In this document: in pieces, positions 1 through 64,000 of the stretch | Layout: each line of letters starts with the position of its first letter | Numbering within the stretch: position 1 is the first letter of the stretch | DNA from: an uncultured Gammaproteobacteria bacterium | Lineage (GTDB): Bacteria; Patescibacteriota; Microgenomatia; UBA10105; UBA927 | DNA: 64,000 nt | Assembly: GCA_964527425.1 (NCBI GenBank) | Contig: CAZGOA010000003.1 | Coordinates: forward strand, 97,048-161,047 | Direction of reading: 5' to 3' | The notes under the pieces: generated by a model | What the model saw: the letters and a program-made list of their open reading frames with translations, nothing else | What the model was told of the DNA's origin: nothing | Databases searched by the model: none | Translations under genes and position numbers: made by a program

Positions 1-27
1 TACAAAGCGCCTTCTGCCGGGAGTCTT

Positions 28-882
28 CTAATCGACAATAGCTTGAATACTTTTAATAGAGTCACTTAATTTATTTAGATCGTTTAGGCTGCCAAATCCA
101 TCCGGTTCTAGAATCAATAAACCAGTCCACCCGAGGCTTTTTAGGGATTTCAATATGCGCTGTTCATAATCATAAATTGATAGTGCTTCTTTACTCGTTG
201 GTTTTTCTAATTGAGTAATAAAAAATATGTTTGTATGAGGATACAGCACTTGCAACACTCTATCTGGATCTTTAAACCTAGACTGAAATCCTGACTCTGG
301 AGCTCGTAGTATATGTTTCATGCTTAAGGCAAAACCATCATAATTTCTATCCTTGGAAGCTCTAATCAAATCCTCTGCACTCTCAATTCCCCATCGATCA
401 AGTAGTTCTGGAAAAGGCTCTAAAAGTTGGTTTTGTATACTATTTAATGCTGAATGAGGATAGTGCTCTGCCCAATCACGATTCCAAATATCACCATTTC
501 GTTTGGATTGTTCGTGTAATGGATAAATTATGGCATACGTATTAGGATTTTCCCTTTGAATTGCTGCTATGGTGTTCAAAGACTGTATCCTTTCGGGGTA
601 AATAGCATAAGAAGCTGCTGCTAAAGCCGGTGAATGATGACGTAAAATGGCAAAAATATTTTCTTCTGATCGAAAACTTTGCTGAACAGAATATACGTAT
701 TCTAAAAACTTATCTGTTAATCTGTATCTCGTCGCATGGATGTGTATACCTAAGCCTCCCATTTCCTTAATCTGTGGTCCCAATTCTTTGATTGGTCGAC
801 CGCTTCCTAAAAGTGTATTTCTAAAGGTATCTGTTGCTCGTGTAGAAACTAATATTTCTGATTTAGTCATAGTGAGTTTCAA
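28..882 (-). CDS. hypothetical protein (284 aa), no confidently recognised domain
   Basis: Long ORF; 20-nt overlap with downstream pyrD-fusion ORF suggests co-transcription. No diagnostic motif found by eye. Confidence 0.45.
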   Translation of the reverse strand: MKLTMTKSEILVSTRATDTFRNTLLGSGRPIKELGPQIKEMGGLGIHIHATRYRLTDKFLEYVYSVQQSFRSEENIFAILRHHSPALAAASYAIYPERIQSLNTIAAIQRENPNTYAIIYPLHEQSKRNGDIWNRDWAEHYPHSALNSIQNQLLEPFPELLDRWGIESAEDLIRASKDRNYDGFALSMKHILRAPESGFQSRFKDPDRVLQVLYPHTNIFFITQLEKPTSKEALSIYDYEQRILKSLKSLGWTGLLILEPDGFGSLNDLNKLSDSIKSIQAIVD

Positions 883-2353
883 TAATCTGATGATTTATTG
901 AACCAATCAACTGTGGTCCATTATATATCATCCCGGTAATAAGCTGTACCATGTCAGCCCCGGCATCTAACTTAACTTGCGCATCTTCCGGAGAAAATAT
1001 TCCCCCACAACCAATAATAATGAGTTTATTCTTGACATATTTTCTTGTTGTGGCAATTAAATGGTTGGATGATTCCCACGTTGGCTTTCCAGAAAAATTA
1101 CCTACAGAAAATTGTTTGACTTCTTCTGGATTGAGAGCTGGATTTTTTCTGTCTTTTGCTAAGTTTCCAATGATCACTCCTGCTATCTTATGTTTGAGAA
1201 TGACATCAAGCATTTGTTTATATTCTTGATCTGACTTTTCAATAGGCATTTTTATAAACACCGGACGAGAAAGTTTGAGTGCATCTAGTGATTTCAAGAG
1301 TTGGTCTAAACTTGCTGGAGGATACAACGACACATCGACTTTTAAGTTTGGACAGCTAATATTCAGTTCATAATACGCATGTTGGACTGTTGATAGTTCA
1401 AATTTTTGAAAGCAAGCGAGAATATCATCAATAACTTTCTTTAGCGTATTCATTGAGCTGGAGTTAGTCACTCCAATACTTATACCAACTGGTATTGGAA
1501 AGCTTTTCCCTGTTAATTTACGAATTGTGGCATCAGCACCTAAATTTTTATACCCTTTATTTACCATCAGCGACTTGGACTTAGGCAGTCTGCCTAACAT
1601 CGGGCGTGGATTGCCTTCATATGGTGAGTTTGTAATCGTTCCTACACTTTGAAATCCAAAACCCACTGATGAGAGTACTTGAGTGAGGTCTGCATGATAA
1701 TCATATCCTGCGGCGAGTCCAACAGGATTGGGAAACGTTATACCTGCAATGGTTTTCTGTAAGTCAGGATGCTTAACCTGAAAGCAATAGGCAATCAATC
1801 TCTTCATTGGCCAAAACTCCCCACTTATTTTTCCAAGTGTAACCATCACGCGGTGAATACGCTCCGGATCGATACTGAAAAGGAGCGGTTTTGCAGTAAT
1901 GCGATAAAGAAAAGTAAACAACACAGCAATTATTTCTTTCCTTTCCAATACAAACCAACGTTGAACAAGAATAAACAGTATCGTGCTGATGACTGCTGAA
2001 CCTAAGCAATATAAACAAATGCCGCCTATTACAACCACCATAATATACACAAACATCAGCGACGCCACAAAACCACCGGTAGTCGTAATGACTGCAAGTC
2101 GTCTGCTCAACTTATTGTTGGTACTCAGGAGAATAATAAATTCCAGAAGATAAAAGACGACACCAATATAGGCAAGCGGAATTCCTAATGGTGTGGCATA
2201 CGGGCTTGTCAAAACACCCCCACAATCAGAAAAAAATGACTGCGGACCGCAAGGCGGAATTCTTCCTAACCAGTGCTCGTACGATAAATACAAAGCATCA
2301 AGAATTCCTATAAATGCGATATAGGCTAATATATATCGTCTGAATCGCTGCAT
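863..2353 (-). CDS. pyrD: Fusion protein: N-terminal VKOR (vitamin K epoxide reductase-like, 4-TM) domain + class-2 (quinone-dependent) dihydroorotate dehydrogenase
   Basis: Residues ~1-135 carry the VKOR loop Cys pair (PPCGPQSFFSDCGG), followed by TSPYATPLGIPLAYIG and the TM4 CXXC (CLYC). Residues ~150-496 align motif-for-motif with E. coli PyrD: LFSIDPERIHR, FPNPVGLAAGYD, GFGFQSVGTIT, NPRPMLGRL, GYKNLG, LNISCPN, IIGCGGI, QLITGMIYNGPQLI. Confidence 0.8.
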   Translation of the reverse strand: MQRFRRYILAYIAFIGILDALYLSYEHWLGRIPPCGPQSFFSDCGGVLTSPYATPLGIPLAYIGVVFYLLEFIILLSTNNKLSRRLAVITTTGGFVASLMFVYIMVVVIGGICLYCLGSAVISTILFILVQRWFVLERKEIIAVLFTFLYRITAKPLLFSIDPERIHRVMVTLGKISGEFWPMKRLIAYCFQVKHPDLQKTIAGITFPNPVGLAAGYDYHADLTQVLSSVGFGFQSVGTITNSPYEGNPRPMLGRLPKSKSLMVNKGYKNLGADATIRKLTGKSFPIPVGISIGVTNSSSMNTLKKVIDDILACFQKFELSTVQHAYYELNISCPNLKVDVSLYPPASLDQLLKSLDALKLSRPVFIKMPIEKSDQEYKQMLDVILKHKIAGVIIGNLAKDRKNPALNPEEVKQFSVGNFSGKPTWESSNHLIATTRKYVKNKLIIIGCGGIFSPEDAQVKLDAGADMVQLITGMIYNGPQLIGSINHQIIETHYD

Positions 2354-2420
2354 GGCATGAAGTATACCATAGAGTTATGCATCTACAATGTTATTACTCC
2401 AATCTAAAAGTAATCGGAGT

Positions 2421-3365
2421 TTACATCGATGGCTCGGAATCACTGCCGAAATATTGTTCCATTTCGTTTTTCATGGATTCCAGTTCTGCATCACTCGGCA
2501 TCATTTTTTTCAATTGTTCAAATTCTTCTCCATATCCTGAGGAATCCATCATTTGTGATGCCATCATGTCATAAATGGATTTACCTTCTGGAACTTCTTT
2601 AGTAGGACTTGGAGCTGTAACAGTAATATTGTCATAACTATATTCTGTAACTGTCGTGTATTCTCCGTATCCTGTCTGCTCTTCTCTGAGTAATAGATCA
2701 CGTGTGTCAAACCAGAATATTCTACTTGAAGCATCCTGCCCGCTGAGGACTTCTTCATATTTATGACAGGTTAAGTTGCCGCATGCTTCCTGACCAAGTG
2801 ATTTATAGGTAGTTATATTCTTTTCCATCACTTCTTCTTGGATATCTTTTGGTGAAAACGTATCTGCCAATTTTGTCAATTCAGATTGTTCTGATTTTAG
2901 TTCTTCTGCTTTCTGCATCCACCATTTGCCATCTACTTGATCTTTTAGATAGGTTGTATCACCTATCGTAATCATGTTTTGTGTTTCTTTGCCTCCCATC
3001 ATTTGAACCATTTGCATTCTGTAATCTTTTTCTGATCGATAATCTGTGGTTACTACTGTTTTACTATTGTCATCCATTCCATCTGATGAGGAGGTTATCA
3101 TCATTTTAGTCTGGCTGAATTGCTTTGCAAGATGCTTACGGATGAGTGGATCTTCTATATCTTTAAAATCGTTTTCAGTAAGTTTGGGCATCATGGCATC
3201 CCCAACCATACTTCCTAATCCTGATGCTTGCTCAGTTAGAGAAGAAATATTCTTATTTAATACTTTTGTATAGATAAAATAGCCTCCAGCTACTACTATT
3301 CCAACAGTGATCAGTAAAAAGACGATTGGTAAAGCTGGACCTTTTTTTGTCGATGAAGTTGCCAT
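2421..3365 (-). CDS. Membrane-anchored (N-terminal TM) Met-rich extracytoplasmic protein, function unknown
   Basis: N-terminal hydrophobic helix; many MM/MxxM clusters (MQMVQMMGG, DMMASQMMD, KKMMPSD). No catalytic motif. Confidence 0.5.
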   Translation of the reverse strand: MATSSTKKGPALPIVFLLITVGIVVAGGYFIYTKVLNKNISSLTEQASGLGSMVGDAMMPKLTENDFKDIEDPLIRKHLAKQFSQTKMMITSSSDGMDDNSKTVVTTDYRSEKDYRMQMVQMMGGKETQNMITIGDTTYLKDQVDGKWWMQKAEELKSEQSELTKLADTFSPKDIQEEVMEKNITTYKSLGQEACGNLTCHKYEEVLSGQDASSRIFWFDTRDLLLREEQTGYGEYTTVTEYSYDNITVTAPSPTKEVPEGKSIYDMMASQMMDSSGYGEEFEQLKKMMPSDAELESMKNEMEQYFGSDSEPSM

Positions 3366-3497
3366 AAAATAATTCCTCCCGGTGAAATTCTATATATTTC
3401 ACCTATAGGACTATTATAATGGAATAAGCATAACGAATGTCAATTTACTAATTCTCTCCTTTATCACTTCATTATTTTTGATACAATCTGTGCATAC

Positions 3498-4397
3498 ATG
3501 AACAGTTCTGTTGTACTTATTATGATTGCTGCATCGCTGTGGGCAATTGATGCACTCATTAGGACGCCATTAACACAAAGTTTATCTCCTATTAGTATAG
3601 TATTTTGGGAACATGTTATTGGGTTGTTTGTGTTAAGCCCGTTTCTAGCCAGTAATATACGAAAATTTTTCTCTTTGAAGGCACGTGATTGGAGCTGGTT
3701 TTTCTTACTCGCTTTAGTGAGCAGTGTAGGTGGAACTGTTTTGTTTACTCAGGCATTATCGACAAGTTTTGCAAGCGGAGATTTTATCACTCCTCTTTTA
3801 TTACAAAAACTTCAACCACTTATTGTTATTACGCTGTCCTGGCTACTATTGAAAGAACGTATAACTCAAAATTTTCTCGTTTCTGCTGCAATTGCTTTGC
3901 TTGGAGGATATTTAATGAGTTTTGGTTTATTAATCCCTCAATTTAATTTGGCTGGTAAAGAACTGGTCGTGTTACTTTCCTTAGGGGCAGCAACTTGTTG
4001 GGCTGTGGGAACTATTGTAAGTAAAACAGTGTTAAAAAAATATACTGTAATGGAAAGCACAATCATTCGTTTTGTGTTAGCTATACCCTTAGCGTTTCTT
4101 GTAGGCAACATATTGAGTCAGCCGGTTAGTGGTATTGGGTCTACTGTTGAATTAGGAAGATTTTTCCTCATAGCGTTGACCACAGGAGCAGCTGCATTAG
4201 GAATTTATTATGTAGGATTAAAAAGAACTCCAGCTCATGTTGCCACAATTGCTGAACTGATGTTTCCGTTAGTAAGCATTTTGATTGGAATTACTTCATT
4301 GAATCCATACGGCGCACCTCAAACTCTTACCCTTCCTCAAATTATTGGTATAGCATTGTTATTGATTGGCGTTGTCAAAAGTACCCGGATATCATGA
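3498..4397 (+). CDS. EamA/DMT-family 10-TM transporter (RibN-like riboflavin importer is a plausible role)
   Basis: About 10 hydrophobic segments in two 5-TM halves, typical of the drug/metabolite transporter superfamily. Stop codon overlaps the riboflavin kinase start (ATGA). Confidence 0.6.
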   Translation: MNSSVVLIMIAASLWAIDALIRTPLTQSLSPISIVFWEHVIGLFVLSPFLASNIRKFFSLKARDWSWFFLLALVSSVGGTVLFTQALSTSFASGDFITPLLLQKLQPLIVITLSWLLLKERITQNFLVSAAIALLGGYLMSFGLLIPQFNLAGKELVVLLSLGAATCWAVGTIVSKTVLKKYTVMESTIIRFVLAIPLAFLVGNILSQPVSGIGSTVELGRFFLIALTTGAAALGIYYVGLKRTPAHVATIAELMFPLVSILIGITSLNPYGAPQTLTLPQIIGIALLLIGVVKSTRIS

Positions 4398-4768
4398 ACT
4401 TACCTGTAACTGTAACCGGCATTGTTGAACGTGGAAATCGAGATGGTACTAAATTAGGTTTTCCTACAGCAAATCTGCGCCTTGACGCACCGCTTAATCT
4501 TGAACATGGTGTGTATGCTGCACGTGTCTTGCTCAAAAATGAAATGCTCCCGAGTGTACTCCATTTTGGTCCTCGACTTGTATTTAATGAAACAACGCCA
4601 CTGTTTGAAGTACACATACTGCATCCCGTACCAGACCTTTATGGCAAACGATTACGTGTGACGTTAACCCACTTTATTAGAAAAACAATGCAGTTTGATT
4701 CACTCAAAGATTTAGTTGTACAAATGGAGCAAGATAAACGCGAAGCTTTTGCATTACTTGAGATGTGA
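4394..4768 (+). CDS. ribF: Riboflavin kinase (stand-alone RibF C-terminal-type domain)
   Basis: LGFPTANL motif, HFGPRL, EVHILH, DLYGKRLRV: canonical flavokinase domain signature; 124 aa, no FAD-synthetase domain. Confidence 0.75.
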   Translation: MNLPVTVTGIVERGNRDGTKLGFPTANLRLDAPLNLEHGVYAARVLLKNEMLPSVLHFGPRLVFNETTPLFEVHILHPVPDLYGKRLRVTLTHFIRKTMQFDSLKDLVVQMEQDKREAFALLEM

Positions 4769-5545
4769 CAAGCCCTTTACAATCGCAGCATCAAATGACC
4801 GGACAAAATATACGGAAGAAATAATTCCATACACGGCAAGCAAACCTAATGCCCTGACAAGCCAGTCATGCGGAAATTGACCTGAATTCATAATCTCTCG
4901 CATACCTTCAAAGGCATAAAGGGATGGGAAAAACTGAGCAACAACCTGCACCCAAGAGGGTAACGTTTCCAGAGGGTAATACACTGCAGAAAACGGCATC
5001 AGAATAAACCCACCTGCCCATGCTAATGATTGAATATTTGTTCCTTTACGTAAAAATAGACCCCCAACAAGAAGTCCAAAAACCCAACCGGTCAGAAGCA
5101 GGATAACTATAGGAATAAGAAACTGAGGAAATAAGGGGAAAACATTCGCTTGATACAATAATAATCCAATACTTGAAGTTACTGCAAACGTCAGCACTAA
5201 TTTCAGTATTCCCAAAAGGAATAACGACACCATCCATTCGCTACGCTTTAGTGGTGTGCTAAAAAGATTCACCAGATTTTCAGACCAAAATTCTTCGAGA
5301 ATACTAACTGTCACTTCGTACTGACCTCGCCACAACACATACCACAAAATTACTCCAAATATAATCATGGAAATATATGCGCTTGTGACATCACCAGATC
5401 GTTCAAGAGCTGCAAATGTCAAACCCCAAACAACAATATCTAATACTGGCCAATAAAAAGCGTCAACCAACTTATCGAGATTATGCCGGAAATGATACAA
5501 ATGCCGCAAAAGCATTGCATAAATTCTTCTAGCTGACATTATCAA
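4754..5545 (-). CDS. ABC-2 type transporter permease
   Basis: 6-TM hydrophobic profile; overlaps and follows the ABC ATPase gene on the same strand. Confidence 0.6.
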   Translation of the reverse strand: MIMSARRIYAMLLRHLYHFRHNLDKLVDAFYWPVLDIVVWGLTFAALERSGDVTSAYISMIIFGVILWYVLWRGQYEVTVSILEEFWSENLVNLFSTPLKRSEWMVSLFLLGILKLVLTFAVTSSIGLLLYQANVFPLFPQFLIPIVILLLTGWVFGLLVGGLFLRKGTNIQSLAWAGGFILMPFSAVYYPLETLPSWVQVVAQFFPSLYAFEGMREIMNSGQFPHDWLVRALGLLAVYGIISSVYFVRSFDAAIVKGLSHLK

Positions 5546-6467
5546 CCTCCCTTTTTGTAGATACAGACAGAAAATAATCTTCTAACGAAGGCTTATCAAT
5601 TGAGATATCCTGGTAAGAAACTCCTCTCGAACTTAAGGCATGAAGAAAATCAGGGATCTTTTCCTCTTCCATGGTTACTGTGATAAATCGTCGAGTTGCT
5701 TTACTATCTAACCCCATGGTTGAAAGGATAGATTGCACACGCTTTAAGCCGTCAGAAACATAGAGTGACACTTCACAATGAGTAAACGTTTTTGCAAGCC
5801 GTTTCGGAGTACCGGTAGCAAAAACTCGACCCTGATTCATAAAAATAACCCGGTCACATAATTCTTCAACCTCTTTCATATTATGAGAAGTGATCAATAT
5901 TGAGGTTTTGTGAGTTTTACGCATTCCAATGATAAATTCTCGTATTAAATAGGCGATATCTGGATCAAGGCTGGCTGTGGGCTCATCAAGCAATACAAGC
6001 TCAGGGTCGTTAAGAAATGATTTTGCTAAGCTAACCCGTGTTGCTTGACCTGCAGACAAATCAAGAAATCGCTTTGACAGTAAATCAATCATCTGAAATC
6101 GTTTGGCTAGTGTTTGAATCTTTTCTTCGCCATGAACGATACTATACAAATGACAGAAAACTCTTAAATTCTCATGGACTGTAAGTGACCACGGCATTTT
6201 CCCATACCCTGACATATAATTAATTTTCCCCAGTATTTCAGTTCTATTAAGCGCCATGGATTTTCCAAAAAATCGAATGTCTCCGCTTGTCGGTTTCATA
6301 AGCCCAAGCAACATTTGTATTGTTGTAGTCTTACCCGCGCCGTTAGGTCCTAAAAGGCCTACAATTTCACCTTTTTTTATAGAAAAGGAAACGTTTTTTA
6401 CTGCTGTAAAATTGGCAAAGACCTTTGTTAATTTTTTAACGGATAATACTGTTTTGTCTTGTGTCAT
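5529..6467 (-). CDS. ABC transporter ATP-binding protein
   Basis: Walker A GPNGAGKTTT, signature LSAGQATRVSLA, Walker B LVLLDEPTASLD, H-loop. Confidence 0.85.
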   Translation of the reverse strand: MTQDKTVLSVKKLTKVFANFTAVKNVSFSIKKGEIVGLLGPNGAGKTTTIQMLLGLMKPTSGDIRFFGKSMALNRTEILGKINYMSGYGKMPWSLTVHENLRVFCHLYSIVHGEEKIQTLAKRFQMIDLLSKRFLDLSAGQATRVSLAKSFLNDPELVLLDEPTASLDPDIAYLIREFIIGMRKTHKTSILITSHNMKEVEELCDRVIFMNQGRVFATGTPKRLAKTFTHCEVSLYVSDGLKRVQSILSTMGLDSKATRRFITVTMEEEKIPDFLHALSSRGVSYQDISIDKPSLEDYFLSVSTKREVDNVS

Positions 6468-6476
6468 ACGTATACG

Positions 6477-6506
6477 AAAAAACCCTCATCGAGAGGGTTT
6501 ATTGTT
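6477..6506 (-). terminator. Rho-independent terminator downstream of 16S rRNA
   Basis: Minus-strand reading: hairpin CCCTCTCGATGAGGG followed by a T-run (TTTTTTC). It lies between the 16S 3' end and the ABC ATPase start. Confidence 0.5.
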
Positions 6507-6704
6507 ATTGACAACCGAATGGTGATTGGAATGAAATCTGAGAGCGTTGTACTTCTTTGTATGTACACCACACAAAGATTGATCTGTACAACTTATTTAC
6601 GCTTCTCTTAAAGCGTGTACAAAACTGTCCTCACTCTTCAATGAGTGATCAAGACGAAGATCTTCCATCTCGATATCACTGCTTTGCGAGCTCAGTTTTA
6701 AATT

Positions 6705-8295
<1,591 letters not shown>

Positions 8296-8401
8296 AAAAC
8301 ATTCCTATCACCATTCGATTGTCAAAGAGCTAATCTATTGTCTTCTAGCTTTTAAATATTAGTCAACGTATTAACTTTAACTAAATTTAAAAACTAAAGA
8401 C

Positions 8402-8426
8402 AAAAAAACCCGACCACTGGCCGGGG
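8402..8426 (-). terminator. Rho-independent terminator (ends PAP2 gene transcript upstream of the 16S promoter region)
   Basis: Minus strand: CCCCGGCCagtGGTCGGG stem (7 bp including one GU) followed by TTTTTTT. Confidence 0.5.
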
Positions 8427-8602
8427 CTTCAAAGAGAAGACACGCTGTGATCTAACATTTCATTGCAAGAGTAAATTATATAGCTTCAAGTAGTTTGGGT
8501 CAAGTCTTAAATAACACTTAAGTTATATAGATTTTATTATTGATAACACTTATTAAGGTTATATTTTTATTATAACACACTTTATACACAAATGTATGAA
8601 AA

Positions 8603-9289
8603 TTAGAGAGTTTTTATTCTAAAAAAATAAGTTCTATCCATACCAGCCTGTAATAGTGGAATACAAAGTGATATAAAAGCGAGAGAAATAATCCATCCAC
8701 CAATAATATCAGTAAGCCAGTGATGGCCTAAATATACCTTTCCGATACTAATAGTTGTAACTGACACAATTGATATCCCTGTTACAAACAAAAAAAATAA
8801 TTTTTTCTTTATTCGCAAAAAATAATAAGAAAATAAAACTGCAAAAAATAAAGACCGTGAGGCATGTCCAGATGGATAAGAATATTCTTCTTGTACATGG
8901 TATTTTGGGAAAATAGTGATTGGGTTTTTAATCATAAAAAATGGTGGAGCCGGACTTTCTACTTTAGACTTACCGTACATTTCAGCACCTATCATCAGTG
9001 AAAATAATAACGGTATTAATAATGCACCCGGATATATTTTTTTAAACCTGTTCCCAGAAAAATATAGTATTGTAATAAATAAACATAAAAAGATTGACAC
9101 TGTAGGACTTACTAAAAAACCTGCATCTTCAAATATTTCATCCATTTTTGATGGAATATTATCTTGCAAACGCACAGTAAAATCGAAATTAATTTGATTG
9201 AAGAATCCATTTTTTACAACTGCACTAAATCCATAAAAGGATATGAATAATACTGCACTTACTAAGATAAATAGAACTCTAGTTTTCAT
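8603..9289 (-). CDS. PAP2-family membrane phosphatase
   Basis: PAP2 signature motifs YPSGHASRS and GHHWLTDIIGG in a polytopic membrane protein. Confidence 0.75.
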   Translation of the reverse strand: MKTRVLFILVSAVLFISFYGFSAVVKNGFFNQINFDFTVRLQDNIPSKMDEIFEDAGFLVSPTVSIFLCLFITILYFSGNRFKKIYPGALLIPLLFSLMIGAEMYGKSKVESPAPPFFMIKNPITIFPKYHVQEEYSYPSGHASRSLFFAVLFSYYFLRIKKKLFFLFVTGISIVSVTTISIGKVYLGHHWLTDIIGGWIISLAFISLCIPLLQAGMDRTYFFRIKTL

Positions 9290-9359
9290 GTGTTGTATTC
9301 TAAATGTTATTTAATAATAGGTCTAATGGATAGACTGTTTACGCTCTTCAGATTATGCT

Positions 9360-11351
9360 ATGCTCTTTGAAATGAGCGACTTTTTATCTATTGTTTTTGA
9401 TTCAATTCGCTTCATTGTAACAGTCATACTCCTTTTTTATATTCCCGGACGGCTTCTTCTGATAGGTTTTAATATTCATAACAATTTTCTGAAAGAATTT
9501 TTTTATTCAATAACGAGTGGCATGCTGGCATACACCTTTTTAGTATATTTAGTTTCCTGGATACATATTACTGACTTATTTCAATACCTCTATATTGCTG
9601 TAGTACTATTATTAGTTTATAAAAATAGAAATATTCTGTCTTCTTTATTAACAAGTGTTAAACAATTATTTCCATTCTTGCTTATTGGATTTGTCTTCAG
9701 CTTAATAATTACTACGCGGGGTATATGGCAGAATAATTTTGTTTATGAACGCGATGATGTTATTCATCTGGCATATATTTCTGAAATGGTACATCGTTTT
9801 CCACCTGATAATCCAGGGTTTTCAAACGTCCCCTTAATTGGTTATCACTTTTTTCACGATTTTTTAATAGCCAAAATTCATCAAGTAAGTACTATACCCA
9901 TACATAGACTGCATTTTCAGTTTTTCCCCCTACTTATAGGATTTTTATGGGCATTGGGAACATATGTTTTAGGAACAGTCAGAGGAAATTCGAAAAGTGG
10001 ATGGTGGATTCTCTTCTTCGTATTGTTTGGGGGTAGTGCGGCATTTCTGTTTCATTTATTTGGTTATAATCAGGTATCACTTAATGCTGGTCTGGGCATC
10101 GATCAGCCAGTTACTGCGTTACTTAATGGACCATACGCAACATCATTTGTTTTCATATTATTATTTTTAACCAATTTACTGGACTATGTATCCACAAAAA
10201 AAGCTGCTTACTTATGGCTTTTATCCATTGCAACTGGATTAACTCCGATGTTTAAAATTTACGGCGGGTTATTACTTTATGCCGGATTAGGAATGATAGG
10301 CATACATATTCTATTTACCAAAAAGTGGAAACATCTACTCATTCTTATGAGTAGCATCATCTTAACAGCTTGTACATTTTTATTATTCTCGGGACAAGGA
10401 AACAGACTTTTTTATCAACCCTTGTGGGCTCCTCATGCTGTTTTAGAATTTAGTCTTCCATGGTATGGATTTCATGAAAAAATGTATACCTATAAGCAAT
10501 TATCTGTAATGAGAGGAATTATTACCGTTGAATTACATGGACTTATTTTATTTTTATTTGGTAATCTGGGTACAAGATTAATAGGTTTTATACTGTTTAT
10601 GTATTTTCTATTAAGAAGACGCATTAGATTAAATTATTTTGATGTTGTTTTGTTTGCAATGGCATGTGTTTCTATAGTCATTCCACTTTTTTTTATTCAA
10701 AGCGGCAAAGTGTTTGAAATTATTCAATTTGGTTGGTATTACCCCCTGTTTGTTTCGATTTTTGCCGGAATGGGTTTTGCACGACTGTTTAGTGGAATCA
10801 AAAACTTAAAGTTAACATTTCTTTTAATAGTATTAATTGGAATAATGACACTCCCCACTACATATGACAGTATGAAATCGCTCATTTTTAAGTCTCATGT
10901 TATTGCGGGTGAAAACAATGTATTAATCACTCCTAAATATACCGTTATGAAGAAACTCTCTATGATTGGTACTTACGATGATACAGTGCTGGAATTGCCA
11001 CCTTTAACTATGAATCATGATGAACTCAGTATAATAAATTGGTTTAGAAATACAGAACCACTAATGTCCTATTTTGCAAACAAAAGAAGTTTTTTTACTT
11101 CTCAAAATATCGATTTTTTCAACTTAAACTTATCTGAACGGGCAATGCTACTTATTGAGATATTAAAAGCAGAAAAACAATATAGTTCAACAATCGACTC
11201 TTCAAATTTAATTGATGATAGTATTACCAAGATTAAACACAACTCTATACATTTTATTGTTTCAACAGATAAGTTAACAGCAATTCCTCAACATGCAAAT
11301 GTTGAACTCATATATTCTGAAGATCCGTATTATGTTTATCAAATACACTAA
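9360..11351 (+). CDS. Large polytopic membrane protein (663 aa), probable GT-C-fold glycosyltransferase
   Basis: More than 12 predicted TM helices; first extracytoplasmic loop with acidic pair (YERDDVIH) as in ArnT/PMT-type GT-C enzymes; soluble C-terminal domain. Confidence 0.45.
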   Translation: MLFEMSDFLSIVFDSIRFIVTVILLFYIPGRLLLIGFNIHNNFLKEFFYSITSGMLAYTFLVYLVSWIHITDLFQYLYIAVVLLLVYKNRNILSSLLTSVKQLFPFLLIGFVFSLIITTRGIWQNNFVYERDDVIHLAYISEMVHRFPPDNPGFSNVPLIGYHFFHDFLIAKIHQVSTIPIHRLHFQFFPLLIGFLWALGTYVLGTVRGNSKSGWWILFFVLFGGSAAFLFHLFGYNQVSLNAGLGIDQPVTALLNGPYATSFVFILLFLTNLLDYVSTKKAAYLWLLSIATGLTPMFKIYGGLLLYAGLGMIGIHILFTKKWKHLLILMSSIILTACTFLLFSGQGNRLFYQPLWAPHAVLEFSLPWYGFHEKMYTYKQLSVMRGIITVELHGLILFLFGNLGTRLIGFILFMYFLLRRRIRLNYFDVVLFAMACVSIVIPLFFIQSGKVFEIIQFGWYYPLFVSIFAGMGFARLFSGIKNLKLTFLLIVLIGIMTLPTTYDSMKSLIFKSHVIAGENNVLITPKYTVMKKLSMIGTYDDTVLELPPLTMNHDELSIINWFRNTEPLMSYFANKRSFFTSQNIDFFNLNLSERAMLLIEILKAEKQYSSTIDSSNLIDDSITKIKHNSIHFIVSTDKLTAIPQHANVELIYSEDPYYVYQIH

Positions 11352-11359
11352 AAATATAC

Positions 11360-11890
11360 TCACCGTTTGATACGCTTCATAATTTCATAGAGTACGATTC
11401 CACACGACACCATTACATTTAATGAAACGTTAATTCCCCACATAGGCATTTGAACAATTACATCACTTGCATCTAATACTTCCCTGGAAATACCATTGCT
11501 TTCATTACCAACAACAATCGCTATAGGAAATTCATAATTTGCCTGCTGAAAAGACACACTTCTCTCGTCAAGTTCTACAGAAACGATGTTTGCTCCCTGA
11601 GCTTTGCAGCGATCAACAGCCTCTAACGCTGTCTTGCAGTATTCCCATTCAACCCATTGCCATGTGTTAATAGAAGCCTTTTTTATTCGTGAGTTTGGTG
11701 GTGTTAAAGTATCTCCACAAAGATATACTTTTTGGGCTGCAACAGCGTCGGCTAATCTAAAAATTGCTCCTACATTATACGTATCCAGAACATTGTCTAA
11801 TATTATACTTACTGGATTCTTAATTATTGTTTTAATTACATCTGGATTCACTTCTGTAGTACGCAACTGCTTAGCATTCATTTTCATCAT
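11360..11890 (-). CDS. SpoU/TrmH-class RNA 2'-O-methyltransferase
   Basis: SPOUT motifs: LDNVLDTYNVGAIFRLADA, IVVGNESNGIS, MPMWGINVSLNVMVSCGIVLYE. Confidence 0.8.
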   Translation of the reverse strand: MMKMNAKQLRTTEVNPDVIKTIIKNPVSIILDNVLDTYNVGAIFRLADAVAAQKVYLCGDTLTPPNSRIKKASINTWQWVEWEYCKTALEAVDRCKAQGANIVSVELDERSVSFQQANYEFPIAIVVGNESNGISREVLDASDVIVQMPMWGINVSLNVMVSCGIVLYEIMKRIKR

Positions 11891-12070
11891 AGTGCTGATT
11901 ATATCAATTTAAGACTCTTAATTGTTGATATGAATTGTTGGAGAGACCAAAATCAGTTGTACACCAGATCCTTGAGGAACTGGAGTAATAATCGATTTAC
12001 TTTTATAAAAGAAAAATAATACAGTAATGGTTATTATCATTACAAAAAATACAATTATTTTTTTCATATG

Positions 12071-14410
12071 TTAGTTCTTATCTCTTAAACGTATTACTAG
12101 TAGTATCCAAATACTTAAAGTGAATGCAGATAAGAGTATTCCTAAATACAAACTCAACGGTCTATATATGAATTCTATTCTATTACTTCCTTTAGGCACA
12201 AGAATTCCCCTAAAGGCATAATTAGTCCTATATATTTTCGTTTCTTTTCCATTTATGTACGCTCTCCACCCAGGGTAATACGTATCCGTCAATACCAAAA
12301 AATTATGTTCTTGTAAATTTGTATTAACAACAATGTTTTGTGAGGAATACTCATCAACATCTACTGGAATAATATTCTTATCAGAATTAACGAATTCGAT
12401 ATATTCTTCTACAACTGCAGTTTTGTGTGGATCAAAAGAATTTGAGAATACATATGCTAATAGTTCATCTTCTGTTTTCGTTACTACATTACTAGATAAA
12501 TACGCTCTGGGCAATCTACTAGCAAAGTCAGTGATGGTCCATGTTTCATCATTCCATACTGTTTGCGTATTTAGTCCACTTGATTTTTTTACTACATATC
12601 CAATAGACACTAATTGGGATAAGCGATCTAACCTATCGATTATGTCTTGATTTTCTGTATAACTATCCATAATGATATCGCTGCGACTAAGACCACGTTC
12701 TTTGTTTTCGGTGTGAGCATATGAGAATAATTCTCCATACCTGCGAATATATAATGGATCATAATAATTACTGTCATACCATCCATAATACGTAGCAAAA
12801 TCTGTGGAAAACTGTGCTTCTTTTTCTCCTTTAACTCGAACCGGAGAAAGCTGTTTTAACTGAGTCATTATCTGATGGGAAGGCATAATATGTTGCTTAG
12901 TGGAAAAGGGTAAAAATTTATTTGCATTGTATATACCACTGCATATCACCACAAGCAAACAACTCAATGCGATATATATTTTTTTATTGGGAAAAAAATA
13001 ATAACTGATTACAGAACATAGTATAAACAAACTCACAAACGTATATTCTAGAATTAAATTTCTAATTGCAACATTCATGCAATTAACTTGATTTACACAA
13101 CTTATATTAAAGATGAATAAACCAACGAGCAGTAATACTAGTAAAAGAAAACTAAGCCAGATAAACAGAATCTTCTTTATTTGATTACTATGGATGATCT
13201 CAAGTATATGTTGTATTCCGAAACCGGTAAGTATAGCAATACTAAACGTTGTTAGTATATAGATCCTTGTGGGAATACTCGTGCTTATAATTGGTAATGG
13301 CAAATTATACAGTAGTGATGTTAACGGAGATGTAAATGAAACCAATAAAGTAAGAAGTGTCATTACTGTAAAAAACTTTACGATAGTATCTTTAAATAAA
13401 AACCACACAGCAATTACACTAAATAGTATTGGAACCGTTCCAACCGAAGCTAGCGTTTCTATGTAATCGGTATAACCCCAGAAATTATATGTCCCGGGAT
13501 TACCAAAAAAATTCGGAATTAAAACTGTAAAAAGATGCGAAAAAGGCACAAGAAACTTCTCAAAAATAAATAGTGACGATATCTGAGTTACATTTGCTAA
13601 AGAATATAATTCAAAGGTGGGCAGCAACTGGATACTTGATAAGCCTAAACCAATTAATACGAATACTGTATACAATAATAACGTAGAAACACGTACACCC
13701 CGTATAATACTTATATGTTTCCATAACCGTATACACGCGTATAGAAAAACAGTAGCACATATATATACTGAAATTTGAGGCTGTACACTCACCAATAAAA
13801 ACCAAGCCGAAAACGGTACTACCATAGCACTACCTTGGACCTGTTTTTTAACTAGTAATTCAATGCCTGATAATAATAGAGGAAGAGTAATTAGCGCATA
13901 AATATAATCTCCATAAATTGTTCTTCCAATGACAAATCCAGAAAAACACAAAACACTCGAGGAAATCAGAGAAGCTAGTTTTGATAAACCTATAGATCTT
14001 GTATACCAATACGTCGATAAAAATAACAATGGAAACTGAATAATTATATACCAGGCCCAACCCACTACCCCACCCAACAGTAACAATGAAAAAGGATTTA
14101 AAAAACCAGAATGTAAAGTAGCGAGTAATGGTTGGCCTGCTCCATTGAAAGGATTCCATAAGGGCAATAGACCTTCTTTTAATTGTTGAATCGCTAAATA
14201 TTTCTGCGGATATATTTGTCTAAATATATCATCACCTATGGGCTTATGAGGTATAGTAGGAACGCCATTAATAGTGTTTTCAGATTTCCAGGGTTCGTAA
14301 AAAGATACCATAAAATTCCCTGGCATAGGAATTTCACCAAAAAAGAAAAATCGATGAAATACTCCAATGGTTAGTAACAGAGCAACAAGTACTGGCATTA
14401 AATGTTTCAT
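12071..14410 (-). CDS. YfhO-like large membrane protein (779 aa), probable GT-C glycosyltransferase
   Basis: N-terminal loop LLPLWNPFNGAGQPLLATLHSGFLNPFSLL resembles the YfhO-family conserved loop; many TM helices and a C-terminal soluble domain. Confidence 0.45.
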   Translation of the reverse strand: MKHLMPVLVALLLTIGVFHRFFFFGEIPMPGNFMVSFYEPWKSENTINGVPTIPHKPIGDDIFRQIYPQKYLAIQQLKEGLLPLWNPFNGAGQPLLATLHSGFLNPFSLLLLGGVVGWAWYIIIQFPLLFLSTYWYTRSIGLSKLASLISSSVLCFSGFVIGRTIYGDYIYALITLPLLLSGIELLVKKQVQGSAMVVPFSAWFLLVSVQPQISVYICATVFLYACIRLWKHISIIRGVRVSTLLLYTVFVLIGLGLSSIQLLPTFELYSLANVTQISSLFIFEKFLVPFSHLFTVLIPNFFGNPGTYNFWGYTDYIETLASVGTVPILFSVIAVWFLFKDTIVKFFTVMTLLTLLVSFTSPLTSLLYNLPLPIISTSIPTRIYILTTFSIAILTGFGIQHILEIIHSNQIKKILFIWLSFLLLVLLLVGLFIFNISCVNQVNCMNVAIRNLILEYTFVSLFILCSVISYYFFPNKKIYIALSCLLVVICSGIYNANKFLPFSTKQHIMPSHQIMTQLKQLSPVRVKGEKEAQFSTDFATYYGWYDSNYYDPLYIRRYGELFSYAHTENKERGLSRSDIIMDSYTENQDIIDRLDRLSQLVSIGYVVKKSSGLNTQTVWNDETWTITDFASRLPRAYLSSNVVTKTEDELLAYVFSNSFDPHKTAVVEEYIEFVNSDKNIIPVDVDEYSSQNIVVNTNLQEHNFLVLTDTYYPGWRAYINGKETKIYRTNYAFRGILVPKGSNRIEFIYRPLSLYLGILLSAFTLSIWILLVIRLRDKN

Positions 14411-15759
14411 AAACGAATAAGAGTCCGTAACAACTTATAATAAATCCAAAAGCCTATTACCACTGTACAAATTGCTATCGATTGCTGAAACGTATGACTT
14501 CTCATCAGGGAATACCACATATCAGGTAAAGCCATCGGATGCCATACGATAACTAAATTAATAAAATTTAACAATGTCAGTAAAATTAATTCATAATATA
14601 ACGATACCCCGAGACTTGCAGTTAATATAAGCGGTATATAAACAGGATATAAATATCGCTCATGCATTTTAGGCAATAATAAATAGGACAGTAATGCAAT
14701 TCCTGTAAACGCAATAACACTCATGAAGGTAAACAATGTATGATTATTAACAAGCTTTCTTTTTTTGTATATAAAAAAATATATTGGAAATATAAAGAGA
14801 CCGTAAAAAAACATTGCTATCTGTTGCAAAGATAATGAAAACAATATTGTATTAATTTCCGGAGAATGTTCTAAAGAAACAGAACTTAGCGAAAATAAGT
14901 CAGGACCATTTCCAAAAACGATCGTTGGCTGAAATACAACCCACCAAACATTAAAAGCAAATGCTGTTATATTGTTCATTTCGCCTGAACCGTGCGCACG
15001 TATAAAATGTGCATACCATGTAAAAATATCAGTCGTAATTGGCAGCGTTATAACGATAACAGAGAGTAAAACAAGGAAAAGTAGCACAATCCATTTTTTA
15101 ACACTAAATTTCTTAATAAATAAGAATAATACAAAAAAAGGTGCAAAAATGATCAACGAAAGTTTAACGAATAAAGAATACAGGTAAAAAAGAGATGATA
15201 AAATAAATTTTTTGGAAATAAAAAAGTAAAGAGAAAGTATAAAAAAAACGTTATTTACACTATCCATCTGTCCCCAAAAGGCACTATTGTAAATCACACT
15301 TGGATTGAATAGAAACAGTGAAGCACCCAGTAAAGATCGTCCGCGATGCTTCGTTAATCGGAGTACGCTCAAATAAAGAAACACACTTATAATACAATCA
15401 GAAATAAAAGAAGGAATACGAAATAATACGGTTAAAAAAGGGCCATTTATCCACGTATTAGATCCAGGAATTATCCCAAATACAGCAAATAACACTTTAC
15501 CTATCTGTATCCAAATCATGTACATAAGCCAGAGGCAATATAAAAATAACGGCGGCAAGTTGTTTGCGTATGTTCCAAAACTTAAATATTCAGGATGCGT
15601 ATAAGTATCTGTGAAGGAGTGAATAAATGCTATTTGTGCCCAGTCTTTGTACCGTAAAATATCTGTATTTTCTCGATATTCTAATGCATAGGAAATAGTA
15701 ACGATTCTAACAATGCACCCTAAAATAAATAACAGTATAAAATAATAATGCCCTCTCAT
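14407..15759 (-). CDS. Polytopic membrane protein, DUF2029/GT87-like putative glycosyltransferase
   Basis: LFNPSVIYNSAFWGQMDS loop motif typical of DUF2029 GT-C mannosyltransferase-like proteins; 4-nt overlap with the YfhO-like gene. Confidence 0.4.
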   Translation of the reverse strand: MRGHYYFILLFILGCIVRIVTISYALEYRENTDILRYKDWAQIAFIHSFTDTYTHPEYLSFGTYANNLPPLFLYCLWLMYMIWIQIGKVLFAVFGIIPGSNTWINGPFLTVLFRIPSFISDCIISVFLYLSVLRLTKHRGRSLLGASLFLFNPSVIYNSAFWGQMDSVNNVFFILSLYFFISKKFILSSLFYLYSLFVKLSLIIFAPFFVLFLFIKKFSVKKWIVLLFLVLLSVIVITLPITTDIFTWYAHFIRAHGSGEMNNITAFAFNVWWVVFQPTIVFGNGPDLFSLSSVSLEHSPEINTILFSLSLQQIAMFFYGLFIFPIYFFIYKKRKLVNNHTLFTFMSVIAFTGIALLSYLLLPKMHERYLYPVYIPLILTASLGVSLYYELILLTLLNFINLVIVWHPMALPDMWYSLMRSHTFQQSIAICTVVIGFWIYYKLLRTLIRL

Positions 15760-15779
15760 GGTAAACGGGTGCAGGATAC

Positions 15780-17828
15780 TTACTTAATATCTTCTTTCTT
15801 CCAAGCTGCAAAGGTACATTTTGGATAATTGCTACATCCATAAAACATTTTACCTTTTCTTGTCTTTTTCATAACCATTTCACTCCCGCATGTTGGGCAT
15901 GGAATATTTATTTTTTCCAAGAACTGACGGGTATATTTACATGTTGGAAAATTTCTGCAAGCAATAAATTTCCCGAATCTTCCCATTTTTATAACTAATT
16001 GACCACCACAATCAGGACACTGTTCATCAATTGTTTCTTCTACTACTTTTACTTTTTCTGCAATATCTTCTGTAGTTTGTATATCTTTTTCAAACGACTG
16101 ATAAAATTCTTGAATAACGGGCACCCATTCTCTTTCTCCATTGGCGACTGCATCCAACTTATCCTCCATTCCAGCTGTAAAAGGCAAACTCATTATTTCT
16201 GGAAAATATTGCACTAAGAAGTCAGATACTGACTTCCCCAATTCTGTTGGAATTAATTTCTTATCTTCTTTGGTCACATATTGTCTTTCAATGATTGTAG
16301 AGATAATCGGAGCATACGTACTTGGTCTTCCAATATCTTTTTCTTCTAATGTTTTTACAAGACTTGCTTCTGTATATCGTGGAGGAGCCGACGTTTGATG
16401 ACCTTCATGACTGGTTGATGAAAGTTCTACACTCTGCCCTTCTATAACTTCCGGGATAATTATATCTTCAGAATCTCTCCCCGAAACTTTTAAATATCCA
16501 TCAAATACAATAACTGATCCTTTTGTTTGAAATTGATATCCATTCGAACTAGATACAGTTATTGTTGTTGAATTAAACAGTGCTTCTTTCATTTGAGAAG
16601 CAATAGAGCGTTTCCAAATAAGTTCATATAAGCGAACATGATCTCGATTAAGCTCTTTTTTACCTTCTAATGAAGACCAAAAAACAGAAGTATTCGTAGG
16701 TCTAATAGCTTCATGAGCTTCTTGAGCAACTTTAGATTTTGTTGTGTATGTTCTTGGCTTTTCAGGGAGATAAGAATTTCCAAAATCTTTTGCGATAAAT
16801 TCTCTTGCATCATCTATAAATTTCTGAGATAAATTCACACTATCAGTACGATGATAGGTAATAAAACCTTCTTCATATAAACGTTGAGCAGTTTGCATAG
16901 TTTTCTTTGACGAAAAAGAAAGCCTACGTCCAGCGTCCTGTTGTAAAGTACTCGTGGTATAAGGTGCTGGTGGTGAACGTTTTACTTCACGCCTATCTAC
17001 TGACTTAATAATAAATGGTGCTTTAAAATCCGTAATTAGCTGTTTAACCTGTTCTTCTGATGCAATAGAGGTTTTTGATGTAGAATATGATCCATCAAAT
17101 AACTGCAGGGTAACCGTTTCTTCATATTTAATTCCATCTTTGCTTACTAAATCAGCGATAATTTTACTCTTTCCCACTGAAAATGACCCAGCTATTGTCC
17201 AGTATTGTTCTTTGATAAATTTCTCAATCTCTCGTTCTCTTTCAACTAATAAACGAACTGCAACTGACTGCACTCTTCCTGCAGATAACCAGCGTTTGGA
17301 TAATTTTTTCCATAACAACGGAGAAAGATTATAACCGACTAAACGATCTAGAACCCGGCGCGCCTGCTGGGCATCGACCAGTTTCATATCTATTGTGCGT
17401 GGATTTTTTAAAGCCTCTTGAATGGCACTTTCAGTAATCTCATGAAACACGATGCGGTTATAACTTTCTATATTTGCTTTTTGTTTCTCCTGTTCATCTT
17501 TCTGTTGCTTTGTCTTTCGACCCTTCGCCTTTATCGACTGCAGTACATTAGCGACATGCCATGCGATAGCTTCTCCTTCGCGATCAGGATCAGTAGCAAG
17601 AATGATTGAATCTGCCTTTGACGCGATAGCTTTTAATTCAGAAACTCGTTTCTGTTTATCTTTTGGGATAATATATCGGGGTATAAAACCGTTACCTGTA
17701 TCAACTCCTAATTCTGATTTAGGCAGGTCACGAATATGTCCTACACTTGCTTCTACAGAATATTTACCTTTCAGAAATTTACTTAAGGTTTTTGCTTTTG
17801 TTGGTGATTCAACAATAATAAGATTCAT
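15780..17828 (-). CDS. topA: DNA topoisomerase I
   Basis: TOPRIM N-terminus MNLIIVESPTKAKT...GHIRDLP; active-site region; C-terminal zinc ribbons (CPDCGG, CPTCGSEM, CSNYPKC). Confidence 0.9.
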   Translation of the reverse strand: MNLIIVESPTKAKTLSKFLKGKYSVEASVGHIRDLPKSELGVDTGNGFIPRYIIPKDKQKRVSELKAIASKADSIILATDPDREGEAIAWHVANVLQSIKAKGRKTKQQKDEQEKQKANIESYNRIVFHEITESAIQEALKNPRTIDMKLVDAQQARRVLDRLVGYNLSPLLWKKLSKRWLSAGRVQSVAVRLLVEREREIEKFIKEQYWTIAGSFSVGKSKIIADLVSKDGIKYEETVTLQLFDGSYSTSKTSIASEEQVKQLITDFKAPFIIKSVDRREVKRSPPAPYTTSTLQQDAGRRLSFSSKKTMQTAQRLYEEGFITYHRTDSVNLSQKFIDDAREFIAKDFGNSYLPEKPRTYTTKSKVAQEAHEAIRPTNTSVFWSSLEGKKELNRDHVRLYELIWKRSIASQMKEALFNSTTITVSSSNGYQFQTKGSVIVFDGYLKVSGRDSEDIIIPEVIEGQSVELSSTSHEGHQTSAPPRYTEASLVKTLEEKDIGRPSTYAPIISTIIERQYVTKEDKKLIPTELGKSVSDFLVQYFPEIMSLPFTAGMEDKLDAVANGEREWVPVIQEFYQSFEKDIQTTEDIAEKVKVVEETIDEQCPDCGGQLVIKMGRFGKFIACRNFPTCKYTRQFLEKINIPCPTCGSEMVMKKTRKGKMFYGCSNYPKCTFAAWKKEDIK

Positions 17829-17857
17829 AAATTAATACTTTAGCATACCTGTCAAGG

Positions 17858-18964
17858 CTAGTAGTTCGTCAAGTGGTATATTCCCATTTCATCTCGACGA
17901 ATGATGTTTGATAATTCTAATGCAGTTAATACAGGCTGAATAGATTCAATAGAACTTCCTACGTGGTGAATAATTTGATCTACACTCATTGATTCCTTTT
18001 TTAAAACATCGATGATCGGTTGTTCATCAGACGTATGAGTTATTACATCATTACTACTCATACTCTGTATAGTAGTATTTATGCCTAAAGCGCGAATAAC
18101 ATCTTCACCTCTGCACGTTACGATAGCACCTTGGGAAATGAGCATATGCGGACCCTCACTTTGAACACTCGTAACAGGACCAGGAACAGCAAACACGTCT
18201 CTACCTTGTTCAGCGGCATATCTGGCAGTTATTAAAGACCCGCTTGTTTTCGTACCCTCCATAACGACAATTCCAAGTGATAGACCACTAATTATTCTAT
18301 TTCTTGCAGGAAATAATCCCCTATCAGGTCTTAAACCTAACGGCATTTCAGAAACGATTAATCCTCCGTTATTCAAAATATCTGTATATAATTGCCTGTG
18401 TGAAGATGGTGCAATTATATCGACACCACATCCTAATACAGCAATCGTTTTGCCTTTATGTTTTAACGCAGTTTTGTGTGCAACACCATCTACTCCTAAA
18501 GCCATTCCCGACACAATACAACAGCCAAATTGGGCCAGATCTGTCGTTATTCGTTCTGTGACAAGTTGCCCATAAGAACTGATTTTTCTTGTTCCAACAA
18601 CACCGATCATTTTATCGTTAGTAAGTAACTTACTATTCTCTCCTTTTACATATAAAACAATTGGCGCATCAGATATTGATGCTAATTGCTTAGGGTAAAG
18701 AGAATCTCCAGTATTAATTGCACGAACGCCCTCTTTCTGTAGTGTTGTTTCATATATATCAAATGAATAATTGCTACGAAATGAAACAAATCGTTCTACT
18801 AACGCAGGAGATAATCCTACTTCTAGCAACTGATTTTTTGAGGCCTCCCAAATGGGTACAACTGAACCAAATGCCTGCAGTAATAAACGAAAGCGAACAG
18901 GACCAATCCCTGGAAATACGCTAAAAGCAATATAATAAGAAGATTCACTTCTCATACTATTCAA
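17858..18964 (-). CDS. dprA: DNA processing protein DprA (Smf)
   Basis: Rossmann-like DprA core (VVGTRKISSYG, GMALGVDGVAH, LGCGVDIIAPSSH); conserved dprA-topA linkage. Confidence 0.85.
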   Translation of the reverse strand: MNSMRSESSYYIAFSVFPGIGPVRFRLLLQAFGSVVPIWEASKNQLLEVGLSPALVERFVSFRSNYSFDIYETTLQKEGVRAINTGDSLYPKQLASISDAPIVLYVKGENSKLLTNDKMIGVVGTRKISSYGQLVTERITTDLAQFGCCIVSGMALGVDGVAHKTALKHKGKTIAVLGCGVDIIAPSSHRQLYTDILNNGGLIVSEMPLGLRPDRGLFPARNRIISGLSLGIVVMEGTKTSGSLITARYAAEQGRDVFAVPGPVTSVQSEGPHMLISQGAIVTCRGEDVIRALGINTTIQSMSSNDVITHTSDEQPIIDVLKKESMSVDQIIHHVGSSIESIQPVLTALELSNIIRRDEMGIYHLTNY

Positions 18965-19005
18965 TCATACGCATATCTGAAAATCTAAAAAAGAAGTACA
19001 CGTAT

Positions 19006-20859
19006 TTAACGCGTGAACCAATAATCTAATATAGCTTTTGCAATAGGAGCAGCCACATCGCTACCTCCTCCACCTTCTTCTACCAATACAGTGATTGATA
19101 ATTCTGGTTCTCCCGATACTACCTCTTCATCTGAAATTCTTTCTTTGTCAATAAACTCAGAAGGAACTGGTGCCAATACTGTAATCCAAGCATGTGTTTT
19201 ATCTTGAGGCGATCCAAATTCTGCTGTACCTGTTTTACAAGCAACAGGAATACGTCTCCTTGCTGATTCACTTGCACTTTGAGAATCTAAAGGTACAGAA
19301 TAGTTAAATAACGGATAAGCCGTTCCTTCAGGTTCACATGCTTTTCTCATACCTTCAATAATAAGCCTGCGTGTTTCTTCGTGTAGTGGTACGTCATGAC
19401 AATTGCTGCTATCTCTCTTACCAGTTACTTTTAAAATAGTAGGTGTACAAAAATGCCCACCATTTCCTAAAGCGGATGTATAATTACTTACCTGCAAAGG
19501 TGTTGTTAATAAATATCCCTGACCAATTGACATATGGTAGGTATCTCCCACGTACCACTCGTTATTCCTCATTTCCAAATCCAGCTTCGTTGTAAATTGT
19601 TTACTTTTCCATTCTGGACCGGGCAATACGCCTTCTGCCTCTCCCGGCAATTCAATACCCAGTTTCCCTCCAAGCCCTACTTTTTGTGACCATTCTCTCA
19701 TTTTAGTAATACCTAATGCTTCCCCAATTTTATAGAAAAAAATATCATTACTTCTGGCAATTGCTTTCGTAACATCAACCATGCCGTCTTTCCCACCATA
19801 CTGTGTAAAGTACCAATTATGAAACTTAAAAGGGCCAATCGTTATCACACCAGTATCTTCAATAAGTGTATCTTTAGTAATTGCTCCTTCTTCTAAAGCT
19901 GCCCACGAGGTAACCACCTTAAATGTAGAGGCTGGCGGGTAAACTCCACCAATTGCACGATTAAACAGCGGACGATCCGTATTGCTCATAAATTCATCAT
20001 AATCCTCCTGTGACATACCTAATGAAAAATTATTCAGTGAAAACGTAGGACTGGAAAATAACGCCAATATTTCGCCTGTGGCAGGATTAGTCACTATCAC
20101 TGCACCTCGAGCGTTTTTGGGGTAGGCCTTTGCAACGACATCAGAAAGGCCAGCATCTATAGATAAATAAATATCCTCACCAGAAAGTTCTTGATCTCTC
20201 CCTAATATTCGCAATATTCTTCCATTGGCATCTACTTCTACTAATTCTTTTCCATCTCTGCCACGAAGCCTGTCTTCAAATACTACTTCTGCTGCAGATC
20301 GTCCAATCTGATCACCTTTTTGATATTTTCTGAGTTGATAATATTCATCTTCCAGTTCTTCACTGTTTATTTCTCCGGTGTACCCAACAACATGTGCAGT
20401 AGATTCAGGATGTGTATACTTACGCACATAATCAACTTCTAAAAAATGCTGTGCTGGTAAGCCTTCTAGTTCCATTTGCTTACCTTGTTCTTCAGTAATA
20501 TGTGTAATACATAGTGTTGCTGGTTTATTCTTGCATGGGGATAACAACCTGAAACGAGGAATATTTTCAACTAACGGAGTGCCTTTTCTGTCATAAATAA
20601 TACCGCGGGGAGCATGACGGATTAAATCACGAGTACGGTTATTATCTGCTAATGCTCTAAATCTATGACCTTCAACAATAGTTAAAGAAAAAAGCCTAGA
20701 CGCTAAAATAAAAAGTCCTCCCCACAGTACTATTGCCAGCAGTAACACTCTTCCGGCTCCTTGCCACCAATGAGAACGACGAGATTTGGGTATCCTCGAT
20801 GATACTTTTGATTGAATAATAAGATTATCAGAAAACGTATTTCCAAACCGCATAGACAA
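19006..20859 (-). CDS. mrdA: Penicillin-binding protein 2 (elongation-specific transpeptidase)
   Basis: N-terminal TM anchor; transpeptidase motifs STFK (PPASTFKVV), SND, KTGTAE; downstream of mreB. Confidence 0.85.
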   Translation of the reverse strand: MSMRFGNTFSDNLIIQSKVSSRIPKSRRSHWWQGAGRVLLLAIVLWGGLFILASRLFSLTIVEGHRFRALADNNRTRDLIRHAPRGIIYDRKGTPLVENIPRFRLLSPCKNKPATLCITHITEEQGKQMELEGLPAQHFLEVDYVRKYTHPESTAHVVGYTGEINSEELEDEYYQLRKYQKGDQIGRSAAEVVFEDRLRGRDGKELVEVDANGRILRILGRDQELSGEDIYLSIDAGLSDVVAKAYPKNARGAVIVTNPATGEILALFSSPTFSLNNFSLGMSQEDYDEFMSNTDRPLFNRAIGGVYPPASTFKVVTSWAALEEGAITKDTLIEDTGVITIGPFKFHNWYFTQYGGKDGMVDVTKAIARSNDIFFYKIGEALGITKMREWSQKVGLGGKLGIELPGEAEGVLPGPEWKSKQFTTKLDLEMRNNEWYVGDTYHMSIGQGYLLTTPLQVSNYTSALGNGGHFCTPTILKVTGKRDSSNCHDVPLHEETRRLIIEGMRKACEPEGTAYPLFNYSVPLDSQSASESARRRIPVACKTGTAEFGSPQDKTHAWITVLAPVPSEFIDKERISDEEVVSGEPELSITVLVEEGGGGSDVAAPIAKAILDYWFTR

Positions 20860-20868
20860 TAATGGGCG

Positions 20869-21474
20869 TTAATGAGGCAGAATCGACGTCCATACTTCAA
20901 GAATTATTAATGAATATATAATACCTACAGCTGCTTGCAATATCGTATGATCACCTCTTGATACACGTGCCCAGGCAACGACCATAACGATCAAAAATGC
21001 TGGCCATGCCAACCATCCAAACCATAAGACACATAAACCTGCAGCTAATGTTGCAATACCAGTGTGACCAGATATTTTAAAAAACAGCGTTATTAAAAAA
21101 AATCCGAGTACCCATAAAAAATATAACACAAATACATTCAATAAAAAGGGATTATCAAGAATAGAAACGGCAATAATATCTAGCACTAAAAATCCTAAAA
21201 AAGCCAGTAACGGTACTATGCGCTCTTTCCTGTTTGTAATATCCCAGTTACTGACTTGATGTGTTTTAAGTTTCCATAAAAAGTATCCTAACGGCAGTCC
21301 AAATAAAAACGGTAATAAAAAAGTAAAAAAAATAATTCCTCTTTTAGATAAATCACTTAAGAACACAGCTACAACAGTTAATAACGCAATAATTATAGGA
21401 GGATCAAATATTCGAGAGATTATCGTTTGTATACGATAATTGAAATGTACTGGTTCACTTCTTTTACGGGGCAT
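20869..21474 (-). CDS. Polytopic membrane protein in the mreD position (MreD-like)
   Basis: 5-6 TM helices, 201 aa, located between mreB and PBP2; no MreC-like single-TM/beta-rich protein present. Confidence 0.4.
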   Translation of the reverse strand: MPRKRSEPVHFNYRIQTIISRIFDPPIIIALLTVVAVFLSDLSKRGIIFFTFLLPFLFGLPLGYFLWKLKTHQVSNWDITNRKERIVPLLAFLGFLVLDIIAVSILDNPFLLNVFVLYFLWVLGFFLITLFFKISGHTGIATLAAGLCVLWFGWLAWPAFLIVMVVAWARVSRGDHTILQAAVGIIYSLIILEVWTSILPH

Positions 21475-21527
21475 GGATTCTTTATTTATATCAAAAATAA
21501 AGTATTCTTACTATTGAAATAATTTAT

Positions 21528-22583
21528 TTACAACTTTCTTCCAGTCACTCTCACTTTTTTTAGCAATTCTTCATCTTCAAGAAGCTTTCCACAACCTCTC
21601 GCAACCGCAGTTAATGGATCATCAGCAATCCATACAGGCATTTTTAGTTCTGTTGCAACTAATTTATCAATTCCCTGAATCAAGGCGCCGCCTCCTGCTA
21701 ATACAATACCTTGTTCAATAATGTCTCCCATCATTTCAGGTGGAGCTTCTTCTATTGTTAGAGCGATTGCATCAATAATTTCCTGCAATACAGATGATAA
21801 AGCCTCTCTTACTTCTGCTTCAGATAATCGCAAAGAAGTTGGCAAACCAGTTTCTGCACTTCTTCCTCGTACAACTGTTTGACGTTCAACAGAATTTACA
21901 GGAAAGGCAGAACCGATTGTAAGTTTTACGTCTTCAGCAGTCTTTTCTCCTACAAGCAAACTATGTTTTTGACGTAAATACAACATGATTGCCTCATCCA
22001 TTTCATCTCCAGCAGTTCGAATACTTTTGTTGACCACCATTCCACCCAGACTCATTACTGCAATTTCACTTGTTCCTCCTCCGATATCGCAGATAAAACT
22101 CCCGTTACTTTCCTCAATAGGAAGCCCTGCACCAATAGCAGCTGCCATTGGTTCTTCTATTAAATATGCTTCTCGTGCACCAGCCAGCAAGGCTGCTTCT
22201 TGTACAGCACGTCTTTCTACTTCTGTAACACCTGATGGGATTCCAATAACGACTTTTGGTCTAGGGATTCTGGGAAAAAACGATCTTCTCGGTGATTCAT
22301 GAATATACTGAATATAATGCTTTAACATAGCTGCGGTTGCGTCAAAATCAGAAATAACTCCATCTCTCAGTGGTCTAATTGCTTCAATTGTCTGTGGTGT
22401 TTTCCCGAGCATTCTTTTGGCGTCTGCACCAATCGCTAATACTTGCTTTGTTTTTATATGACGAGTAACAACAGATGGTTCTCGTATCATTATTCCTTTC
22501 CCTCGTACATATACCAAGGTATTGGCAGTGCCCAAATCTATTCCCAAATCATACGAAAATAATCCTAAAAACGTGTTTATCAT
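21528..22583 (-). CDS. mreB: Rod shape-determining protein MreB
   Basis: Actin-fold motifs DLGTANTLVYV, VIGIPSGVTEVERRA, DIGGGTSEIAV. Confidence 0.9.
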   Translation of the reverse strand: MINTFLGLFSYDLGIDLGTANTLVYVRGKGIMIREPSVVTRHIKTKQVLAIGADAKRMLGKTPQTIEAIRPLRDGVISDFDATAAMLKHYIQYIHESPRRSFFPRIPRPKVVIGIPSGVTEVERRAVQEAALLAGAREAYLIEEPMAAAIGAGLPIEESNGSFICDIGGGTSEIAVMSLGGMVVNKSIRTAGDEMDEAIMLYLRQKHSLLVGEKTAEDVKLTIGSAFPVNSVERQTVVRGRSAETGLPTSLRLSEAEVREALSSVLQEIIDAIALTIEEAPPEMMGDIIEQGIVLAGGGALIQGIDKLVATELKMPVWIADDPLTAVARGCGKLLEDEELLKKVRVTGRKL

Positions 22584-22631
22584 GTGTTGTTCATTCTAGC
22601 ATAAGAAAAAGATTGATATAATGCACACAAC

Positions 22632-22832
22632 ATGTCACCGGTTGTAAAAAATACTATTTATCAACATCGAATAAATGCAGGACTAACGCAAGAAGAATTA
22701 GCACAGAAGGTTAAGGTTACAAGACAAACGATTATTGCAATCGAAAAAGGAAATTATGCTCCATCAATAGAGCTAGCACTTAAACTCGCATTAACCTTTA
22801 AAACACGCGTGGAGGCGCTTTTTTCATTATGA
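22632..22832 (+). CDS. XRE-family helix-turn-helix transcriptional regulator (66 aa)
   Basis: LTQEELAQKVKVTRQTIIAIEKG Cro/C1-type HTH; TGaTATAAT extended -10 about 12 nt upstream of ATG (near-leaderless). Confidence 0.8.
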   Translation: MSPVVKNTIYQHRINAGLTQEELAQKVKVTRQTIIAIEKGNYAPSIELALKLALTFKTRVEALFSL

Positions 22833-23191
22833 ATAAAAATATCATGTTACAAATTGTTTCTGCAGTATTCGTTATACTTTTTCTAATACTCGCTGCAAAT
22901 CCATTTAATTTTTGGATGCCTTCACCAGTTTTAATGATGTTGGTCTGCCTTATTACAGCTACATATTTTATTTTTGCTGCTCTGGTATTTCTGGAAAGGC
23001 CTCGAGACGAACGAGAACAGCTGCATAGTTTAATTTCAGGACGCATATCATTTCTTACCGGTTCAGCAGTGCTGGCAATTGCTATTATCATTAAAGAACT
23101 ACAAGGACAACCCGATCCCTGGCTTATTGGAGCTCTGGGCACAATGATACTTACAAAAATAATCGTGAGAATAGTGTTAAATATAAAGTAA
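22829..23191 (+). CDS. Small 3-4 TM membrane protein translationally coupled to the HTH regulator
   Basis: ATGA overlap with upstream HTH gene; three to four hydrophobic helices. Confidence 0.55.
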   Translation: MNKNIMLQIVSAVFVILFLILAANPFNFWMPSPVLMMLVCLITATYFIFAALVFLERPRDEREQLHSLISGRISFLTGSAVLAIAIIIKELQGQPDPWLIGALGTMILTKIIVRIVLNIK

Positions 23192-23192
23192 A

Positions 23193-24434
23193 TTACCTGA
23201 ATGGCAACAAAGCAATGTTTTGCAACAATTCTCGAGAATCCCTGATTGAATTCAAGCCTAACACCGATTGAGTTTTCTTTTTATGGCTTTGCAAAAACCG
23301 CACTATACGATTGAGTATTCCCTGATGATCTTTAAGGCTCTGCAGCCAAACGGTTTCATCTTTACCATAATCAAGAACTATATCACCAGTTAAAAAATGA
23401 TCATGTGCAATAATGTGCTCCAGATACTGCAAGGTCATACCTGATCGACTAAATTCAGTTTCTAGAAGTTTCTCCTGTTCAGGAATAGATAACCCAGAAA
23501 GTATAAAGTCATCATAGAGTTCAGTTATTATAAATTTTGCTGTCTGTTGACGTACTATTGTATCACTAAATACTGAGTGCAGATCTGGCGATGTGTCCAT
23601 CGAGGCATCTTTGTCTTGTCTAATCAATTGATTAAAATAATCTTTTTCTATGCCTAATAAAGATGCATAAATATAACCGTTTACAACCAGTTCATTCTGC
23701 GATAACGGATAGTGGATATCTGCCTGTGGAGCATCTATTCTGTCTTGATACCATTTCCATTTTTGTTGGCGCATTTCAGGAAACACCTGCAAAAACAACT
23801 GAGTCACATCTGACTCTAAAAGCTTTGCTAATAATTCAGGCTTTTCTGCAAACAAAAACTCATCTGTTAGTAAGGCAATACCAAGACTATGGAGCAGTCG
23901 AGTACCTGACTGCATTTGACTGATATGGAGCAACTCTTCCAGGCAGATCAATGAGCAATGTCTGATTTTTTCATAATCAGTACTCACAAAAATTACTTCT
24001 GGTGGCGGCAACACTACCCGGACATACTTTTTACCATTGTACATTGAAACAACACTCGTACTATCAGCATCCAACGGCTCAGCACCTAAAAATGTGTTAA
24101 TCAACAATTGGTCAGGTTCTGTATGCCACACTTTAGCACCATTCAATCTGATTGCACGAAGAACTCCTTCATAGAACATACTTGTATCTGATTGAATTTT
24201 GAGTTGTTCTTTAATTTCCGAAGAATCAACTGCTTTGCCGTATTCTAAAACCCGATTATAAGGTACAGGCAATGTCATTTGTGAAATGAAGAACTTTAAG
24301 TCAATAAAAGCTGTGTTATCAGCGTCTTTTTCGATGCGTTCAAATAATTTTTGCACATATTCAAGTACCATCAATACATTATCAACGTCTCTGTGAATTT
24401 CTCTCTGCGAACTGTGATGAATCAGTTGCTCCAT
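23193..24434 (-). CDS. hypothetical cytoplasmic protein (413 aa)
   Basis: Long ORF without recognisable motifs; convergent with the HTH/membrane pair. Confidence 0.55.
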   Translation of the reverse strand: MEQLIHHSSQREIHRDVDNVLMVLEYVQKLFERIEKDADNTAFIDLKFFISQMTLPVPYNRVLEYGKAVDSSEIKEQLKIQSDTSMFYEGVLRAIRLNGAKVWHTEPDQLLINTFLGAEPLDADSTSVVSMYNGKKYVRVVLPPPEVIFVSTDYEKIRHCSLICLEELLHISQMQSGTRLLHSLGIALLTDEFLFAEKPELLAKLLESDVTQLFLQVFPEMRQQKWKWYQDRIDAPQADIHYPLSQNELVVNGYIYASLLGIEKDYFNQLIRQDKDASMDTSPDLHSVFSDTIVRQQTAKFIITELYDDFILSGLSIPEQEKLLETEFSRSGMTLQYLEHIIAHDHFLTGDIVLDYGKDETVWLQSLKDHQGILNRIVRFLQSHKKKTQSVLGLNSIRDSRELLQNIALLPFR

Positions 24435-24583
24435 CTGCCAATTTTACTACTATAACAATCCAAAGTACATCTGATATAACATACTTTACTTTCGTTGTGA
24501 TTTAACTATGTGTAAAGTTAACTTGACATTTATACATTATCCGTTTTACTCTATAAGAATCTTAACAATCTGAAAGGAGTTAT

Positions 24584-25096
24584 ATGAATAAAAATGTATT
24601 ACCGATTATTGGACTAGTAATTATAGGTGGAGTCGTTGGTTTTTTCCTTATGCAAAGATCTGCACCAGATTCAACCATGATGAAAAAAGATGACACAACC
24701 ATGCTAAAAGACGATTCAACGACGCCTGAAGACTCCATGATGAAACCATCTGGTGAGGCTATGCCGGAAGATGATTCCGTTATGGAAAAACCAGGAAGTT
24801 ACATTCCTTATTCTGCACAAGCGTATGCAGATGCTTCAAATCAAAAACGGGTACTGTTTTTTCACGCAACATGGTGTCCAACTTGTAAAACTGCCAATGA
24901 ACAATTTACTTCAAAAATACAAGAAATTCCTTCAAATGTTGTAATTCTCAAAACAGATTATGACAAAGAATCAGAGCTTAAAAGAAAGTACGGGATAACC
25001 TATCAACATACATTTGTACAAGTTGATGAACAAGGAAATGAAATAACCAAATGGTCAGGTGGTGATATACAAGAACTAAAAAATAATCTTTTATAA
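24584..25096 (+). CDS. Membrane-anchored thioredoxin-fold protein (extracytoplasmic thioredoxin, Etrx-like)
   Basis: N-terminal TM helix, Met/Asp-rich linker (TMMKKDDTTMLKDD...SMMKP), thioredoxin motif FHATWCPTCK. Confidence 0.75.
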   Translation: MNKNVLPIIGLVIIGGVVGFFLMQRSAPDSTMMKKDDTTMLKDDSTTPEDSMMKPSGEAMPEDDSVMEKPGSYIPYSAQAYADASNQKRVLFFHATWCPTCKTANEQFTSKIQEIPSNVVILKTDYDKESELKRKYGITYQHTFVQVDEQGNEITKWSGGDIQELKNNLL

Positions 25097-25109
25097 TCAA
25101 AGTATCTAT

Positions 25110-26858
25110 ATGATCGTGCTTATTCTCTTTGCTTTTATTGGTGGAATAATTACTATACTTTCTCCGTGTATCCTGCCTGTATTACCTATTGTTTTGTCAG
25201 GTTCATTAACTGGAGGCAGAAAACGTCCTTTAGGAATCGTCACTGGATTTATTTTAAGTTTTACCTTTTTTACGCTTTTCCTTTCTGCAATCGTTAAAGC
25301 TACCGGTATTTCAGCAGACTCACTGCGCTACATCGCGGTTTTTACGTTAATTATTTTTGGAATAAGTCTCTTTCTGCCAAAGTTTCAAGTATTGATGGAG
25401 CAAGTCTTTTCAAAACTTTCATCTTTTATTAGCAGTAAAACATCAAAAAACAATCAATCAAATGATTTCTTAAGCGGTATCCCGATTGGTGCAAGTCTTG
25501 GCCTTATCTGGACACCATGTGTTGGGCCGATAATAGCTTCTGTCATCACGCTTGCTGCGACCAGTCAGGTCACCAGTAGTGCACTACTTATTACCCTTGC
25601 ATATTCATTAGGAACTGCTTTGCCAATGCTTGCCATCACCTATGGAGGAAGGCAACTTCTTCAAAAAAATACCTGGTTACTCAACAACACAAGCAAAATT
25701 CAAAGAGGATTTGGTGTACTTATGGTACTTACCGCTATAGGAATCTTTTTTAATATAGACCGCACTGTCCAAACATACATTCTGACAGCATTCCCTCAGT
25801 ATGGTACAGGCCTTACAGCTCTTGAAGACAACGCGATCGTAAAACGCGCCTTAAATCAATTAATGCCAACTAATTCTGCAATACGACCACAAGTTGGAAA
25901 ACCGATGAATACTGAAACTTCTCTTCCACGTTTATTCAAAGCACCAGGATTTACGAATCACAGTGGAGAATGGATTAACTCTGAACCACTGCAACTGGAA
26001 GATCTAAAGGGAAATGTGGTTCTTGTAGATTTTTGGACATACACCTGTATTAACTGCATACGTACACTACCCTATTTAAGAAGATGGCATGAAACATATA
26101 AAGATACGGGGTTAATCATTGTTGGTGTGCATACACCAGAATTTGAATTTGAAAAATCACTGGCAAATGTTAAGAAAGCAGCCTCAGATTTTCAGTTAGC
26201 CTATCCAATTGTTCAAGATAACGAATTTGGCATTTGGAGAGATTACAGCAATAGATTTTGGCCTGCAAAATATTTAGTAGACAAAGACGGCTACGTCAGA
26301 TATACCCACTTTGGAGAAGGCGCCTATGATGAAACAGAACAAGCAATACAAAAACTCTTAAAAGAACGCGGATCAACAATAAATACCACTATTAAAAACC
26401 CTGAATATGATCTCCATGCAAGAACACCGGAACTGTATTTAGGTTACGAGCGCATTCAAAATCTTATTTCACCTGAACGTGTATTGAAAAATATAGTTCA
26501 ACAATATACATCACCAAATTCTCCCCCAAAAAATTATTTTGGATATGAAGGAAGTTGGACACTGAGTGGTGAACATGCAAAGCCAGACACCAATGCTTCA
26601 CTCATTCTTCACTTTGATGCAAAAGAAGTATTTCTTGTTATGCGACCGAAAGATGGTACCAAAAGCACAGTGCGGGTTTACTTAAACGATCAAATAATTT
26701 CGTCTGATATGGCTGGAGAAGATGTGCAAGATGGTATTGCTCAAATAACTGAAGATCGATTGTATAAACTGGTAAACCAACAATTTGCTGGGCCAGCAAT
26801 ACTCAAACTTGTTTTTGATGACGACAACACAGAGCTCTTTGCATTTACTTTCGGATAA
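25110..26858 (+). CDS. ccdA: CcdA/DsbD-type transmembrane electron transporter fused to a TlpA/ResA-like thioredoxin domain plus a C-terminal domain of unknown function
   Basis: N-terminal LSPCILPVLP and second TM Cys (WTPCVGP) typical of CcdA/DsbD beta-domain; periplasmic thioredoxin-like CXXC (WTYTCINCIRTLP); ~170-aa extra C-terminal region. Confidence 0.7.
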   Translation: MIVLILFAFIGGIITILSPCILPVLPIVLSGSLTGGRKRPLGIVTGFILSFTFFTLFLSAIVKATGISADSLRYIAVFTLIIFGISLFLPKFQVLMEQVFSKLSSFISSKTSKNNQSNDFLSGIPIGASLGLIWTPCVGPIIASVITLAATSQVTSSALLITLAYSLGTALPMLAITYGGRQLLQKNTWLLNNTSKIQRGFGVLMVLTAIGIFFNIDRTVQTYILTAFPQYGTGLTALEDNAIVKRALNQLMPTNSAIRPQVGKPMNTETSLPRLFKAPGFTNHSGEWINSEPLQLEDLKGNVVLVDFWTYTCINCIRTLPYLRRWHETYKDTGLIIVGVHTPEFEFEKSLANVKKAASDFQLAYPIVQDNEFGIWRDYSNRFWPAKYLVDKDGYVRYTHFGEGAYDETEQAIQKLLKERGSTINTTIKNPEYDLHARTPELYLGYERIQNLISPERVLKNIVQQYTSPNSPPKNYFGYEGSWTLSGEHAKPDTNASLILHFDAKEVFLVMRPKDGTKSTVRVYLNDQIISSDMAGEDVQDGIAQITEDRLYKLVNQQFAGPAILKLVFDDDNTELFAFTFG

Positions 26859-26879
26859 CTCTGTGAATATCAAGTACAT

Positions 26880-29117
26880 TTGATACTGTACTCCTCCTTA
26901 ATAATCTTGTTTCTTGGATTTATTGTTGAAACCGGTATACTAGTTATTATGAATCTTATCTCGATAACGAACAGAGTCATACGATATTCATTTTTTCTCC
27001 TTTTTATTCTTGTACCCCTCATCCTCACCCCGTGGAATTATGAATTGTTTGAATTTAATAAAATGCTCATAACTTACGGGCTTACGATCATTATCGTGTC
27101 TGCATGGATGGTAAAAATGAGTATTACCAGAACCATATCTATACGAAGGAGCCCACTTGATATACCAATTTTCCTTTTTGTAACCTCACAGTTAATTAGT
27201 TCACTGTTTTCGATGGATCCACATGTTTCCTGGTTTGGTTATTACAGCAGGTTTAATGGCGGAATGCTTTCAATCTTTACGTACGTTCTTTTATATTATG
27301 CTTTTTTAAGCAATATAGGTCATGAAGATGACTCTGTAAAACCTGCATTTACTAAACGCACAATTCATAATCTTTTAATTACTATACTCGGTGCTGCAGT
27401 TGTTGTTTCGTTCTATGGAATACTCCAACGACTTGGTATTGATAAATCTATATGGGTACAAGATGTTCAAAATCGTATTTTTTCAACACTCGGCCAGCCT
27501 AATTGGTTAGCTGCATATATCGGAGCACTTATTCCAGTGAGTCTTGCGTTTGCACTTTCTTCTATTAACAAAGATAAACGAGGTATATTTAATAATTCGT
27601 ATCTTATTTGGATAACGATATCTACTGTTTTTTTTGTAACCCTCCTATTTACAAAATCCCGTTCGGGCATTCTAGGTTTCGGCGTAGCATTACTTATTTT
27701 CTTCACTTTGCTTCTCTTAAAACATACTAATAAAAAAAGTGTTGTCACAATGCTTTTCATTCCTTTTATTCTATTTTTTCTCCTAGCTGGGTTCTTTAAA
27801 ACAAGTATTCCAACGTATGACAAATATTTTACTCTTGATGGTGTACGACAATTCATTTCGTCTTCTAAAACACAGGAAGCACCTCAACAACCAGAAGTTC
27901 AAACAACTACCTTAATTGAATCTGGTGGAACAGAATCAGGAACAATACGCAAATACGTATGGCAAGGAGCTTTAACGGCATGGCGTTCCAGTCAAAAAGC
28001 GTTTCTGATCGGTACAGGTACAGAGACATTCGCGTTTGCTTTTTTCAGGCACAAAGGAATTGAACATAACCTTACAAGTGAATGGGATTTTCTGTATAAC
28101 AAGGCACATAACGAATATCTCAACTACCTGACAACAACAGGCATAGTAGGATTTCTCTCCTACATGGCAATCATATTCACTTTTATTTCGTGGTTTAAAT
28201 TAAAAACAATCCCGGTAATAAAAAAGTATCATCAACAAGATATTTCCATAATAGAAATCGCCTTATTCTCAGGCTGGTTTTCTATACTCATTACGAATTT
28301 CTTTGGATTTTCGGTCGTTATCATACAACTATTTTTATTCTTATTTCCTGCATTTGCATTTGCGCTCATTCAAAAAGACACAAGAAAGATTCATATAGAA
28401 ATGAAAAAACTTCCTTTTGGCGTTTCGGCGGGCTTAAGTTTTGTTGGACTCCTTATTGGATTTATTTGTTTAGGGTATATAGCGGTTTATTGGTTCGCAG
28501 ATACCTATTTTGCACTCGGACAACGCCAATCCCGCCAGGGACAATTGGGTGAAGCATATAAATCACTCAGCCAAGCACTCTTACTGCGGCCATCAGAACC
28601 CATATATTATGATGAATTGGGAGTTACACTCAGCGGCTTATCTATTGCCGCAATGGAATCAGGAGATGCAACGACTGCATCATCATTAGCTCAACAAAGC
28701 CTACTAGCCAGTGACAAAGCACTCGCAATCTCTCCAAATAATGTGAATTTTTGGAAATCTAGAACAAAAATATATTTTGGCTTTTCAGAGGTTACTCAAG
28801 AATTTGTCGTTGCTGCAATTGAATCATTGCAAAAAGCCTTAGTATTATCCCCCTTTGATCCCAAAATTACCTATAATTTAGCAGTACTTTACGGAAGAAT
28901 TGGTGAAAATGAAAAAGCGATAGAATTACTAAAACAGACAATCCAACTCAAAAAAAATTATAGAGATGCCTATTATGCACTGTACATTTTTTATCAAGAA
29001 GTAAAACAACCCAGTTTGGCCCGCGCAATATTAGAAGATTACCTTAAAACTGTAGATCCAAACGATAAAGATTTCAAAGAAAGAATCGCACAACCCATTC
29101 CTACAAATACTCAATAA
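26880..29117 (+). CDS. O-antigen ligase (Wzy_C)-like polytopic membrane protein with C-terminal TPR repeats
   Basis: Wzy_C loop motif YNKAHNEYLNYLTTTGIVGF; ~12 TM; C-terminal ~200 aa with TPR-like repeats (AYYALYIFY..., LAVLYGRIGENEKAIELL). Confidence 0.6.
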   Translation: MILYSSLIILFLGFIVETGILVIMNLISITNRVIRYSFFLLFILVPLILTPWNYELFEFNKMLITYGLTIIIVSAWMVKMSITRTISIRRSPLDIPIFLFVTSQLISSLFSMDPHVSWFGYYSRFNGGMLSIFTYVLLYYAFLSNIGHEDDSVKPAFTKRTIHNLLITILGAAVVVSFYGILQRLGIDKSIWVQDVQNRIFSTLGQPNWLAAYIGALIPVSLAFALSSINKDKRGIFNNSYLIWITISTVFFVTLLFTKSRSGILGFGVALLIFFTLLLLKHTNKKSVVTMLFIPFILFFLLAGFFKTSIPTYDKYFTLDGVRQFISSSKTQEAPQQPEVQTTTLIESGGTESGTIRKYVWQGALTAWRSSQKAFLIGTGTETFAFAFFRHKGIEHNLTSEWDFLYNKAHNEYLNYLTTTGIVGFLSYMAIIFTFISWFKLKTIPVIKKYHQQDISIIEIALFSGWFSILITNFFGFSVVIIQLFLFLFPAFAFALIQKDTRKIHIEMKKLPFGVSAGLSFVGLLIGFICLGYIAVYWFADTYFALGQRQSRQGQLGEAYKSLSQALLLRPSEPIYYDELGVTLSGLSIAAMESGDATTASSLAQQSLLASDKALAISPNNVNFWKSRTKIYFGFSEVTQEFVVAAIESLQKALVLSPFDPKITYNLAVLYGRIGENEKAIELLKQTIQLKKNYRDAYYALYIFYQEVKQPSLARAILEDYLKTVDPNDKDFKERIAQPIPTNTQ

Positions 29118-29154
29118 CAGCACATTTCTTTTACCGTTTATCGTTCAGCTCAGT

Positions 29155-29724
29155 TTGCGATATAATCCTCTCATGACAATGCCAATAGTAACTATCCCTA
29201 ACGAAGTGTTACATACACCTGCACAAACTGTAAAAGTATTTGATAAAAAAATAAAATTGCTCGTAAGTGAAATGGAAAAGGCTCTTATAGCGACGAAAAA
29301 ACCAAAAGGCGTAGGACTGGCAGCTCCACAAGTTGGTCAATCATATAGAATTTTTATTACAAGACCTACTTCTAAAGATACTATTCGTGTATTCATAAAC
29401 CCTGAAATAATCGGCTATTCAAATGAAACATATGACCAATCTCAAAAAAATAAAGAAAAACCGTTAGAAGGTTGTCTGTCTATACCTGAAATCTGGGGGC
29501 CAGTCAGCAGATCTCAATCAGTAACCCTCCGTTATCAGGATATAGAAGGCAACTCACATGAAGAATTATTTGAAGGGTTCTTAGCAACCATCATTCAGCA
29601 TGAAACAGATCATATTAATGGCATACTATTCACTCAACGAGTCATTGAGCAAAAAGGAACATTGTATAAAACAGAAATAGATGAAAAAGGAAAGGAATAC
29701 CTGCAGGAGATACAAATTGCATGA
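29155..29724 (+). CDS. def: Peptide deformylase
   Basis: Motifs GVGLAAPQVG, EGCLSIPE, QHETDHINGILF. Confidence 0.9.
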   Translation: MRYNPLMTMPIVTIPNEVLHTPAQTVKVFDKKIKLLVSEMEKALIATKKPKGVGLAAPQVGQSYRIFITRPTSKDTIRVFINPEIIGYSNETYDQSQKNKEKPLEGCLSIPEIWGPVSRSQSVTLRYQDIEGNSHEELFEGFLATIIQHETDHINGILFTQRVIEQKGTLYKTEIDEKGKEYLQEIQIA

Positions 29725-30734
29725 AAGCTCTCGATATTCTTTTTTTCGGAAGTTCGTGTGATTCTGTCATTATTCTCGATGCAATTACTCAAGCGACGTT
29801 CTCTGACTATTCAGTAGATATACATACCGTTGTTACTCAACCTCCAAGACCAATCGGAAGAAAACATGTTATAACTTCTACACCAGTAGAATTATGGGCA
29901 AAAGAACACTCGATCCCGGTATTACATTTTCAAACAAAAAATGGAAGCCCTACTCAATTTGAAGATGAACAAGACGTAATACGCACCATTCAACGCAACC
30001 GCTATGACCTGATTATCAGTGCTAGTTATGGACAACTCATACCCTGGGATAGTATACAATCTGCAACATTTGGCGGTATTAATATCCATCCATCTTTGCT
30101 TCCTCGTTGGCGTGGTGCTGATCCAATCCCCTGGTCAATATTAGCATCCGATGCAGAAACAGGTGTTAGTATTGTTAGTTTAAGTAAACAGTTCGATGAG
30201 GGGAAAATACTCGCACAACAATCAATCCTCATATCGTCCAACCATCAGAGAGAGCCATTACGAAAAACACTGTTTACGCTTGGAGCCAAACTGCTTTCTG
30301 AAGTGCTCATTTCTTATGTTAACGGATCACTGAACACAATGCCCCAAGATCCAGCTTCTGCCACCTATGCACGGAGATTACAAAAAGAAGATGGCTTTCT
30401 TCCGTGGGGTATCTGTACCAGGATAATAAACAAACAACCACTTGCTGTAGAACAAATTATAGAACTTTCAACAATCGCACATATTTCCAAACAACTAGAT
30501 ATAACAGGACTCGCAAAAACCTATACACAATCATCTGTGTTTTTAGATCACTTCTTTAGAGCTCTTTCACCGTGGCCCGGCGTATGGACAATAGTACCTT
30601 TTAAGGGAAACCCTACCAGAATGAATATACGCTCTATTACAACAACTGACGCTCAAACAACTATTGAAACAGTTCAGTTAGAAGGTAAATTACCCACTCT
30701 TTTCTCTGAAATCAACAAATATATCCAGGACTAA
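29721..30734 (+). CDS. fmt: Methionyl-tRNA formyltransferase
   Basis: Formyltransferase core (SASYGQLIP, NIHPSLLPRWRGADPI); ATGA overlap with def (conserved def-fmt operon). Confidence 0.9.
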   Translation: MKALDILFFGSSCDSVIILDAITQATFSDYSVDIHTVVTQPPRPIGRKHVITSTPVELWAKEHSIPVLHFQTKNGSPTQFEDEQDVIRTIQRNRYDLIISASYGQLIPWDSIQSATFGGINIHPSLLPRWRGADPIPWSILASDAETGVSIVSLSKQFDEGKILAQQSILISSNHQREPLRKTLFTLGAKLLSEVLISYVNGSLNTMPQDPASATYARRLQKEDGFLPWGICTRIINKQPLAVEQIIELSTIAHISKQLDITGLAKTYTQSSVFLDHFFRALSPWPGVWTIVPFKGNPTRMNIRSITTTDAQTTIETVQLEGKLPTLFSEINKYIQD

Positions 30735-30784
30735 CCACAGAAAATAAATTGTAATAATCACTTAAAGTCTATACAATTTTTATA

Positions 30785-33400
30785 ATGAAACATGCATATG
30801 CTCTTGATATAAAAGAAATATTGTTACAAATAAAAGTAGACGAGAAAAATGGATTATCTGAGCATGAACGGGAAACACGTCTTCAAAAATACGGTCCAAA
30901 TAAACTCCCTGAAGCACCCAAGCCGAGTATTATTCAGGATTTTGTAGATCAACTTAAAAACCCTATCGTGCTGCTCCTTCTTGGCACATCAGTTATCGCA
31001 GGATTAACACACCGCGGAGTAGAATCAGCACTTATTATCAGCATAGTTTTATTCATGGCGGGTATCGGTGTGTTTCTTCAAAAACAATCAGAAAAATCAC
31101 TCGAAAAACTCAAAACACTGCAAAGTAATACAACCACGGTACTTATAGATGGAAAGAATACGACAGTACCAACAGAATCTATTGTCCCGGGAGATATTCT
31201 CGTACTCAATGAAGGTGACAAAGTAGCAGCTGATGCCAGAGTAATTGAAAGTCGGGCAGGAAAAATAGATGAAGCTCCCCTTACTGGAGAATCACTGCCA
31301 GTCAGCAAACATAACAAACTTCTCAAAGAAGAAACAGCACTGGGAGATCGAATTAATATGGTATTTTCTGGAACATCTGTAGTTGCAGGAACCATAAAAG
31401 CAGTTGTTATCTCTACCGGTGCAGACACTGAATTAGGCAAAATCACAACCTATTTAAATGCACAAGACACAAGGCTCACCCCACTTCAAAAAGAGCTGGA
31501 ACATGTCGGACATATATTATTAATTTCGTGCCTTATTCTTGTAGGTATTATTTTGTTGGTCTTAACTGTTTACCATAATGAAAGTTTTATTGATTCACTC
31601 CTGACGACTATTTCTCTTGCCATCGCCATAGTCCCTGAAGGACTCAGCGCTGTTATGACTGTTACTCTCGCATTAGCAGTAAAAGAAATGGTGAAAAAGA
31701 AAGTAATTGTCAAAAAATTACTTGCTGCAGAAGGACTTGGATCTATTACTCATATAGCTACTGATAAAACAGGAACTATTACAGAAGGACGCATGCACGT
31801 TGTCAATATATATTTAAGTGAAAAACTCTATAAAGCCACAGACGATACCTTAAAAAAAGATACAAACTACAAACGATTAATTGACATTATTAAGTTCTGT
31901 AACAACAACAAGGGACCTACAGAACAGGCAATGGTTGCGTTTTTAGATAAGCACGGATACAGCTATGAATTAGAAGGACGAATGGTTGAATATATTTTTA
32001 ATAGTGATCACAAGCGAATGTCTGTAGTCAGAAAACATGAAGGACAAATGAGATTATTTAGTAAAGGTGCCCCCGATATTTTAATCCCCTTGTGTACGAC
32101 TGATATTACAGGAAATACATCCTTTACAGATAATGAAAAACAAAAAGCCCTCAAAATGGCAGAACACTTAGCCTCACAAGGATTTAGAGTATTGGCATTA
32201 GCCGATAAAGTGCATAACGGAACAGTTGATCCTGAAAAACGAACTGAGACAGAAGATAATCTCACCTTCATTGGGCTTGTAGCGCTTATGGATCCTTTGC
32301 GAGAAACAGTTGATGAAACAGTCACTGCTCTAAAACGTGCAGGTGTTACACCGTTAATGATTACAGGTGACCATCCTGCTATTGCCAGATATATAGCACT
32401 TGAAGCAGGAATAATCACCAATGAACATACAGAACTCGTCTTAACAGGGAACGATCTTGATGATCTGTTTGCCAGAAGTCAACTGCCTGATGCACAAAAA
32501 ACACTTCAGGCAGCTCGCGTCTTTGCAAGAGTGCGTCCTGAACACAAAGTCATGATTGTAGAAATGTACCAGCAATTAGGATTTCGTATAGCTATGACAG
32601 GCGACGGTGTCAATGATGCAGCAGCAATTAAAAGAGCAGATGTTGGTATAGCAATGAGTAATGGTATGGACGTTACTAGAGATATTTCAGATGTAGTTAT
32701 TACCGGTGCCTATGATGCTCTTATACGTGCAGTAGCAATAGGCAGAACAGTTAAATTACGCACACAACTGTATTTGCAATATCTCCTGTCAGGAAATGCT
32801 GTAGAAGTAGGAGTATTTTTAGTAGCCGTTTTTTTAAACTTACCTAACCCTTTAACACCGGTCATGTTACTGATAATAAATTTGCTTACAGATGCATTAC
32901 CTGCAATGGCAATGGCGGTAGAACCAGAAGATCCAGATATAACAAAAAGAAAAGTAACAAAGAAAACAGAACGAATTATGTCACCTCAAGTGATGCGGGG
33001 AATTCTTATTCAAGGTCTAACAGCAACAGCGGTAATCTCGTATGTTTTCTACAAATTTTTGCCTGAAGGTATCGAATATGCACAAACTATTGTGTTTACG
33101 TTCTTTGTATTTCATGAATCAATTCGTGGATTTACAGCAAGAAGTTTCACAAAATCTGTTTTTCAGTATGGAATATTTACAAATTATTTGATGAATCTGG
33201 CAATTCCATTGTCTATGGGAATTTGGGTTGTTATTGTATATTTGATACCTCATGTATTTAATATGGTCCCCCTTTCACCTACTATACTTTTTGAGTTATT
33301 ACTACTTTCAATTATCCCAGCAGTTATAGAAGAAGCGACAAAATTAGTAAACCGAATGCTAATCAAACGAAAACAGCATGAGCATTTTGATAGTATTTAA
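30785..33400 (+). CDS. Cation-transporting P-type ATPase (P2-type, Ca2+/Mg2+-like)
   Basis: DKTGTIT phosphorylation site, TM4 PEGL, TGDHPAIA, GDGVNDAAAIKRADVGIAM hinge; 871 aa with 10 TM. Confidence 0.85.
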   Translation: MKHAYALDIKEILLQIKVDEKNGLSEHERETRLQKYGPNKLPEAPKPSIIQDFVDQLKNPIVLLLLGTSVIAGLTHRGVESALIISIVLFMAGIGVFLQKQSEKSLEKLKTLQSNTTTVLIDGKNTTVPTESIVPGDILVLNEGDKVAADARVIESRAGKIDEAPLTGESLPVSKHNKLLKEETALGDRINMVFSGTSVVAGTIKAVVISTGADTELGKITTYLNAQDTRLTPLQKELEHVGHILLISCLILVGIILLVLTVYHNESFIDSLLTTISLAIAIVPEGLSAVMTVTLALAVKEMVKKKVIVKKLLAAEGLGSITHIATDKTGTITEGRMHVVNIYLSEKLYKATDDTLKKDTNYKRLIDIIKFCNNNKGPTEQAMVAFLDKHGYSYELEGRMVEYIFNSDHKRMSVVRKHEGQMRLFSKGAPDILIPLCTTDITGNTSFTDNEKQKALKMAEHLASQGFRVLALADKVHNGTVDPEKRTETEDNLTFIGLVALMDPLRETVDETVTALKRAGVTPLMITGDHPAIARYIALEAGIITNEHTELVLTGNDLDDLFARSQLPDAQKTLQAARVFARVRPEHKVMIVEMYQQLGFRIAMTGDGVNDAAAIKRADVGIAMSNGMDVTRDISDVVITGAYDALIRAVAIGRTVKLRTQLYLQYLLSGNAVEVGVFLVAVFLNLPNPLTPVMLLIINLLTDALPAMAMAVEPEDPDITKRKVTKKTERIMSPQVMRGILIQGLTATAVISYVFYKFLPEGIEYAQTIVFTFFVFHESIRGFTARSFTKSVFQYGIFTNYLMNLAIPLSMGIWVVIVYLIPHVFNMVPLSPTILFELLLLSIIPAVIEEATKLVNRMLIKRKQHEHFDSI

Positions 33401-33469
33401 GCTATTACTTGACGTATTGTTCTACATCGAATAGATTTAATATAGAACTAATTTTTTTAAAAAATCTAT

Positions 33470-33748
33470 ATGAAAAAGAAAACTGCCCCCTCAAAACAAA
33501 CGCGTAATAAAATATTAGATTTTTCTGCCTGGAATTTTGTGATTTTCTTAACGTTGACTTTTGTACTTATCGTTATTGTTGCCTTAACCATGGGTGATGA
33601 AGCCAGAGCATTACGGGCAAAAGCAGGACTTCAATGTCCGGACATAAAAACTCTTCCTCGTCCAGAAGATTGTCCTGGCGGAGAATGGACATATCAACGC
33701 GCAGACACTGGATGCGTTGAATTTGTTTGCAAAAGTACAGGAATGTAA
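33470..33748 (+). CDS. Small membrane-anchored Cys-containing protein (92 aa), hypothetical
   Basis: One TM helix then 4 Cys (CPDIK...CPGG...CVEFVC). Confidence 0.35.
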   Translation: MKKKTAPSKQTRNKILDFSAWNFVIFLTLTFVLIVIVALTMGDEARALRAKAGLQCPDIKTLPRPEDCPGGEWTYQRADTGCVEFVCKSTGM

Positions 33749-33795
33749 TAACGCTTCTTTTTAAAAATATCTTGAAATAACTCAGGATGAAATAA

Positions 33796-34056
33796 TCAGG
33801 TGGTAGCGACTAAAGGAGTAGCTTCTGCAGCAGATTTTGCATTATCAAATTTTATTCGTTTAATACAACGTGTACATGCTCTCATCCTCGTCATCGTACC
33901 ATCCAGAGGTAATGTTACCCAATGAAGATTTGGTTTGAAAGACCTGATAACTCTCTGAGCTCTATGAGTCCAGCGTTGCCCTGCAACACCTCGGTGATGC
34001 TTATTCATACGACCAGAATGGGTCTTTTTTTCACAAATGTCACAACGGTATGCCAT
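33796..34056 (-). CDS. rpmB: 50S ribosomal protein L28 (zinc-ribbon type)
   Basis: MAYRCDICEKK...SHSGRMNKHHR...FKPNLH matches L28 signature; CxxC...CxxC. ORF-track start (34095) is probably too far upstream; ATG at 34056 gives MAYRCD. Confidence 0.7.
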   Translation of the reverse strand: MAYRCDICEKKTHSGRMNKHHRGVAGQRWTHRAQRVIRSFKPNLHWVTLPLDGTMTRMRACTRCIKRIKFDNAKSAAEATPLVATT

Positions 34057-34116
34057 AAGAACCATTATTATAGTAAACTTTTGTGTATATAGCAATGTGT
34101 GATATCATAAAAGTCT

Positions 34117-34791
34117 GTGATCTTTGACTCTTTATCGAACCCTATTGCATTTATATTAAGTTTTGTAGCTATTGTTATCGCGATAACAATTCATGAATTT
34201 GCTCATGCATTTGCGGCCGATAGACTTGGGGATCCAACGCCAAGATTGCAGGGAAGACTAACACTTAATCCACGAGCTCATTTAGATCCCATAGGCACAA
34301 TCATGTTACTTTTAGTTCGATTTGGTTGGGGAAAACCAGTAGAATTTGATCCATTTAATCTTCGACACCCAAGAAGGGATGCAGCTATCATCTCTATTGC
34401 AGGCCCACTCTCCAATATTGCCCTTGCTACAATCTGTTCTCTCGTACTACATTTACTTGTTTCTGACATTGGATTTGTGTTAAGTACGTTTCTAGGTCAA
34501 TTTATGTTTTCCCTACTCTTGGGATTTTTAACATCTCTGATTTCTATTAATGTCGTTTTAGCAGTATTTAATCTTATTCCGATTCATCCACTTGATGGGT
34601 TTAAAATAATTGGAGGGATACTTCCTGAGGAAACAGCACGACAATGGTATGAACTTGAACGGTATGGATTTATCTTTTTAATCTTTTTATTATTACCATT
34701 AACAGGCGGTGCTGCTCCTATTGCAAGACTTATAGGCCCCCCTATTAATGTATTACTCCAACTATTTATACCCAGCGCTCCGTTTATATAA
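34117..34791 (+). CDS. Site-2 protease family (M50) membrane metalloprotease
   Basis: HEFAHAF (HExxH) in TM1 and IHPLDG (LDG motif) in a later TM. Confidence 0.75.
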   Translation: MIFDSLSNPIAFILSFVAIVIAITIHEFAHAFAADRLGDPTPRLQGRLTLNPRAHLDPIGTIMLLLVRFGWGKPVEFDPFNLRHPRRDAAIISIAGPLSNIALATICSLVLHLLVSDIGFVLSTFLGQFMFSLLLGFLTSLISINVVLAVFNLIPIHPLDGFKIIGGILPEETARQWYELERYGFIFLIFLLLPLTGGAAPIARLIGPPINVLLQLFIPSAPFI

Positions 34792-35128
34792 ACATTTCTT
34801 TCTATCGGTCAATGTTCCTAGGAATTAACTCACAAACATTTTATTGACTTCTCAAAGAAACATAGTACTATAAAGATGCCCGTGTGGTTGGTTGGAGAAT
34901 ATTTTCTTCCACAAACCATTTCCAATGAGGTACCCACCATTGGTGGGAACAAGACTAAGTTTTATATTCCCGTGGGAGTATAAACAGTCTCTCCGAAATA
35001 TTTTATCGGAGAAAATACCTTCAACTCACTCGGGCGTACTAATTTTTCACTCTTTTAATTCTTTCTTGTTCCTTTCGTTTCAAATTGATACAATTTCTTA
35101 TCCTAACGTCTTAGTTTCATAAGCGTTT

Positions 35129-35203
35129 GCCGAGATAGCTCAGCGGTAGAGCAACTGTTTTGTAAACAGTAGGTCCGGGGTTCGAATCCCCGTCTCGGCT
35201 CCA
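35129..35203 (+). tRNA. tRNA-Thr (anticodon UGU), CCA encoded
   Basis: Cloverleaf folded by hand: acceptor GCCGAGA/TCTCGGC, D-arm GCTC/GAGC, anticodon stem ACTGT/ACAGT with loop TTTGTAA, T-arm CGGGG-TTCGAAT-CCCCG. Confidence 0.85.
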
Positions 35204-35241
35204 ACCGAACAGCACTGAACGAATTGAAGTAGTGTAAATTG

Positions 35242-35550
35242 TTAGGTTTTTTGTTTTAGAAATGGTGTATCTTTGAAGATCGTTTCAAGAATATTCATGT
35301 GTTTACCACTTAATGAGTATTCAACTCGTTTACCATACTTTTTTTTACTTACCCACCCGGCATCATAAAGTACTTTTAAATGGTGAGACATCAGACCACC
35401 GGAAAACCCAGTGATATCTATAATTTCCCTTACATCCATAGGCCGGAATGCCAATGTATACATAATTGATAACCTTGAAACATCCGCTATTGCTGATACT
35501 GTTTCCGAATATGGCAACATTTTGGCTTTCAGTCGAGTCTTTCTTGTCAT
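35242..35550 (-). CDS. ArsR/SmtB-family transcriptional regulator
   Basis: Winged-HTH region LSIMYTLAFRPMDVREIIDITGFSGGLMSHHLKVLYDAGWV. Confidence 0.7.
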   Translation of the reverse strand: MTRKTRLKAKMLPYSETVSAIADVSRLSIMYTLAFRPMDVREIIDITGFSGGLMSHHLKVLYDAGWVSKKKYGKRVEYSLSGKHMNILETIFKDTPFLKQKT

Positions 35551-35586
35551 ATTGACATTGTAAACTATTTTTTATAATACACAGGC

Positions 35587-36582
35587 ATGGAAATCTATGC
35601 TCCAAGACCTGTAGACGCAACTGGATTTGATATTTCAGAACGATCAGTTATAGAAGTAAGATTTCATCCAGTAACACATCCACTCTATCACTATAATCCC
35701 TATAATCATGAGCATAGAGTTTTTGAACCTTCAGAGAGGATTGGTACAGCATCTTCCACCATTAGAGAATCACCGTTCAGTATAGTATTTCTCATCAAAG
35801 ATGGTGAGCAAGAAATCGTTGGGAAACTACTCAAACGAACTCCTCATCAAATTCATAATCAAATACTGGTTCAATCAGGGCTGTTGCTTCAACTCGGACA
35901 ACACCCAAATATCGAAACATATCTCGGGATAGGAATCATAGATAATCCGCTTCAACCAGTGTTACTGACTGAATACGTAAAAGATAACCAGACAGTAGAT
36001 GACTATATGAATACAACGCAAAACCCAAAAGATATCGTTCCTATTATCCAGCAATTACTTGCTGCAGTATCACATGCCCACAACAGACGTATTGTCCATG
36101 GAGACATAACTCTTGAAAACATTCTCATTCAATCAATAAATTCTAGACCATTTTTAAAGTTGATTGATTTTTCTATTGGTGCATATATTCCACCTTATCT
36201 ACAAAGAATCAGAAGCCGAACTCCTATAGGTACAAAATATGCAACACCAATAGAACATACCCGCTCCTGTCTGTATGGATTTGCTGATGATATATATGGA
36301 ATTGGATATATACTCTATCAACTGCTACATGAACCTTACTATCAATCTGTTGAAAACGATTCGGATGAACAATCTACTATTGAAGCATTCATATTCAAAT
36401 CAATCGATTTTACATTGAAGAAACAGTACCAAGACATATTTAATGAATCTGACTTAAAAGAGGTATTGCGATGGGCTTTACATCAAGAATATGATCAGCG
36501 CATTCAGACTGTATCTGAATTAGCAACAAAATTAGATCAATGCCTGAAACAACCTTCCTTTTCATTCACAGAAGCACTATAA
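35587..36582 (+). CDS. Eukaryotic-like protein kinase-fold protein with atypical catalytic loop (possible pseudokinase)
   Basis: Kinase subdomain motifs: hinge LLTEYV, catalytic loop IVHGDITLENILI (HRDxKxxN with R->G, K->T), DFS (DFG), GTKYATPIE (APE), DIYGIGYILYQLL; no canonical Gly-rich loop. Confidence 0.55.
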   Translation: MEIYAPRPVDATGFDISERSVIEVRFHPVTHPLYHYNPYNHEHRVFEPSERIGTASSTIRESPFSIVFLIKDGEQEIVGKLLKRTPHQIHNQILVQSGLLLQLGQHPNIETYLGIGIIDNPLQPVLLTEYVKDNQTVDDYMNTTQNPKDIVPIIQQLLAAVSHAHNRRIVHGDITLENILIQSINSRPFLKLIDFSIGAYIPPYLQRIRSRTPIGTKYATPIEHTRSCLYGFADDIYGIGYILYQLLHEPYYQSVENDSDEQSTIEAFIFKSIDFTLKKQYQDIFNESDLKEVLRWALHQEYDQRIQTVSELATKLDQCLKQPSFSFTEAL

Positions 36583-36592
36583 TACTTTAATC

Positions 36593-36677
36593 GCTGGGAT
36601 GCCGGAGTGGTCAATCGGATCAGACTGTAAATCTGACGCCTTAACGGGCTACCTAGGTTCGAATCCTGGTCCCAGCA
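36593..36677 (+). tRNA. tRNA-Tyr (anticodon GUA), type II with long variable arm, CCA not encoded
   Basis: Acceptor GCTGGGA/TCCCAGC, anticodon stem TCAGA/TCTGA loop CTGTAAA, 16-nt variable arm, T-arm CTAGG-TTCGAAT-CCTGG. Confidence 0.85.
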
Positions 36678-36753
36678 CAATAGTCACAATCTAATCCATA
36701 CTTCTTGCTTCTATATTATCAATTCAATAAAATCTACTTTCCAAACAAACTCT

Positions 36754-37224
36754 ATGACAAATACAGAAAAAGCTCCAATACACCCAACCCATAAACTCTT
36801 AAAAGCAAGTCAACTTAGAGAGGTACTCGACAGAAATAATTTACATCGTGTCGCTAGTATTCTTATTGATAATAATCATCTATCTGCATGTGATATCGGA
36901 TTACTAATTTCGCATGGAGAATCTCCCGTCTCATTTGCTTTGATTGCGACAAAGTCAATTCAATATTCCGCAGAACCTGAAATTGCCGTTTTATATACCT
37001 TCCCAAAATTTAGAGGCAAAGGATTTGGCAAACAACTCGTAATAGGTACACTAGATTTTTGCCAGAAAATGGGATTCCCAACTGTTCACATCAATGCATC
37101 CTCTCAAAAAACTGCATTGATTTGTAACAATTTACCAGAAAAATGGAAACAAATGTTACAGATACACGACTCAGGTTTTTATATCGATGAACTTATAGCT
37201 GCTGAAGAAAACTTACTCGGCTAG
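36754..37224 (+). CDS. GNAT-family N-acetyltransferase
   Basis: Motif A FPKFRGKGFGKQLV. Confidence 0.7.
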   Translation: MTNTEKAPIHPTHKLLKASQLREVLDRNNLHRVASILIDNNHLSACDIGLLISHGESPVSFALIATKSIQYSAEPEIAVLYTFPKFRGKGFGKQLVIGTLDFCQKMGFPTVHINASSQKTALICNNLPEKWKQMLQIHDSGFYIDELIAAEENLLG

Positions 37225-37236
37225 GTGCAAACGAGA

Positions 37237-37917
37237 TTATTTTTTATTCTTTTTATCACTCACGATGATACCATCTTCTAAGGTAAGTATTCTGTCTGCT
37301 ACTCTGGCATATTCCTGTTCGTGTGTCACCATTACAATTGTTTGTCCGTTCCGATGTAACTCTTGAAATATCGATAGGATCTGACGGGATATTTGACTGT
37401 CTAAATTTGCAGTTGGCTCATCTGCAAATAGTATCTTTGGCCTGTGAACTATTGCTCTAGCAATGCTGACTCTCTGCTGTTGACCTCCAGACAACTGGCT
37501 TGGAGTATTATTCAGTTTGTCCCCTAACCCGACACCTTCAAGTGTTTCTGTAGCCATTTTTATTGAGCTATCGAGTGAATGATTCCTCATCAACAGGGCG
37601 GTTATTACATTTTCAATTGCTGTAAGAGATGGTATTAATGCATATTCTTGAAATACAAACCCAAGTTCCTTAAGCCGAAAGGAAACCCTCTCTTGTTCTG
37701 AAAATGCGTTTGTTTGAACACCATCCAAAACCACCTCTCCAGATGTCGGCACGTCCAATAAACTCATCTGATATAAAAGTGTGCTTTTCCCGGATCCTGA
37801 TTTTCCCATAATAGCAACGAATTCAGATCGTTGTATAGAAAACGATAAACCCTTAAGTACCGGAACAGAAGTATTACCGGTTGTATATGTTTTGACAAGT
37901 TTATTAACTTCTATCAT
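37237..37917 (-). CDS. ABC transporter ATP-binding protein (DevA/LolD/MacB-ATPase type)
   Basis: Walker A GKSGSGKST, signature LSGGQQQRVSIARA, Walker B ILFADEPTANLD. Start placed at internal MIEVNKL (ORF-track start at 37986 would overlap the permease by 68 nt). Confidence 0.85.
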   Translation of the reverse strand: MIEVNKLVKTYTTGNTSVPVLKGLSFSIQRSEFVAIMGKSGSGKSTLLYQMSLLDVPTSGEVVLDGVQTNAFSEQERVSFRLKELGFVFQEYALIPSLTAIENVITALLMRNHSLDSSIKMATETLEGVGLGDKLNNTPSQLSGGQQQRVSIARAIVHRPKILFADEPTANLDSQISRQILSIFQELHRNGQTIVMVTHEQEYARVADRILTLEDGIIVSDKKNKK

Positions 37918-37918
37918 A

Positions 37919-39187
37919 TTATCTCCCCAAAATTGCATCGAGTGTATTCTGTTTAACGACAATTCTAGCTGGAATATATCCTGCAATAATGGTGGTAACT
38001 AATAATAGTCCAACCCTGATAAATACACCTTGTACGTCCGCTATAAAAATCCCATCAGAAAATGGAAAGTCAATCGGATTATTTGCAAAATATGGAACAA
38101 TCAAACCATAGACAATCACAAGTCCGATAAATGTTCCACAAACTGCATAAAATAATGACTGAAATATATACGAAGATTCAATTGCAAACCCATCAATACC
38201 AATCCCTTTCAAAATTCCAATATATTTTCTCCGAGTAATTGCATTGACAAAAATGACAATAAATATTGTTATAGAAGCAACAGCAAGTCCTATACTGCCA
38301 ATGACATCTCCCAATAATCTAAACGTGGATGTAATATCTTTAACAAATTGTGGTTGAGCTTCTTCCCATGTTTGAACAATCCCTAATGAATCGATATTAT
38401 TCCCAATCATCACTGATTTAACAAATTTGTCTTCTTGAGGTAATGTTGTTTTTATTGCAATTTCATTTACATTGAAATCATTGCGGTTAATCATGGGACG
38501 CAATTGCTGATCAATCATAATTATCCGACTATCAATTGCCTGAACTTTTGCTTTGGTAACACCGATAATAGTTACTTCTCGTGATACGTTATTTATTGTT
38601 AGTCTAATTTTGGAACCCACATCTGCGTTTTTAAGTACAGACATTCCTACTCCACTCGTTGACGTATATTTTTCAAGGAGTGATGCTCCCACAATAATTT
38701 CATCACGAGATCCTTCCTGAAAAAATCTGCCCTTAATCACTCTTGAAGCCAAACCTGTGGTCGTATTTTCTGCAACCGGATCTATACCTGCAACGACAGC
38801 ATTTATTGAGTCTTCGTCTTCATCAGGTACTGTTAGTTTTTTAAAATCTGCCTCGGCTTTACCATTTGCAACATAACGCATACTAAATGAACTAACACTC
38901 GGTAAAGTGTTTAAGATTCCCTGAATCAGATGTGTGTCTTCTATATACTGTTTTTGATCAAGTGTACGTATAAAAACATCGCCGGTATAGCGTTCTTTGT
39001 ATGCCACGACAGAACCTTGAGTGAGCCCTACTAATATCCCGCGAATTACAATAAGATTTAGAAACGTCAATGTCATTACCAAAGTAATAAGCAGTGTTGC
39101 CCAAATATTTGCTCGTTTTATTTCTCGAATTGCTAAAAAAAATCCAACTTTAAGAGATATGTTCAGCTTTTTAATTTGTTCTATCAT
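37919..39187 (-). CDS. ABC transporter permease, FtsX/MacB-type (DevC-like) with large periplasmic domain
   Basis: N-terminal TM, ~250-aa extracytoplasmic domain, C-terminal 3-TM FtsX-like bundle. Confidence 0.7.
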   Translation of the reverse strand: MIEQIKKLNISLKVGFFLAIREIKRANIWATLLITLVMTLTFLNLIVIRGILVGLTQGSVVAYKERYTGDVFIRTLDQKQYIEDTHLIQGILNTLPSVSSFSMRYVANGKAEADFKKLTVPDEDEDSINAVVAGIDPVAENTTTGLASRVIKGRFFQEGSRDEIIVGASLLEKYTSTSGVGMSVLKNADVGSKIRLTINNVSREVTIIGVTKAKVQAIDSRIIMIDQQLRPMINRNDFNVNEIAIKTTLPQEDKFVKSVMIGNNIDSLGIVQTWEEAQPQFVKDITSTFRLLGDVIGSIGLAVASITIFIVIFVNAITRRKYIGILKGIGIDGFAIESSYIFQSLFYAVCGTFIGLVIVYGLIVPYFANNPIDFPFSDGIFIADVQGVFIRVGLLLVTTIIAGYIPARIVVKQNTLDAILGR

Positions 39188-39192
39188 GGATA

Positions 39193-40385
39193 TTATTGGA
39201 GTTTAATTCGTTGCCCTTCAGTTAATCCAGAAGTTATTTCAGTAAATTCACCATTTTTAACACCAAGCGTGATTGTTTGTTCTGCATTGTTGCGGCCGTT
39301 TATTACTGTTACGTAATAGGTTTCATCGCGTTTGTTAATAGTTCTGTTTGGAACAACTAATACATTTTCCCGTGTGTTAGTTTGAATTGAAACAGTTGCA
39401 GTCATGCCGCCATAGACTGGCTGATCTGTTGTTTGTATACGTATATATGCTGTATACGAAACCACACTATTACTTTTGCTTCCAACTTCATCAATTCGCT
39501 CAACTATACCTGTGAATTGTTTATCTGGAAACGCATCAAATACTACTTCTGCCTCAACTCCTTGCGTAAGTTTAGCAACATCAAGTTCACTCAGTTGAAT
39601 AACAACGATGGTACCTGCGTAATTGTTTGGAGCAATATACGCCAATGGCTGTCCGCTGGTCTTTGCCATAACTGCAGTTCCTTTATCAACCGAAAGATTT
39701 TTTATAACTCCATCTATTGGTGCTTTTATTTTTCCATTGGAGGTTGCCTGATAAGCATAAAGTGCAGCAGTAAGAGCACTTTGAGCAGTTTCAATGGCAC
39801 TATCACTGTTTATATACTTTTTTCTGCAGAAGAAAACGCGTTGAGAGCGGATGTATATGCAGATTCAATACTATCAATTTCATCTTGCGTATATGCAAGT
39901 CCAGTAGCTGGATTAGTGCGGCCAGTATTTCTTCGATCTTTCATCTGCGTCACGTCCAACGATGCATCGATAACAGAACCCCTTGCATCTTCAAGCAATG
40001 CTTGATTGGCAATTTTTTGTTGTTTTACAGCATTAAGCTGCGTCAATGCAGTTTGATAGCTTGCGTATGCTTGAGATCTCTCTATATCATTTGCAGAACT
40101 TTGAATAGTAAATAATTCTTGCCCTTTTACAACCTGATCGCCATTTTGTACAGACAATGATTCTATAATCCCTGTGGATGATGAATAAACAGCAAGATAC
40201 CCGGAAGTACTGACTTCTCCTGCTGCAACAATCTCTTCAGATATGGTTGCCTTAGAAACAATATGCTCACTAGTTTGGTTACGAGAAGTAAAATTATTTC
40301 TGAATAAAACAACTAACACAACACAAACAATTACTACTATTAATCCATTTCTCGATACTAAATATTTTTTAATCATTTGATGCAC
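39193..40385 (-). pseudogene. HlyD/DevB-family periplasmic adaptor (membrane fusion protein) split by a single-base frameshift in an A6 homopolymer
   Basis: ORFs 39810..40385 (N-terminal TM, coiled-coil) and 39193..39669 (beta-barrel/MP domain) are consecutive parts of one MFP in different frames. Inserting one A in the minus-strand GAAAAAAG run (plus-strand T-run 39818-39823) restores a continuous ~398-aa reading frame: ...SAEKKYINSDSAIETAQSALTAALYAYQATSNGKIKAPIDGVIKNLSVDKGTAVMAKTSGQPLAY... Confidence 0.7.
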
Positions 40386-40526
40386 CGGTAAAAAACAATA
40401 CCTTATTATGTCTTATCTTTTTCCATGAAACAATTATTAATCTCACTACACAAACTTCAAAAAATGAATAATCAAACTATAAAAAATAAAATTTAGGTTG
40501 TCATATATGGATAAATTATTTCATGC

Positions 40527-41093
40527 TTGACAAGTTCCGAGTTCAATTCATATAGTGATAAACATATGGAAGAAACAACACCAACACCTCAACCACAAAA
40601 AAAAGATAATGCCATTATTTTTTATATTCTTGGCGGACTTATTATAACAGCGATTATTGTTGCAGGTTTTATCTTAATGCCGAAGGGAACAAGTGAAACA
40701 CCACAACAACCAGTATTAGGAGAAACTGTAGTTGTTCCAACAGCAGCGCCAACTGCACCAGGTCCAATTACTGCTCTCTCATGTACAGACCAGTTTTATA
40801 ACACTGTAAATGGTGTTCCAGAGAACTATTACCTGACAACAGCAGGTGAATCACCAACTGCAGCTGGACAAGTTACCTGTACGTTAACTGCAACCTTAGC
40901 AAATAATGAAGTATTAGCAACTCAAGTAGTTACACCGACAATGAGTGCAAATACAGAAAGAGGCGGTAATACATTTAGATGTACCACTCAAGGTCTAAAA
41001 CTGAGAGCAAATGTTCCTGTTAAAGTAACGACAGAATTGCGAGATGCAAACGGAAACGTTTCAAACTGCAATAGAACTTTCTTATTACCTTAA
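40527..41093 (+). CDS. Membrane-anchored secreted Thr/Pro-rich hypothetical protein
   Basis: N-terminal TM helix, T/P/A-rich linker, Cys-containing C-terminal domain; followed by a strong terminator. Confidence 0.5.
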   Translation: MTSSEFNSYSDKHMEETTPTPQPQKKDNAIIFYILGGLIITAIIVAGFILMPKGTSETPQQPVLGETVVVPTAAPTAPGPITALSCTDQFYNTVNGVPENYYLTTAGESPTAAGQVTCTLTATLANNEVLATQVVTPTMSANTERGGNTFRCTTQGLKLRANVPVKVTTELRDANGNVSNCNRTFLLP

Positions 41094-41110
41094 TTGAGAC
41101 ACTGTTTAAA

Positions 41111-41140
41111 GGCCGTTGGAAAAGCCAGCGGCCTTTTTTT
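41111..41140 (+). terminator. Rho-independent terminator
   Basis: GGCCGTTGG-aaaag-CCAGCGGCC 9-bp stem followed by TTTTTTT. Confidence 0.65.
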
Positions 41141-41184
41141 GTGGTTGATGATATTATTAACCCTTTGTTACAATCATTATCTAC

Positions 41185-41256
41185 GCCTAGGTAGTTCAGT
41201 GGTAGAACATTTTCTTGGTAAGAAAAAGGTCGCGGGTCCGATTCCCGCCCTAGGCT
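41185..41256 (+). tRNA. tRNA-Thr (anticodon GGU)
   Basis: Acceptor GCCTAGG/CCTAGGC, D-arm GTTC/GAAC, anticodon stem TTTTC/GAAAA loop TTGGTAA, T-arm GCGGG-TCCGATT-CCCGC. Confidence 0.8.
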
Positions 41257-41280
41257 CCCATGGTATACTAAATTATTACT

Positions 41281-42114
41281 ATGAATAGTATTCTGTCCCT
41301 ATTTAGTTTTTTTATTTTGGCTGCCGAGACGATTATTTCTCCGCTTTCATTATATGCTGTTAATAAACCACTTAAGACATTCGGCATGATAAGTGAATCC
41401 GTTAATATCCTTGGAATATCAGATTCAGATACTCCCTCCGACAATAAGCCAACTAAAAAGGTAAAGATAGCGCTTCTGGGTGATTCTATGATTGATACTC
41501 TCGGACCTGATTTTCCTGCATTAAAACAAATACTCAAAGATACTTTTCCTCATGTTGAGGCAGATATTCTTAATTATGGAGCTGGTGGAACAAATATCGA
41601 TTACGGCATAGAGCGCATTACTTCTGACTATGAATATTTAGGTAATAGAATTTCATCATTAGCATCACAACAGCCAGATATCGTTATCATTGAATCATTC
41701 GGATATAATCCATATCCCTTTGATGCTGGAGCTCTTGATACCCATTGGCTGGCTTTAGCCAAAGCAGTTGATACAGTTAAGCAAACTATTCCTAGCGCAA
41801 AAATAATTATTGCCGCAACGATAGCCCCAAATGAAACAACCTTTACACAAGGTGCTTTAGGACTGAATTTCACTCCTGAAGAACGCAAGACAAAGACAAC
41901 TATTATCAAATCTTATTTAGAATCTACTATACGATTTGCAAATGGCGAAAAACTGCCTTTAGCTGATGCGTATACTGCAAGTCTTACGAATACAGGAACC
42001 GGAAATACCGTTTTTATCAATCCAGGAGATAATATTCATCCCTCTGATGAAGGGAAAATGCTGTTTGCCCAAGCGATACTGGCTACAATACAACACTATA
42101 CAATGATAGAATAA
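41281..42114 (+). CDS. SGNH/GDSL-family hydrolase (secreted)
   Basis: Signal/TM N-terminus; block I IALLGDSMIDT (GDS), block V NIHPSDEG (DxxH). Confidence 0.7.
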   Translation: MNSILSLFSFFILAAETIISPLSLYAVNKPLKTFGMISESVNILGISDSDTPSDNKPTKKVKIALLGDSMIDTLGPDFPALKQILKDTFPHVEADILNYGAGGTNIDYGIERITSDYEYLGNRISSLASQQPDIVIIESFGYNPYPFDAGALDTHWLALAKAVDTVKQTIPSAKIIIAATIAPNETTFTQGALGLNFTPEERKTKTTIIKSYLESTIRFANGEKLPLADAYTASLTNTGTGNTVFINPGDNIHPSDEGKMLFAQAILATIQHYTMIE

Positions 42115-42232
42115 GAACCACAGAACGCTCCCTCTTGGAGAGTTTTCTTATTTAGGGTATAATCACTCTATTGTTGAAGAATTTGGATAAGTACTAAATA
42201 TCTATTTTTTCACCAATCCAAAAAATGTATTT

Positions 42233-42406
42233 ATGGCAAAAAAAGAACAACGCATATTAGTTGCACTTATCTGTACAGTCTGTAAAAGTCAAAATTACTT
42301 AACAGAACGCAGTAAACTGAATACACCAGAAAAATTAAAACTAGTGAAATACTGCAAAAAATGCTTAAAGCATACAGAACATAAAGAATCAAATAAACTA
42401 GACTAA
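42233..42406 (+). CDS. rpmG: 50S ribosomal protein L33 (57 aa; below ORF-track size cutoff)
   Basis: Hand translation: MAKKEQRILVALICTVCKSQNYLTERSKLNTPEKLKLVKYCKKCLKHTEHKESNKLD. This gives the L33 zinc-ribbon pattern C-x2-C...C-x2-C. Confidence 0.8.
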   Translation: MAKKEQRILVALICTVCKSQNYLTERSKLNTPEKLKLVKYCKKCLKHTEHKESNKLD

Positions 42407-42459
42407 TTCCCCTGTTTTAAATTAGTTCATTTTTCCTTTGTACTTGTTATACTGAGAGT

Positions 42460-42969
42460 ATGCATCGGAATACGTTTTATTTCATTGTTATCTTAGGAAT
42501 TTTTGCCGCAATCGTTGTAGGCGTAAACATTGGAAGAAGTGCTTTACCCAATACTAACCAAACGCAAACGACTACACCAACACAAGCACTTACTACTCCA
42601 ACTCCCGAACTTGTTATGTACCAAAGTAAGCAATGCGGAATTTCTTTTTCCTACCCTGATAAATTCAATAAAATAGATATTGAGACAGGTGGAGCGACAC
42701 TAGTGAATAAAGAAAACACTAATGAATCAATAATCTTAGTTTGCCAGAAAGATATTCCCAGAATTCCATTAACAGATGACAAAATTGAGCAAAGAGCTAT
42801 TGGCACTGTCTCTGCATTTCTTTATCACGATACCTCACAAAAAGATGGAACACCACTAGATAAACTTATTTTTACACATCCAGCGTTAAAAAAAGATGTT
42901 TACATTGCTGGATATGGAGAAACATTTAATAATATTATTTCATCCTTATCGTTATATTCCTCATTATAG
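42460..42969 (+). CDS. Membrane-anchored secreted hypothetical protein
   Basis: N-terminal TM helix, T/Q-rich linker, 2 Cys. Confidence 0.45.
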   Translation: MHRNTFYFIVILGIFAAIVVGVNIGRSALPNTNQTQTTTPTQALTTPTPELVMYQSKQCGISFSYPDKFNKIDIETGGATLVNKENTNESIILVCQKDIPRIPLTDDKIEQRAIGTVSAFLYHDTSQKDGTPLDKLIFTHPALKKDVYIAGYGETFNNIISSLSLYSSL

Positions 42970-43479
42970 TTCAACATTCTCGTCTGGAATAAACTTTAAC
43001 GCGGTCGCATTTATACAGTATCGCTTTCCAGTTGGCTCTGGTCCATCATCAAACAGATGTCCTAAATGTCCACCACATTTTCTACCAATTACTTCAATGC
43101 GCTTTACACCTAAACTATAGTCTTCTCGTAATACTATAGCGTTCTCGTCTATTGGCGCCCAAAAACTTGGCCATCCTGTACCAGAATCATATTTTTGTTC
43201 TGAGCGAAATACAGGCTCATTACAATCAGCAGTAACATATGTCCCACTTTCATGATTAGTTAACATTTCTGGATGACTAAAAGGCTTTTCTGTTCCTTTT
43301 TCTCTGAGGATGTAATATTGTTCTTGCGTGAGTAGTTCCTTCCATTCTTTATCTGTTTTTAGAATCTCTGCTGTATACTCATCTGTTTTTATCTCAATCT
43401 GATTATATTGTTGTAACAATATAAATCCTAACGCAGAGAATATACCCATGACCGATAATACGAGAACAAGACGTTTCAT
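42964..43479 (-). CDS. msrB: Peptide-methionine (R)-S-oxide reductase MsrB with N-terminal signal/anchor (extracytoplasmic)
   Basis: MsrB motifs GTGWPSF, GGHLGHLFDDGPEPTGKRYCINATAL; N-terminal hydrophobic MKRLVLVLSVMGIFSALGFILL. Confidence 0.85.
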   Translation of the reverse strand: MKRLVLVLSVMGIFSALGFILLQQYNQIEIKTDEYTAEILKTDKEWKELLTQEQYYILREKGTEKPFSHPEMLTNHESGTYVTADCNEPVFRSEQKYDSGTGWPSFWAPIDENAIVLREDYSLGVKRIEVIGRKCGGHLGHLFDDGPEPTGKRYCINATALKFIPDENVEL

Positions 43480-43618
43480 GGTGTCATGATAACAGATAAG
43501 TTTTAAGAATACTAAATAGACCCAATGATACCCTATATGAACACTAATATTCCTCAGATGTTATCCCTATAAAATACTGATATAATTAACTAATCATTCT
43601 AAAAAAATTAAGTTCTAT

Positions 43619-43692
43619 AGGGCTGTCGTTCAATGGTAGGACAGCGGTCTCCAAAACCGCCAATGCGGGTTCGATTCCCTCCAGCCCTGCCA
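43619..43692 (+). tRNA. tRNA-Trp (anticodon CCA), CCA encoded
   Basis: Acceptor AGGGCTG/CAGCCCT, anticodon stem GCGGT/ACCGC loop CTCCAAA, T-arm GCGGG-TTCGATT-CCCTC (one C-U mismatch). Confidence 0.8.
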
Positions 43693-43960
43693 GCTAAACG
43701 GCTATTTATGGCATAAAATAGCCTTAATATTGCACAAACAATACGCCTAATGATCACACCTGAGTTAGTAGATTAATTTAGATACATATTCAAATTAAAA
43801 GCGGTCTCCACAATCGCTCGGTACTTCGAAGCAGTTTTTGTATTATCTACATCTGGGATAAATAAAAAAATAAAAAATATTGTTGTAACAATCCCACTAA
43901 GACCCGAGGTTGAACATTTACTCCATTTTTAAACCTTAGCATACTTGATACACTGCGAAT

Positions 43961-44476
43961 ATGCCTAAAGTAATACTGTATATCGCACAAAGCCTTGATG
44001 GATATATTGCAACAAAAGACGGAAGCATCTCCTGGCTTGACTCGTACAATACGATCGACTATGGATACAATCAATTCCTCAAGTCAATAGATATCATCGT
44101 CATGGGCTCAATAACCTACGAACAGGTGCTTTCCTTCGGTAATTACCCGTATAACGATAAAATTTCGTATATTCATACGAAACGTCCAATGAACAAACCG
44201 CAAAACGCAGATATTACATTTATGCCAACTTTTTCAAAAAAACTCTATGAAGATCTTGATCCCAATAAAACCGTTTGGATTGTCGGTGGAGCTCATATAA
44301 TCCAAACCTTCATGCAACATAATCTGGTAACCGACTATCAGATTTTCACAATGCCAGTCATTCTTGGGTCCGGTATACCACTTTTTCTTGAAACTAAACC
44401 ACAACATCTTATTGCCCAAACGTCTCAAAAATATAAGAATGGAGTTATACTGACAACTTATACGGTGCATCAATAA
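43961..44476 (+). CDS. Dihydrofolate reductase-like protein (RibD C-terminal domain family)
   Basis: MPKVILYIAQSLDGYIATKDGSISWL...IVMGSITYE...VWIVGGA pattern of the RibD_C/DHFR-like fold. Confidence 0.7.
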   Translation: MPKVILYIAQSLDGYIATKDGSISWLDSYNTIDYGYNQFLKSIDIIVMGSITYEQVLSFGNYPYNDKISYIHTKRPMNKPQNADITFMPTFSKKLYEDLDPNKTVWIVGGAHIIQTFMQHNLVTDYQIFTMPVILGSGIPLFLETKPQHLIAQTSQKYKNGVILTTYTVHQ

Positions 44477-44610
44477 AATCAGTTTGATAACACAATTTAA
44501 AGTAATTTAATAAGCCCTCTACATAGCCTAAAAACGTAATAATAACAGTATATAAATATCCTTCTGTAATACCCAGTGAGACATAGTCCTATAGTATATT
44601 TACGAAAACT

Positions 44611-45357
44611 ATGGTATACTTTTATTTCATATTCTTAATGACTATGGAACAATCTACATACACATATTCTGATCTTGTCGGATCAGTGAAAAAAGCTTAT
44701 GCAGATGCAGACCTATTTTGTGATCGCAACAAATTAGGATTTGTTGATAGCATCACCCACATTAGTCCAGGATCGTTTTTAAGTCGTACTCTCGATCAGT
44801 ACAATGACTTGCTCTGTGGGAATACAAGAGAAACACTGGAAGACATTATTGACAACTTACCAACAAGGAACATTAAAGTATTAGACATCGGCGGAGGGGC
44901 TGGATATGCACTCATGAAATTAAAAGTACTATTCCCCCATATTGAACCGCATCTTTCTGATGAACGGAATACACCTCTGAATATAGTTGATGGGAATGGT
45001 CTACAACTTGGTAAGTTACATGGGCAGCATCACGTAATTTTCCATCATCTGCATCACTTAAAACTGTTTAGAAATAGAGAATTACATAAACAGTTTATGC
45101 TCATCACAAGTGTATTTAGTGCTTATGATGATACAAACGGACCTTTGTGGCCATTTTTTCTTAAAAGACTTCCCCGCCTTCTTGCTCCAGGAGGCAAAGC
45201 GTTAGTCTTTAATGGTATTTCTCCAACATTACACAAAACAACTGAAGCCATGCTAAAAAACTGGGGTATGCACTACGAATTTCATGAGTGTACATCTTTT
45301 GAACCTCATGAATCACAAAGAGGGAAAAAATTTGGTACCACCATAATCTATGCTTAA
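44611..45357 (+). CDS. Class I SAM-dependent methyltransferase (putative)
   Basis: Motif I VLDIGGGAGY and post-II LAPGGKALVF. Confidence 0.5.
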   Translation: MVYFYFIFLMTMEQSTYTYSDLVGSVKKAYADADLFCDRNKLGFVDSITHISPGSFLSRTLDQYNDLLCGNTRETLEDIIDNLPTRNIKVLDIGGGAGYALMKLKVLFPHIEPHLSDERNTPLNIVDGNGLQLGKLHGQHHVIFHHLHHLKLFRNRELHKQFMLITSVFSAYDDTNGPLWPFFLKRLPRLLAPGGKALVFNGISPTLHKTTEAMLKNWGMHYEFHECTSFEPHESQRGKKFGTTIIYA

Positions 45358-45609
45358 GTGTTGATTATGTGAACCAATTAATATAACGTTAGATGCCTTA
45401 CAATTATATTTTTTCGTACAGGTATTTTTACACTTCCTTTGACTCACTGACCAAATGAATTAACTAATTAGATAAGCTATTTTAAAAACTAATTATATCC
45501 ATATTAAACGCGTTAATAACTTTGCTTAATGGTATTTGAATAGGGTTATTGAGGTAAGCACAAAAATTTGACATCAGCACTATCACTTTATAGACTAAAA
45601 TAAACAATT

Positions 45610-46140
45610 GTGAAAAAATCTGCCCCAAAAAAATTTAAAACCAGTAATAAAATACTATTACTTTTTTCATTTATTGCATCTGTATTTATTTTTAGTGTAT
45701 TTTTCTTAGCTAATTCAAAACATTCTTTAGATGTCTTAAGTTTTGCAACTGATAATTCCTTTTCATTAAATGCACCGGTTCCTTCAAAATATATTACTCC
45801 AACCAGAACTTTTGGTACACCTACACCAACACCCTCATACTGTATTGATGGAGTAAATACCATTCAATACAGCACCCCTTGTGGGAAAAATAATTTTAGA
45901 TACATTAACTATACATGTGAAAATAAACAATCATTTAAACAAGGATCGAAAACTTCTTGTAAACCGGTAAATGTATGGCTAGTCTATGCACAACAGGATT
46001 GCAAAGTGTGTTCACTTAGTCCAACTCCTAATCAAACAATTACACCAAGTACAGCACCAACAGTGACTCCTACTGCAACTCCAAAAATTACCCCTACATC
46101 TACACCTACTAGCTCTATATACAAATTTTTTAGTCGATAA
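45610..46140 (+). CDS. Secreted Cys-rich protein with Thr/Pro-rich tail
   Basis: Signal-anchor, 8 Cys in central domain, C-terminal TPTPTPS/TPSTAPTVTPTATPKITPTSTPT repeats. Confidence 0.5.
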   Translation: MKKSAPKKFKTSNKILLLFSFIASVFIFSVFFLANSKHSLDVLSFATDNSFSLNAPVPSKYITPTRTFGTPTPTPSYCIDGVNTIQYSTPCGKNNFRYINYTCENKQSFKQGSKTSCKPVNVWLVYAQQDCKVCSLSPTPNQTITPSTAPTVTPTATPKITPTSTPTSSIYKFFSR

Positions 46141-46471
46141 GAGTTGTAAATCTGCATACATCTTGTTTTTTTATACTAAATTTAGAACAATAATTATGTA
46201 TGGAATTGAATAACACTATTGAGCCTGAAATTCCCTCACAAATCCTGTTCAAAATTCAATTCCAGAATATCCAACTAATAATCTTAGAACTCTCCTACCG
46301 GCTATTTTAGGCGTCTTAATTCTCTTATTCATCGTCTCAGGTGGTGCATATTATTTAGGAACACAAAAAAATTGCTCAACGAATCAAACTCTAAATAACA
46401 ACACTATTGCATCTGTACAACCTGCTCTAACTCAAACCGATTCAAACCTTGATCCAAGTTCTGCTAACAGT

Positions 46472-46936
46472 ATGAATGATGTAAATGTATATAAACATCC
46501 CAAAGCATTTTACACTTTAGAATATCCTGTAAACTGGAACGGCTCGACCGAACCAATACCATCAGAAGTAAAGCAAGAATATGAGGATTATAATATCCGA
46601 AGTAGTGACTATCAGTTATCTGAAGGCTATCCTATATTAGAAAAGGGAGTTGAGATTTTAATAAGAGTAGAAAACTCAAATGAAAAAACAATTGACGAGG
46701 TTTTTAACAAAGACCCATTAGCTCCACAAATAGCCCAGAACAAAATAAAAACTACAGTGGATGGCCAAGAAGCGATTCAGTATGATTATAGTTATGAAGG
46801 ACAGAATGCTACAATAACAGTCTTTCTTAACAATGGCAAATACTATTCGTTAAAATATCGGTATGCAAATAACGCAGATATGCAATCAGAGTTGAATACC
46901 TATCTTAATCTCCTGAAATCTTTCAAAACTGAATAA
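46472..46936 (+). CDS. hypothetical protein; true N-terminus probably upstream (see findings)
   Basis: In-frame TM-encoding sequence 46229-46471 without start codon; ATG at 46200 in another frame. Confidence 0.45.
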   Translation: MNDVNVYKHPKAFYTLEYPVNWNGSTEPIPSEVKQEYEDYNIRSSDYQLSEGYPILEKGVEILIRVENSNEKTIDEVFNKDPLAPQIAQNKIKTTVDGQEAIQYDYSYEGQNATITVFLNNGKYYSLKYRYANNADMQSELNTYLNLLKSFKTE

Positions 46937-47072
46937 TTTACTAGTTAATCTTAAATGCCAAATAAACATACACTTACAACATTCATATACTAGTCTATTG
47001 CGTAAGAATTCTTAAAGCTATATCCATCAACCTGAATTATCTGACCAATTCGTAAAAATCCTGATACAATAG

Positions 47073-48692
47073 TTGTTAGAATTTATAGTTATGCGTTTGA
47101 AACTCTTTTTAATATTTTTTCTTGCGTTAATCTTACGGACTATATGGCTATCAACTCTGCCCAATGGTGTATTTACAGATGAAGTAGTTAGTGGGTATGT
47201 AGGGAGATTTATTTTGGAACATGGTAAGGATATTTATGGGAACACTCTCCCTCTACTTTACTTTGATAAATTTGGTGATTATCGAGTAATTCTTCCTATG
47301 TATCTAAAAGGAGCAGCAACATACATCTTTGGAACGACTGTCTTTGCATTACGGATTGTTCCAGCTGTATTTGGTGCCTTGGCTGTTATTCCTCTCTTTT
47401 ATGTTGTTTATTCTTTAACTAAAAAAGAATCCATAGCTTATCTTTCATCATTCTTTCTAGCTATAACCCCCTGGCATATTCTCTTATCGCGTGCAGAATC
47501 AGAAGGTATTATGGGATTAACACTTTTTCTCTTTGCTATGTACCTTTTTTTGCAGCCTTCTTCTAAAAAAATCTATCTTGGTGGCATACTTTTTTTCTTA
47601 ACATATTTTTTCTACCCTGCTTTTCGACTTACAAGCCCGCTAATTGCATGGCTTTTTTTTCTGTATCCAACAGAAACTAGCAACAAAAAACCGCAAATAG
47701 TTGTTGCAATACTTCTTACGATCATTACGGTTCTAATTATACAAACTCCATTTGGTGGAGGTAGATTTAATCAAACTTCTTTTTTTGCAAATAAAGATAT
47801 TGCAGAAAATATCAATGCAATAAATAGTAACTATGCTCAAGCGCATGGACCCGGAAATGCACGAATAGCATATTTATTTCATAACAGAATAACGGCTTAT
47901 GCCCGGGAATTTATTATTAATTCAGCAACATATGTTTCTCCCCAATTTTTATTCTTATACGGTGGGAAACCTGAGCGATATAGTGTTCCATCATTCGGGC
48001 TTTTACCAATCTTGTTTGGATTCTTTATGTTATGGGGGTTACTAGAAGGTAAAAAGTACAAAAAAATTAATATACTTTTATTTGCTTTTTCCATTATAAG
48101 TATACTCCCCGCTTCTCTCACTGCAGATGACATTCCGAATATCCATAGAAGTCTTCTGCTGAGTATCCCCTTAATACTATTTGCTGCAATAGGATTTAAC
48201 CTGCTCATTCAGCAAAAAAGTATACTTATGAAATCAATTACTATTCTAAGTCTTGTGCTGTTAATTGTAGAACTAATACTCTTTTGGCATCATTATCTGT
48301 ATCTTTCTCCATCGTATAAAAGTGTCTTGAGAGGTGATGGCCTATGGCAGGGAGCTCAAAGACTCATAGAGCTAAAACCCAACTATGAACATATTTACTC
48401 AACGACATTTGAAGATTTTCCTATCTATGTACTTTATCAGATGAACCGATTCGATAGTCATTTTGCAGGAAAATTTACCCATGGTTCATTATATATACCA
48501 CAGCTTGATACTATTACGTTTATTCCCCACCCCTGTCCACAACCTGATGATATAGAAATAAAGGGTGCTACACTACTTGTGGTAAATGGTGACTGCGAAA
48601 TGAAGTTACATGAACATGATAGAAAGTTAGAAACGATTTACAGGAAAGATCAAACTCAAGCTCTGCATTTTATTGAAGTAACGAATCAATAA
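47073..48692 (+). CDS. GT-C glycosyltransferase family 39 (PMT/ArnT-like) membrane protein
   Basis: First-loop acidic motif VFTDEVVSGYVGR, ~11 TM, C-terminal soluble domain. Confidence 0.65.
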   Translation: MLEFIVMRLKLFLIFFLALILRTIWLSTLPNGVFTDEVVSGYVGRFILEHGKDIYGNTLPLLYFDKFGDYRVILPMYLKGAATYIFGTTVFALRIVPAVFGALAVIPLFYVVYSLTKKESIAYLSSFFLAITPWHILLSRAESEGIMGLTLFLFAMYLFLQPSSKKIYLGGILFFLTYFFYPAFRLTSPLIAWLFFLYPTETSNKKPQIVVAILLTIITVLIIQTPFGGGRFNQTSFFANKDIAENINAINSNYAQAHGPGNARIAYLFHNRITAYAREFIINSATYVSPQFLFLYGGKPERYSVPSFGLLPILFGFFMLWGLLEGKKYKKINILLFAFSIISILPASLTADDIPNIHRSLLLSIPLILFAAIGFNLLIQQKSILMKSITILSLVLLIVELILFWHHYLYLSPSYKSVLRGDGLWQGAQRLIELKPNYEHIYSTTFEDFPIYVLYQMNRFDSHFAGKFTHGSLYIPQLDTITFIPHPCPQPDDIEIKGATLLVVNGDCEMKLHEHDRKLETIYRKDQTQALHFIEVTNQ

Positions 48693-48693
48693 A

Positions 48694-49668
48694 TCACCTT
48701 CTTGATTCTAAATGAGAAAGAAGATCGTGGAAATTGCAGGTAGCCAGACAGCATCCCTGATCACCGCTTCCATAATAAACATAGAGCTTTTCTTCTACGA
48801 TAACTGCTCCTTCAGGAAAGGTGACATTATTTACTACCCCTGATTTTTCTGCTTCTGTTTCTGGATGTAATAATGGATGTTCTGTAACGGCTAATACTTT
48901 ATGTGGATTATGCAAATCTAATAATGCAGCATTAATCGTCCATTCAGGATGATGAGCTTTATTAGCCGGACAATAAATAAATACCCACCCAAGATCCGTT
49001 TTTATTGGAACAGCACCAACCTCAGCGCCTCTGAATACTGACTCTGGTGGCTTAAATACTACATTCTTTTCGTATTCATCAATATTCTGTGCCATAAAGG
49101 CAGATGGAGGTCTTTTTACTTCTTCAATATCGTCAAATTTTGCATGCATAATTGAGGATAATGGACTGTCAGCCATCCATGTATACAACATATGATAATG
49201 TCCATGAATTTTTTCAGGAAACAACACTGCAGCTTTTGAAGTCGTATGACGAGGACCAACAATTCCATGTTTTTTCCAGTGTTTAAAATCTTTACTCGTA
49301 GCCAGAGCAATACGCACTTCCCACTTTTCCCAAGTGCCCCCAACTGCCGTATAAAACATAAAATATTCATCATCGATTTTTGTCACTCGGGGATCTTCAC
49401 AACCCAAGATACTCTCATAGTCTTTATCGGGAGAAATAAGAGGCTCATCATGCCGTACAAAATGAATACCATCAGTACTTTCCGCATAGCCAATACTTGA
49501 CATATAGCCACCTTGTTCGTAATTTTTAATGTCATTTGTAGCCCTATAAACCAATCGAAACACGCCATCTTCATACAATACACTCGGATTAAATACAGAC
49601 CCTGCCTCCCAAACACGATCAGGATTCTTTTGCAGAATTGGGTTCTCAGGATGACGATCAAGATGCAT
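48694..49668 (-). CDS. Glycoside hydrolase family 130-like (beta-mannoside phosphorylase/DUF377 beta-propeller)
   Basis: NPIL...WEAGSVFNPSV...YRA, GCEDPRV hallmark block, TSKDFKHWKKHG. Confidence 0.6.
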   Translation of the reverse strand: MHLDRHPENPILQKNPDRVWEAGSVFNPSVLYEDGVFRLVYRATNDIKNYEQGGYMSSIGYAESTDGIHFVRHDEPLISPDKDYESILGCEDPRVTKIDDEYFMFYTAVGGTWEKWEVRIALATSKDFKHWKKHGIVGPRHTTSKAAVLFPEKIHGHYHMLYTWMADSPLSSIMHAKFDDIEEVKRPPSAFMAQNIDEYEKNVVFKPPESVFRGAEVGAVPIKTDLGWVFIYCPANKAHHPEWTINAALLDLHNPHKVLAVTEHPLLHPETEAEKSGVVNNVTFPEGAVIVEEKLYVYYGSGDQGCCLATCNFHDLLSHLESRR

Positions 49669-49844
49669 AATTTTAGTATAGCATTAGTTTACTTTTCTAT
49701 TTCTGCATACTAACCACTATCATACATAAGAAATCTATGATTCATACAGCTGGAACCAAGAGCAATATATACTATCTATGAATTTGCACTTAGAAAATAA
49801 CAATTGTTTTAACCTATTGTATTCAGGTATAGTAACAGAATAGT

Positions 49845-51569
49845 ATGCAGCAACCTGAACAGCAGATATATTACGGACCAGCTCACTTAAAAAATCTCTC
49901 AGCAATTGATACCAACAGAATCCCACAAGTTCCTGCAGATGAAGCAGAACCATTCAGACCCAATAGTATGTGTGAACTGTGTCCTGGGAAAAACTGCAAA
50001 GGGTGTAGTATCAGTCCAGATGGAATTAATTTTATTGGTAATATATTTAACTTAGATGAAGTACCTGTAGAGCATAGACTTGAAGTATCTATCGCATTAA
50101 CAAAAGGTGGTTTTAAAGATAAAGTGACTACGTGGAACGATCCGGACGACACATCAATTCCTCCACATATCAAAAGAAAACCTGTTGCCAATTTTGCATT
50201 TTATAAACCTGAGATTGATGCAACATTTAGTGGACAAATCGACAAACGTGGAGAAATTGCACTTGTAGTATTACAGGGAAACCAATTAGAGACAATCGTT
50301 CAAACAGCACCAAAGCTGATTCCTGAAAACCCAAAGATGTCTACAATGCCCAACCCTATTGCAACTACCGAGGAACCTTCAATAAACACTAGAGTTCACA
50401 CTCAAGATACTCCGACGCATTTCGTCGGCGGAATTGTTCAACAGCCAGAACTTCACCCTTCTGTTCAAGAAAGACCACAAGATTTACCGCTTCAAGAACA
50501 GGTACAATCACATCATTTGCAACAGGAACAGTCTCGTCCCGTTTTTACCTCAGAAGCCCGGCGAAAAGAAACAAATGTGTCATTGCACTCTACAATTCAG
50601 CCAAATCCTCAAGTAGAGAGAAACTTGCCTCTACAAGTATCAAGAGAGCAAACAAGAGAGAAAACAAGAATTCAATCGACTGAACTACTATTTATACCAC
50701 GAGAACAAGTTACTAACTGGATTACACCTCAGGAAAACGACTGGGAGTTAACAGTGCCAGATCAATACCAACCGCCAAAAAAAATCTCCCGTAAACGGTA
50801 CAGCAGAGAAACACCAGTGCGTCCCATCATTTCGAGAGAAACGCCAACAGATGAACCGCTCACTTCTACCCCTTTTGAAAAAATGATTCAAACTCATACA
50901 GAAGCAAAATATATGTTATTTGAGTTTCTTACAGAATTAACTCCACAACCATCAATAGATTCAAGCACTTCTACTGAAACACAACAAGTACCTAAAGAAT
51001 CAAATCAGTTTAAACCCACACTGGAGATTACAACCAGCAAGCCTCTGCAGCTTATTAAACAATTTTTAACAGCAAGTGGAGCGCAAGAGAAAACTATCTC
51101 AGGATATTTTACACCAGATACGAAACAGGAAGTTGTTATTATTGATTATATTCTCCCAATATCTGAACAAACATTAGACGCACAATCAATATCTACACCA
51201 GAACAAACAATTGCTTTACAATCAACATCTACTCCAGAACAAACTATAGTATTGCAACCTGAACCCAATTCTGAACAAATGATTATTAAAATAATGAACA
51301 AAAAAGATGGAGAGACAACAATCATACTCTCAGAAACGGCTGCAAAAACAATTATTAATCGCTTAAAAACATACGTTTCCTCTCAAGTTATATCAGAAGA
51401 TATTGAAATTGCTCCACAAGAAGATCATTCACGAATTGCCAATATCGTATCACCATATTCTGATACGTTCATTGGGTTTATCTTAATTTCCACAGTACTC
51501 TATATTAATCAGTTACTGGCAATGAATACTATCTTTGAAGAATTACCTATCAATTCAACGACAATTTAA
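49845..51569 (+). CDS. Tail-anchored low-complexity (Q/P/T/E-rich) protein with N-terminal Cys4 knuckle
   Basis: CELCPGKNCKGC near N-terminus; ~300 aa Q/P/E/T-rich; imperfect tandem repeats (STPEQTIALQS/TSTPEQTIVLQP); single C-terminal TM FIGFILISTVLYINQLLAM. Confidence 0.5.
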   Translation: MQQPEQQIYYGPAHLKNLSAIDTNRIPQVPADEAEPFRPNSMCELCPGKNCKGCSISPDGINFIGNIFNLDEVPVEHRLEVSIALTKGGFKDKVTTWNDPDDTSIPPHIKRKPVANFAFYKPEIDATFSGQIDKRGEIALVVLQGNQLETIVQTAPKLIPENPKMSTMPNPIATTEEPSINTRVHTQDTPTHFVGGIVQQPELHPSVQERPQDLPLQEQVQSHHLQQEQSRPVFTSEARRKETNVSLHSTIQPNPQVERNLPLQVSREQTREKTRIQSTELLFIPREQVTNWITPQENDWELTVPDQYQPPKKISRKRYSRETPVRPIISRETPTDEPLTSTPFEKMIQTHTEAKYMLFEFLTELTPQPSIDSSTSTETQQVPKESNQFKPTLEITTSKPLQLIKQFLTASGAQEKTISGYFTPDTKQEVVIIDYILPISEQTLDAQSISTPEQTIALQSTSTPEQTIVLQPEPNSEQMIIKIMNKKDGETTIILSETAAKTIINRLKTYVSSQVISEDIEIAPQEDHSRIANIVSPYSDTFIGFILISTVLYINQLLAMNTIFEELPINSTTI

Positions 51570-51570
51570 A

Positions 51571-53055
51571 TTATAAAGTCTTGGCTTCTTCTAGTTCTAC
51601 CCAATATTGTGTTTCGTTATAAATATCCTCTGGATGTACCCGCTTCCAATCTAGCATTCTCAACATACTACTCGATGATGAAGTTACATCAAACACGGCT
51701 TTATTTTCATCATGAATAAGTAAAGTTCCACTTACAGTCCCCACAAATGGATACGATAACACTGCTAATTTTGTAGCATCTGAAGCAATACGACCCTCAA
51801 TATCTAAATACGTACTTAACATCATTCCCTCAACTGCTGATCCTTTTTTATGAACATAGACTGAAAAATTATCTTGAGGAAATCTATCTTTTATTATTTC
51901 CAACCAATATCTGGTTCTTTGATCTGACCTGTTGGTTCCCTGTGAAAGTTCTTTAACTGTTCGATAAGAAGAACTCAAGAGCACAATAAGAGCAAGTGCG
52001 ATTCCGATCCACTTTTGCTTCTGGATGACTCTGTATACTGCTGCTGTAGAAACAAGAAGTATGAGCGGGTGCATCGATACTAGATAACTAGAAAAAATTG
52101 GGGTACGAGTGTACCGTGCTATACCGATCATAATCCCCAAACTAACAATACATACTAGAACAAATTTCTTTTGAACACTTCCACTTCTTAAAAAAGGTGC
52201 TACTAAAAAACTGCCGATCATTAACATACCACCAAGTACCGCATTACCTCCGATAATATGTCCCCATTCTGCAGGCATAAAAACACTGATAAACGTTTTC
52301 CACCGTCTATTGAGTACTTCTAGAGAAATATTGTACTGATCATAAAGAATATAGTGCTTCATGTTTTGAAGATTCATAAAATCATGACGCAAATCGTAAA
52401 GCAGTATAGGAATAGTCGGGACAAAACATCCCAAACCTAAAGCAATCAGCCCTTTTAACCCAGAAAATCCGAATGCTACCATTGAAACCAATATTAACAC
52501 CACTAATGAAACTCCTTGTAAGTGAATCGTTGCACCCAAAGAAGCAAAAAAACCCATGAAAAACAAAAATCTCAATTGTTTTGTTTTACCATAAAAGAAA
52601 AGAGATAGTAATAAACATAGTGAAACAAGTGATAAAGGTGACTGGTTGGTTAGATTAACAGATTGGGCAATTTGAGCTGTTGAAACAGCCGTAAATAACC
52701 CTAACAAAAGGCCAAAAGACGTATTGATTAACTTATAGCCCAACCACATTAACCCCACGACAAACATGCCATAACAAATAGTTAAAAATATCCAGGGACT
52801 AATAAGAGAAGGAAGATAAAAGACCGACCCAATCATAATAAACCAATACCAAACGCCGCTTGTCTGAAATGGACCTGCAGAAGAAAATGGCCCAAGCAGC
52901 GGAATTTGCCTCGATTCGATTGCATACCGTGCAATCATGACATCATGTATTTGATCATAGGCTAGTCCCCATCTATCAGGATATCGATAAAATCGTAAAA
53001 AGAAGGCCAAAATTACAATACAAACTGCTGCGATAATTACAATATTCCGTTTCAT
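51571..53055 (-). CDS. GT-C glycosyltransferase family 39-like membrane protein
   Basis: N-terminal TM + loop YPDRWGLAYDQIHDV, ~12 TM, C-terminal soluble domain. Confidence 0.6.
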   Translation of the reverse strand: MKRNIVIIAAVCIVILAFFLRFYRYPDRWGLAYDQIHDVMIARYAIESRQIPLLGPFSSAGPFQTSGVWYWFIMIGSVFYLPSLISPWIFLTICYGMFVVGLMWLGYKLINTSFGLLLGLFTAVSTAQIAQSVNLTNQSPLSLVSLCLLLSLFFYGKTKQLRFLFFMGFFASLGATIHLQGVSLVVLILVSMVAFGFSGLKGLIALGLGCFVPTIPILLYDLRHDFMNLQNMKHYILYDQYNISLEVLNRRWKTFISVFMPAEWGHIIGGNAVLGGMLMIGSFLVAPFLRSGSVQKKFVLVCIVSLGIMIGIARYTRTPIFSSYLVSMHPLILLVSTAAVYRVIQKQKWIGIALALIVLLSSSYRTVKELSQGTNRSDQRTRYWLEIIKDRFPQDNFSVYVHKKGSAVEGMMLSTYLDIEGRIASDATKLAVLSYPFVGTVSGTLLIHDENKAVFDVTSSSSSMLRMLDWKRVHPEDIYNETQYWVELEEAKTL

Positions 53056-53108
53056 AAGAATTTATAAACTATATCAATTATCGTCTTTTTCCATAATCAA
53101 AGTAGTTT

Positions 53109-53594
53109 TTATGATAAGGATTTATAAAATCTGACTACCCAGGGAGAATATCCTAAGTCTACATAGAGTTCTTGTGCTTTTTTATTTTCGTTATCTACAT
53201 TATTGAGAATAATATGCTGACATCCTCGTTGTTTACACTCCGTTTCCAGCGCTTTCAATAAGGCACTTCCTATACCCTGTCCTCTGTATTCCATGCTGGT
53301 ATAAAGATCCCATGCTTCTGCGCGCTTTGTCCCTTGATAATATAACGTTTCTGATTCGTTATATGCATGTATTTCACCAATTACAAAACCAACCAGCAAA
53401 TTTTCTTCTTCTGCAACATAGACAATATACTCTTGATGCGTTGTTAGAAGGTTAAAGTAGTGCTCACCAATATCAGAATTAAAGGCAACGGGATATATTC
53501 TTTCTTGAACAACACACTCTTTTACATATTCAAGACAGATCGTAATAAACTGTTTTTTATCCGTTTTTTTAAGAAGTCGTATAGCAATATTCAT
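53109..53594 (-). CDS. GNAT-family N-acetyltransferase
   Basis: Motif A YRGQGIGSALL. Confidence 0.75.
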   Translation of the reverse strand: MNIAIRLLKKTDKKQFITICLEYVKECVVQERIYPVAFNSDIGEHYFNLLTTHQEYIVYVAEEENLLVGFVIGEIHAYNESETLYYQGTKRAEAWDLYTSMEYRGQGIGSALLKALETECKQRGCQHIILNNVDNENKKAQELYVDLGYSPWVVRFYKSLS

Positions 53595-53678
53595 AGCGGT
53601 AGTATATCAAAAGAAATAGTAGATATACCTCAGATATATTTGCTATTATGGGATTCTTATTTAGGAGTTTTTTAAAGG

Positions 53679-54263
53679 ATGAAGCGCAGGATCAGAAGAA
53701 TATTATTTTTCAGTCTATTTTTTTCTATAAGTATACCGTTATTTTTGTTCATTCCGTTTTTTCAATCAAGAGAACAGCCTGCAACACAAAAAGAATATTG
53801 GTTTATGCTGTATCGATCATCAAATAAAGAACTTCTCTATTATGGAATACCAGGAGAGCGAGAAAACAGCACGCTGATTAAACAATTTACTGTCAAAACA
53901 GGTGAACCAGGGGAAAAACCTACCCCTCTGCCTACTCTTCTCGGGAGAGAACATTGGAATATCGTCAATGCGTTTTCCACTCAAGACCATCCAGATACTG
54001 CACCATATTTTTTAACGCTCGATATACCACATTCTGATCAAGAACCATTTGGGCCTACACCCTATGAAGAATGTAATGGTCAATGCAATTGGGAACTCCC
54101 AGGTCCATTTGGACTTCATGGTGTAGCCTCTGATTCCTCAAAATTAACAAAAGATAATCCGGGTTCATCTGGTTGTATACGACATACTGATGAGGATATT
54201 TCATATTTATTTTCATTGCTGAACAATTCATGGCCAGTGCGTTACTATATACAAGACGCTTAA
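53679..54263 (+). CDS. L,D-transpeptidase (YkuD domain) with N-terminal membrane anchor
   Basis: Catalytic motif FGLHGVASDSS...SSGCIRH. Confidence 0.8.
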   Translation: MKRRIRRILFFSLFFSISIPLFLFIPFFQSREQPATQKEYWFMLYRSSNKELLYYGIPGERENSTLIKQFTVKTGEPGEKPTPLPTLLGREHWNIVNAFSTQDHPDTAPYFLTLDIPHSDQEPFGPTPYEECNGQCNWELPGPFGLHGVASDSSKLTKDNPGSSGCIRHTDEDISYLFSLLNNSWPVRYYIQDA

Positions 54264-54264
54264 T

Positions 54265-55320
54265 ATGCATATTAAAATTATTGTCATCATTCTTATTGTA
54301 GGAGTGTTTCTTTCCGGAGTATTTTTTTACGTGGCTAAACGCACGTCATCAGCGATAGAAACCCCTGAAACAGTGCAGTCTGTCATACCCAGTATCACTC
54401 TACCGACCCCAACCCCTTTTCCTTTCCAAGAACTTACTATTCCCTATTTACGTACCAAGTCGTATGAGAGCTCTTTAGGTCCCCTAACGCTTCATAACCG
54501 CTACTCTGCATATACATCCTATTTAACCAGCTATACATCAGATGGATTAACCGTCAATGCTCAACTTACCAAGCCAACCACGCAACAACCAGAACAAGGA
54601 TTTCCAGCCATAATTTTCATTCATGGATACATCCCTCCAGCACAATATCAAACAACCTCAAATTACAATGCATATGTAGATTATTTAGCAAAAAACGGTT
54701 TTGTAGTATTTAAAATAGATCTAAGGGGACATGGTTCTTCTCAAGGTGAAGCAAGTGGCGCGTATTATTCTTCAGATTATATAAGTGATGTCCTTCATGC
54801 ATATTCCGCTCTCGAAAAAACAGATTTTGTAAATGCACAAGCAATAGGTCTCTGGGGTCATAGCATGGCAGGAAATGTTGCTATGAGAAGTATTGCGGCG
54901 AAACCAGCAATACCTGCAATCGTTATCTGGGCCGGGGCAGTATATACCTATACAGATTTAGCAGAGTATGGCATAGATGATAACAGTTATCGCCCTCCTT
55001 CAAATAACTCTCAAAGACAACAACGACGACAGGAACTGAATAATTTATATGGCCAACCATCTAAAGAAAGTTCCTTTTGGAAACAGGTTGCTCCGGTCAA
55101 TTATGTATCTGATATTCAGGGAGCTATACAAATCCATCATGCAGTAAATGATGATGTTGTCAGTATCAATTACAGCCGCAATCTTACTAACTTGCTAAAG
55201 CAAACATCTGTCACTCACGAATTGTATGAATATCAATCAGGAGGGCATAATATTCAAGGAGCAAGTTTTAATCAGGCGATGCAAAGAACAGTGGAGTTTT
55301 TCAAAAAACACCTGCGCTAA
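54265..55320 (+). CDS. Alpha/beta-hydrolase (S9/dienelactone-hydrolase-like) with N-terminal TM
   Basis: Nucleophile elbow GLWGHSMAG; HG oxyanion motif IFIHGY; ATGC-type overlap with the LDT gene. Confidence 0.7.
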   Translation: MHIKIIVIILIVGVFLSGVFFYVAKRTSSAIETPETVQSVIPSITLPTPTPFPFQELTIPYLRTKSYESSLGPLTLHNRYSAYTSYLTSYTSDGLTVNAQLTKPTTQQPEQGFPAIIFIHGYIPPAQYQTTSNYNAYVDYLAKNGFVVFKIDLRGHGSSQGEASGAYYSSDYISDVLHAYSALEKTDFVNAQAIGLWGHSMAGNVAMRSIAAKPAIPAIVIWAGAVYTYTDLAEYGIDDNSYRPPSNNSQRQQRRQELNNLYGQPSKESSFWKQVAPVNYVSDIQGAIQIHHAVNDDVVSINYSRNLTNLLKQTSVTHELYEYQSGGHNIQGASFNQAMQRTVEFFKKHLR

Positions 55321-55358
55321 TCTATTTGTTTGTCCATTAGAAACCTGATTTATTCTCA

Positions 55359-56099
55359 TTAGAGTCTAAACAAGCTCCCCACCAGATACGCAACGAATGC
55401 TGCCAAGCCTCCGAGTAATAACGATTCACTTAATGTACGAACTACAGATTGTCTGGTAACGCGAAATCGTAAATACCCCAATAATAATAATGCACAAACA
55501 GTAGAAGTTATAGAAAACCAAAGGATATATTGATGATCTGAATAGAATATATAGGGCAATAGGGGTATAACTCCAAACGAAATAAACGATATAAATGTTG
55601 CGACAGCCATTCGTTCCGGTTTTTCCCCTTCGGGATTTTTTAACCCTAATTCTTCCTGCATCATGAAATCAATCCAATATTTTTTATTCCCTGAAATAAT
55701 CGCAGTAAGCTGTCTTGCATGCTCCGGAGAAAATCCTTTTTGTTGAAATATTTCCTGCGTTTCCAGTATTTCAGACTCAATGTTTTGTTCAACTTCTTTT
55801 TTTTCAATTCCCTCTTCGTTTTTATAAACATCATGCTCAGACCGGGTGGCTAGAAAATTACCCAACCCCATAGAAACCCCATCAGCAAATAAATTTGCAA
55901 AACCAAAAATAAGAACTGTTAACACAGGAAGACTCCCCATCATAGACTGTTCGGCCCCGGCAAATCCTGCAACTACCGCAAATGTTGTAATGATCCCATC
56001 TGTTCCTCCATAGACAATCTCACGAAGATATAAAGAAAACGGTGAAATATTATGCTGTTCTTTTAAATGCAGTGTTAAATTTTTAGAAATGTGAGGCAT
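55359..56099 (-). CDS. VIT1/CCC1-family iron/manganese transporter
   Basis: REIVYGGTDGIITTFAVVAG N-terminal signature and 5-TM profile. Confidence 0.75.
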   Translation of the reverse strand: MPHISKNLTLHLKEQHNISPFSLYLREIVYGGTDGIITTFAVVAGFAGAEQSMMGSLPVLTVLIFGFANLFADGVSMGLGNFLATRSEHDVYKNEEGIEKKEVEQNIESEILETQEIFQQKGFSPEHARQLTAIISGNKKYWIDFMMQEELGLKNPEGEKPERMAVATFISFISFGVIPLLPYIFYSDHQYILWFSITSTVCALLLLGYLRFRVTRQSVVRTLSESLLLGGLAAFVAYLVGSLFRL

Positions 56100-56128
56100 G
56101 TATTTATCTTACTGCATAAGTATACTTT

Positions 56129-56653
56129 TTATTGTGATCTTCGTAACTTAGTAACATGATGTATTCCGCGTGTCCAATTAGGATTCAGCCTCCGCAGGAA
56201 AATAAGATCATCTATGATATCAAAAAGATAGTGAACCACGCCTGCTCCCATAAACACTAAAGCCCCAAAGTTATCTATTTGATATGCGACAACACAAATG
56301 CATAAAAAAACGACGGGCGTTAAAATATGATGAAACGGTAAATATGTCTCATGCTTGTGATTTTTTTCGAAAAATCGAATCAGTTGAACAATCTGTTTTT
56401 TTCGAAGATATGTAATGACTGTCTTTGTATACATTGAATTTCTTTTTCTAATAAATAAATAGATAATATGCTCTAAATCCGGAGCGAGTGTTCCTGCAAT
56501 TGCTAACAAAATATGATAACTACTTACTGTAAATGACGTCATTGATGATAAAACGACTAACCACAACATTCCCAACAATATATGAATCCATTCATGTTTA
56601 CCATGCCAAAAAAAAGTGAGAGTAAATAAACTAACTTTGCGCGCAGTCTTCAT
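56129..56653 (-). CDS. hypothetical His-rich polytopic membrane protein (possibly DUF457/YdjM-like membrane hydrolase)
   Basis: 4-5 TM with conserved-looking His positions (HGKHEW, HILL, HKHETY, HHILT). Confidence 0.4.
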   Translation of the reverse strand: MKTARKVSLFTLTFFWHGKHEWIHILLGMLWLVVLSSMTSFTVSSYHILLAIAGTLAPDLEHIIYLFIRKRNSMYTKTVITYLRKKQIVQLIRFFEKNHKHETYLPFHHILTPVVFLCICVVAYQIDNFGALVFMGAGVVHYLFDIIDDLIFLRRLNPNWTRGIHHVTKLRRSQ

Positions 56654-56696
56654 ATATACTCTTTATTACGTTACTAAAATACGAAGAATGAAGCAA

Positions 56697-57590
56697 CTAA
56701 CTATCCAGTTTAAGTTTTTTTAGATATTGCTTAAATTCACCATTTAATTCTTTGTGTTTTAGCGCAAATTCAACTACGGTTTTTAAATATTCTAATTTAT
56801 TACCAGTGTCATAGTAGGTGCCATTTTCTATTTCACACGCATAGACAGGTCGTTTCTTCATCAGTTCTCTAATAGCATCTGTTAGCCAGATTTCATCGCT
56901 CTTTCCCGGCTTTAAAGTATCTAATATCGGAAAAATATCTGGCGTTAAAACATAACATCCATGAGCCGCCAGATTTGAAGGGGCCTCATCTGTTGATGGC
57001 TTTTCAACCAGACTTTTGATCTGCCATGTGGTTCTTTCAACATTAAGGGCATCTACTATTCCATACCGTGAGACATCATCATGCGGAACACGCACTGCAG
57101 ATATAACAGGATCACCATACTTTTCAAACACCTCAATACATTGCTTTGTTCTTGGCGGATCAGAATATATAAATTCATCGCCCCAAATCACTACAAACGG
57201 TTCATCACCAATAATTTGCTTTGCACATCGAACCGGCGTTCCGTTGCCGTATGGACCCTTTTGACGTATGTAAATAAAATTTGCCAGATCAGAAATATGT
57301 TCGATCTCATGCAGAAGTGGAAGCTTTTTGGGCCCCCCCATTCGAAGATTCTCGATTAACTCCATGCTTGGTCTATCAAAATGATCCTCAATTGTTCGTT
57401 TGTGATATCCCGTGACAATAATTATGTCAGTGATTCCCGACTCAACTAATTCTTCCACCACATATTGAATAATAGGTTTATCAACAATCGGAAGCATTTC
57501 CTTTGGCATCGCTTTAGTTTGAGGTAAAAATCTGGTACCAAACCCTGCAGCAGGAATAACTGCCTTTCTAATTTTTTGACCCATATGCAT
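56697..57590 (-). CDS. galU: UTP--glucose-1-phosphate uridylyltransferase
   Basis: KAVIPAAGFGTRFLPQTKAMPKEMLPIVDKPIIQYVVEE signature. Confidence 0.9.
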   Translation of the reverse strand: MHMGQKIRKAVIPAAGFGTRFLPQTKAMPKEMLPIVDKPIIQYVVEELVESGITDIIIVTGYHKRTIEDHFDRPSMELIENLRMGGPKKLPLLHEIEHISDLANFIYIRQKGPYGNGTPVRCAKQIIGDEPFVVIWGDEFIYSDPPRTKQCIEVFEKYGDPVISAVRVPHDDVSRYGIVDALNVERTTWQIKSLVEKPSTDEAPSNLAAHGCYVLTPDIFPILDTLKPGKSDEIWLTDAIRELMKKRPVYACEIENGTYYDTGNKLEYLKTVVEFALKHKELNGEFKQYLKKLKLDS

Positions 57591-57654
57591 GGATTGTATC
57601 TACAGACGAGAAAGAATGTCAACGAAAACAATCAATTTTTTTCAATCGTTTCTT

Positions 57655-57694
57655 CCGATCCGGGAGCGGATGAGGCTACCGATCCGGGAGCGGA
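57655..57694. promoter_or_regulatory. Two copies of a 16-nt palindromic element (CCGATCCGGGAGCGGA) 24 nt apart in divergent galU / large-secreted-protein promoter region
   Basis: ATCCGggagCGGAT inverted repeat at 57657-57670, near-copy at 57681-57694; GC-rich island in AT-rich intergenic DNA. Confidence 0.35.
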
Positions 57695-57775
57695 AATACT
57701 AGAGGCTGTGCTACCTGTTGTGAAATTATTGTCTTGTCTATATCCTACAGGTATAATTTGGTATTATTAGTGCAC

Positions 57776-60430
57776 ATGAAAAAGAGAATTCTACAATTCG
57801 TCGTATTGCTTTATACGACAATCTTCTTCACCACATCTGTAATTGCTACGAAGGGTGGTATTAACGTTGGACCATATTATGATCAATTCCCATTGGTGTC
57901 AGCTGCACTTGGACCGGGCTCCTGGGTGTATGCACTCGGATGTCCAGCAGATGTGGCACGCATGGAGACTGCTTATAGTAGTACCTCCAATCTGAACCTA
58001 ATGATTAGAGCCTATTTAAAGGCAGGCGATGTAGGCACAACAGAACAGGCTGTTCAATTGGCTAAAGACTGGGGACAGGCTCTCAGAGCCCTAAATACAC
58101 CAAATATTGTGTACTTTGTTCCTGCCAATGAAATTAATAACCCTGTTGAAGGATTTGCAGAGCGATCAACCGGACGGTTTAATGAAACAGCATTTGATAA
58201 TCTCCAAACCTATTTAACAACGCTTAGTCAGGAAATTGCCGATGTAAGAGGCACAAAAATAGTTTTATTATCCCCTACTGTTGATCCTGGATTTCTATCT
58301 GATAAGGCTGAAGCACAAAGACCATTTATGCAACGAATCCCTTGGGATAGCTATGATGGAACAGCAGTATCTATGTACGGTGAATATTCGGGACTGTCAC
58401 TCAATACAGCCGCTCACCCAGTAAAACAAGGTGATTTTACCCAATTGCCATTATTGGGAGTAAGCATTACAAAAGGACTCTATATAGTTGAAACTGGTGT
58501 CAGAAACACCAGTGATCCGGGAGTGTTATACGCAGAAAACACCCCCCAGATTATTGATTATCTTTCAGTTCAGACACCAAGCTGGAATGACTCTGTAAAG
58601 TCAGCCATTATTTTCTCTTACAATCCAGATGAAGGCGGAGACAGAAATCCCTGGATTTACAGTGCAACCGGAGTGCTCAATGCACTTAAAAGTAAGGGGG
58701 CTGGGCCACCTGTGCGTCCAACAAATGTAGGACCAGTGGGAAGTTTTGATGGATTAACAGGATGTGTATCGGAAAGTGAAACACCGATATTTGCTGATAA
58801 AGGCGATCAAAACGAACGTGTTAATTTAAACATTCGTCAGACCAAATTGTATAATTCTGCCGCAGCACTATCGGGACTGGCACAAGTATTCTATGGTGAC
58901 GCAAATTATTTTGTTGACCAAGTTTCAGCTGCCATTGCGGCAATCAGACCGAATGGCCCTGGCGTTCTTCCTGATTTCGTTCTTGAAAAGAATGTGTTAG
59001 CAGACACCTTGCCTCAACTACTTCCGGGTGAATATCAAGTACTAACTCAAAAAGAAGAACTTCCATCCCCAGGAAAAATTGGTATAAAACTTGATACCGA
59101 ATCCGCCCCCGCTTCTATACGAGCTTCAGTATATACTCAAAGAGAACAACTGGATACAACAGGTACTGCCAACCAAATTGTAGTAACCCAACAAGTTATT
59201 GATGGAAAAACTGTTGCTCAACCAGCCACCAATGTGGAATGGGCAAAACCGTTACGATCTCTAAATACTGTCTATTGTGCAGTCTCGGCCAACTGTAAAT
59301 TAACGCCAAGTGAGGGTAATGTTGCAAATTTAAGAAGGCCACCACAAATTCTTGCACCTGGAACAGTGCCGAATCAATCAAATACTGGAGAGTCCGTTCA
59401 AACACAGCTAACACCATCCGCTGGTGAAATTCAGTTTAATGAAAACAATATCGACTTATTAGTAAGAATTTTAGCTGACTTAAGTCCTGATCCTTCAACT
59501 GAACAAATCACTGCCAATGCTGAAACTGGATTTGGACTCGTTTCGGAAACGTATATTTCTGACTTTACACCTCCAGAATATAAAGTCGATGGGAAAAACT
59601 ACATTAATGCCAGACTTCCCTACCAGGTGCTTCCGGATTTTTCCCGCAATGCTCGAATGGAAAATGCGTATTCGACAGGCGGCAATGTTGAGGGTCTTAA
59701 TACAATAGCCTTGGTCGTTGAGGATGGTAAAGGTATGGAAGATGGATACAACAAAGTGCTGTGTAGTTCTGTACCATACAAGTCGCCTGAATGGTATAAA
59801 CACTGTTCTGAAAATCTTACACCAAACACCAGTGACTGGGCAATTAATGGAGAAACATCGCCAGTTTCACTCCCTGTTACCGTTCCTCTTGACTCTACTC
59901 CACTTGGGGCAGCTATGACTGAGGCCAGTAGAGGAAAAGCCCCTGCGTGTGTTTTGCAGGCTGTAAACTATATTGAGAATCCAAATTGGACTCCAACAAC
60001 ATCCTGTACCATTAATGCCTGCAGCGCTGCCGGACCGTTTCAAATTACAACAGGTATAGATGGGAACGGCAATACTACTTGTCCACGTTGCGGCTCACTT
60101 GGATACTGTCCGGATGCATGGCCAAATAATTGGCCGATCAATTCCAGTCAGCCTAGCCCGTGTGATGCAAAATTTGCAGCATCTGTGGCTATTGACCTAT
60201 ATAAATCAAAAGCAAGCTACTGGACTGCTCGAAACTTAGGTATAGCACAAACACTATCAGAGAATGCTTCAATTGAATCACAAAAAAACGCAATAATCTT
60301 AGGTGGAGATAGTTATTATGGCAGCTCAGTCAGCATACCTCGTCTGGGAGGATGTTCATATGGAGAGTTTGTCTATAAACACTGTACTGGCGGTAGCTAT
60401 CAATGTGGCGGAGCTAGACCACGTCTATAG
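57776..60430 (+). CDS. Large secreted protein (~885 aa) with Cys-rich C-terminal region; hypothetical (possible cell-wall-active/lysozyme-like C-terminus)
   Basis: ATG at 57776 gives MKKRILQFVVLLYTTIFFTTSVIA signal peptide (ORF-track start 57734 is TTG). C-terminal 200 aa has ~14 Cys and an ...IENP...SAAGPFQIT... segment reminiscent of lysozyme-like folds. Confidence 0.6.
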   Translation: MKKRILQFVVLLYTTIFFTTSVIATKGGINVGPYYDQFPLVSAALGPGSWVYALGCPADVARMETAYSSTSNLNLMIRAYLKAGDVGTTEQAVQLAKDWGQALRALNTPNIVYFVPANEINNPVEGFAERSTGRFNETAFDNLQTYLTTLSQEIADVRGTKIVLLSPTVDPGFLSDKAEAQRPFMQRIPWDSYDGTAVSMYGEYSGLSLNTAAHPVKQGDFTQLPLLGVSITKGLYIVETGVRNTSDPGVLYAENTPQIIDYLSVQTPSWNDSVKSAIIFSYNPDEGGDRNPWIYSATGVLNALKSKGAGPPVRPTNVGPVGSFDGLTGCVSESETPIFADKGDQNERVNLNIRQTKLYNSAAALSGLAQVFYGDANYFVDQVSAAIAAIRPNGPGVLPDFVLEKNVLADTLPQLLPGEYQVLTQKEELPSPGKIGIKLDTESAPASIRASVYTQREQLDTTGTANQIVVTQQVIDGKTVAQPATNVEWAKPLRSLNTVYCAVSANCKLTPSEGNVANLRRPPQILAPGTVPNQSNTGESVQTQLTPSAGEIQFNENNIDLLVRILADLSPDPSTEQITANAETGFGLVSETYISDFTPPEYKVDGKNYINARLPYQVLPDFSRNARMENAYSTGGNVEGLNTIALVVEDGKGMEDGYNKVLCSSVPYKSPEWYKHCSENLTPNTSDWAINGETSPVSLPVTVPLDSTPLGAAMTEASRGKAPACVLQAVNYIENPNWTPTTSCTINACSAAGPFQITTGIDGNGNTTCPRCGSLGYCPDAWPNNWPINSSQPSPCDAKFAASVAIDLYKSKASYWTARNLGIAQTLSENASIESQKNAIILGGDSYYGSSVSIPRLGGCSYGEFVYKHCTGGSYQCGGARPRL

Positions 60431-60489
60431 CTTTGAAAGCTGTCAAAACAAGCTTTGACTTTTATCTTATAAATTGATACTATTGACAT

Positions 60490-60516
60490 ACCCCTCAAAG
60501 GGGTGTTTTGTTATTT
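60490..60516 (+). terminator. Rho-independent terminator after the large secreted-protein gene
   Basis: CCCCTCaaaGGGG hairpin + TGTTTTGTTATTT. Confidence 0.5.
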
Positions 60517-60525
60517 ATAGACCTT

Positions 60526-60738
60526 ATGGCAAACTCAAGCTTAACCAAAGTCAAATCAATTCCACCAATTCGATTTGTGCAGGAAGTTTGGGCAGAACTG
60601 AAAAAAGTTACCTGGCCATCAAGACAAGAAACAATAAAACTAACCCTCGTGGTTATAACCGTAGCAGCCGCTATTGGCTTTTTTGTAGGCGGACTTGATA
60701 TTTTATTTATTAACCTATCAAGAATAGTTTTCCGCTAA
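60526..60738 (+). CDS. secE: Preprotein translocase subunit SecE
   Basis: FVQEVWAELKKVTWPSRQE + single C-terminal TM; immediately upstream of nusG. ATG at 60526 preferred over TTG at 60508. Confidence 0.8.
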   Translation: MANSSLTKVKSIPPIRFVQEVWAELKKVTWPSRQETIKLTLVVITVAAAIGFFVGGLDILFINLSRIVFR

Positions 60739-60748
60739 ATACACATCT

Positions 60749-61402
60749 ATGGCAAGCAAAAAAATTAAACCAAACAAAGAAGAAAACGACACACAATCTC
60801 AAGCTGAACAACCAGTTGTTCAAACAGAATCTACAGATACATCGTCACAGACAACAACGACACAAGCTGCAGAATCGCCAAACACTAAATGGTATGTCAT
60901 CCATACCTATTCTGGTCACGAAAACAAAGTAGCAACCACTATGAAGCAACGTATTGAAACCATGCAGCTTCAAAACAGAATTTTTGAAATTGTTGTTCCA
61001 ACAAGAAATATTGTCACCGTCAAACACGGAAAAAAAGAAGAACAGAAGGAAAAAATCTTCCCGGGGTACATCTTAGTTAAAATGATTCTGGATGACGAAA
61101 CCTGGTTAGCAGTGCGTACAACACAGGGTGTTACAGCATTTGTCGGAGCTGGTACCAAACCGACACCAATTTCAGATAAAGAAGTTCAAACTATCTTGAA
61201 ATTCATGGCATTAGAAGCGCCTAAATACAAAGCTTCCTTCTCGGTTGGTGAAGCGGTCAAAATCGTTGATGGACCGTTTGCAGACTTTCTTGGATCAATT
61301 GATTCGATAGATGAAGCCAAGGGTAAAATCAAAGTACTGGTATCAATATTTGGCCGCGAAACGCCAGTTGAACTTGATTTCTTGCAGGTATCTAAATTAT
61401 AA
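60749..61402 (+). CDS. nusG: Transcription termination/antitermination factor NusG with ~45-aa low-complexity N-terminal extension
   Basis: NGN domain KWYVIHTYSGHENKV, KOW domain FSVGEAVKIVDGPFADFLGSI. Confidence 0.9.
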   Translation: MASKKIKPNKEENDTQSQAEQPVVQTESTDTSSQTTTTQAAESPNTKWYVIHTYSGHENKVATTMKQRIETMQLQNRIFEIVVPTRNIVTVKHGKKEEQKEKIFPGYILVKMILDDETWLAVRTTQGVTAFVGAGTKPTPISDKEVQTILKFMALEAPKYKASFSVGEAVKIVDGPFADFLGSIDSIDEAKGKIKVLVSIFGRETPVELDFLQVSKL

Positions 61403-61415
61403 AGAACGACACATT

Positions 61416-62639
61416 TTAATACGTTTGATCATTAATGCGAAATCCCAAAGAGGTAATCAGTTCATAAGTGAATTTTAAACGATCATTCACTGTCATTTCA
61501 GGCAACATTTGACGCATTCTTCCTTGAAGTATTAGTAATCTATTAAATCCAACCTGATATTGAGCTTTACGCTGAATATCAGTAATAGCCTGAAGTATTC
61601 CTTCAGGTAATCGCTTTCTATTATTTGATGCAGACGTCATTATATGAAAAATTTTAATAAAATTTTCAGCGATTAATTCATGCTGTTTAAACACTTCATT
61701 TAATAATTCATTGCTGAAGCTAGTTTTTTTTGCATGTATCTCAAACAATCGAAGTATATTTGCCCAAACAAGAGGATCTGGTGACACTGAACGAAATAAC
61801 TGCTTGAGTTCTTCAACATCAACGTTTGTATTAAGGTACCCGACAGATCTTTCCCCTACAAACAGACGCGATTGCCATTCTGGCAAGGTAGTTGAACTTG
61901 AGAAAGGAATAACTAAATACCCTTCACTATCAACTGGTACCGGCGTCGGATTATATGAATCCTCTCCCTGTACAATTGTTCCGTCATCAAACTCCTCGGA
62001 TAATTCAATAGTTAAATCTGAAGTCAACGAAAGATTTTCTGAACCCATCATCGCAAACAGCTTTTGTTTTTTTTCTTCAGGAATTGCACCTATAGATTCT
62101 TTATGTATAGCTTTGTATAAATTATTAACAGTTACCCATAAGTCCATTCCCTGAATACGTGTTTCTCTAAACACATCCATAAATTTTTGTCCTTTACTGC
62201 GAGCATAGGCCTGCAATACGTATGTTAAATTTGCTACTATTATTTTCCTTTGTGAAAATGTTGTATTACCCTTAAAAAAATCAGTAACGATGCTACTGTA
62301 CTTAATTAATATCTCTGCCTTCTTTTTTTCTGTTAATGGTCCTCCACCTGCTTTAATCTCTTCACGATGAACTATATACGGTACAATACTCTCATCTTCA
62401 TTATCTGGTTTCACATGATTTATCCCACGCCCTAATTCTTCAAAAAAAGACTGAAACACTGGTTCATCAACAAACAAGAAATTACGAGCAGAAAGTACCT
62501 CATAATAAGAAGTTACGTTCCTTATATTTTCAATAATTTTCCCCCTTGTAACGGGATCTTCAATATTTAACCAATCAAATGAGAAATTTCTATTATTGTC
62601 TGTTTGATCAGGTACCGATGGAAGCTCAGGAATATGCAT
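61416..62639 (-). CDS. hypothetical cytoplasmic protein (407 aa) encoded antisense between nusG and rplK
   Basis: Long clean ORF, no recognised motifs. Confidence 0.55.
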   Translation of the reverse strand: MHIPELPSVPDQTDNNRNFSFDWLNIEDPVTRGKIIENIRNVTSYYEVLSARNFLFVDEPVFQSFFEELGRGINHVKPDNEDESIVPYIVHREEIKAGGGPLTEKKKAEILIKYSSIVTDFFKGNTTFSQRKIIVANLTYVLQAYARSKGQKFMDVFRETRIQGMDLWVTVNNLYKAIHKESIGAIPEEKKQKLFAMMGSENLSLTSDLTIELSEEFDDGTIVQGEDSYNPTPVPVDSEGYLVIPFSSSTTLPEWQSRLFVGERSVGYLNTNVDVEELKQLFRSVSPDPLVWANILRLFEIHAKKTSFSNELLNEVFKQHELIAENFIKIFHIMTSASNNRKRLPEGILQAITDIQRKAQYQVGFNRLLILQGRMRQMLPEMTVNDRLKFTYELITSLGFRINDQTY

Positions 62640-62789
62640 AAATGAATAAGAAATAAGTATATCATACTATAGCAATTAATACTGGTATGTATAACTATAT
62701 TTTACTGTATATGAACGGTTGAAAACCGTATTCGAGGTAAAAGGACACGTCAGCCTTTACCTGTCAAATTCTTTGTGATATACTACACA

Positions 62790-62890
62790 AACCTCAATCA
62801 TTTGAGGGAGAAACCGGGAATCGTTGGTTTCGATAGTGTTTGCATTTTTAACTACTTCTATTCTTACAATTCCCGGATTCTGAATCGATA
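62790..62890 (+). promoter_or_regulatory. Structured rplK-rplA leader (candidate L1 autoregulatory element)
   Basis: Long-range pairing CCGGGAAT(62812-62819)/ATTCCCGG(62868-62875) enclosing hairpin ATCG-ttggttt-CGAT; upstream hairpin GGTAAAAGG...CCTTTACC. Confidence 0.3.
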
Positions 62891-62916
62891 TATAAATATC
62901 TCAATTTTAAATAGAT

Positions 62917-63342
62917 ATGGCAGCAAAAAAAGTAAAAACCATTATTAAGCTCAATTTACCTGCAGGATCTGCAACACCAGCTCCTCCCGTTGGACCAGCT
63001 CTTGGACAACATGGTTTACCAATCATGGAGTTTATCAAAGCGTATAACGACAGAACTGCCAAACAAAAAGGTCAAATTATTCCAGCTGTCATTACAGTCT
63101 ATGAAGACCGAACGTTTACCTTTATTACCAAACTTCCACCTGTATCTGCCATGATTATGAAAGCACTGAATATCTCTAAAGGTTCAGGCAAACCAGGTCG
63201 AGAATCAGGTGGAAAGTTAACGAAAGCTCAAGTAGAACAAATCGCAAAAGACAAATTAGCAGACATGAATACTTCCGATGTTCCTCAAGCCATGAAAATG
63301 GTTGAAGGAGCAGCCAGAAGTATGGGGATTCAAGTTGAATAA
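62917..63342 (+). CDS. rplK: 50S ribosomal protein L11
   Basis: [33 protein letters not shown] canonical L11 N-terminus. Confidence 0.9.
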
Positions 63343-63354
63343 AAAGGATAATTT

Positions 63355-64000
63355 ATGGGAAAAGTACGACATGTCATTATTGGCGACGAAACAGAAGAAC
63401 TAGAGCAAAAGAAAAAGAGTCAGGCTCGTCGTGAAGCTAAAAAAGCAAAAAAGCAAAAAGAAGAACCTACAACAGAAGGTGAAACTTCTGCTGCCTTAGA
63501 ACCTCAAACAGAGGATAAAAAATCAAACGCACCAAAATCGACAAAACAACCCAAAGTAAAATCTAAAAAATACCAAGAAGTGGCGAAATTAGTCGATAAA
63601 ACTAAACTCTACTCGATTAAAGAAGCAACAGAACTTGTAAAGAAAACAAGTATAACTAAATTTGATGGAACTATCGAAATCCATATCAATTTAAATCCTC
63701 TTACTTTAGCAGGGAAAACTGAATTCCGAGGAGTGACAATTCTCCCTCACGGCACTGGTAAAGAAGTCAAAGTTGCAATCGCTGATGATGATTTAATAAA
63801 AACACTTGAGACTGGAAAAATCGAATTTGATGTTTTAGTTGCTCATCCTACAATGATGGCAAAACTCGCCAAATTTGCTCGCGTATTGGGTCCAAAAGGC
63901 CTTATGCCTAATCCTAAAAACGGCACAGTCTCCCCTGATCCAGAAAAAAGGGCAAAAGAGTTAAAAGGCGGAGAAGTTAATTTTAAAACAGAGCCAAATA
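63355..64000 (+). CDS. rplA: 50S ribosomal protein L1 (partial, runs off window) with ~75-aa Lys/Glu-rich N-terminal extension
   Basis: After the extension: KYQEVAKLVDKTKLYSIKEATELVKK...FDGTIEIHINL...GVTILPHGTGKEVKVAI...GPKGLMPNPKNGTV, typical L1. Confidence 0.85.
   Translation, partial: MGKVRHVIIGDETEELEQKKKSQARREAKKAKKQKEEPTTEGETSAALEPQTEDKKSNAPKSTKQPKVKSKKYQEVAKLVDKTKLYSIKEATELVKKTSITKFDGTIEIHINLNPLTLAGKTEFRGVTILPHGTGKEVKVAIADDDLIKTLETGKIEFDVLVAHPTMMAKLAKFARVLGPKGLMPNPKNGTVSPDPEKRAKELKGGEVNFKTEPN

What the first reader, a model, noticed from the sequence alone, without database searches (positions are those of the whole stretch)
24584..26858. Extracytoplasmic thiol-redox set: anchored thioredoxin + CcdA–thioredoxin fusion (with exported MsrB at 42964-43479)
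Two adjacent genes encode a membrane-anchored thioredoxin (WCPTC) with a Met/Asp-rich linker, and a CcdA/DsbD-type transmembrane electron conduit. The conduit is fused to a periplasmic TlpA-like CXXC domain plus an extra ~170-aa domain. The window also encodes an MsrB with an N-terminal signal-anchor. This mirrors the CcdA–Etrx–MsrAB2 surface methionine-sulfoxide repair pathway of Streptococcus pneumoniae. Here CcdA and a thioredoxin are fused, and no MsrA or c-type cytochrome maturation genes are nearby. Together with the VKOR (oxidative) module, the cell appears to run both oxidative and reductive extracytoplasmic thiol pathways.
Basis: partly seen in the sequence, partly recalled or inferred. 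Interest (0 to 1): 0.55.

Follow-up and report, generated by a model that had tools for sequence, protein, structure and literature searches.

The report
Surface methionine-repair electron relay, atypical thioredoxin
Two adjacent genes in this ultra-small (Patescibacteria-type) bacterium most likely carry reducing power across the membrane to repair oxidised surface proteins, a known kind of system, but one partner is an undescribed thioredoxin type that has lost a residue kept by almost all thioredoxins.

Summary
24584-25096 encodes an N-terminally anchored thioredoxin (WCPTC) with a Met/Asp-rich tether. 25110-26858 encodes a 6-TM CcdA domain, a TlpA-like CXXC domain and a 144-aa C-terminal domain.

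The fusion is not new. It is an orthologue of DipZ (M. tuberculosis Rv2874, PDB 2HYX, E 2e-52, same CINC motif), and thousands of homologues share the architecture.

The anchored thioredoxin is atypical. The near-universal cis-proline is replaced by His142 (motif TYQHTF) in 120/120 close homologues. No solved structure or curated model is specific to this subfamily.

In 75 of 79 species-level loci this "His-Trx" gene is directly followed by a CcdA-type gene: DipZ in Patescibacteria, stand-alone CcdA in Deinococcus.

In six loci Msr follows on the same strand. Two carry His-Trx, DipZ and an anchored MsrB. Four carry His-Trx followed by a single CcdA-MsrA-MsrB fusion protein.

The positive-inside rule places both CXXC domains outside the cell. 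The window holds no Ccm/Res gene, no CXXCH motif and no msrA.

Verdict: a new variant of a known pathway, of moderate interest.

The parts
24584..25096 (+). Anchored atypical thioredoxin ('His-Trx'), 170 aa. TM/signal-anchor aa 5-23 (nt 24596-24652). Met/Asp-rich tether aa 24-69 (nt 24653-24790). Trx domain aa 70-170 (nt 24791-25093). W-C98-P-T-C101 at nt 24875-24886. His142 at the cis-Pro position at nt 25007-25009.
   Evidence: - Pfam Thioredoxin E 1.3e-10.
- Hydropathy.
- Gapless alignment to TrxA-type sequences places H142 at the cis-Pro position.
- AF2 model pLDDT 96.7 with a classical Trx fold; H73 (domain numbering) sits just before strand 74-78.
- Foldseek best hits are classical thioredoxins, TM about 0.75 and identity 30% or less.
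- GAAAGGAG ribosome-binding site 6 nt upstream of the ATG.
25110..26858 (+). DipZ-type electron conduit, 582 aa. 6-TM CcdA domain aa 1-217 (nt 25110-25760) with C20 (25167-25169) and C137 (25518-25520). TlpA/ResA-like domain aa 277-420 (nt 25938-26369) with C313-I-N-C316 (26046-26057) and a retained W384-P385 cis-Pro. Thioredoxin_10/CBM-like domain aa 439-582 (nt 26424-26855).
   Evidence: - Pfam.
- PDB 2hyx/5cyy DipZ E 2e-52; CcdA 5vkv E 8e-10.
- More than 7,800 homologues with the same Pfam architecture, named DipZ by NCBI.
- All four Cys and CINC invariant in 120/120 homologues.
- Topology.
42964..43479 (-). Anchored methionine-R-sulfoxide reductase MsrB, 171 aa. Signal-anchor aa 4-22. SelR domain aa 50-165. 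Catalytic C155 (RYCINA). No Cys before GWPSF, so it is a 1-Cys type. C86 and C135 are remnants of the Zn site. This is the proposed client of the relay and is unlinked in this window.
   Evidence: - Pfam and NCBIfam.
- 107/120 closest homologues carry an N-terminal hydrophobic segment.
- C86, C135 and C155 invariant.
- Orthologues 61-63% identical sit directly after DipZ in L086 and L089.
22632..22832 (+). Small HTH_3 (XRE-type) regulator, 66 aa. Frequent upstream companion of the His-Trx/DipZ pair.
   Evidence: - Pfam HTH_3 E 5.5e-14.
- Present immediately upstream of the pair in L004, L006 and L008.
- A homologue lies within 5 kb of the His-Trx gene in 32 of 80 genome loci.
22829..23191 (+). 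120-aa multi-pass membrane protein overlapping the HTH gene by 4 nt. Conserved partner of the HTH gene and of the cassette. Function unknown.
   Evidence: - Orthologues (124 aa) in L004, L006 and L008.
- tblastn matches in 30 of 80 loci.
- No Pfam family above threshold.

Best explanation
The two genes form an operon for a reductive, extracytoplasmic thiol relay. Its main client is methionine sulfoxide reductase on the cell surface.

Proposed electron path:
1. Electrons come from the cytoplasmic thioredoxin system.
2. They cross the membrane through the Cys20/Cys137 pair of the 6-TM CcdA domain of DipZ.
3. Outside, they are taken up by two CXXC modules. One is DipZ's own tethered TlpA-like domain (C313-I-N-C316), held next to a non-redox CBM-like domain. 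The other is the separately anchored 'His-Trx' (C98-P-T-C101).
4. The His-Trx is most likely the dedicated shuttle that re-reduces the membrane-anchored 1-Cys MsrB (catalytic C155). MsrB in turn repairs Met-R-sulfoxide in surface proteins, possibly including the Met-rich tethers themselves. The DipZ ectodomain probably serves other oxidised cysteines or passes electrons on.

Shown: domain content, conserved cysteines, predicted topology, the near-obligate His-Trx/CcdA gene pairing, and Msr operon and fusion linkage in relatives.

Inferred: the direction of electron flow, which Trx module reduces MsrB, and the role of His142 and the Met-rich tether.
For: 1. DipZ orthology, with all four redox cysteines invariant.
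2. N-out/C-out topology: 10 K/R in the proposed inside loops against 2 outside. The His-Trx and MsrB both have positively charged N-termini followed by one hydrophobic segment. Non-CPR family members carry classical cleavable signal peptides.
3. Gene pairing: the His-Trx gene is followed on the same strand, mostly within 30 nt, by a CcdA-type gene in 75 of 79 assessable species loci. Of these, 52 are full DipZ, 6 are CcdA+TlpA and 17 are CcdA only, including Deinococcus.
4. Msr linkage: L086 (HTH, membrane protein, His-Trx, DipZ, anchored MsrB, with MsrB starting 12 nt after the DipZ stop) and L089 (about 6 nt). L084, L069, L091 and L096 carry His-Trx followed by one ORF of about 600 aa. Pfam confirms DsbD_TM+PMSR+SelR for L084 and L069. 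I estimate that one msr gene in a genome of about 1 Mb would fall inside a 10-kb window in roughly 1 of 80 loci. Six were observed, all directly adjacent.
5. In the CcdA-MsrAB fusion lineages the His-Trx is the only Trx-fold partner encoded in the cluster, which points to it as the Msr reductant.
6. Anchored MsrB is the rule in this radiation: 107/120 homologues.
7. No cytochrome c machinery or CXXCH motif in the window. Patescibacteria are reported to lack electron transport chains (PMC7507113, title).
8. Experimentally established precedent for CcdA to Etrx to MsrAB2 (PMC3914529).
Against: - In this window MsrB is 16 kb away on the other strand, in an unrelated neighbourhood.
- Only 6 of 80 related loci show the same-strand Msr linkage. 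MsrB contexts sampled from the MsrB side (L009-L014) show no DipZ or Trx.
- No msrA is seen in the window.
- The His-Trx lacks the cis-Pro that forms the substrate-binding groove of every characterised Msr-reducing thioredoxin (Etrx1/2 keep it). It may therefore not act as an ordinary disulfide reductase.
- Some family members are fused to a cupredoxin, and three loci have Cu-type genes nearby.
- No biochemical data exist for any member.
Confidence: 0.68

Rival explanations
1. Metal (copper) handling. Replacing cis-Pro with His next to the CXXC creates a Cys2-His site, as in Sco proteins, so the His-Trx binds Cu(I) or another metal. The Met-rich tether captures Cu(I). DipZ keeps the cysteines reduced, as TlpA does for ScoI or ScsB for ScsC/D. 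The function would be copper sequestration, tolerance or delivery at the cell surface.
For: - The cis-Pro position holds no Pro in any of the 194 domains of the 141 top family representatives: His 132, Thr 26, Ser 25, other residues 11. It is His in all 120 close homologues.
- The cis-Pro is reported to prevent metal binding by the CXXC thiolates (Su et al. 2007, cited in PMC2665069 and PMC2757866).
- Acidic MM-repeat tethers are recurrent: 41 of 139 representatives have 8% Met or more outside the domain, against 1% inside.
- One representative (P0434) fuses the domain to a plastocyanin/azurin-type copper-binding domain.
- CopA-type ATPases or an HMA-DsbD_2 protein lie within 5 kb in L075, L081 and L088.
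- Scs proteins link DsbD-type reductases to copper stress, and CcScsC binds Cu(I) tightly (PMC10907172, PMC8900818).
Against: - The motif is CXXC, not the CXXXC of Sco, and there is no SCO1-SenC Pfam match.
- No copper gene lies next to the pair in the window. The P-type ATPase at 30785-33400 has a PEGL motif, not CPC.
- Three of 80 loci with Cu genes nearby is about the chance level.
- Met-rich tethers are absent from many members, including those linked to Msr.
- The Msr operons and the CcdA-MsrAB fusions are more specific evidence for the Msr link.
- This model does not exclude Msr reduction.
Confidence: 0.15
2. General envelope disulfide reductase/isomerase system (DsbD-DsbC/DsbG-like). 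It corrects wrong disulfides or sulfenylated cysteines made by the VKOR-based oxidative pathway. Msr is only an occasional client.
For: - VKOR with a complete cysteine set is present in the same window.
- Cys-rich secreted proteins occur in the window, for example 57734-60430 with 16 Cys.
- Most loci (about 73 of 80) have the pair without msr nearby.
- DipZ carries its own TlpA-like domain plus a CBM-like domain that could target wall-associated substrates (Rv2874 description in PMC7479077).
- DsbD and ScsB are known multi-client hubs (PMC3322552).
Against: - Nothing specific links the pair to VKOR or to particular Cys-rich substrates.
- The only recurrent functional neighbours or fusion partners found are MsrA and MsrB.
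- This model overlaps with the best explanation rather than excluding it.
Confidence: 0.14
3. Ordinary System II cytochrome c maturation, as the database name 'cytochrome c biogenesis protein DipZ' implies. The Trx would be the ResA/CcsX-like apocytochrome reductase.
For: - Name given by NCBI and JGI to homologues.
- WCPTC is also the CcmG motif (my own knowledge).
- Weak DsbE and ResA profile matches, far below the curated cut-offs.
Against: - No ResB/ResC/Ccm family, no WWD motif and no CXXCH motif in 64 kb.
- None appear among the Pfam-annotated genes of the neighbourhoods of the pair that were inspected (L004-L008, L015-L017).
- The lineage is reported to lack electron transport chains (PMC7507113).
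- In M. tuberculosis the CCM thioredoxin is CcsX/Rv3673c (PMC3781833).
Confidence: 0.03

Closest known systems
DipZ / Rv2874 of Mycobacterium tuberculosis (ectodomain structures 2HYX, 5CYY; Goldstone et al. 2016, cited in PMC7479077)
   Same: - Same three-part architecture: CcdA-type TM domain, Trx-like domain, CBM-like C-terminal domain.
- Same C-I-N-C active site.
- E 2e-52 over aa 279-521.
   Different: - The window protein is shorter (582 aa; Rv2874 residue numbering reaches about 545 within the Trx-like domain).
- It comes from an organism type reported to lack respiratory chains.
- It is preceded by a His-Trx gene.
- I found no established physiological role for Rv2874. Its mycobacterial neighbours, recalled from memory as the fasciclin proteins MPT70/MPT83, differ. 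One family member (P0415) does fuse fasciclin to this Trx type.
CcdA1/2-Etrx1/2-MsrAB2 surface repair pathway of Streptococcus pneumoniae (PMC3914529), with the related S. gordonii and Fusobacterium nucleatum eTrx-CcdA-MsrAB clusters (PMC7034828, PMC12288474)
   Same: - Same logic: CcdA conduit, surface-anchored Trx-fold protein, exported Msr.
- Operon linkage of the three is seen in relatives (L086, L089).
- DipZ's fused domain matches the Etrx structures 2yp6 and 4hqs at E about 1e-6.
   Different: - Here CcdA is fused to the Etrx-like domain.
- The free Trx is a classical-fold thioredoxin (PF00085), not TlpA-like, and has His in place of the cis-Pro that Etrx1/2 retain.
- It has a membrane anchor rather than a lipoprotein anchor.
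- Only MsrB is present (no MsrA in the window), and it is unlinked in this genome.
PilB (Trx-MsrA-MsrB) with DsbD in Neisseria, and MsrAB1+CcdA in F. nucleatum (PMC12288474)
   Same: An envelope Msr is supplied by a DsbD/CcdA-type conduit, and domain fusions bring the relay components together.
   Different: In PilB the Trx is fused to MsrAB. In the relatives found here the conduit itself is fused to MsrA-MsrB (a DsbD_TM+PMSR+SelR protein) and the Trx stays separate.
ScsB-ScsC/ScsD copper-stress system and TlpA-ScoI (PMC10907172, PMC3322552, PMC8900818)
   Same: A DsbD-family reductase feeds membrane-anchored or periplasmic Trx-fold proteins. Some of these bind Cu(I). The Met-rich and Cys2-His features here are suggestive of metal contact.
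   Different: No sequence-level membership, no copper-responsive genes adjacent, and the CXXC proteins of Scs retain cis-Pro (my own knowledge).
System II cytochrome c maturation (CcdA-ResA/CcsX-ResBC)
   Same: A CcdA-type conduit with a membrane-anchored CXXC protein encoded together.
   Different: No ResB/ResC and no heme-binding motifs in the window. The Trx type is different.

Membership tests
DipZ (Rv2874-type CcdA-Trx-CBM fusion) | N-terminal CcdA/DsbD_TM domain with one conserved Cys in each of two TM helices | tested here: met
   - PF02683 E 2.5e-15 over aa 3-212.
- Match to CcdA structure 5vkv.
- C20 (SPC) and C137 (TPC) invariant in 120/120 homologues.
DipZ (Rv2874-type CcdA-Trx-CBM fusion) | Extracytoplasmic TlpA/ResA-like domain with CXXC (C-I-N-C in Rv2874) | tested here: met
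   - AhpC-TSA/Redoxin at aa 277-405.
- C313-I-N-C316, identical to the Rv2874 motif.
- W-P385 cis-Pro retained.
DipZ (Rv2874-type CcdA-Trx-CBM fusion) | C-terminal Thioredoxin_10 (CBM-like) domain | tested here: met
   PF17991 E 4.3e-31, covering profile positions 1-142 of 142. The alignment to 2hyx continues into this domain.
DipZ (Rv2874-type CcdA-Trx-CBM fusion) | Transmembrane electron transfer from cytoplasmic thioredoxin | not testable with these tools
   Inferred from homology only.
CcdA-Etrx-Msr extracytoplasmic methionine sulfoxide repair pathway | CcdA-type conduit plus surface-exposed CXXC thioredoxin-fold protein encoded together | tested here: met
   The genes are 13 nt apart. The pairing is conserved in 75 of 79 loci. 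Predicted topology places the domains outside.
CcdA-Etrx-Msr extracytoplasmic methionine sulfoxide repair pathway | Exported or anchored Msr enzyme | tested here: met
   MsrB has an N-terminal signal-anchor. MsrA was not found in the window.
CcdA-Etrx-Msr extracytoplasmic methionine sulfoxide repair pathway | Genetic linkage of msr with ccdA/trx | tested here: inconclusive
   Not met in the window (16 kb apart, opposite strand). Met in the relatives L086 and L089, and through CcdA-MsrA-MsrB fusions in L069, L084, L091 and L096.
CcdA-Etrx-Msr extracytoplasmic methionine sulfoxide repair pathway | The Trx partner is TlpA/ResA-like and has the conserved cis-Pro | tested here: not met
   The free Trx is PF00085-type with His142 at the cis-Pro position. 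The fused DipZ domain does meet this feature.
CcdA-Etrx-Msr extracytoplasmic methionine sulfoxide repair pathway | Demonstrated electron transfer from Trx to Msr | not testable with these tools
   Needs biochemistry.
Classical thioredoxin (TrxA) | WCGPC active site, cis-Pro76, buried Asp26, cytoplasmic location | tested here: not met
   - WCPTC instead of WCGPC.
- His at the cis-Pro position and Phe at the Asp26 position.
- N-terminal anchor.
- TIGR01068 scores 33.6 bits against a cut-off of 96.8.
System II cytochrome c maturation | ResB/ResC (CcsBA) and CXXCH apocytochromes in the genome | tested here: not met
   Absent from the 64-kb window. Genome-wide absence cannot be tested here.
Sco/SenC copper chaperones | SCO1-SenC fold with CXXXC plus a distal His | tested here: not met
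   No SCO1-SenC Pfam hit. The motif is CXXC. The fold matches classical thioredoxins.

The most novel reading that the evidence does not exclude
The 'His-Trx' proteins (W-C-P-x-C ... T-Y-Q-H-T-F, cis-Pro replaced by His/Thr/Ser) are a previously unrecognised class of extracytoplasmic thioredoxin-fold proteins. They are dedicated partners of CcdA/DipZ conduits. Their altered active site adapts them either to direct reduction of Msr sulfenic acids or to metal-assisted chemistry. Through them the widespread but functionally unassigned DipZ family, mis-named 'cytochrome c biogenesis', would gain a physiological role in surface methionine repair in organisms that have no cytochromes.
Probability: 0.4. 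Interest if true: 0.62.

Novelty: new variant of a known kind. Interest (0 to 1): 0.5.

Why it matters
- Patescibacteria are reduced, largely epibiotic cells with little stress-defence machinery and no respiration. A conserved membrane relay devoted to repairing oxidised surface methionines tells us what these cells must protect.
- The result corrects a misleading annotation ('cytochrome c biogenesis protein DipZ') that is propagated over thousands of genomes.
- It suggests a testable function for the DipZ family, whose structural prototype is in M. tuberculosis.
- It identifies a natural thioredoxin subfamily lacking the cis-proline. That residue is reported to be more conserved than the CXXC itself (PMC2757866) and to keep metals off the active site. 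The subfamily is therefore a ready-made system for asking what this residue is for.
- Cultured Deinococcus species carry the His-Trx/CcdA pair, so genetics is feasible.

Tried and rejected
- Searched for a curated family specific to either protein. NCBIfam gave only sub-threshold ResA, DsbD and TrxA matches. Pfam gave only generic domains.
- Searched PDB by sequence and by fold for a close relative of the His-Trx. Only classical thioredoxins at 30% identity or less were found.
- Looked at MsrB neighbourhoods from the MsrB side (P0151, P0189). There was no DipZ or Trx, so linkage from that direction led nowhere.
- L061 at first looked like a seventh Msr-linked locus. Its MsrB is divergent, lacks an anchor and keeps the Zn-type CXXC motifs, so it is a cytoplasmic type and was not counted.
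- The promoter/terminator scan of 24300-27300 gave nothing above the shuffled expectation.
- Literature searches for CcdA + copper + methionine-rich, for CPR + Msr + thioredoxin, and for His at the cis-Pro position found no description of this subfamily. Goldstone 2016 is not held in the library.
- The search for a VKOR-DHODH fusion returned only ferroptosis papers.
- The Sco-like idea was rejected as a membership claim (CXXC, no SCO1-SenC match) and kept only as a mechanistic rival.
- The correct residue is His142.
Full report
OBSERVATION

The two ORFs are as described. 24584-25096 (+) encodes 170 aa. 25110-26858 (+) encodes 582 aa and starts 13 nt downstream.

The first ORF has a strong ribosome-binding site, GAAAGGAG. 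It has one hydrophobic segment at aa 5-23. A 46-residue tether follows, with 7 Met and 12 Asp/Glu. The protein ends in a thioredoxin domain (PF00085, E 1.3e-10) with W-C98-P-T-C101.

The second ORF is DsbD_TM (aa 3-212), then AhpC-TSA/Redoxin (aa 277-405, C313-I-N-C316), then Thioredoxin_10 (aa 439-582, E 4e-31).

MsrB at 42964-43479 (-) is a bona fide SelR/TIGR00357 protein with an N-terminal signal-anchor.

The window is from a Patescibacteria (Microgenomates-type) genome. The nearest named homologues are from Gottesman-, Woese-, Levy-, Roizman- and Amesbacteria. GC content is about 37%. A 16S rRNA gene stands alone at 6707-8295.

THE FUSED PROTEIN IS DipZ

- Its best solved relative is the ectodomain of M. 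tuberculosis DipZ/Rv2874 (2hyx and 5cyy, E 2e-52 over aa 279-521). The TM part matches the 6-TM CcdA structures 5vkv and 2n4x.
- Rv2874's active site is C437-I-N-C440 (PMC7479077), the same CINC as here. Its ectodomain is a Trx-like domain followed by a carbohydrate-binding-module-like domain (Goldstone 2016, as cited there).
NCBI calls them 'cytochrome c biogenesis protein DipZ'.
- In 120 homologues the four cysteines (C20, C137, C313, C316), the CINC motif and the W384-P385 cis-Pro of the TlpA-like domain are invariant or nearly so. The C-terminal domain has no cysteine.

The CcdA-thioredoxin fusion is therefore a known, widespread family and not a feature peculiar to this locus.

TOPOLOGY

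Six hydrophobic segments are found. With N-out/C-out, the three inside loops carry 10 Lys/Arg and the outside loops plus the first 20 residues after TM6 carry 2. This agrees with the 6-TM CcdA fold.

The Trx and MsrB each have a positively charged N-terminus, one hydrophobic helix and then the domain. Family members from other phyla carry classical cleavable signal peptides instead.

THE ANCHORED THIOREDOXIN IS ATYPICAL

A gapless alignment from the CXXC through 'KYGI' puts His142 (K-Y-G-I-T-Y-Q-H-T-F) where E. coli TrxA has cis-Pro76 (K-Y-G-I-R-G-I-P-T-L). HMMER aligns it the same way to insect thioredoxin.

Conservation:
- All 120 closest homologues have His there: 119 at the fixed offset, and one in the same motif shifted by two residues. 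They carry the motif (I/V)-T-Y-Q-H-T-F-V, and 100 have WCPTC.
- Further invariant positions are T-D-Y-D and K-W-x-G-G.
- A profile search of 1.84 billion representatives gives 837 clusters at E 1e-30 or better.
- Among the top 141 representatives the position is His 132, Thr 26, Ser 25 or another residue (11) across 194 domains, and never Pro.

Structure:
- AlphaFold gives a confident classical thioredoxin fold (pLDDT 96.7), with the His immediately before the third strand.
- Foldseek finds only ordinary thioredoxins, at 30% identity or less.
- No NCBIfam model reaches its cut-off.

Context from the literature:
- The cis-Pro is described as more conserved across the Trx fold than the CXXC. It is thought to shape the substrate groove and to prevent metal binding by the thiolates (PMC2757866, PMC2665069).
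- Etrx1 and Etrx2 of S. pneumoniae both keep it (PMC3914529).

Other family features:
- Acidic Met-Met repeat tethers are recurrent but not universal. 41 of 139 representatives have 8% Met or more outside the domain, against about 1% inside.
- Many members have two or three tandem copies of the domain.
- Occasional fusion partners are a plastocyanin-type copper domain, CHRD, RskA_C, DUF6799, and SLH+fasciclin.

COMPARATIVE GENOMICS

On independent contigs and in relatives 58-60% identical, the cassette is HTH_3, then a 124-aa membrane protein, then His-Trx, then DipZ. One relative has DipZ alone. In the window a 413-aa minus-strand ORF with no family is inserted between the membrane protein and the Trx.

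Scanning one genome per species (185,579 species) with the His-Trx profile found 527 genomes. The best 80 loci are Patescibacteria of many classes plus Deinococcus, including cultured strains.

In 75 of 79 assessable loci the His-Trx gene is followed on the same strand, usually within 30 nt, by a CcdA-type gene. These are 52 full DipZ, 6 CcdA+TlpA-like and 17 CcdA only. Searches show stand-alone 245-aa CcdA genes.

This near-obligate pairing across two phyla indicates that the His-Trx is a direct partner of the CcdA module.

LINK TO Msr

tblastn with the window's MsrB found Msr next to the pair in seven loci.

- L086 and L089 (a Levybacterium): an anchored MsrB, 61-63% identical to the window's, starts 12 nt and about 6 nt after the DipZ stop. 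L086 reads HTH, membrane protein, His-Trx, DipZ, MsrB.
- L084, L069, L091 and L096: the His-Trx is followed by one ORF of about 600 aa. Pfam confirms DsbD_TM+PMSR+SelR for L084 and L069, a CcdA-MsrA-MsrB fusion.
- L061: the MsrB is divergent and of cytoplasmic type, so it was discounted.

My rough expectation for a single msr gene falling in a 10-kb window of a genome of about 1 Mb is one locus in 80. Six directly adjacent, same-strand cases, four of them domain fusions, are strong guilt-by-association evidence.

Anchored MsrB is the norm in this radiation, at 107 of 120 homologues. The window's MsrB has no Cys before GWPSF, so it is a 1-Cys type. It retains two invariant Cys (C86, C135) at former Zn-ligand positions. 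My inference is that these form a structural disulfide or act as alternative resolving residues.

MECHANISM

The best-supported mechanism is as follows.
1. The cytoplasmic thioredoxin system reduces the C20/C137 pair of the DipZ TM domain.
2. Electrons pass outside to DipZ's own CINC domain and to the His-Trx.
3. The His-Trx re-reduces anchored MsrB, which repairs surface Met-R-sulfoxide.

The case for the His-Trx as the Msr-specific shuttle is that it is the only Trx-fold protein in the CcdA-MsrAB fusion clusters. The roles of His142, of the Met-rich tether (oxidant sink or Cu(I) capture) and of the CBM-like domain are inferred, not shown.

RIVALS

- Metal handling. In favour: the loss of cis-Pro, the Cys2-His geometry, the Met-rich tethers, one cupredoxin fusion, and CopA/HMA genes near three loci. 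Against: the Cu-gene neighbours are at chance level, the tethers are variable, and there is no Sco-type signature.
- General DsbD-like hub. This is compatible with the main model and partly overlaps it.
- Cytochrome c maturation. It is disfavoured. There is no Res/Ccm family, no WWD motif and no CXXCH motif in 64 kb, none among the Pfam-annotated genes of the neighbourhoods inspected, and the lineage is reported to lack electron transport chains (PMC7507113). Genome-wide absence could not be tested.

THE OXIDATIVE SIDE

ORF 863-2353 (-) has a VKOR domain with the loop Cys pair (C35, C44) and C113-L-Y-C116. It is fused to a class-2, quinone-dependent dihydroorotate dehydrogenase (NF003652, 279.5 bits against a cut-off of 267). 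No DsbA-like partner was seen in the window. The statement that both oxidative and reductive pathways exist is plausible. The VKOR module is unusual in itself and deserves separate study.

NOVELTY AND SCORE

The pathway type (CcdA, extracellular Trx, Msr) and the DipZ architecture are both known. Three things appear to be new, in that I found no description or curated model:
1. The His-for-cis-Pro thioredoxin subfamily and its near-obligate pairing with CcdA/DipZ.
2. The CcdA-MsrA-MsrB fusion proteins.
3. The resulting functional hypothesis for DipZ in cytochrome-free bacteria.

I rate this a new variant of a known kind, with interest 0.5.

Noticed in passing
window 863-2353 (-): A 496-aa fusion of a complete VKOR domain (aa 8-130; loop Cys35/Cys44 and C113-L-Y-C116) with a quinone-dependent class-2 dihydroorotate dehydrogenase (aa 150-493, NF003652 above its cut-off). 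Both are quinone reducers, in a lineage said to lack respiratory chains. No literature on such a fusion was found.
   Followed up: partly
L084 4765-6603, L069 1783-3528, L091 about 5308-7116, L096 about 447-2252: Single ORFs of about 600 aa combining a CcdA TM domain, MsrA (GCFWC) and MsrB. Each lies directly downstream of a His-Trx gene. Pfam DsbD_TM+PMSR+SelR is confirmed for two of them. In L084 a glutaredoxin and an ArsR-type regulator lie just upstream.
   Followed up: partly
window 6707-8295 (-): A complete bacterial 16S rRNA gene (1322 bits) with no 23S or 5S rRNA anywhere in the 64 kb, so the rRNA genes are unlinked. This explains the GC peak at 6-8 kb.
   Followed up: no
window 23193-24434 (-): A 413-aa ORF with no Pfam family sits on the opposite strand between the conserved HTH/membrane-protein pair and the Trx-DipZ pair. 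Those four genes are contiguous in the relatives L004, L006, L008 and L086. The ORF is also present on contig L001.
   Followed up: no
window 22632-23191 (+): A small XRE-type HTH gene overlaps a 120-aa multi-pass membrane protein gene by 4 nt. Homologues of both lie within 5 kb of the His-Trx gene in about 30 of 80 genomes, directly upstream in the loci inspected, and may form a regulatory or sensor pair. Function unknown.
   Followed up: partly
proteins P0434, P0419, P0498, P0440, P0478, P0457, P0415, P0361-P0369: His-Trx family members occur as two or three tandem domains. Some are fused to a plastocyanin/azurin copper domain, CHRD, RskA_C, DUF6799, or SLH+fasciclin. Fasciclin proteins flank dipZ in M. 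tuberculosis, as I recall from memory. Acidic Met-Met repeat tethers recur immediately before the domain.
   Followed up: partly
window 42964-43479 (-), MsrB residues C86 and C135: MsrB keeps only one Cys of each former Zn-binding CXXC pair, and both are invariant in 120 anchored homologues. This suggests that a disulfide replaces the Zn site in the exported enzyme, or that the pair acts as a non-canonical resolving Cys.
   Followed up: partly
window 2421-3365 (-): A 314-aa N-terminally anchored protein with no family hit carries several Met-Met/acidic stretches (for example MQMVQMMGG and MMASQMMDS) that resemble the Trx tether. It may be another Met-rich surface protein and an Msr substrate.
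   Followed up: no
window 57734-60430 (+): An 898-aa ORF with an N-terminal hydrophobic segment and 16 cysteines has no Pfam match. It is a candidate disulfide-rich surface substrate of the VKOR and DipZ pathways.
   Followed up: no
L075 8538-9878, L081 1560-3851, L088 6129-8483: Copper-type genes lie within 5 kb of the His-Trx/DipZ pair in three of 80 genomes. Two are CopA-like P1B ATPases with GMHCxSC and CPC motifs. One, judged by eye from its sequence, looks like an HMA + DsbD_2-like TM + cupredoxin-like protein. The count is about chance level but is relevant to the metal hypothesis.
   Followed up: partly

Follow-up and report, generated by a model that had tools for sequence, protein, structure and literature searches.

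A probable flexible gene slot between tRNA-Trp and secE in a relative of Candidatus Gottesmanbacteria

The string tRNA-rpmG-tRNA-Trp-secE-nusG-rplK is usually compact. In the window, as we call the whole 64,000-nucleotide stretch of DNA analysed here, the order is tRNA-Thr(GGU), GDSL hydrolase, rpmG, PsbP-like protein, msrB and tRNA-Trp, followed by 16.8 kb occupied mainly by genes for envelope and secreted proteins, and then by secE, nusG, orf407, rplK and rplA, so that 16,833 bp separate tRNA-Trp from secE. How did so many genes come to lie within a conserved operon string? Here, we propose, with a probability of about 0.72, that this is a flexible slot within the string, filled by piecemeal gene turnover between CPR genomes and not by integration of a mobile element.

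We called tRNAs with ARAGORN and Rfam, and protein families with Pfam, NCBIfam, PDB, PHROG and BLAST as stated for each gene (Table 1). The tRNA, Rfam and Pfam calls bear out the original prediction that the string is recognisable in fragments only, and Pfam agrees with its naming of GDSL, rpmG, msrB, DHFR-like (RibD_C), GH130, GNAT, L,D-transpeptidase, VIT1 and galU. Its secE start, 60526, is the in-frame ATG of the 60508-60738 ORF. The proposed methyltransferase has a matching family, although a weak one, and the first of two proposed GT39 enzymes is supported by its own domain, the second by homology only. The gene list, mostly right in its identities, had missed the alpha/beta-hydrolase and the 174-aa membrane protein, mem174. 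A terminator-like hairpin lies just past tRNA-Trp (43700-43723), and a promoter-like site (60455-60483) and another terminator-like hairpin (60488-60506) precede secE. NusG of the window is 83-91% identical to that of Gottesmanbacteria MAGs, and comparison with related loci identifies the bacterium as a relative of Candidatus Gottesmanbacteria (CPR). Our comparison set comprised 80 related loci (L001-L080), 32 of them from Gottesmanbacteria, screened over the 10-kb flank upstream of nusG.

Table 1. Features of the locus, with coordinates in the window
Feature	Coordinates	Strand	Basis and remarks
tRNA-Thr(UGU)	35129-35203	+	ARAGORN, Rfam; first anchor of stretched tRNA string
ArsR-type regulator	35242-35550	-	Pfam; between tRNA-Thr(UGU) and tRNA-Tyr
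Ser/Thr kinase	35587-36582		Pfam; between tRNA-Thr(UGU) and tRNA-Tyr
tRNA-Tyr(GUA)	36593-36678	+	ARAGORN, Rfam
GNAT, ABC ATPase, FtsX permease, split HlyD/YknX adaptor, sec188	36754-41093	unspecified	Pfam; tRNA-Tyr to tRNA-Thr(GGU)
sec188 secreted protein	40527-41093		adjoins tRNA-Thr(GGU)
tRNA-Thr(GGU)	41185-41258	+	ARAGORN, Rfam
GDSL hydrolase	41281-42114	+	Pfam; fills position of tuf in other bacteria
rpmG (ribosomal protein L33)	42233-42406	+	Pfam, E 1.1e-17
PsbP-like secreted protein	42460-42969	+	weak PsbP_2 match (Pfam)
msrB	42964-43479	-	SelR (Pfam), E 1.7e-45
tRNA-Trp(CCA)	43619-43692	+	ARAGORN, Rfam; left edge of variable slot
Variable slot, tRNA-Trp to mem174	43,693-56,128	mixed	12,436 bp, 12 genes; content apparently species-specific
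RibD_C/DHFR-like reductase	43961-44476	+	Pfam; PHROG DHFR family
Putative methyltransferase	44611-45357	+	Methyltransf_23, E 4e-4, below cutoff
Secreted PT-rich orphan, 176 aa	45610-46140	+	dN/dS 0.55
Orphan, 154 aa	46472-46936	+	sister-lineage version 245 aa
GT39/PMT-type GT-C glycosyltransferase	47073-48692	+	PF02366, 26.4 bits (cutoff 22.7)
GH130 beta-mannoside phosphorylase-like enzyme	48694-49668	-	PF04041, E 7.7e-46
Orphan, Q/P/T-rich, 574 aa	49845-51569	+	C-terminal hydrophobic segment; 84% aa identity to L097, dN/dS 0.34
mem494, second GT-C (GT39/PMT_2-like) membrane glycosyltransferase	51571-53055	-	PF13231 PMT_2 in homologues
GNAT acetyltransferase	53109-53594	-	Pfam
L,D-transpeptidase (YkuD)	53679-54263	+	Pfam
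Alpha/beta-hydrolase, membrane-anchored, S9/S33-like	54265-55320	+	Pfam
VIT1 Fe/Mn transporter	55359-56099	-	Pfam
mem174 membrane protein	56129-56653	-	cluster C2; right edge of slot
galU-type NTP_transferase (UTP-glucose-1-phosphate uridylyltransferase type)	56697-57590	-	Pfam
Secreted protein, 884 aa, Cys-rich C-terminal domain	57776-60430	+	family C0; between galU and secE
secE	60526-60738	+	Pfam; ORF from 60508
nusG	60749-61402	+	Pfam
orf407 orphan	61416-62639	-	between nusG and rplK
rplK (L11)	62917-63342	+	Pfam, translation
rplA (L1)	from 63355, past window end	+	Pfam

The secE-proximal 4.4 kb or so, with mem174, galU and the large secreted protein, is probably ancestral to the Gottesmanbacteria lineage. 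Mem174 is found at 20 Gottesmanbacteria loci, galU lies upstream of secE on the minus strand in 46 of the 80 loci overall (21 Gottesmanbacteria loci), and in 28 Gottesmanbacteria loci the gene next upstream of secE belongs to family C0. Outside Gottesmanbacteria, as in Levybacteria and other Microgenomates, galU is immediately beside secE (74-400 bp) and divergent from it, and the C0 gene appears to be a Gottesmanbacteria-specific insertion between the two. Its product, correctly anticipated as a Cys-rich secreted protein of some 885 aa, is identical to a database protein of 884 aa (P0121) and weakly matches MltC; Pfam has no match for any member of the family. A single inserted block does not account for the 17 kb, as the stretch from mem174 to the large secreted protein (56.1-60.4 kb) is kept beside secE in 20-28 of the 32 Gottesmanbacteria loci.

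The GDSL and PsbP-like genes, which had been described as intervening, likewise appear to be lineage-ancestral: the first is at the same position in 10 Gottesmanbacteria loci (42-57% aa identity), the second lies between rpmG and tRNA-Trp in 12, and 10-12 loci have the row GDSL-rpmG-PsbP-like-tRNA-Trp, its members 9-90 bp apart. MsrB has no match at its position in the more distant relatives (80 loci, L001-L080), and here 649 bp separate the PsbP-like gene from tRNA-Trp, a distance whose median among relatives is 48 bp. As for tuf, it is absent as claimed, with the EF-Tu G1 motif GHVDHGKT found in no frame of the full 64 kb, but this is nothing local, since the 10 kb preceding nusG hold the motif in only 1 of the 80 related loci; absence is probably the ancestral, lineage-wide state. 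The presence of tuf is already known to vary in this operon cluster (PMC8046335).

The other 12 kb or so, from tRNA-Trp to mem174, is best read as this species' own filling of a slot whose genes differ among relatives. This slot measures 534-3191 bp in nine relatives, and more than 3.8-6.3 kb in 11 loci with tRNA-Trp out of the 10-kb range, a lower bound that assumes tRNA-Trp to be collinear. Both length and content differ in each related species looked at, with genes for cohesin/dockerin/PKD proteins, YkuD, flavokinase, Zn-ribbon, YdjM and Wzy_C proteins among the occupants. Across the 80 loci, the 10 kb preceding nusG contain none of the first 11 slot genes (RibD_C through the alpha/beta-hydrolase); VIT1 is present there in L009 alone, where it too adjoins mem174/galU (59% identity). 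The YkuD gene of relatives is a different one, sited between mem174 and galU. Counting against this reading, presence/absence polymorphism of the slot within the species was not seen. The prediction of an insertion hotspot therefore stands for the tRNA-Trp-proximal part, in which genes turn over and content is not shared, and fails where relatives share the content, at the GDSL gene, the PsbP-like gene and the secE-proximal 4.4 kb.

Turnover at the tRNA-Trp 3' end appears to be ongoing, as single-gene indels between close lineages. A sister lineage (L097), with the same gene order and 93-96% nucleotide identity to the window, lacks a 672-bp segment (43918-44589) that carries RibD_C and differs by a further 349-bp indel. 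The CCA end of its tRNA-Trp is interrupted by an inserted 966-bp GNAT-like gene, beyond which the tRNA terminus recurs as a short TGCCAG copy.

The slot fill is compositionally native: its GC (0.365), GC3 (0.274) and codon bias (0.289) resemble those of the remaining window (0.368, 0.265 and 0.296; Mann-Whitney p 0.79 for GC and p 0.20 for GC3). Uniform composition was half of what the original prediction had named as its refutation. In ten of the 12 slot genes dN/dS against L097 is 0.04-0.34, and most are functional genes under purifying selection; constraint on the putative methyltransferase (0.75) is relaxed. The genes that could be traced, GH130 and mem494, have homologues in CPR/Microgenomates genomes, some at other positions. 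Identity among GH130 homologues is graded (98, 85, 81, 78, 72 and 70%); the homologue at 78% identity occupies the corresponding slot of L093, another Gottesmanbacteria-like genome, with different neighbours, whereas those of L091 and L095 sit elsewhere. Mem494 has no direct match in Pfam, NCBIfam or PDB, nor does BLAST relate it to the first GT39, and its homologues (E 1e-105 to 1e-120), some of them called GT39 by NCBI, carry PF13231. These are Microgenomates GT39 proteins encoded at other genomic positions, in large clusters for glycan biosynthesis, some 640 kb from the secE locus on chromosome OY970230.1.

Could integrative elements (genomic islands) targeting tRNA-Trp have built the gap, their integrases and att sites since decayed and their composition ameliorated? 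The slot begins exactly at the tRNA 3' end, and the L097 cassette, lying within the CCA end, shows the pattern expected of tRNA-targeted integration, as may the presence or absence of the RibD_C segment. Moreover, GIY-YIG/T5orf172 proteins in the corresponding slots of two relatives, and a RAYT/IS200-like protein between nusG and rplK in L001 and L028, indicate that selfish elements do visit both slots, and five slot or boundary genes without a family assignment leave room for a very divergent recombinase. Against this, Pfam matched no recombinase, integrase, transposase or phage-type family in any of the 12 slot genes, and PHROG, run on the six that are Pfam-less or weakly annotated, gave a DHFR match for RibD_C as its sole hit. 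A search of the window for copies of the tRNA-Trp 3' end found none when as many as 3 mismatches were allowed in 17-25 nt, and only chance-level matches at 10 mismatches in 28 nt, in keeping with the original prediction, which had found neither integrase nor flanking repeat. Viral contigs hold no relatives of the two tRNA-proximal cassettes. Together with the native composition and with genes of CPR type that sit in ordinary chromosomal glycan clusters in relatives, this leaves integrase-mediated insertion at the tRNA without support, and we consider such an origin unlikely.

Another option is an ancestral origin of all 17 kb, with the shorter slots of relatives left by repeated deletion, CPR genomes being reduced. 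Uniform composition, GH130 in the slot of L093 and VIT1 beside mem174/galU in L009 all accord with this streamlining. It is nevertheless distinctly improbable, given that, at this slot, about 20 related species all lack 10 of the 12 genes, that relatives' slots hold recurrent families (C3-C8) missing here, and that the most compact form belongs to more distant Microgenomates (L037 and L045, the latter reading Thr-Tyr-Thr-rpmG-Trp-1.6 kb-galU-secE); the distant glycan clusters that house mem494 homologues, and the change of both GH130 neighbours already at 85% identity, also speak against it. Finally, tRNAs are frequent break and join points in assembly, and the sequence is metagenome-derived, so that unrelated contigs might have been joined here. 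The arrangement from tRNA-Thr to galU recurs at 99.6-100% nucleotide identity in ten contigs that were assembled independently and come from five or more SRA projects, L097 has the same order, and a separate contig links the large C0 protein to secE-nusG-orf407. We therefore reject an assembly artefact; a chimera is effectively refuted.

In light of this evidence, we return to turnover within a flexible slot, and infer an order of events in three layers. Tuf outside the string and galU head-to-head with secE would be Microgenomates-wide. The GDSL gene at tRNA-Thr(GGU)/rpmG, the PsbP-like gene at rpmG/tRNA-Trp, mem174 beside galU and the Cys-rich protein between galU and secE would be Gottesmanbacteria-wide. 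At species level, the tRNA-Trp/mem174 and nusG/rplK intervals would be flexible slots with content replaced over evolutionary time. The order of the string would be preserved, and the joints between its transcription units would be tolerated landing places for genes; turnover may be tolerated because the slot sits between independent transcription units, as suggested by the hairpin past tRNA-Trp and the mixed gene orientations. Genes would most likely have been moved, gained and lost piecemeal, through illegitimate and homologous recombination among related CPR genomes. The locus would then represent ordinary genome plasticity, a slot typical of its lineage rather than a mobile island.

The stretching reaches further upstream, where tRNA-Thr(UGU), tRNA-Tyr and tRNA-Thr(GGU), contiguous in the compact L045 and L037, are also parted by genes; sec188 adjoins tRNA-Thr(GGU) in L009, L025 and L093 too. 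It also reaches downstream, with orf407 between nusG and rplK; this orphan and the 574-aa and 176-aa orphans of the tRNA-Trp slot have no family in Pfam, NCBIfam or PHROG. The nusG-rplK interval in which orf407 lies is probably a second slot, variable across the lineage, with 52 ORFs in 38 clusters over 23 loci.

Here, we propose that the long interval between tRNA-Trp and secE in the window is a real finding but an ordinary one for its lineage. The tRNAs for Thr, Tyr and Thr, then rpmG, tRNA-Trp, secE, nusG, rplK and rplA, lie in canonical order and all on the forward strand, with 16.8 kb separating tRNA-Trp from secE. We take the arrangement to be real because ten independent SRA assemblies reproduce it from tRNA-Thr to galU at 99.6-100% identity and a separate contig links the gene of the 884-aa secreted protein to secE-nusG. 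Nearly all the genes named in the original prediction are present and confirmed by Pfam, the methyltransferase call being weak; its inventory of the gap had left out an alpha/beta-hydrolase and a 174-aa membrane protein (mem174). The label GT39 for the second glycosyltransferase (mem494) is a putative one, by homology: the protein itself has no direct match in Pfam, NCBIfam or PDB, and its homologues (E 1e-105 to 1e-120) are Microgenomates proteins with PF13231, some of them named GT39 by NCBI.

Anchor genes and gene content from tRNA-Thr(UGU) to rplA (window coordinates)
Feature	Position	Strand	Basis
tRNA-Thr(UGU)	35129-35203	+	ARAGORN, Rfam
tRNA-Tyr	36593-36678	+	ARAGORN, Rfam
tRNA-Thr(GGU)	41185-41258	+	ARAGORN, Rfam
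GDSL hydrolase	41281-42114		Pfam
rpmG	42233-42406	+	Pfam
PsbP-like secreted protein	42460-42969		Pfam
msrB	42964-43479	-	Pfam
tRNA-Trp	43619-43692	+	ARAGORN, Rfam
RibD_C/DHFR-like	43961-44476		Pfam
Methyltransferase (weak call)	44611-45357		Pfam
PMT/GT39	47073-48692		Pfam
GH130	48694-49668	-	Pfam
Second "GT39" (GT-C, mem494)	51571-53055	-	Homologues only
GNAT	53109-53594	-	Pfam
YkuD	53679-54263		Pfam
Alpha/beta-hydrolase	54265-55320		
VIT1	55359-56099	-	Pfam
mem174	56129-56653	-	
galU	56697-57590	-	Pfam
884-aa secreted protein (ATG at 57776)	57776-60430	+	Identical to database protein P0121
secE	60508/60526-60738	+	Pfam
nusG	60749-61402	+	Pfam
orf407 (407-aa orphan, occupant of 61403-62916)	61416-62639	-	
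rplK	62917-63342	+	Pfam
rplA	from 63355	+	Pfam

A scan seeded with NusG, taking one genome per species, gave 80 related loci, onto which the window's proteins and tRNAs were mapped and whose ORFs between tRNA-Trp and secE were clustered. The best NusG matches (83-91% amino acid identity) come from Candidatus Gottesmanbacteria MAGs; Levybacteria and other Microgenomates rank next, with Parcubacteria after them. Gottesmanbacteria have in common the order tRNA-Thr(GGU), GDSL, rpmG, PsbP-like, tRNA-Trp, a variable segment, mem174 and galU (both on the reverse strand), a gene of about 2 kb, secE, nusG, a second variable segment and rplK. ORF clustering groups the 2-kb gene with that of the window's 884-aa protein (family C0, 28 loci); between tRNA-Trp and secE, mem174 was recovered in 20 loci and galU in 21. 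In relatives other than Gottesmanbacteria, galU is divergent from secE and 74-400 bp upstream of it, and nusG-rplK is tight; the shortest arrangement, that of L045 and L037, consists of Thr-Tyr-Thr-rpmG-Trp, a few kb, and galU-secE-nusG-rplK, without tuf. That tuf is missing from the tRNA-Thr-rpmG interval had been pointed out for this DNA. The EF-Tu motif GHVDHGKT is indeed found nowhere in the 64-kb window, and just one of the 80 loci has a tuf motif in the 10 kb preceding nusG. The lineage has thus passed on the lack of tuf and the GDSL and PsbP-like genes, and also mem174, galU and the C0 gene, which make up the distal 4.4 kb of the supposed 17-kb insertion. For annotators, a lack of tuf and extra genes near secE are normal in Microgenomates and no sign of a mobile island. 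At the position of msrB, flanked by the PsbP-like gene and tRNA-Trp, no such gene was found in the more distant relatives (L001-L080).

What does vary between relatives, as the original prediction of inserted genes implied, is the fill between tRNA-Trp and mem174; synteny across the 80 loci, the check proposed along with it, divides the gap into a part inherited in the same order and a part that is species-specific. This slot measures 12,436 bp in the window and 534-3191 bp in the 9 relatives with both ends in range; for 11 further relatives, whose fetched flank stops short of tRNA-Trp, the slot exceeds a lower bound of 3.8-6.3 kb. The flanks (tRNA-Trp on one side, mem174-galU-C0-secE on the other) are conserved in the 9-12 loci with both in range. 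Eleven of the window's genes, from RibD_C to the alpha/beta-hydrolase, occur in none of the 80 loci within the 10 kb upstream of nusG that was searched, and VIT1 occurs there in a single locus (L009). Besides the C0, galU and mem174 clusters, 32 loci contribute 124 slot ORFs; the complete ORF set, with those three clusters and the window's own genes, falls into about 94 families. In the relatives, these include surface proteins with cohesin (9), PKD (9) or dockerin (7) domains, YkuD transpeptidases (12, usually between mem174 and galU), flavokinase (7), Wzy_C (3), a Zn-ribbon membrane protein, YdjM and also regulators. The window's slot holds two GT-C genes, GH130, YkuD and secreted orphans, along with VIT1, RibD_C, GNAT and the methyltransferase. 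No strain-level variation was seen, the ten same-species contigs (99.6-100% nucleotide identity) being identical in gene content.

The interval from nusG to rplK is as variable as the first slot, spanning 68-4853 bp in Gottesmanbacteria with 52 ORFs in 38 clusters. Its occupant in the window, orf407, has no match in Pfam, NCBIfam or PHROGs and no homologue in the 80 related loci. Two relatives (L001 and L028) carry a RAYT/IS200-like protein in this interval. A modest practical use follows from the conserved frame, as tRNA-Trp, mem174-galU, C0-secE, nusG and rplK can serve as anchors for finding variable envelope genes in Gottesmanbacteria MAGs.

The gap had been read as the product of repeated insertion at a tRNA-rich hotspot, albeit with no integrase and no direct repeat of the tRNA-Trp 3' end, and our searches agree on both absences. 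Pfam, run on every slot ORF, and PHROGs, run on those without annotation, gave no recombinase, transposase or phage family; 4 slot ORFs have no family at all and could conceivably encode a very divergent enzyme. The terminal 17 or 25 nt of tRNA-Trp have no second copy with up to 3 mismatches in the 64 kb, and a general repeat search of the window gave nothing relevant to att. A Hamming scan of 43.7-61 kb for degenerate att-like repeats, also proposed originally, returned just 10-mismatch/28-nt matches in coding regions. With the repeat, exact, near-exact and degenerate searches all empty, we reject the integrase/att hypothesis. Composition, a further check proposed with the prediction, does not set the slot apart from the rest of the window, itself of about 36% GC: GC is 0.365 vs 0.368 (Mann-Whitney p 0.79), GC3 0.274 vs 0.265 (p 0.20) and codon bias 0.289 vs 0.296. 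The sole PHROGs match is a DHFR family, for RibD_C, and viral contigs hold no relatives of RibD_C or of a cassette protein found in L097, a sister lineage; on these three counts a foreign origin is also rejected. Thus the locus fails three of the four defining tests of a tRNA-targeted integrative island (integrase, att repeat, composition) and gives a mixed picture on the fourth, presence or absence between close relatives with an edge at the tRNA. Adjacency to a tRNA alone is no indicator of integrase-mediated insertion. That the gap might descend from a decayed mobile element is a scenario with some observations on its side, namely GIY-YIG/T5orf172 proteins in the slot, and RAYT-like ones in nusG-rplK, of some relatives, and a fine-scale turnover at the tRNA edge. 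L097 (93-96% nucleotide identity) retains the slot in the same gene order, but it lacks a 672-bp segment with RibD_C (43918-44589) and has a 349-bp indel. At its positions 13744-14709 it carries a 966-bp insert exactly within the encoded CCA of tRNA-Trp (CCCTGCC/T...), which encodes a 265-aa, weakly GNAT-like protein and has a short TGCCAG copy of the tRNA terminus at its far end. We nevertheless give the decayed-element scenario a low probability.

The homologues of individual slot genes were also traced. Those of GH130 form a graded series (98, 85, 81, 78, 72 and 70% identity). The 78% homologue lies in the same slot downstream of tRNA-Trp in another Gottesmanbacteria-like genome, with neighbours that are all different (IMS polymerase, SRAP, methyltransferase and PolA); both genes flanking the 85% homologue already differ, and the 81% and 70% homologues are sited outside the slot. 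A conserved PMT-GH130 pairing was rejected, the neighbours of GH130 differing in four loci with homologues (L091, L093, L095 and L100), as was a paralogous relation between the two GT-C genes, which have no detectable similarity. In relatives, mem494 homologues sit within large glycan-biosynthesis clusters, one of them on chromosome OY970230.1 some 640 kb from its secE locus. Metagenome scans found no match for mem494 and, for VIT1, relatives of at most 50% identity, mostly on short contigs; JGI metagenomes gave no further genus-level context. Against L097, dN/dS is 0.04-0.34 in 10 of the 12 slot genes, which are functional genes rather than debris; the methyltransferase (0.75) and a 176-aa secreted orphan (0.55) look relaxed. 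Synonymous divergence from L097 is 0.05-0.13 for most genes at 39.8-48.7 kb, with higher values there in the short genes rpmG (0.17) and PsbP-like (0.21), and 0.17-0.34 from GH130 to galU. This unevenness hints at a mosaic, suggesting recombination between lineages.

What process might have filled the slot? We infer that recombination brought in, removed and moved native CPR genes bit by bit, and that these changes would have accumulated in layers, those of Microgenomates, then of Gottesmanbacteria, then of the species. Downstream of tRNA-Trp there is a terminator-like hairpin (43700-43723), and ahead of secE a second one with a T-run (60488-60506) and a promoter-like site just upstream of it, while slot genes lie in both orientations; from the promoter/terminator scan, in which promoter-like sites were fewer than in shuffles, these two hairpins alone were taken. 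The anchors would then be separate transcription units and, because of this, the hairpins and the mixed orientations, insertions at the joints could leave the essential genes normally expressed. The locus would be a layered CPR example of a highly conserved bacterial gene string that has loosened and kept its order. A bolder proposal, and one that we consider quite unlikely, is that Gottesmanbacteria have dedicated, integrase-independent acquisition sites in the intervals that flank tRNA-Trp-secE and nusG-rplK, where single-gene surface and envelope cassettes are inserted and swapped, including at the tRNA CCA end, as in L097. They would form a surface-diversification locus for host-dependent or phage-exposed CPR cells, beside a gene of the Sec translocon that exports the products.

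Variable surface-glycan loci between conserved flanks are known, as in the enterobacterial O-antigen cluster between galF and gnd. The slot resembles that type in its fixed position, its core-gene flanks (one being a galU/galF-type UDP-glucose pyrophosphorylase), the non-homologous content of relatives, the lack of an integrase and an apparent richness in glycosyltransferases, Wzy-like proteins, peptidoglycan cross-linking enzymes and surface proteins. It differs in varying between species rather than between strains of one species, in being a functional mixture (transporter, reductase, hydrolase, orphans) with no coherent polysaccharide pathway, and in that the relatives' large glycan clusters are sited elsewhere. 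In its position and in the turnover of its content it matches the flexible-island pattern; in strain-level variability and pathway coherence it does not. Like tRNA-associated genomic islands, the slot lies directly 3' of a tRNA gene and differs in content between close relatives at the tRNA edge; unlike them, it has no integrase, att direct repeat, compositional deviation, or mobility or phage genes.

The same anchor genes make up the tufB-secE-rpoBC cluster described for Gammaproteobacteria and Bacilli (PMC8046335), groups distinct from the CPR to which the window belongs. There, rpmG and tRNA-Trp belong to the secE operon, and the tufB operon is regarded as a "variable tail", which the cluster lacks in all Bacilli; small groups of unrelated genes between operons are reported as recurrent, lineage-inherited insertions without evidence of distant horizontal transfer (PMC8046335). 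Operons still count as connected across gaps below 10 kb between neighbouring cluster genes (PMC8046335), as against 16.8 kb here from tRNA-Trp to secE, and in the window's lineage the joints have been repeatedly refilled, with different genes per species. Among known descriptions, the locus comes closest to the insertion and rearrangement events of that cluster and to replacement-type flexible islands of envelope genes.

The locus also points to an uncharacterised, lineage-conserved secreted family next to secE. In 28 Gottesmanbacteria loci (L002-L031), a C0 protein (550-970 aa, secreted) is encoded immediately ahead of secE. The window's 884-aa member has no match in Pfam, NCBIfam or PHROGs, a single-sequence PDB search with it was empty, and no member of the family has a Pfam match. 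A family-wide profile matches MltC weakly (E 0.0026-0.007), a subfamily profile matches nothing in PDB, and an AlphaFold (AF2) model from a 4-sequence alignment was unusable (pLDDT 30). The Cys-rich C-terminal domain has conserved E...GP(F/M)Q...YYG motifs, which we regard as putative, unconfirmed lytic-transglycosylase-like (SLT/MltC-like) motifs. One homologue, P0124 (44% identical, locus L102), is located beside T4SS-like genes (TraG/VirD4, PrgI, TraC-like) and not secE.

Elsewhere in the window, a 496-aa protein (863-2353, reverse strand) fuses an N-terminal VKOR (vitamin K epoxide reductase) domain to a dihydroorotate dehydrogenase domain. A lone complete 16S rRNA gene lies at 6707-8295 (reverse strand); neither a 23S nor a 5S gene was detected in the whole window, so that the rRNA genes appear unlinked. 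Between tRNA-Thr(UGU) and tRNA-Tyr, which are a few bases apart in the compact L045 and L037, the window has an ArsR-family regulator (reverse strand) and a eukaryote-type Ser/Thr protein kinase (forward strand) at 35242-36582. Finally, in an ABC/FtsX efflux operon, two ORFs (39193-39669 and 39810-40385, both on the reverse strand) make up what should be one HlyD/YknX-type membrane-fusion gene, and the identical contigs L083 and L085 have the same split; the same-species contigs L081 and L086 (99.6% nucleotide identity) have an intact 394-aa gene. Either the population segregates a frameshift allele here or a homopolymer error has recurred.

Follow-up and report, generated by a model that had tools for sequence, protein, structure and literature searches.

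A predicted two-domain secreted glycosidase, with GH-A-type and GH23/SLT-like modules, encoded between galU and secE-nusG in a Microgenomates-type Patescibacteria genome

CPR bacteria account for a large part of bacterial diversity and apparently live attached to other cells, and most of the enzymes with which they alter or break through cell walls are, to our knowledge, without annotation. The locus described here raises the question of what a large secreted protein might do in such a cell, and whether its GC-rich gene is foreign, as a first-pass annotation had suggested. The gene lies in a 64,000-nucleotide stretch of DNA that was analysed as a whole (hereafter the window), and its open reading frame, taken from the list of reading frames and their translations, starts with ATG and encodes 884 residues plus a stop; the length of 885 residues reported earlier described a real reading frame but had counted the stop codon. 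A TTG start at 57734 was dropped for this ATG because all orthologues begin at the same methionine. Read from the sequence, the N-terminus (MKKRILQFVVLLYTTIFFTTSVIA, followed by TKGG) shows the parts of a signal peptide (basic n-region, hydrophobic core, small-x-small site), and positional orthologues carry canonical AxA signal peptides, in agreement with the signal peptide proposed previously; an uncleaved anchor may be the alternative to cleavage. Single-sequence searches of Pfam, NCBIfam and PDB with the whole protein returned nothing. The label 'orphan' is apt for the full-length architecture, which has three relatives among 5.8 billion clusters, but not for its two terminal domains, which have at least 174 representative relatives (E<=1e-3). 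Features of the locus are collected in Table 1.

Table 1. Positions in the window of the gene, its predicted protein features and the flanking elements
Feature	Position	Strand	Basis
Two direct copies of CT(T/A)CCGATCCGGGAGCGGA in the galU/gene divergent intergenic region	57652..57694	+	repeat search
Whole promoter-like region	57729..57767	+	consensus scan and comparison with related loci
Promoter-like TTGTCT-17-TATAAT (putative function)	57729-57757	+	consensus scan
Extended -10-like TGGTATTAT, 8 nt upstream of ATG (putative function)	57759-57767	+	consensus scan
CDS, predicted secreted modular glycosidase	57776..60430	+	ORF list, translation; start Met common to orthologues P0002-P0004
Putative signal peptide, residues 1-24, MKKRILQFVVLLYTTIFFTTSVIA	57776..57847	+	read from sequence; positional orthologues with canonical AxA
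N-terminal domain, residues ~25-320, clan GH-A-like (beta/alpha)8 glycosidase	57848..58735	+	alignment, AF2, Foldseek, PF11790
N118-E119, predicted acid/base motif after strand 4	58127..58132	+	conservation, model strand 112-115
E239 (IVETG), predicted nucleophile in strand 7	58490..58492	+	conservation, model strand 235-244
Middle region, residues ~321-699	58736..59872	+	common only to P0002-P0004, P0007, P0135
C-terminal domain, residues 700-884, divergent Cys-rich lysozyme-like (GH23/SLT-like)	59873..60427	+	AF2, fold search, hhalign
E734, predicted catalytic Glu	59975..59977	+	conservation, model helix end, hhalign
G753-P-F-Q756, counterpart of SLT G-L-M-Q	60032..60043	+	conservation, hhalign
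Cys-rich insertion, residues 760-796 (C769-x2-C772-x5-C778-x17-C796)	60053..60163	+	conservation, AF2 model
C860...C877, putative disulfide pair	60353..60406	+	co-loss among homologues
Intrinsic-terminator-like hairpin and T-tract, just upstream of secE	60488..60516	+	8-bp stem, 3-nt loop

The C-terminal domain gave the better structural model (AF2; pLDDT 90, pTM 0.87), and a fold search with it, one of the checks proposed earlier, returned mostly GH23 proteins: 15 of the top 17 PDB matches belong to the lysozyme superfamily, comprising 13 GH23 entries (Slt70, MltF, g-type lysozymes) together with the phi6 lysin and FlgJ, and named BFVD matches are mostly LT_GEWL, SLT or endolysin (best E 0.018, prob 0.87), with no single match at E<=1e-3 and with TM-scores of 0.4-0.5. 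Profile alignment by hhalign to E. coli SLT domains gave P 0.0086, all 32 controls lying at or above 0.25 (0.25-0.65), and a probability of ~5% on the database-calibrated scale of HH-suite. The register of this alignment sets E734 on the 'ES' glutamate of Slt70, MltC, MltD, MltE and MltF, and GPFQ on the SLT motif GLMQ. E734 is conserved in 98% of 73 sequences and is the last residue of a helix (25-35 in the domain model); G753, 19 residues further on, is conserved at 100%, P754 at 90% and Q756 at 91%, and a looser counterpart of A-Y-N-x-G is found in S-Y-Y-G at 846-849 (Y847 95%, G849 98%). The lysozyme/SLT likeness that the first-pass annotation had seen around IENPNW...CSAAGPFQITTG is supported by these results, and its description of the protein as a cell-wall-active candidate is reasonable because of the conservation of E734, the GH23-type fold lists and the hhalign register. 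Sequence searches are less telling: none of 30 C-domain family members matched Pfam SLT, the C-domain of the window protein had no match in HMM searches of Pfam, NCBIfam and PDB, and a PDB search with the family profile found nothing meaningful. Scans of the 30 domains against Pfam, PHROGs and NCBIfam gave scattered sub-threshold matches only, among them one to an internal virion protein that has an endolysin domain (E 0.05) and, from a single member, a weak one to RpfC (E 0.0014).

Compared with GH23 as known from Slt70, MltC, MltE and MltD (Pfam SLT, PF01464) and goose-type lysozyme, the domain shares a catalytic-type Glu at a helix end, G-x-[MF]-Q 15-19 residues past it, a later Y-x-G, and the order helix, small beta-sheet, long helix. 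It differs in that the Glu precedes G, T, S or N rather than an invariant Ser, that GPFQ stands where SLT has GLMQ, that an HMM-level Pfam SLT match is lacking, and that it holds ten cysteines and a 37-residue Cys-rich loop between the beta region and the central helix. Its chemistry may be that of a lytic transglycosylase or of a hydrolase. The loop is neither helix nor strand in the model (pLDDT 77-93), and its cysteines C769, C772, C778 and C796, conserved at 97-100%, may form disulfides or a metal site. For C860 and C877 we infer a disulfide, because the two are lost together: both are missing in 31 of 31 sequences that lack either one, a pattern that we count in favour of an extracellular state. 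Cysteines number 10 in the last 200 residues, 12 in the last 225 and 16 in the whole protein, fewer at the C-terminus than the ~14 in ~200 residues once estimated.

The N-terminal region had been described as being without recognisable domains, whereas residues ~25-320 correspond to a widely shared module, predicted to be a glycosidase-like TIM barrel. Across 64 aligned N-domains R78, W99, N118, E119, Y201, E239, Y282 and W293 are invariant or nearly so. N118 (100%) and E119 (98%) lie just past a strand at 112-115 of the AF2 model, in a motif that reads NEI in the window protein and NEP in most relatives, and E239 (100%) lies within a strand at 235-244. This full-length model, built from four sequences, shows eight alternating strand/helix units between residues 28 and 306 (pLDDT 50-88 there); with an overall pLDDT of 38, its fold search is weak support. 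Foldseek placed TIM barrels at the top, mostly of clan GH-A (best E 5.4e-4), in a list headed by GH79 (5bwi, E 5e-4), GH1, GH113, GH53, GH26 and GH5 that also includes TIM barrels other than glycosidases, allulose epimerase among them. One homologue (P0016) passes the gathering cut-off of PF11790, Glyco_hydro_cc (23.4 bits against 21), a family that we take to be the GH128 beta-1,3-glucanases of CAZy; sub-threshold matches were seen for P0006 (E 0.019) and for 3 of 23 aligned N-domains (best E 7e-4), and a PDB search with the N-domain family profile gave nothing meaningful. Since the window protein itself has no PF11790 match, its N-domain is a relative of the family and not a formal member. 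What it shares with clan GH-A ('4/7') and with PF11790 is N-E after strand 4 and Glu in strand 7, along with the eight beta/alpha repeats of the clan (in the low-confidence model). It stands apart from PF11790 in having NEI instead of NEP, in a window protein that scores no match in the Pfam search and falls below every Pfam threshold, and in belonging to a family limited to Patescibacteria and fused to lysozyme-like domains.

The pairing of N- and C-domains recurs in P0005, P0006, P0009, P0013, P0016, P0037, P0059 and P0067, and judging from these architectures the two are independently mobile modules that have been repeatedly combined. In one N-domain homologue (P0029) the C-terminus is formed by a bona fide Pfam SLT_3 lysozyme-like domain; by this sequence evidence, then, combinations of the TIM barrel with lysozyme-like modules have arisen more than once. 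Similarity was not found by hhalign between the C-domain profile and the single proteins P0029 and P0004. P0003 and P0004 have alternative C-termini. The middle region, a lineage-restricted ~380 residues that would separate the two putative catalytic domains, has no match in Pfam, NCBIfam or PDB, and the low-confidence AF2 model shows it as mixed alpha/beta.

The order galU, gene, secE-nusG-rplK recurs at no fewer than nine other Patescibacteria loci and is kept in relatives down to ~39% identity. At this position species keep the C-domain but have exchanged the N-terminal half: the window and loci L002 and L008 have the N-domain, and L009-L016 lack it. The promoter-like elements are partly shared, with AATTTGGTATTATTAG common to the window gene, L002 and L003, and a related motif (TTGTCAATTTGnTAnnAT) 6-10 nt ahead of the start at L008, L010, L012, L015 and L016. 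Further upstream the 'palindromic repeat pair' noted earlier does exist as a pair, but as a direct repeat and not a palindrome: two 19-nt copies with a 24-nt period and short internal inverted arms only, insignificant as an RNA structure (fold z -0.87), found nowhere else in the window (3 matches, 0.07 expected) and conserved in the closest relative only. The terminator previously placed just before secE was located there, as a terminator-like hairpin at 60488-60506 followed by a T-tract, in a region that folds at -22.4 kcal/mol (z -2.1).

It had also been proposed that the gene is a horizontally acquired effector gene, betrayed by its raised GC, and the compositional observation itself is accurate: at 43.0% GC against a mean of 36.9% (z 2.4) it ranks first of the 54 protein-coding ORFs in the window. 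The excess comes, however, from the second (z 2.4) and first (z 1.1) codon positions, and GC3 is unremarkable (29.8%, z 0.75, rank 12 of 54). The gene is GC-rich because its protein is rich in Ala/Gly/Pro/Ser/Thr; amino-acid composition together with the codon usage of the window predicts 41.7% GC, so that composition alone explains ~79% of the excess and leaves a residual z of 0.88. NNC codons are slightly over-represented and codon choice has a z of -2.85 before correction for gene length, both of which would fit a foreign source, yet in per-codon deviation the gene is only 8th of the 54 ORFs, and the comparison of codon usage with the window thus finds both GC3 and synonymous codon choice ordinary. 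Orthologues elsewhere are likewise GC-richer than their own flanks, with low GC3; all relatives are from Patescibacteria, to which the family is limited; and searches of phage, plasmid and IMG/VR sequences found no relative of the protein. Given the synteny at other loci and the lack of phage or plasmid relatives, a foreign origin is therefore unsupported, and in view of GC3, composition-corrected GC, codon choice and the behaviour of orthologues we reject it as highly improbable. We take the gene to be a native component of a Microgenomates-type Patescibacteria (CPR) genome. More generally, a GC anomaly confined to codon positions 1 and 2 is a poor sign of horizontal transfer.

We consider it probable that the product of the gene is a modular glycan hydrolase, exported by Sec, with GH-A-type and GH23/SLT-like domains, most likely a secreted bifunctional cell-wall glycanase. 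The mechanism that we propose, in which enzymatic activities, substrates, signal-peptide cleavage, disulfides and biological target are all predicted, would begin with Sec export directed by the signal peptide. N118-E119 as acid/base and E239 as nucleophile would give the N-domain a retaining, double-displacement mechanism, and it may cut a second wall or surface glycan. The C-domain would cut peptidoglycan, with E734, at its helix end, protonating the MurNAc-GlcNAc glycosidic bond in a cleft lined by the GPFQ and SYYG motifs, and with the 37-residue Cys-rich insertion and the C860-C877 disulfide stabilising the fold outside the cell. The organism itself makes peptidoglycan, as a PBP transpeptidase is encoded within the window. 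A non-catalytic role, as a surface protein or adhesin made of glycan-binding pseudo-enzymes or with a metal-binding Cys-rich C-domain, could be argued from the HMM searches, which gave no significant match to active enzyme families, from the weak fold E-values, and from C-x2-C-x5-C-x17-C as a possible Zn site. It nevertheless seems improbable: N118, E119, E239 and E734 are 98-100% conserved across distant relatives, as are, to the extents given above, the GPFQ and YxG motifs, and such conservation is unusual in pseudo-enzymes.

If the protein is a bifunctional glycanase, its target could be the wall of a partner bacterium or that of the cell itself. It is tempting to see in it the lysin of an episymbiotic CPR cell, opening the partner's wall for attachment, feeding or the uptake of DNA or protein; the retention of the C-domain and swapping of the N-half at one chromosomal slot resemble target-adaptive modularity, and the restriction of the family to Patescibacteria points the same way. 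For the CPR predator Vampirococcus it has been proposed that secreted peptidoglycan hydrolases and a lytic transglycosylase break through the wall of the host (PMC8080830), and homologues of lysozyme and peptidase are, according to a statement cited in PMC12102498, essential for epibiotic growth of Ca. Southlakia. Against such a role, the gene sits among housekeeping genes, and a toxin/immunity or secretion-system partner is absent from the window; we regard this reading as a serious possibility, short of an even chance. An autolysin or space-maker for division or envelope-spanning machines, including a VirB1-like helper of a CPR type IV secretion (T4SS) or pilus apparatus, would instead act on the wall of the cell that makes it. 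The constitutive-looking housekeeping surroundings suit such a role, and two relatives, L022 and L004, are the only ones adjacent to T4SS genes: at L022 (Shapirobacteria) an N+C homologue directly follows seven small ORFs on the same strand, of which the two tested both match Pfam T4SS_pilin, and the P0004 gene is ~1.4 kb away from VirD4-, PrgI- and TraC-like genes. In most Patescibacteria VirB1 homologues are rarely linked to virB4, and other glycosidases might fill the role (PMC12102498). In the window and at nine syntenic loci, however, the flanking genes are galU and secE-nusG rather than T4SS genes, T4SS domains were not found in ten scanned ORFs of the window (both flanking unknowns included), and half-protein swapping between species is unexpected for housekeeping autolysins; we give an action on the cell's own wall a chance only slightly below that of the host-directed reading.

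The glycanase that we favour also invites comparison with the hydrolases of monoderm T4SS (PrgK, pIP501 TraG, VirB1-like; PMC12102498), which are likewise large, secreted or anchored, and join a lytic-transglycosylase-like domain to another that degrades the wall, and some relatives of the window gene do adjoin T4SS pilin or VirD4 genes. Here, by contrast, a TIM-barrel glycosidase takes the place of the CHAP or M23 peptidase, the lysozyme-like domain stands at the C-terminus, and the window gene lies outside any T4SS cluster.

A large 'hypothetical' secreted protein thus resolves into two recognisable, predicted glycosidase folds, one of them, the lysozyme-like C-domain family, missed by Pfam, NCBIfam and PDB sequence searches alike. 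As a speculation that we regard as doubtful on current evidence, the C-domain may found a branch of the lysozyme/GH23 superfamily that is undescribed, rich in disulfides and specific to Patescibacteria, and may mark a fixed position, a 'secreted lysin slot', between galU and secE-nusG of Gottesmanbacteria-like Microgenomates, the N-half being exchanged (here for a GH-A barrel) and the product serving as a breacher of walls at host contact or as a VirB1 substitute. The family, which counts no fewer than 174 representative clusters (E<=1e-3) and is conserved in its chromosomal position, offers a candidate for wall degradation in Microgenomates that can be put to the test, and its alignment is a seed for annotating many dark CPR proteins.

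The flagged gene is predicted, from its conserved residues and from structural models, to encode a modular secreted glycosidase in which a putative GH-A-like barrel is combined with a novel Cys-rich lysozyme-like domain. It lies in a low-GC segment (36.9% GC) that also contains a bacterial 16S rRNA gene, tRNAs, topoisomerase I, a PBP transpeptidase, galU and the secE-nusG-rplK cluster. A longer reading from a TTG at 57734 was rejected in favor of the ATG at 57776, because all three full-length relatives share that start Met. The N-terminus, MKKRILQFVVLLYTTIFFTTSVIA followed by TKGG, resembles a Sec signal peptide with putative cleavage between the two, and positional orthologues from other species begin with canonical AxA signal peptides.

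Coordinates of the flagged gene and its flanking signals
Feature	Position	Strand	Remarks
Flagged CDS	ATG 57776 to stop 60428-60430	+	884 aa
Promoter-like TTGTCT-17-TATAAT with extended -10-like TGGTATTAT	ends 8 nt before ATG	+	
Hairpin and T-tract	60488-60516		ahead of secE
GC-rich direct repeat, two copies CT(T/A)CCGATCCGGGAGCGGA, 24 nt apart	57652-57694		divergent galU/flagged-gene intergenic region

The C-terminal domain (residues ~700-884) was missed by Pfam, NCBIfam, PHROGs and PDB sequence searches, and appears to be a very divergent lysozyme-like branch. Its AF2 model, built from a 30-sequence alignment (pLDDT 90, pTM 0.87), comprises in order two helices, a small beta region, a 37-residue irregular loop, a long central helix and two more helices. 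In the Foldseek check proposed in the first-pass annotation, no single match reached E<=1e-3, but 15 of the best 17 PDB matches are lysozyme-superfamily proteins, namely 13 from GH23 (Slt70, MltF, and goose, salmon, cod and ostrich g-type lysozymes; TM 0.4-0.5) together with phi6 lysin and FlgJ. Named matches in a viral structure library were mostly LT_GEWL, SLT, lytic transglycosylase or endolysin (best E 0.018, prob 0.87). Profile-profile alignment (hhalign) against five E. coli SLT domains (slt, emtA, mltC, mltD, mltF) gave P 0.0086, compared with 0.25-0.65 for controls comprising a reversed template, the unrelated N-domain profile and 30 column-shuffled templates. This alignment pairs 'IPaCVLEgV..IEg' with 'i....l.ai...ES' and 'sAaGPFQIT' with 'gasGLMQI', and therefore places E734 on the SLT catalytic Glu. 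The E-to-G spacing is 19 residues, as opposed to 15 in Slt70; in goose lysozyme it is 19. Because of this alignment and spacing, the earlier hunch of a lysozyme/SLT-like C-terminal segment is supported.

E734, the final residue of helix 25-35 in the model (domain numbering), is conserved in 98% of 73 C-domain relatives, which also conserve C744, N747, C749, A751, G753, P754, Q756, G760, C769, C772, C778, C796, Y847, G849 and Y862. Conservation extends to the domain's ten Cys. All 31 sequences lacking either C860 or C877 lack both, and C725 and C870 are both missing in five of the nine that lack one or the other; such joint losses suggest disulfide bonds and a position outside the cell. The invariant cluster C769-x2-C772-x5-C778-x17-C796 could represent further disulfides or a metal site. 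C-module proteins at four loci (L008, aa 184-229; L009, aa 152-226; L022, aa 605-704; L026, aa 456-528) contain further stretches that partly match the Cys-rich portion of the profile, and the Cys-rich segment may be a separate, repeatable module.

In the N-terminal domain, an alignment of 64 relatives has N30, W50, R78, W99, P116, N118, E119, P167, Y201, E239, G241, Y282 and W293 invariant or nearly so. The full-length AF2 model, although poor, resolves residues ~25-320 as eight alternating strand/helix units, with N118-E119 directly after strand 4 (112-115) and E239 within strand 7 (235-244). An NE after strand 4 and a Glu in strand 7 are the signature of '4/7' clan GH-A retaining glycosidases. 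One homologue, P0016, clears the gathering score of Pfam PF11790 (Glyco_hydro_cc; 23.4 bits vs 21) over the region spanning these motifs, with sub-threshold matches in homologue P0006 and in 3 of 23 aligned N-domains. Foldseek with the weak N-domain model returned mostly clan GH-A barrels, among them GH79 heparanase (E 5e-4), GH1, GH113, GH53, GH26, GH2 and GH5, with other TIM barrels interspersed. The window protein itself fell below every curated threshold in family searches, and we therefore call its N-domain a probable GH-A-like relative of PF11790 and not a formal member. In a further N-module homologue, P0029, the C-terminus is a true Pfam SLT_3 lysozyme-like domain (E 4e-8), so GH-A-like barrels have been joined to lysozyme-like modules at least twice, which strengthens the reading as a bifunctional wall glycanase.

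Only three full-length-type relatives were found among 5.8 billion clusters (87%, 51% and 44% identity). The latter two, P0003 and P0004, share residues 1-680 with the window protein and differ at the C-terminus; from residue ~680 to the end they carry a replacement domain that has no Pfam match and that hhalign does not relate to the Cys-rich lysozyme-like profile. When 1.84 billion representatives were scanned exhaustively with HMMER, 174 proteins were detected at E<=1e-3, in two sets matching residues ~1-320 or ~680-884. Both modules occur together in eight of these, with unrelated middle parts, and the unassigned middle ~380 residues of the window protein were found only in its closest relatives.

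The by-eye impression that the gene is GC-rich was correct, as its 43.0% GC is the highest of 54 window ORFs (z 2.4). The foreign origin that the first-pass annotation drew from it misread composition: the excess lies at codon positions 2 (46.9%, z 2.4) and 1 (z 1.1), GC3 is 29.8% (z 0.75, rank 12 of 54), and orthologues in three other assemblies are likewise GC-richer than their own flanks (GC3 26-32%). The protein is abundant in Ala, Gly, Ser, Thr and Pro, and recoding its amino acids at the codon frequencies of the other 53 ORFs predicts 41.7% GC; about four fifths of the excess is therefore amino-acid composition. The proposed codon check, run against window ORFs, left a residual of +1.3 points within gene-to-gene scatter (z 0.88) and a synonymous codon deviation of 0.05 nats per codon (rank 8 of 54). 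Elsewhere in the window, ~9000-16000 has a GC content of 30-33%, clearly below the rest; it includes a PAP2 phosphatase (8603-9289), a YfhO-like membrane protein (12071-14410, -) and two large ORFs without Pfam match (9360-11351, +; 14407-15759, -), and may be an envelope glycosylation island.

The chromosomal position of the gene is conserved. The 87% orthologue (L002) precedes secE-nusG-rplK, and in six other loci (L008, L010, L012, L013, L015, L016) a C-module gene is flanked by divergent galU and nusG-rplK, with partial synteny in L009 (nusG downstream) and L011 (galU upstream). What changes at this fixed slot is the N-terminal half: the window, L002 and L008 have the N-module, and L009-L016 lack it. 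The C-module was detected in 20 loci of species-representative genomes, and all records that name a lineage are Patescibacteria, Microgenomates, Gottesmanbacteria, Roizmanbacteria or Shapirobacteria. Searches of 50,697 phage records, 72,556 plasmids and IMG/VR contigs found no relatives. The conserved slot, the CPR-only lineages and this lack of phage, plasmid or viral relatives argue against recent foreign origin; the gene is native to a Microgenomates-type CPR genome. Eleven co-assembly TPA MAGs titled 'uncultured Gammaproteobacteria bacterium' (L008, L010, L012-L018, L027) carry this CPR-restricted gene, seven of them with the galU / secE-nusG synteny partly seen in a named Gottesmanbacteria MAG (L011), and their titles are probably erroneous placeholders. 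In the window, a 407-aa ORF between nusG and rplK (61416-62639, -) breaks up the secE-nusG-rplK-rplA cluster, whose genes normally adjoin; this ORF has no Pfam match and is kept in L002 and in the same-strain contig L001.

From its flanking signals the gene looks monocistronic. Ahead of secE, where the first-pass annotation placed a terminator, there is a hairpin with a T-tract, and the supposed palindromic repeat pair upstream is a direct repeat, not significant as RNA structure. A motif related to the extended -10-like TGGTATTAT, namely TTGTCAATTTGnTAnnAT, lies 6-10 nt ahead of the start codon in syntenic genes of five other species (L008, ~3277-3306; L010; L012; L015; L016), which suggests an extended -10 promoter whose mRNA would be leaderless or nearly so. 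Its counterpart in the window is AATTTGGTATTAT, within 57755-57775, and the motif is kept even when the encoded N-terminal halves of positional orthologues differ. The direct repeat is unique within the 64 kb window, is common only to the 87% relative, and could be a regulator binding site. Logan contigs L001 and L002 both start at the second repeat copy (L001 seven bases ahead), which suggests copy-number or assembly instability.

Whether the enzyme acts on a host wall or on its own is about equally balanced, with a slight lean towards the host. For CPR predators it has been proposed that secreted peptidoglycan hydrolases breach the host wall (PMC8080830), and the exchange of N-terminal halves at one fixed locus is reminiscent of lysins that adapt to their target. 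The PBP in the window means that peptidoglycan is also available as a self substrate, and self-directed action could include a VirB1-like role in type IV secretion: in most Patescibacteria VirB1 homologues are poorly linked to virB4, and other glycosidases may substitute (PMC12102498). The P0004 gene is ~1.4 kb from VirD4-, PrgI- and TraC-like genes, and the L022 gene follows a tandem run of small ORFs. In that Shapirobacteria MAG, seven such ORFs (791-3507, 90-143 aa) lie on the same strand directly upstream of a 977-aa homologue with both modules (3526-6459); the last two were scanned and both match Pfam T4SS_pilin. The family may thus be linked to a CPR type IV secretion or pilus apparatus, although the window and nine syntenic loci are without such linkage. 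The protein is of use mainly as an entry point to the biology of cell walls and host interaction in CPR bacteria, and as a starting point for annotating a dark protein family.
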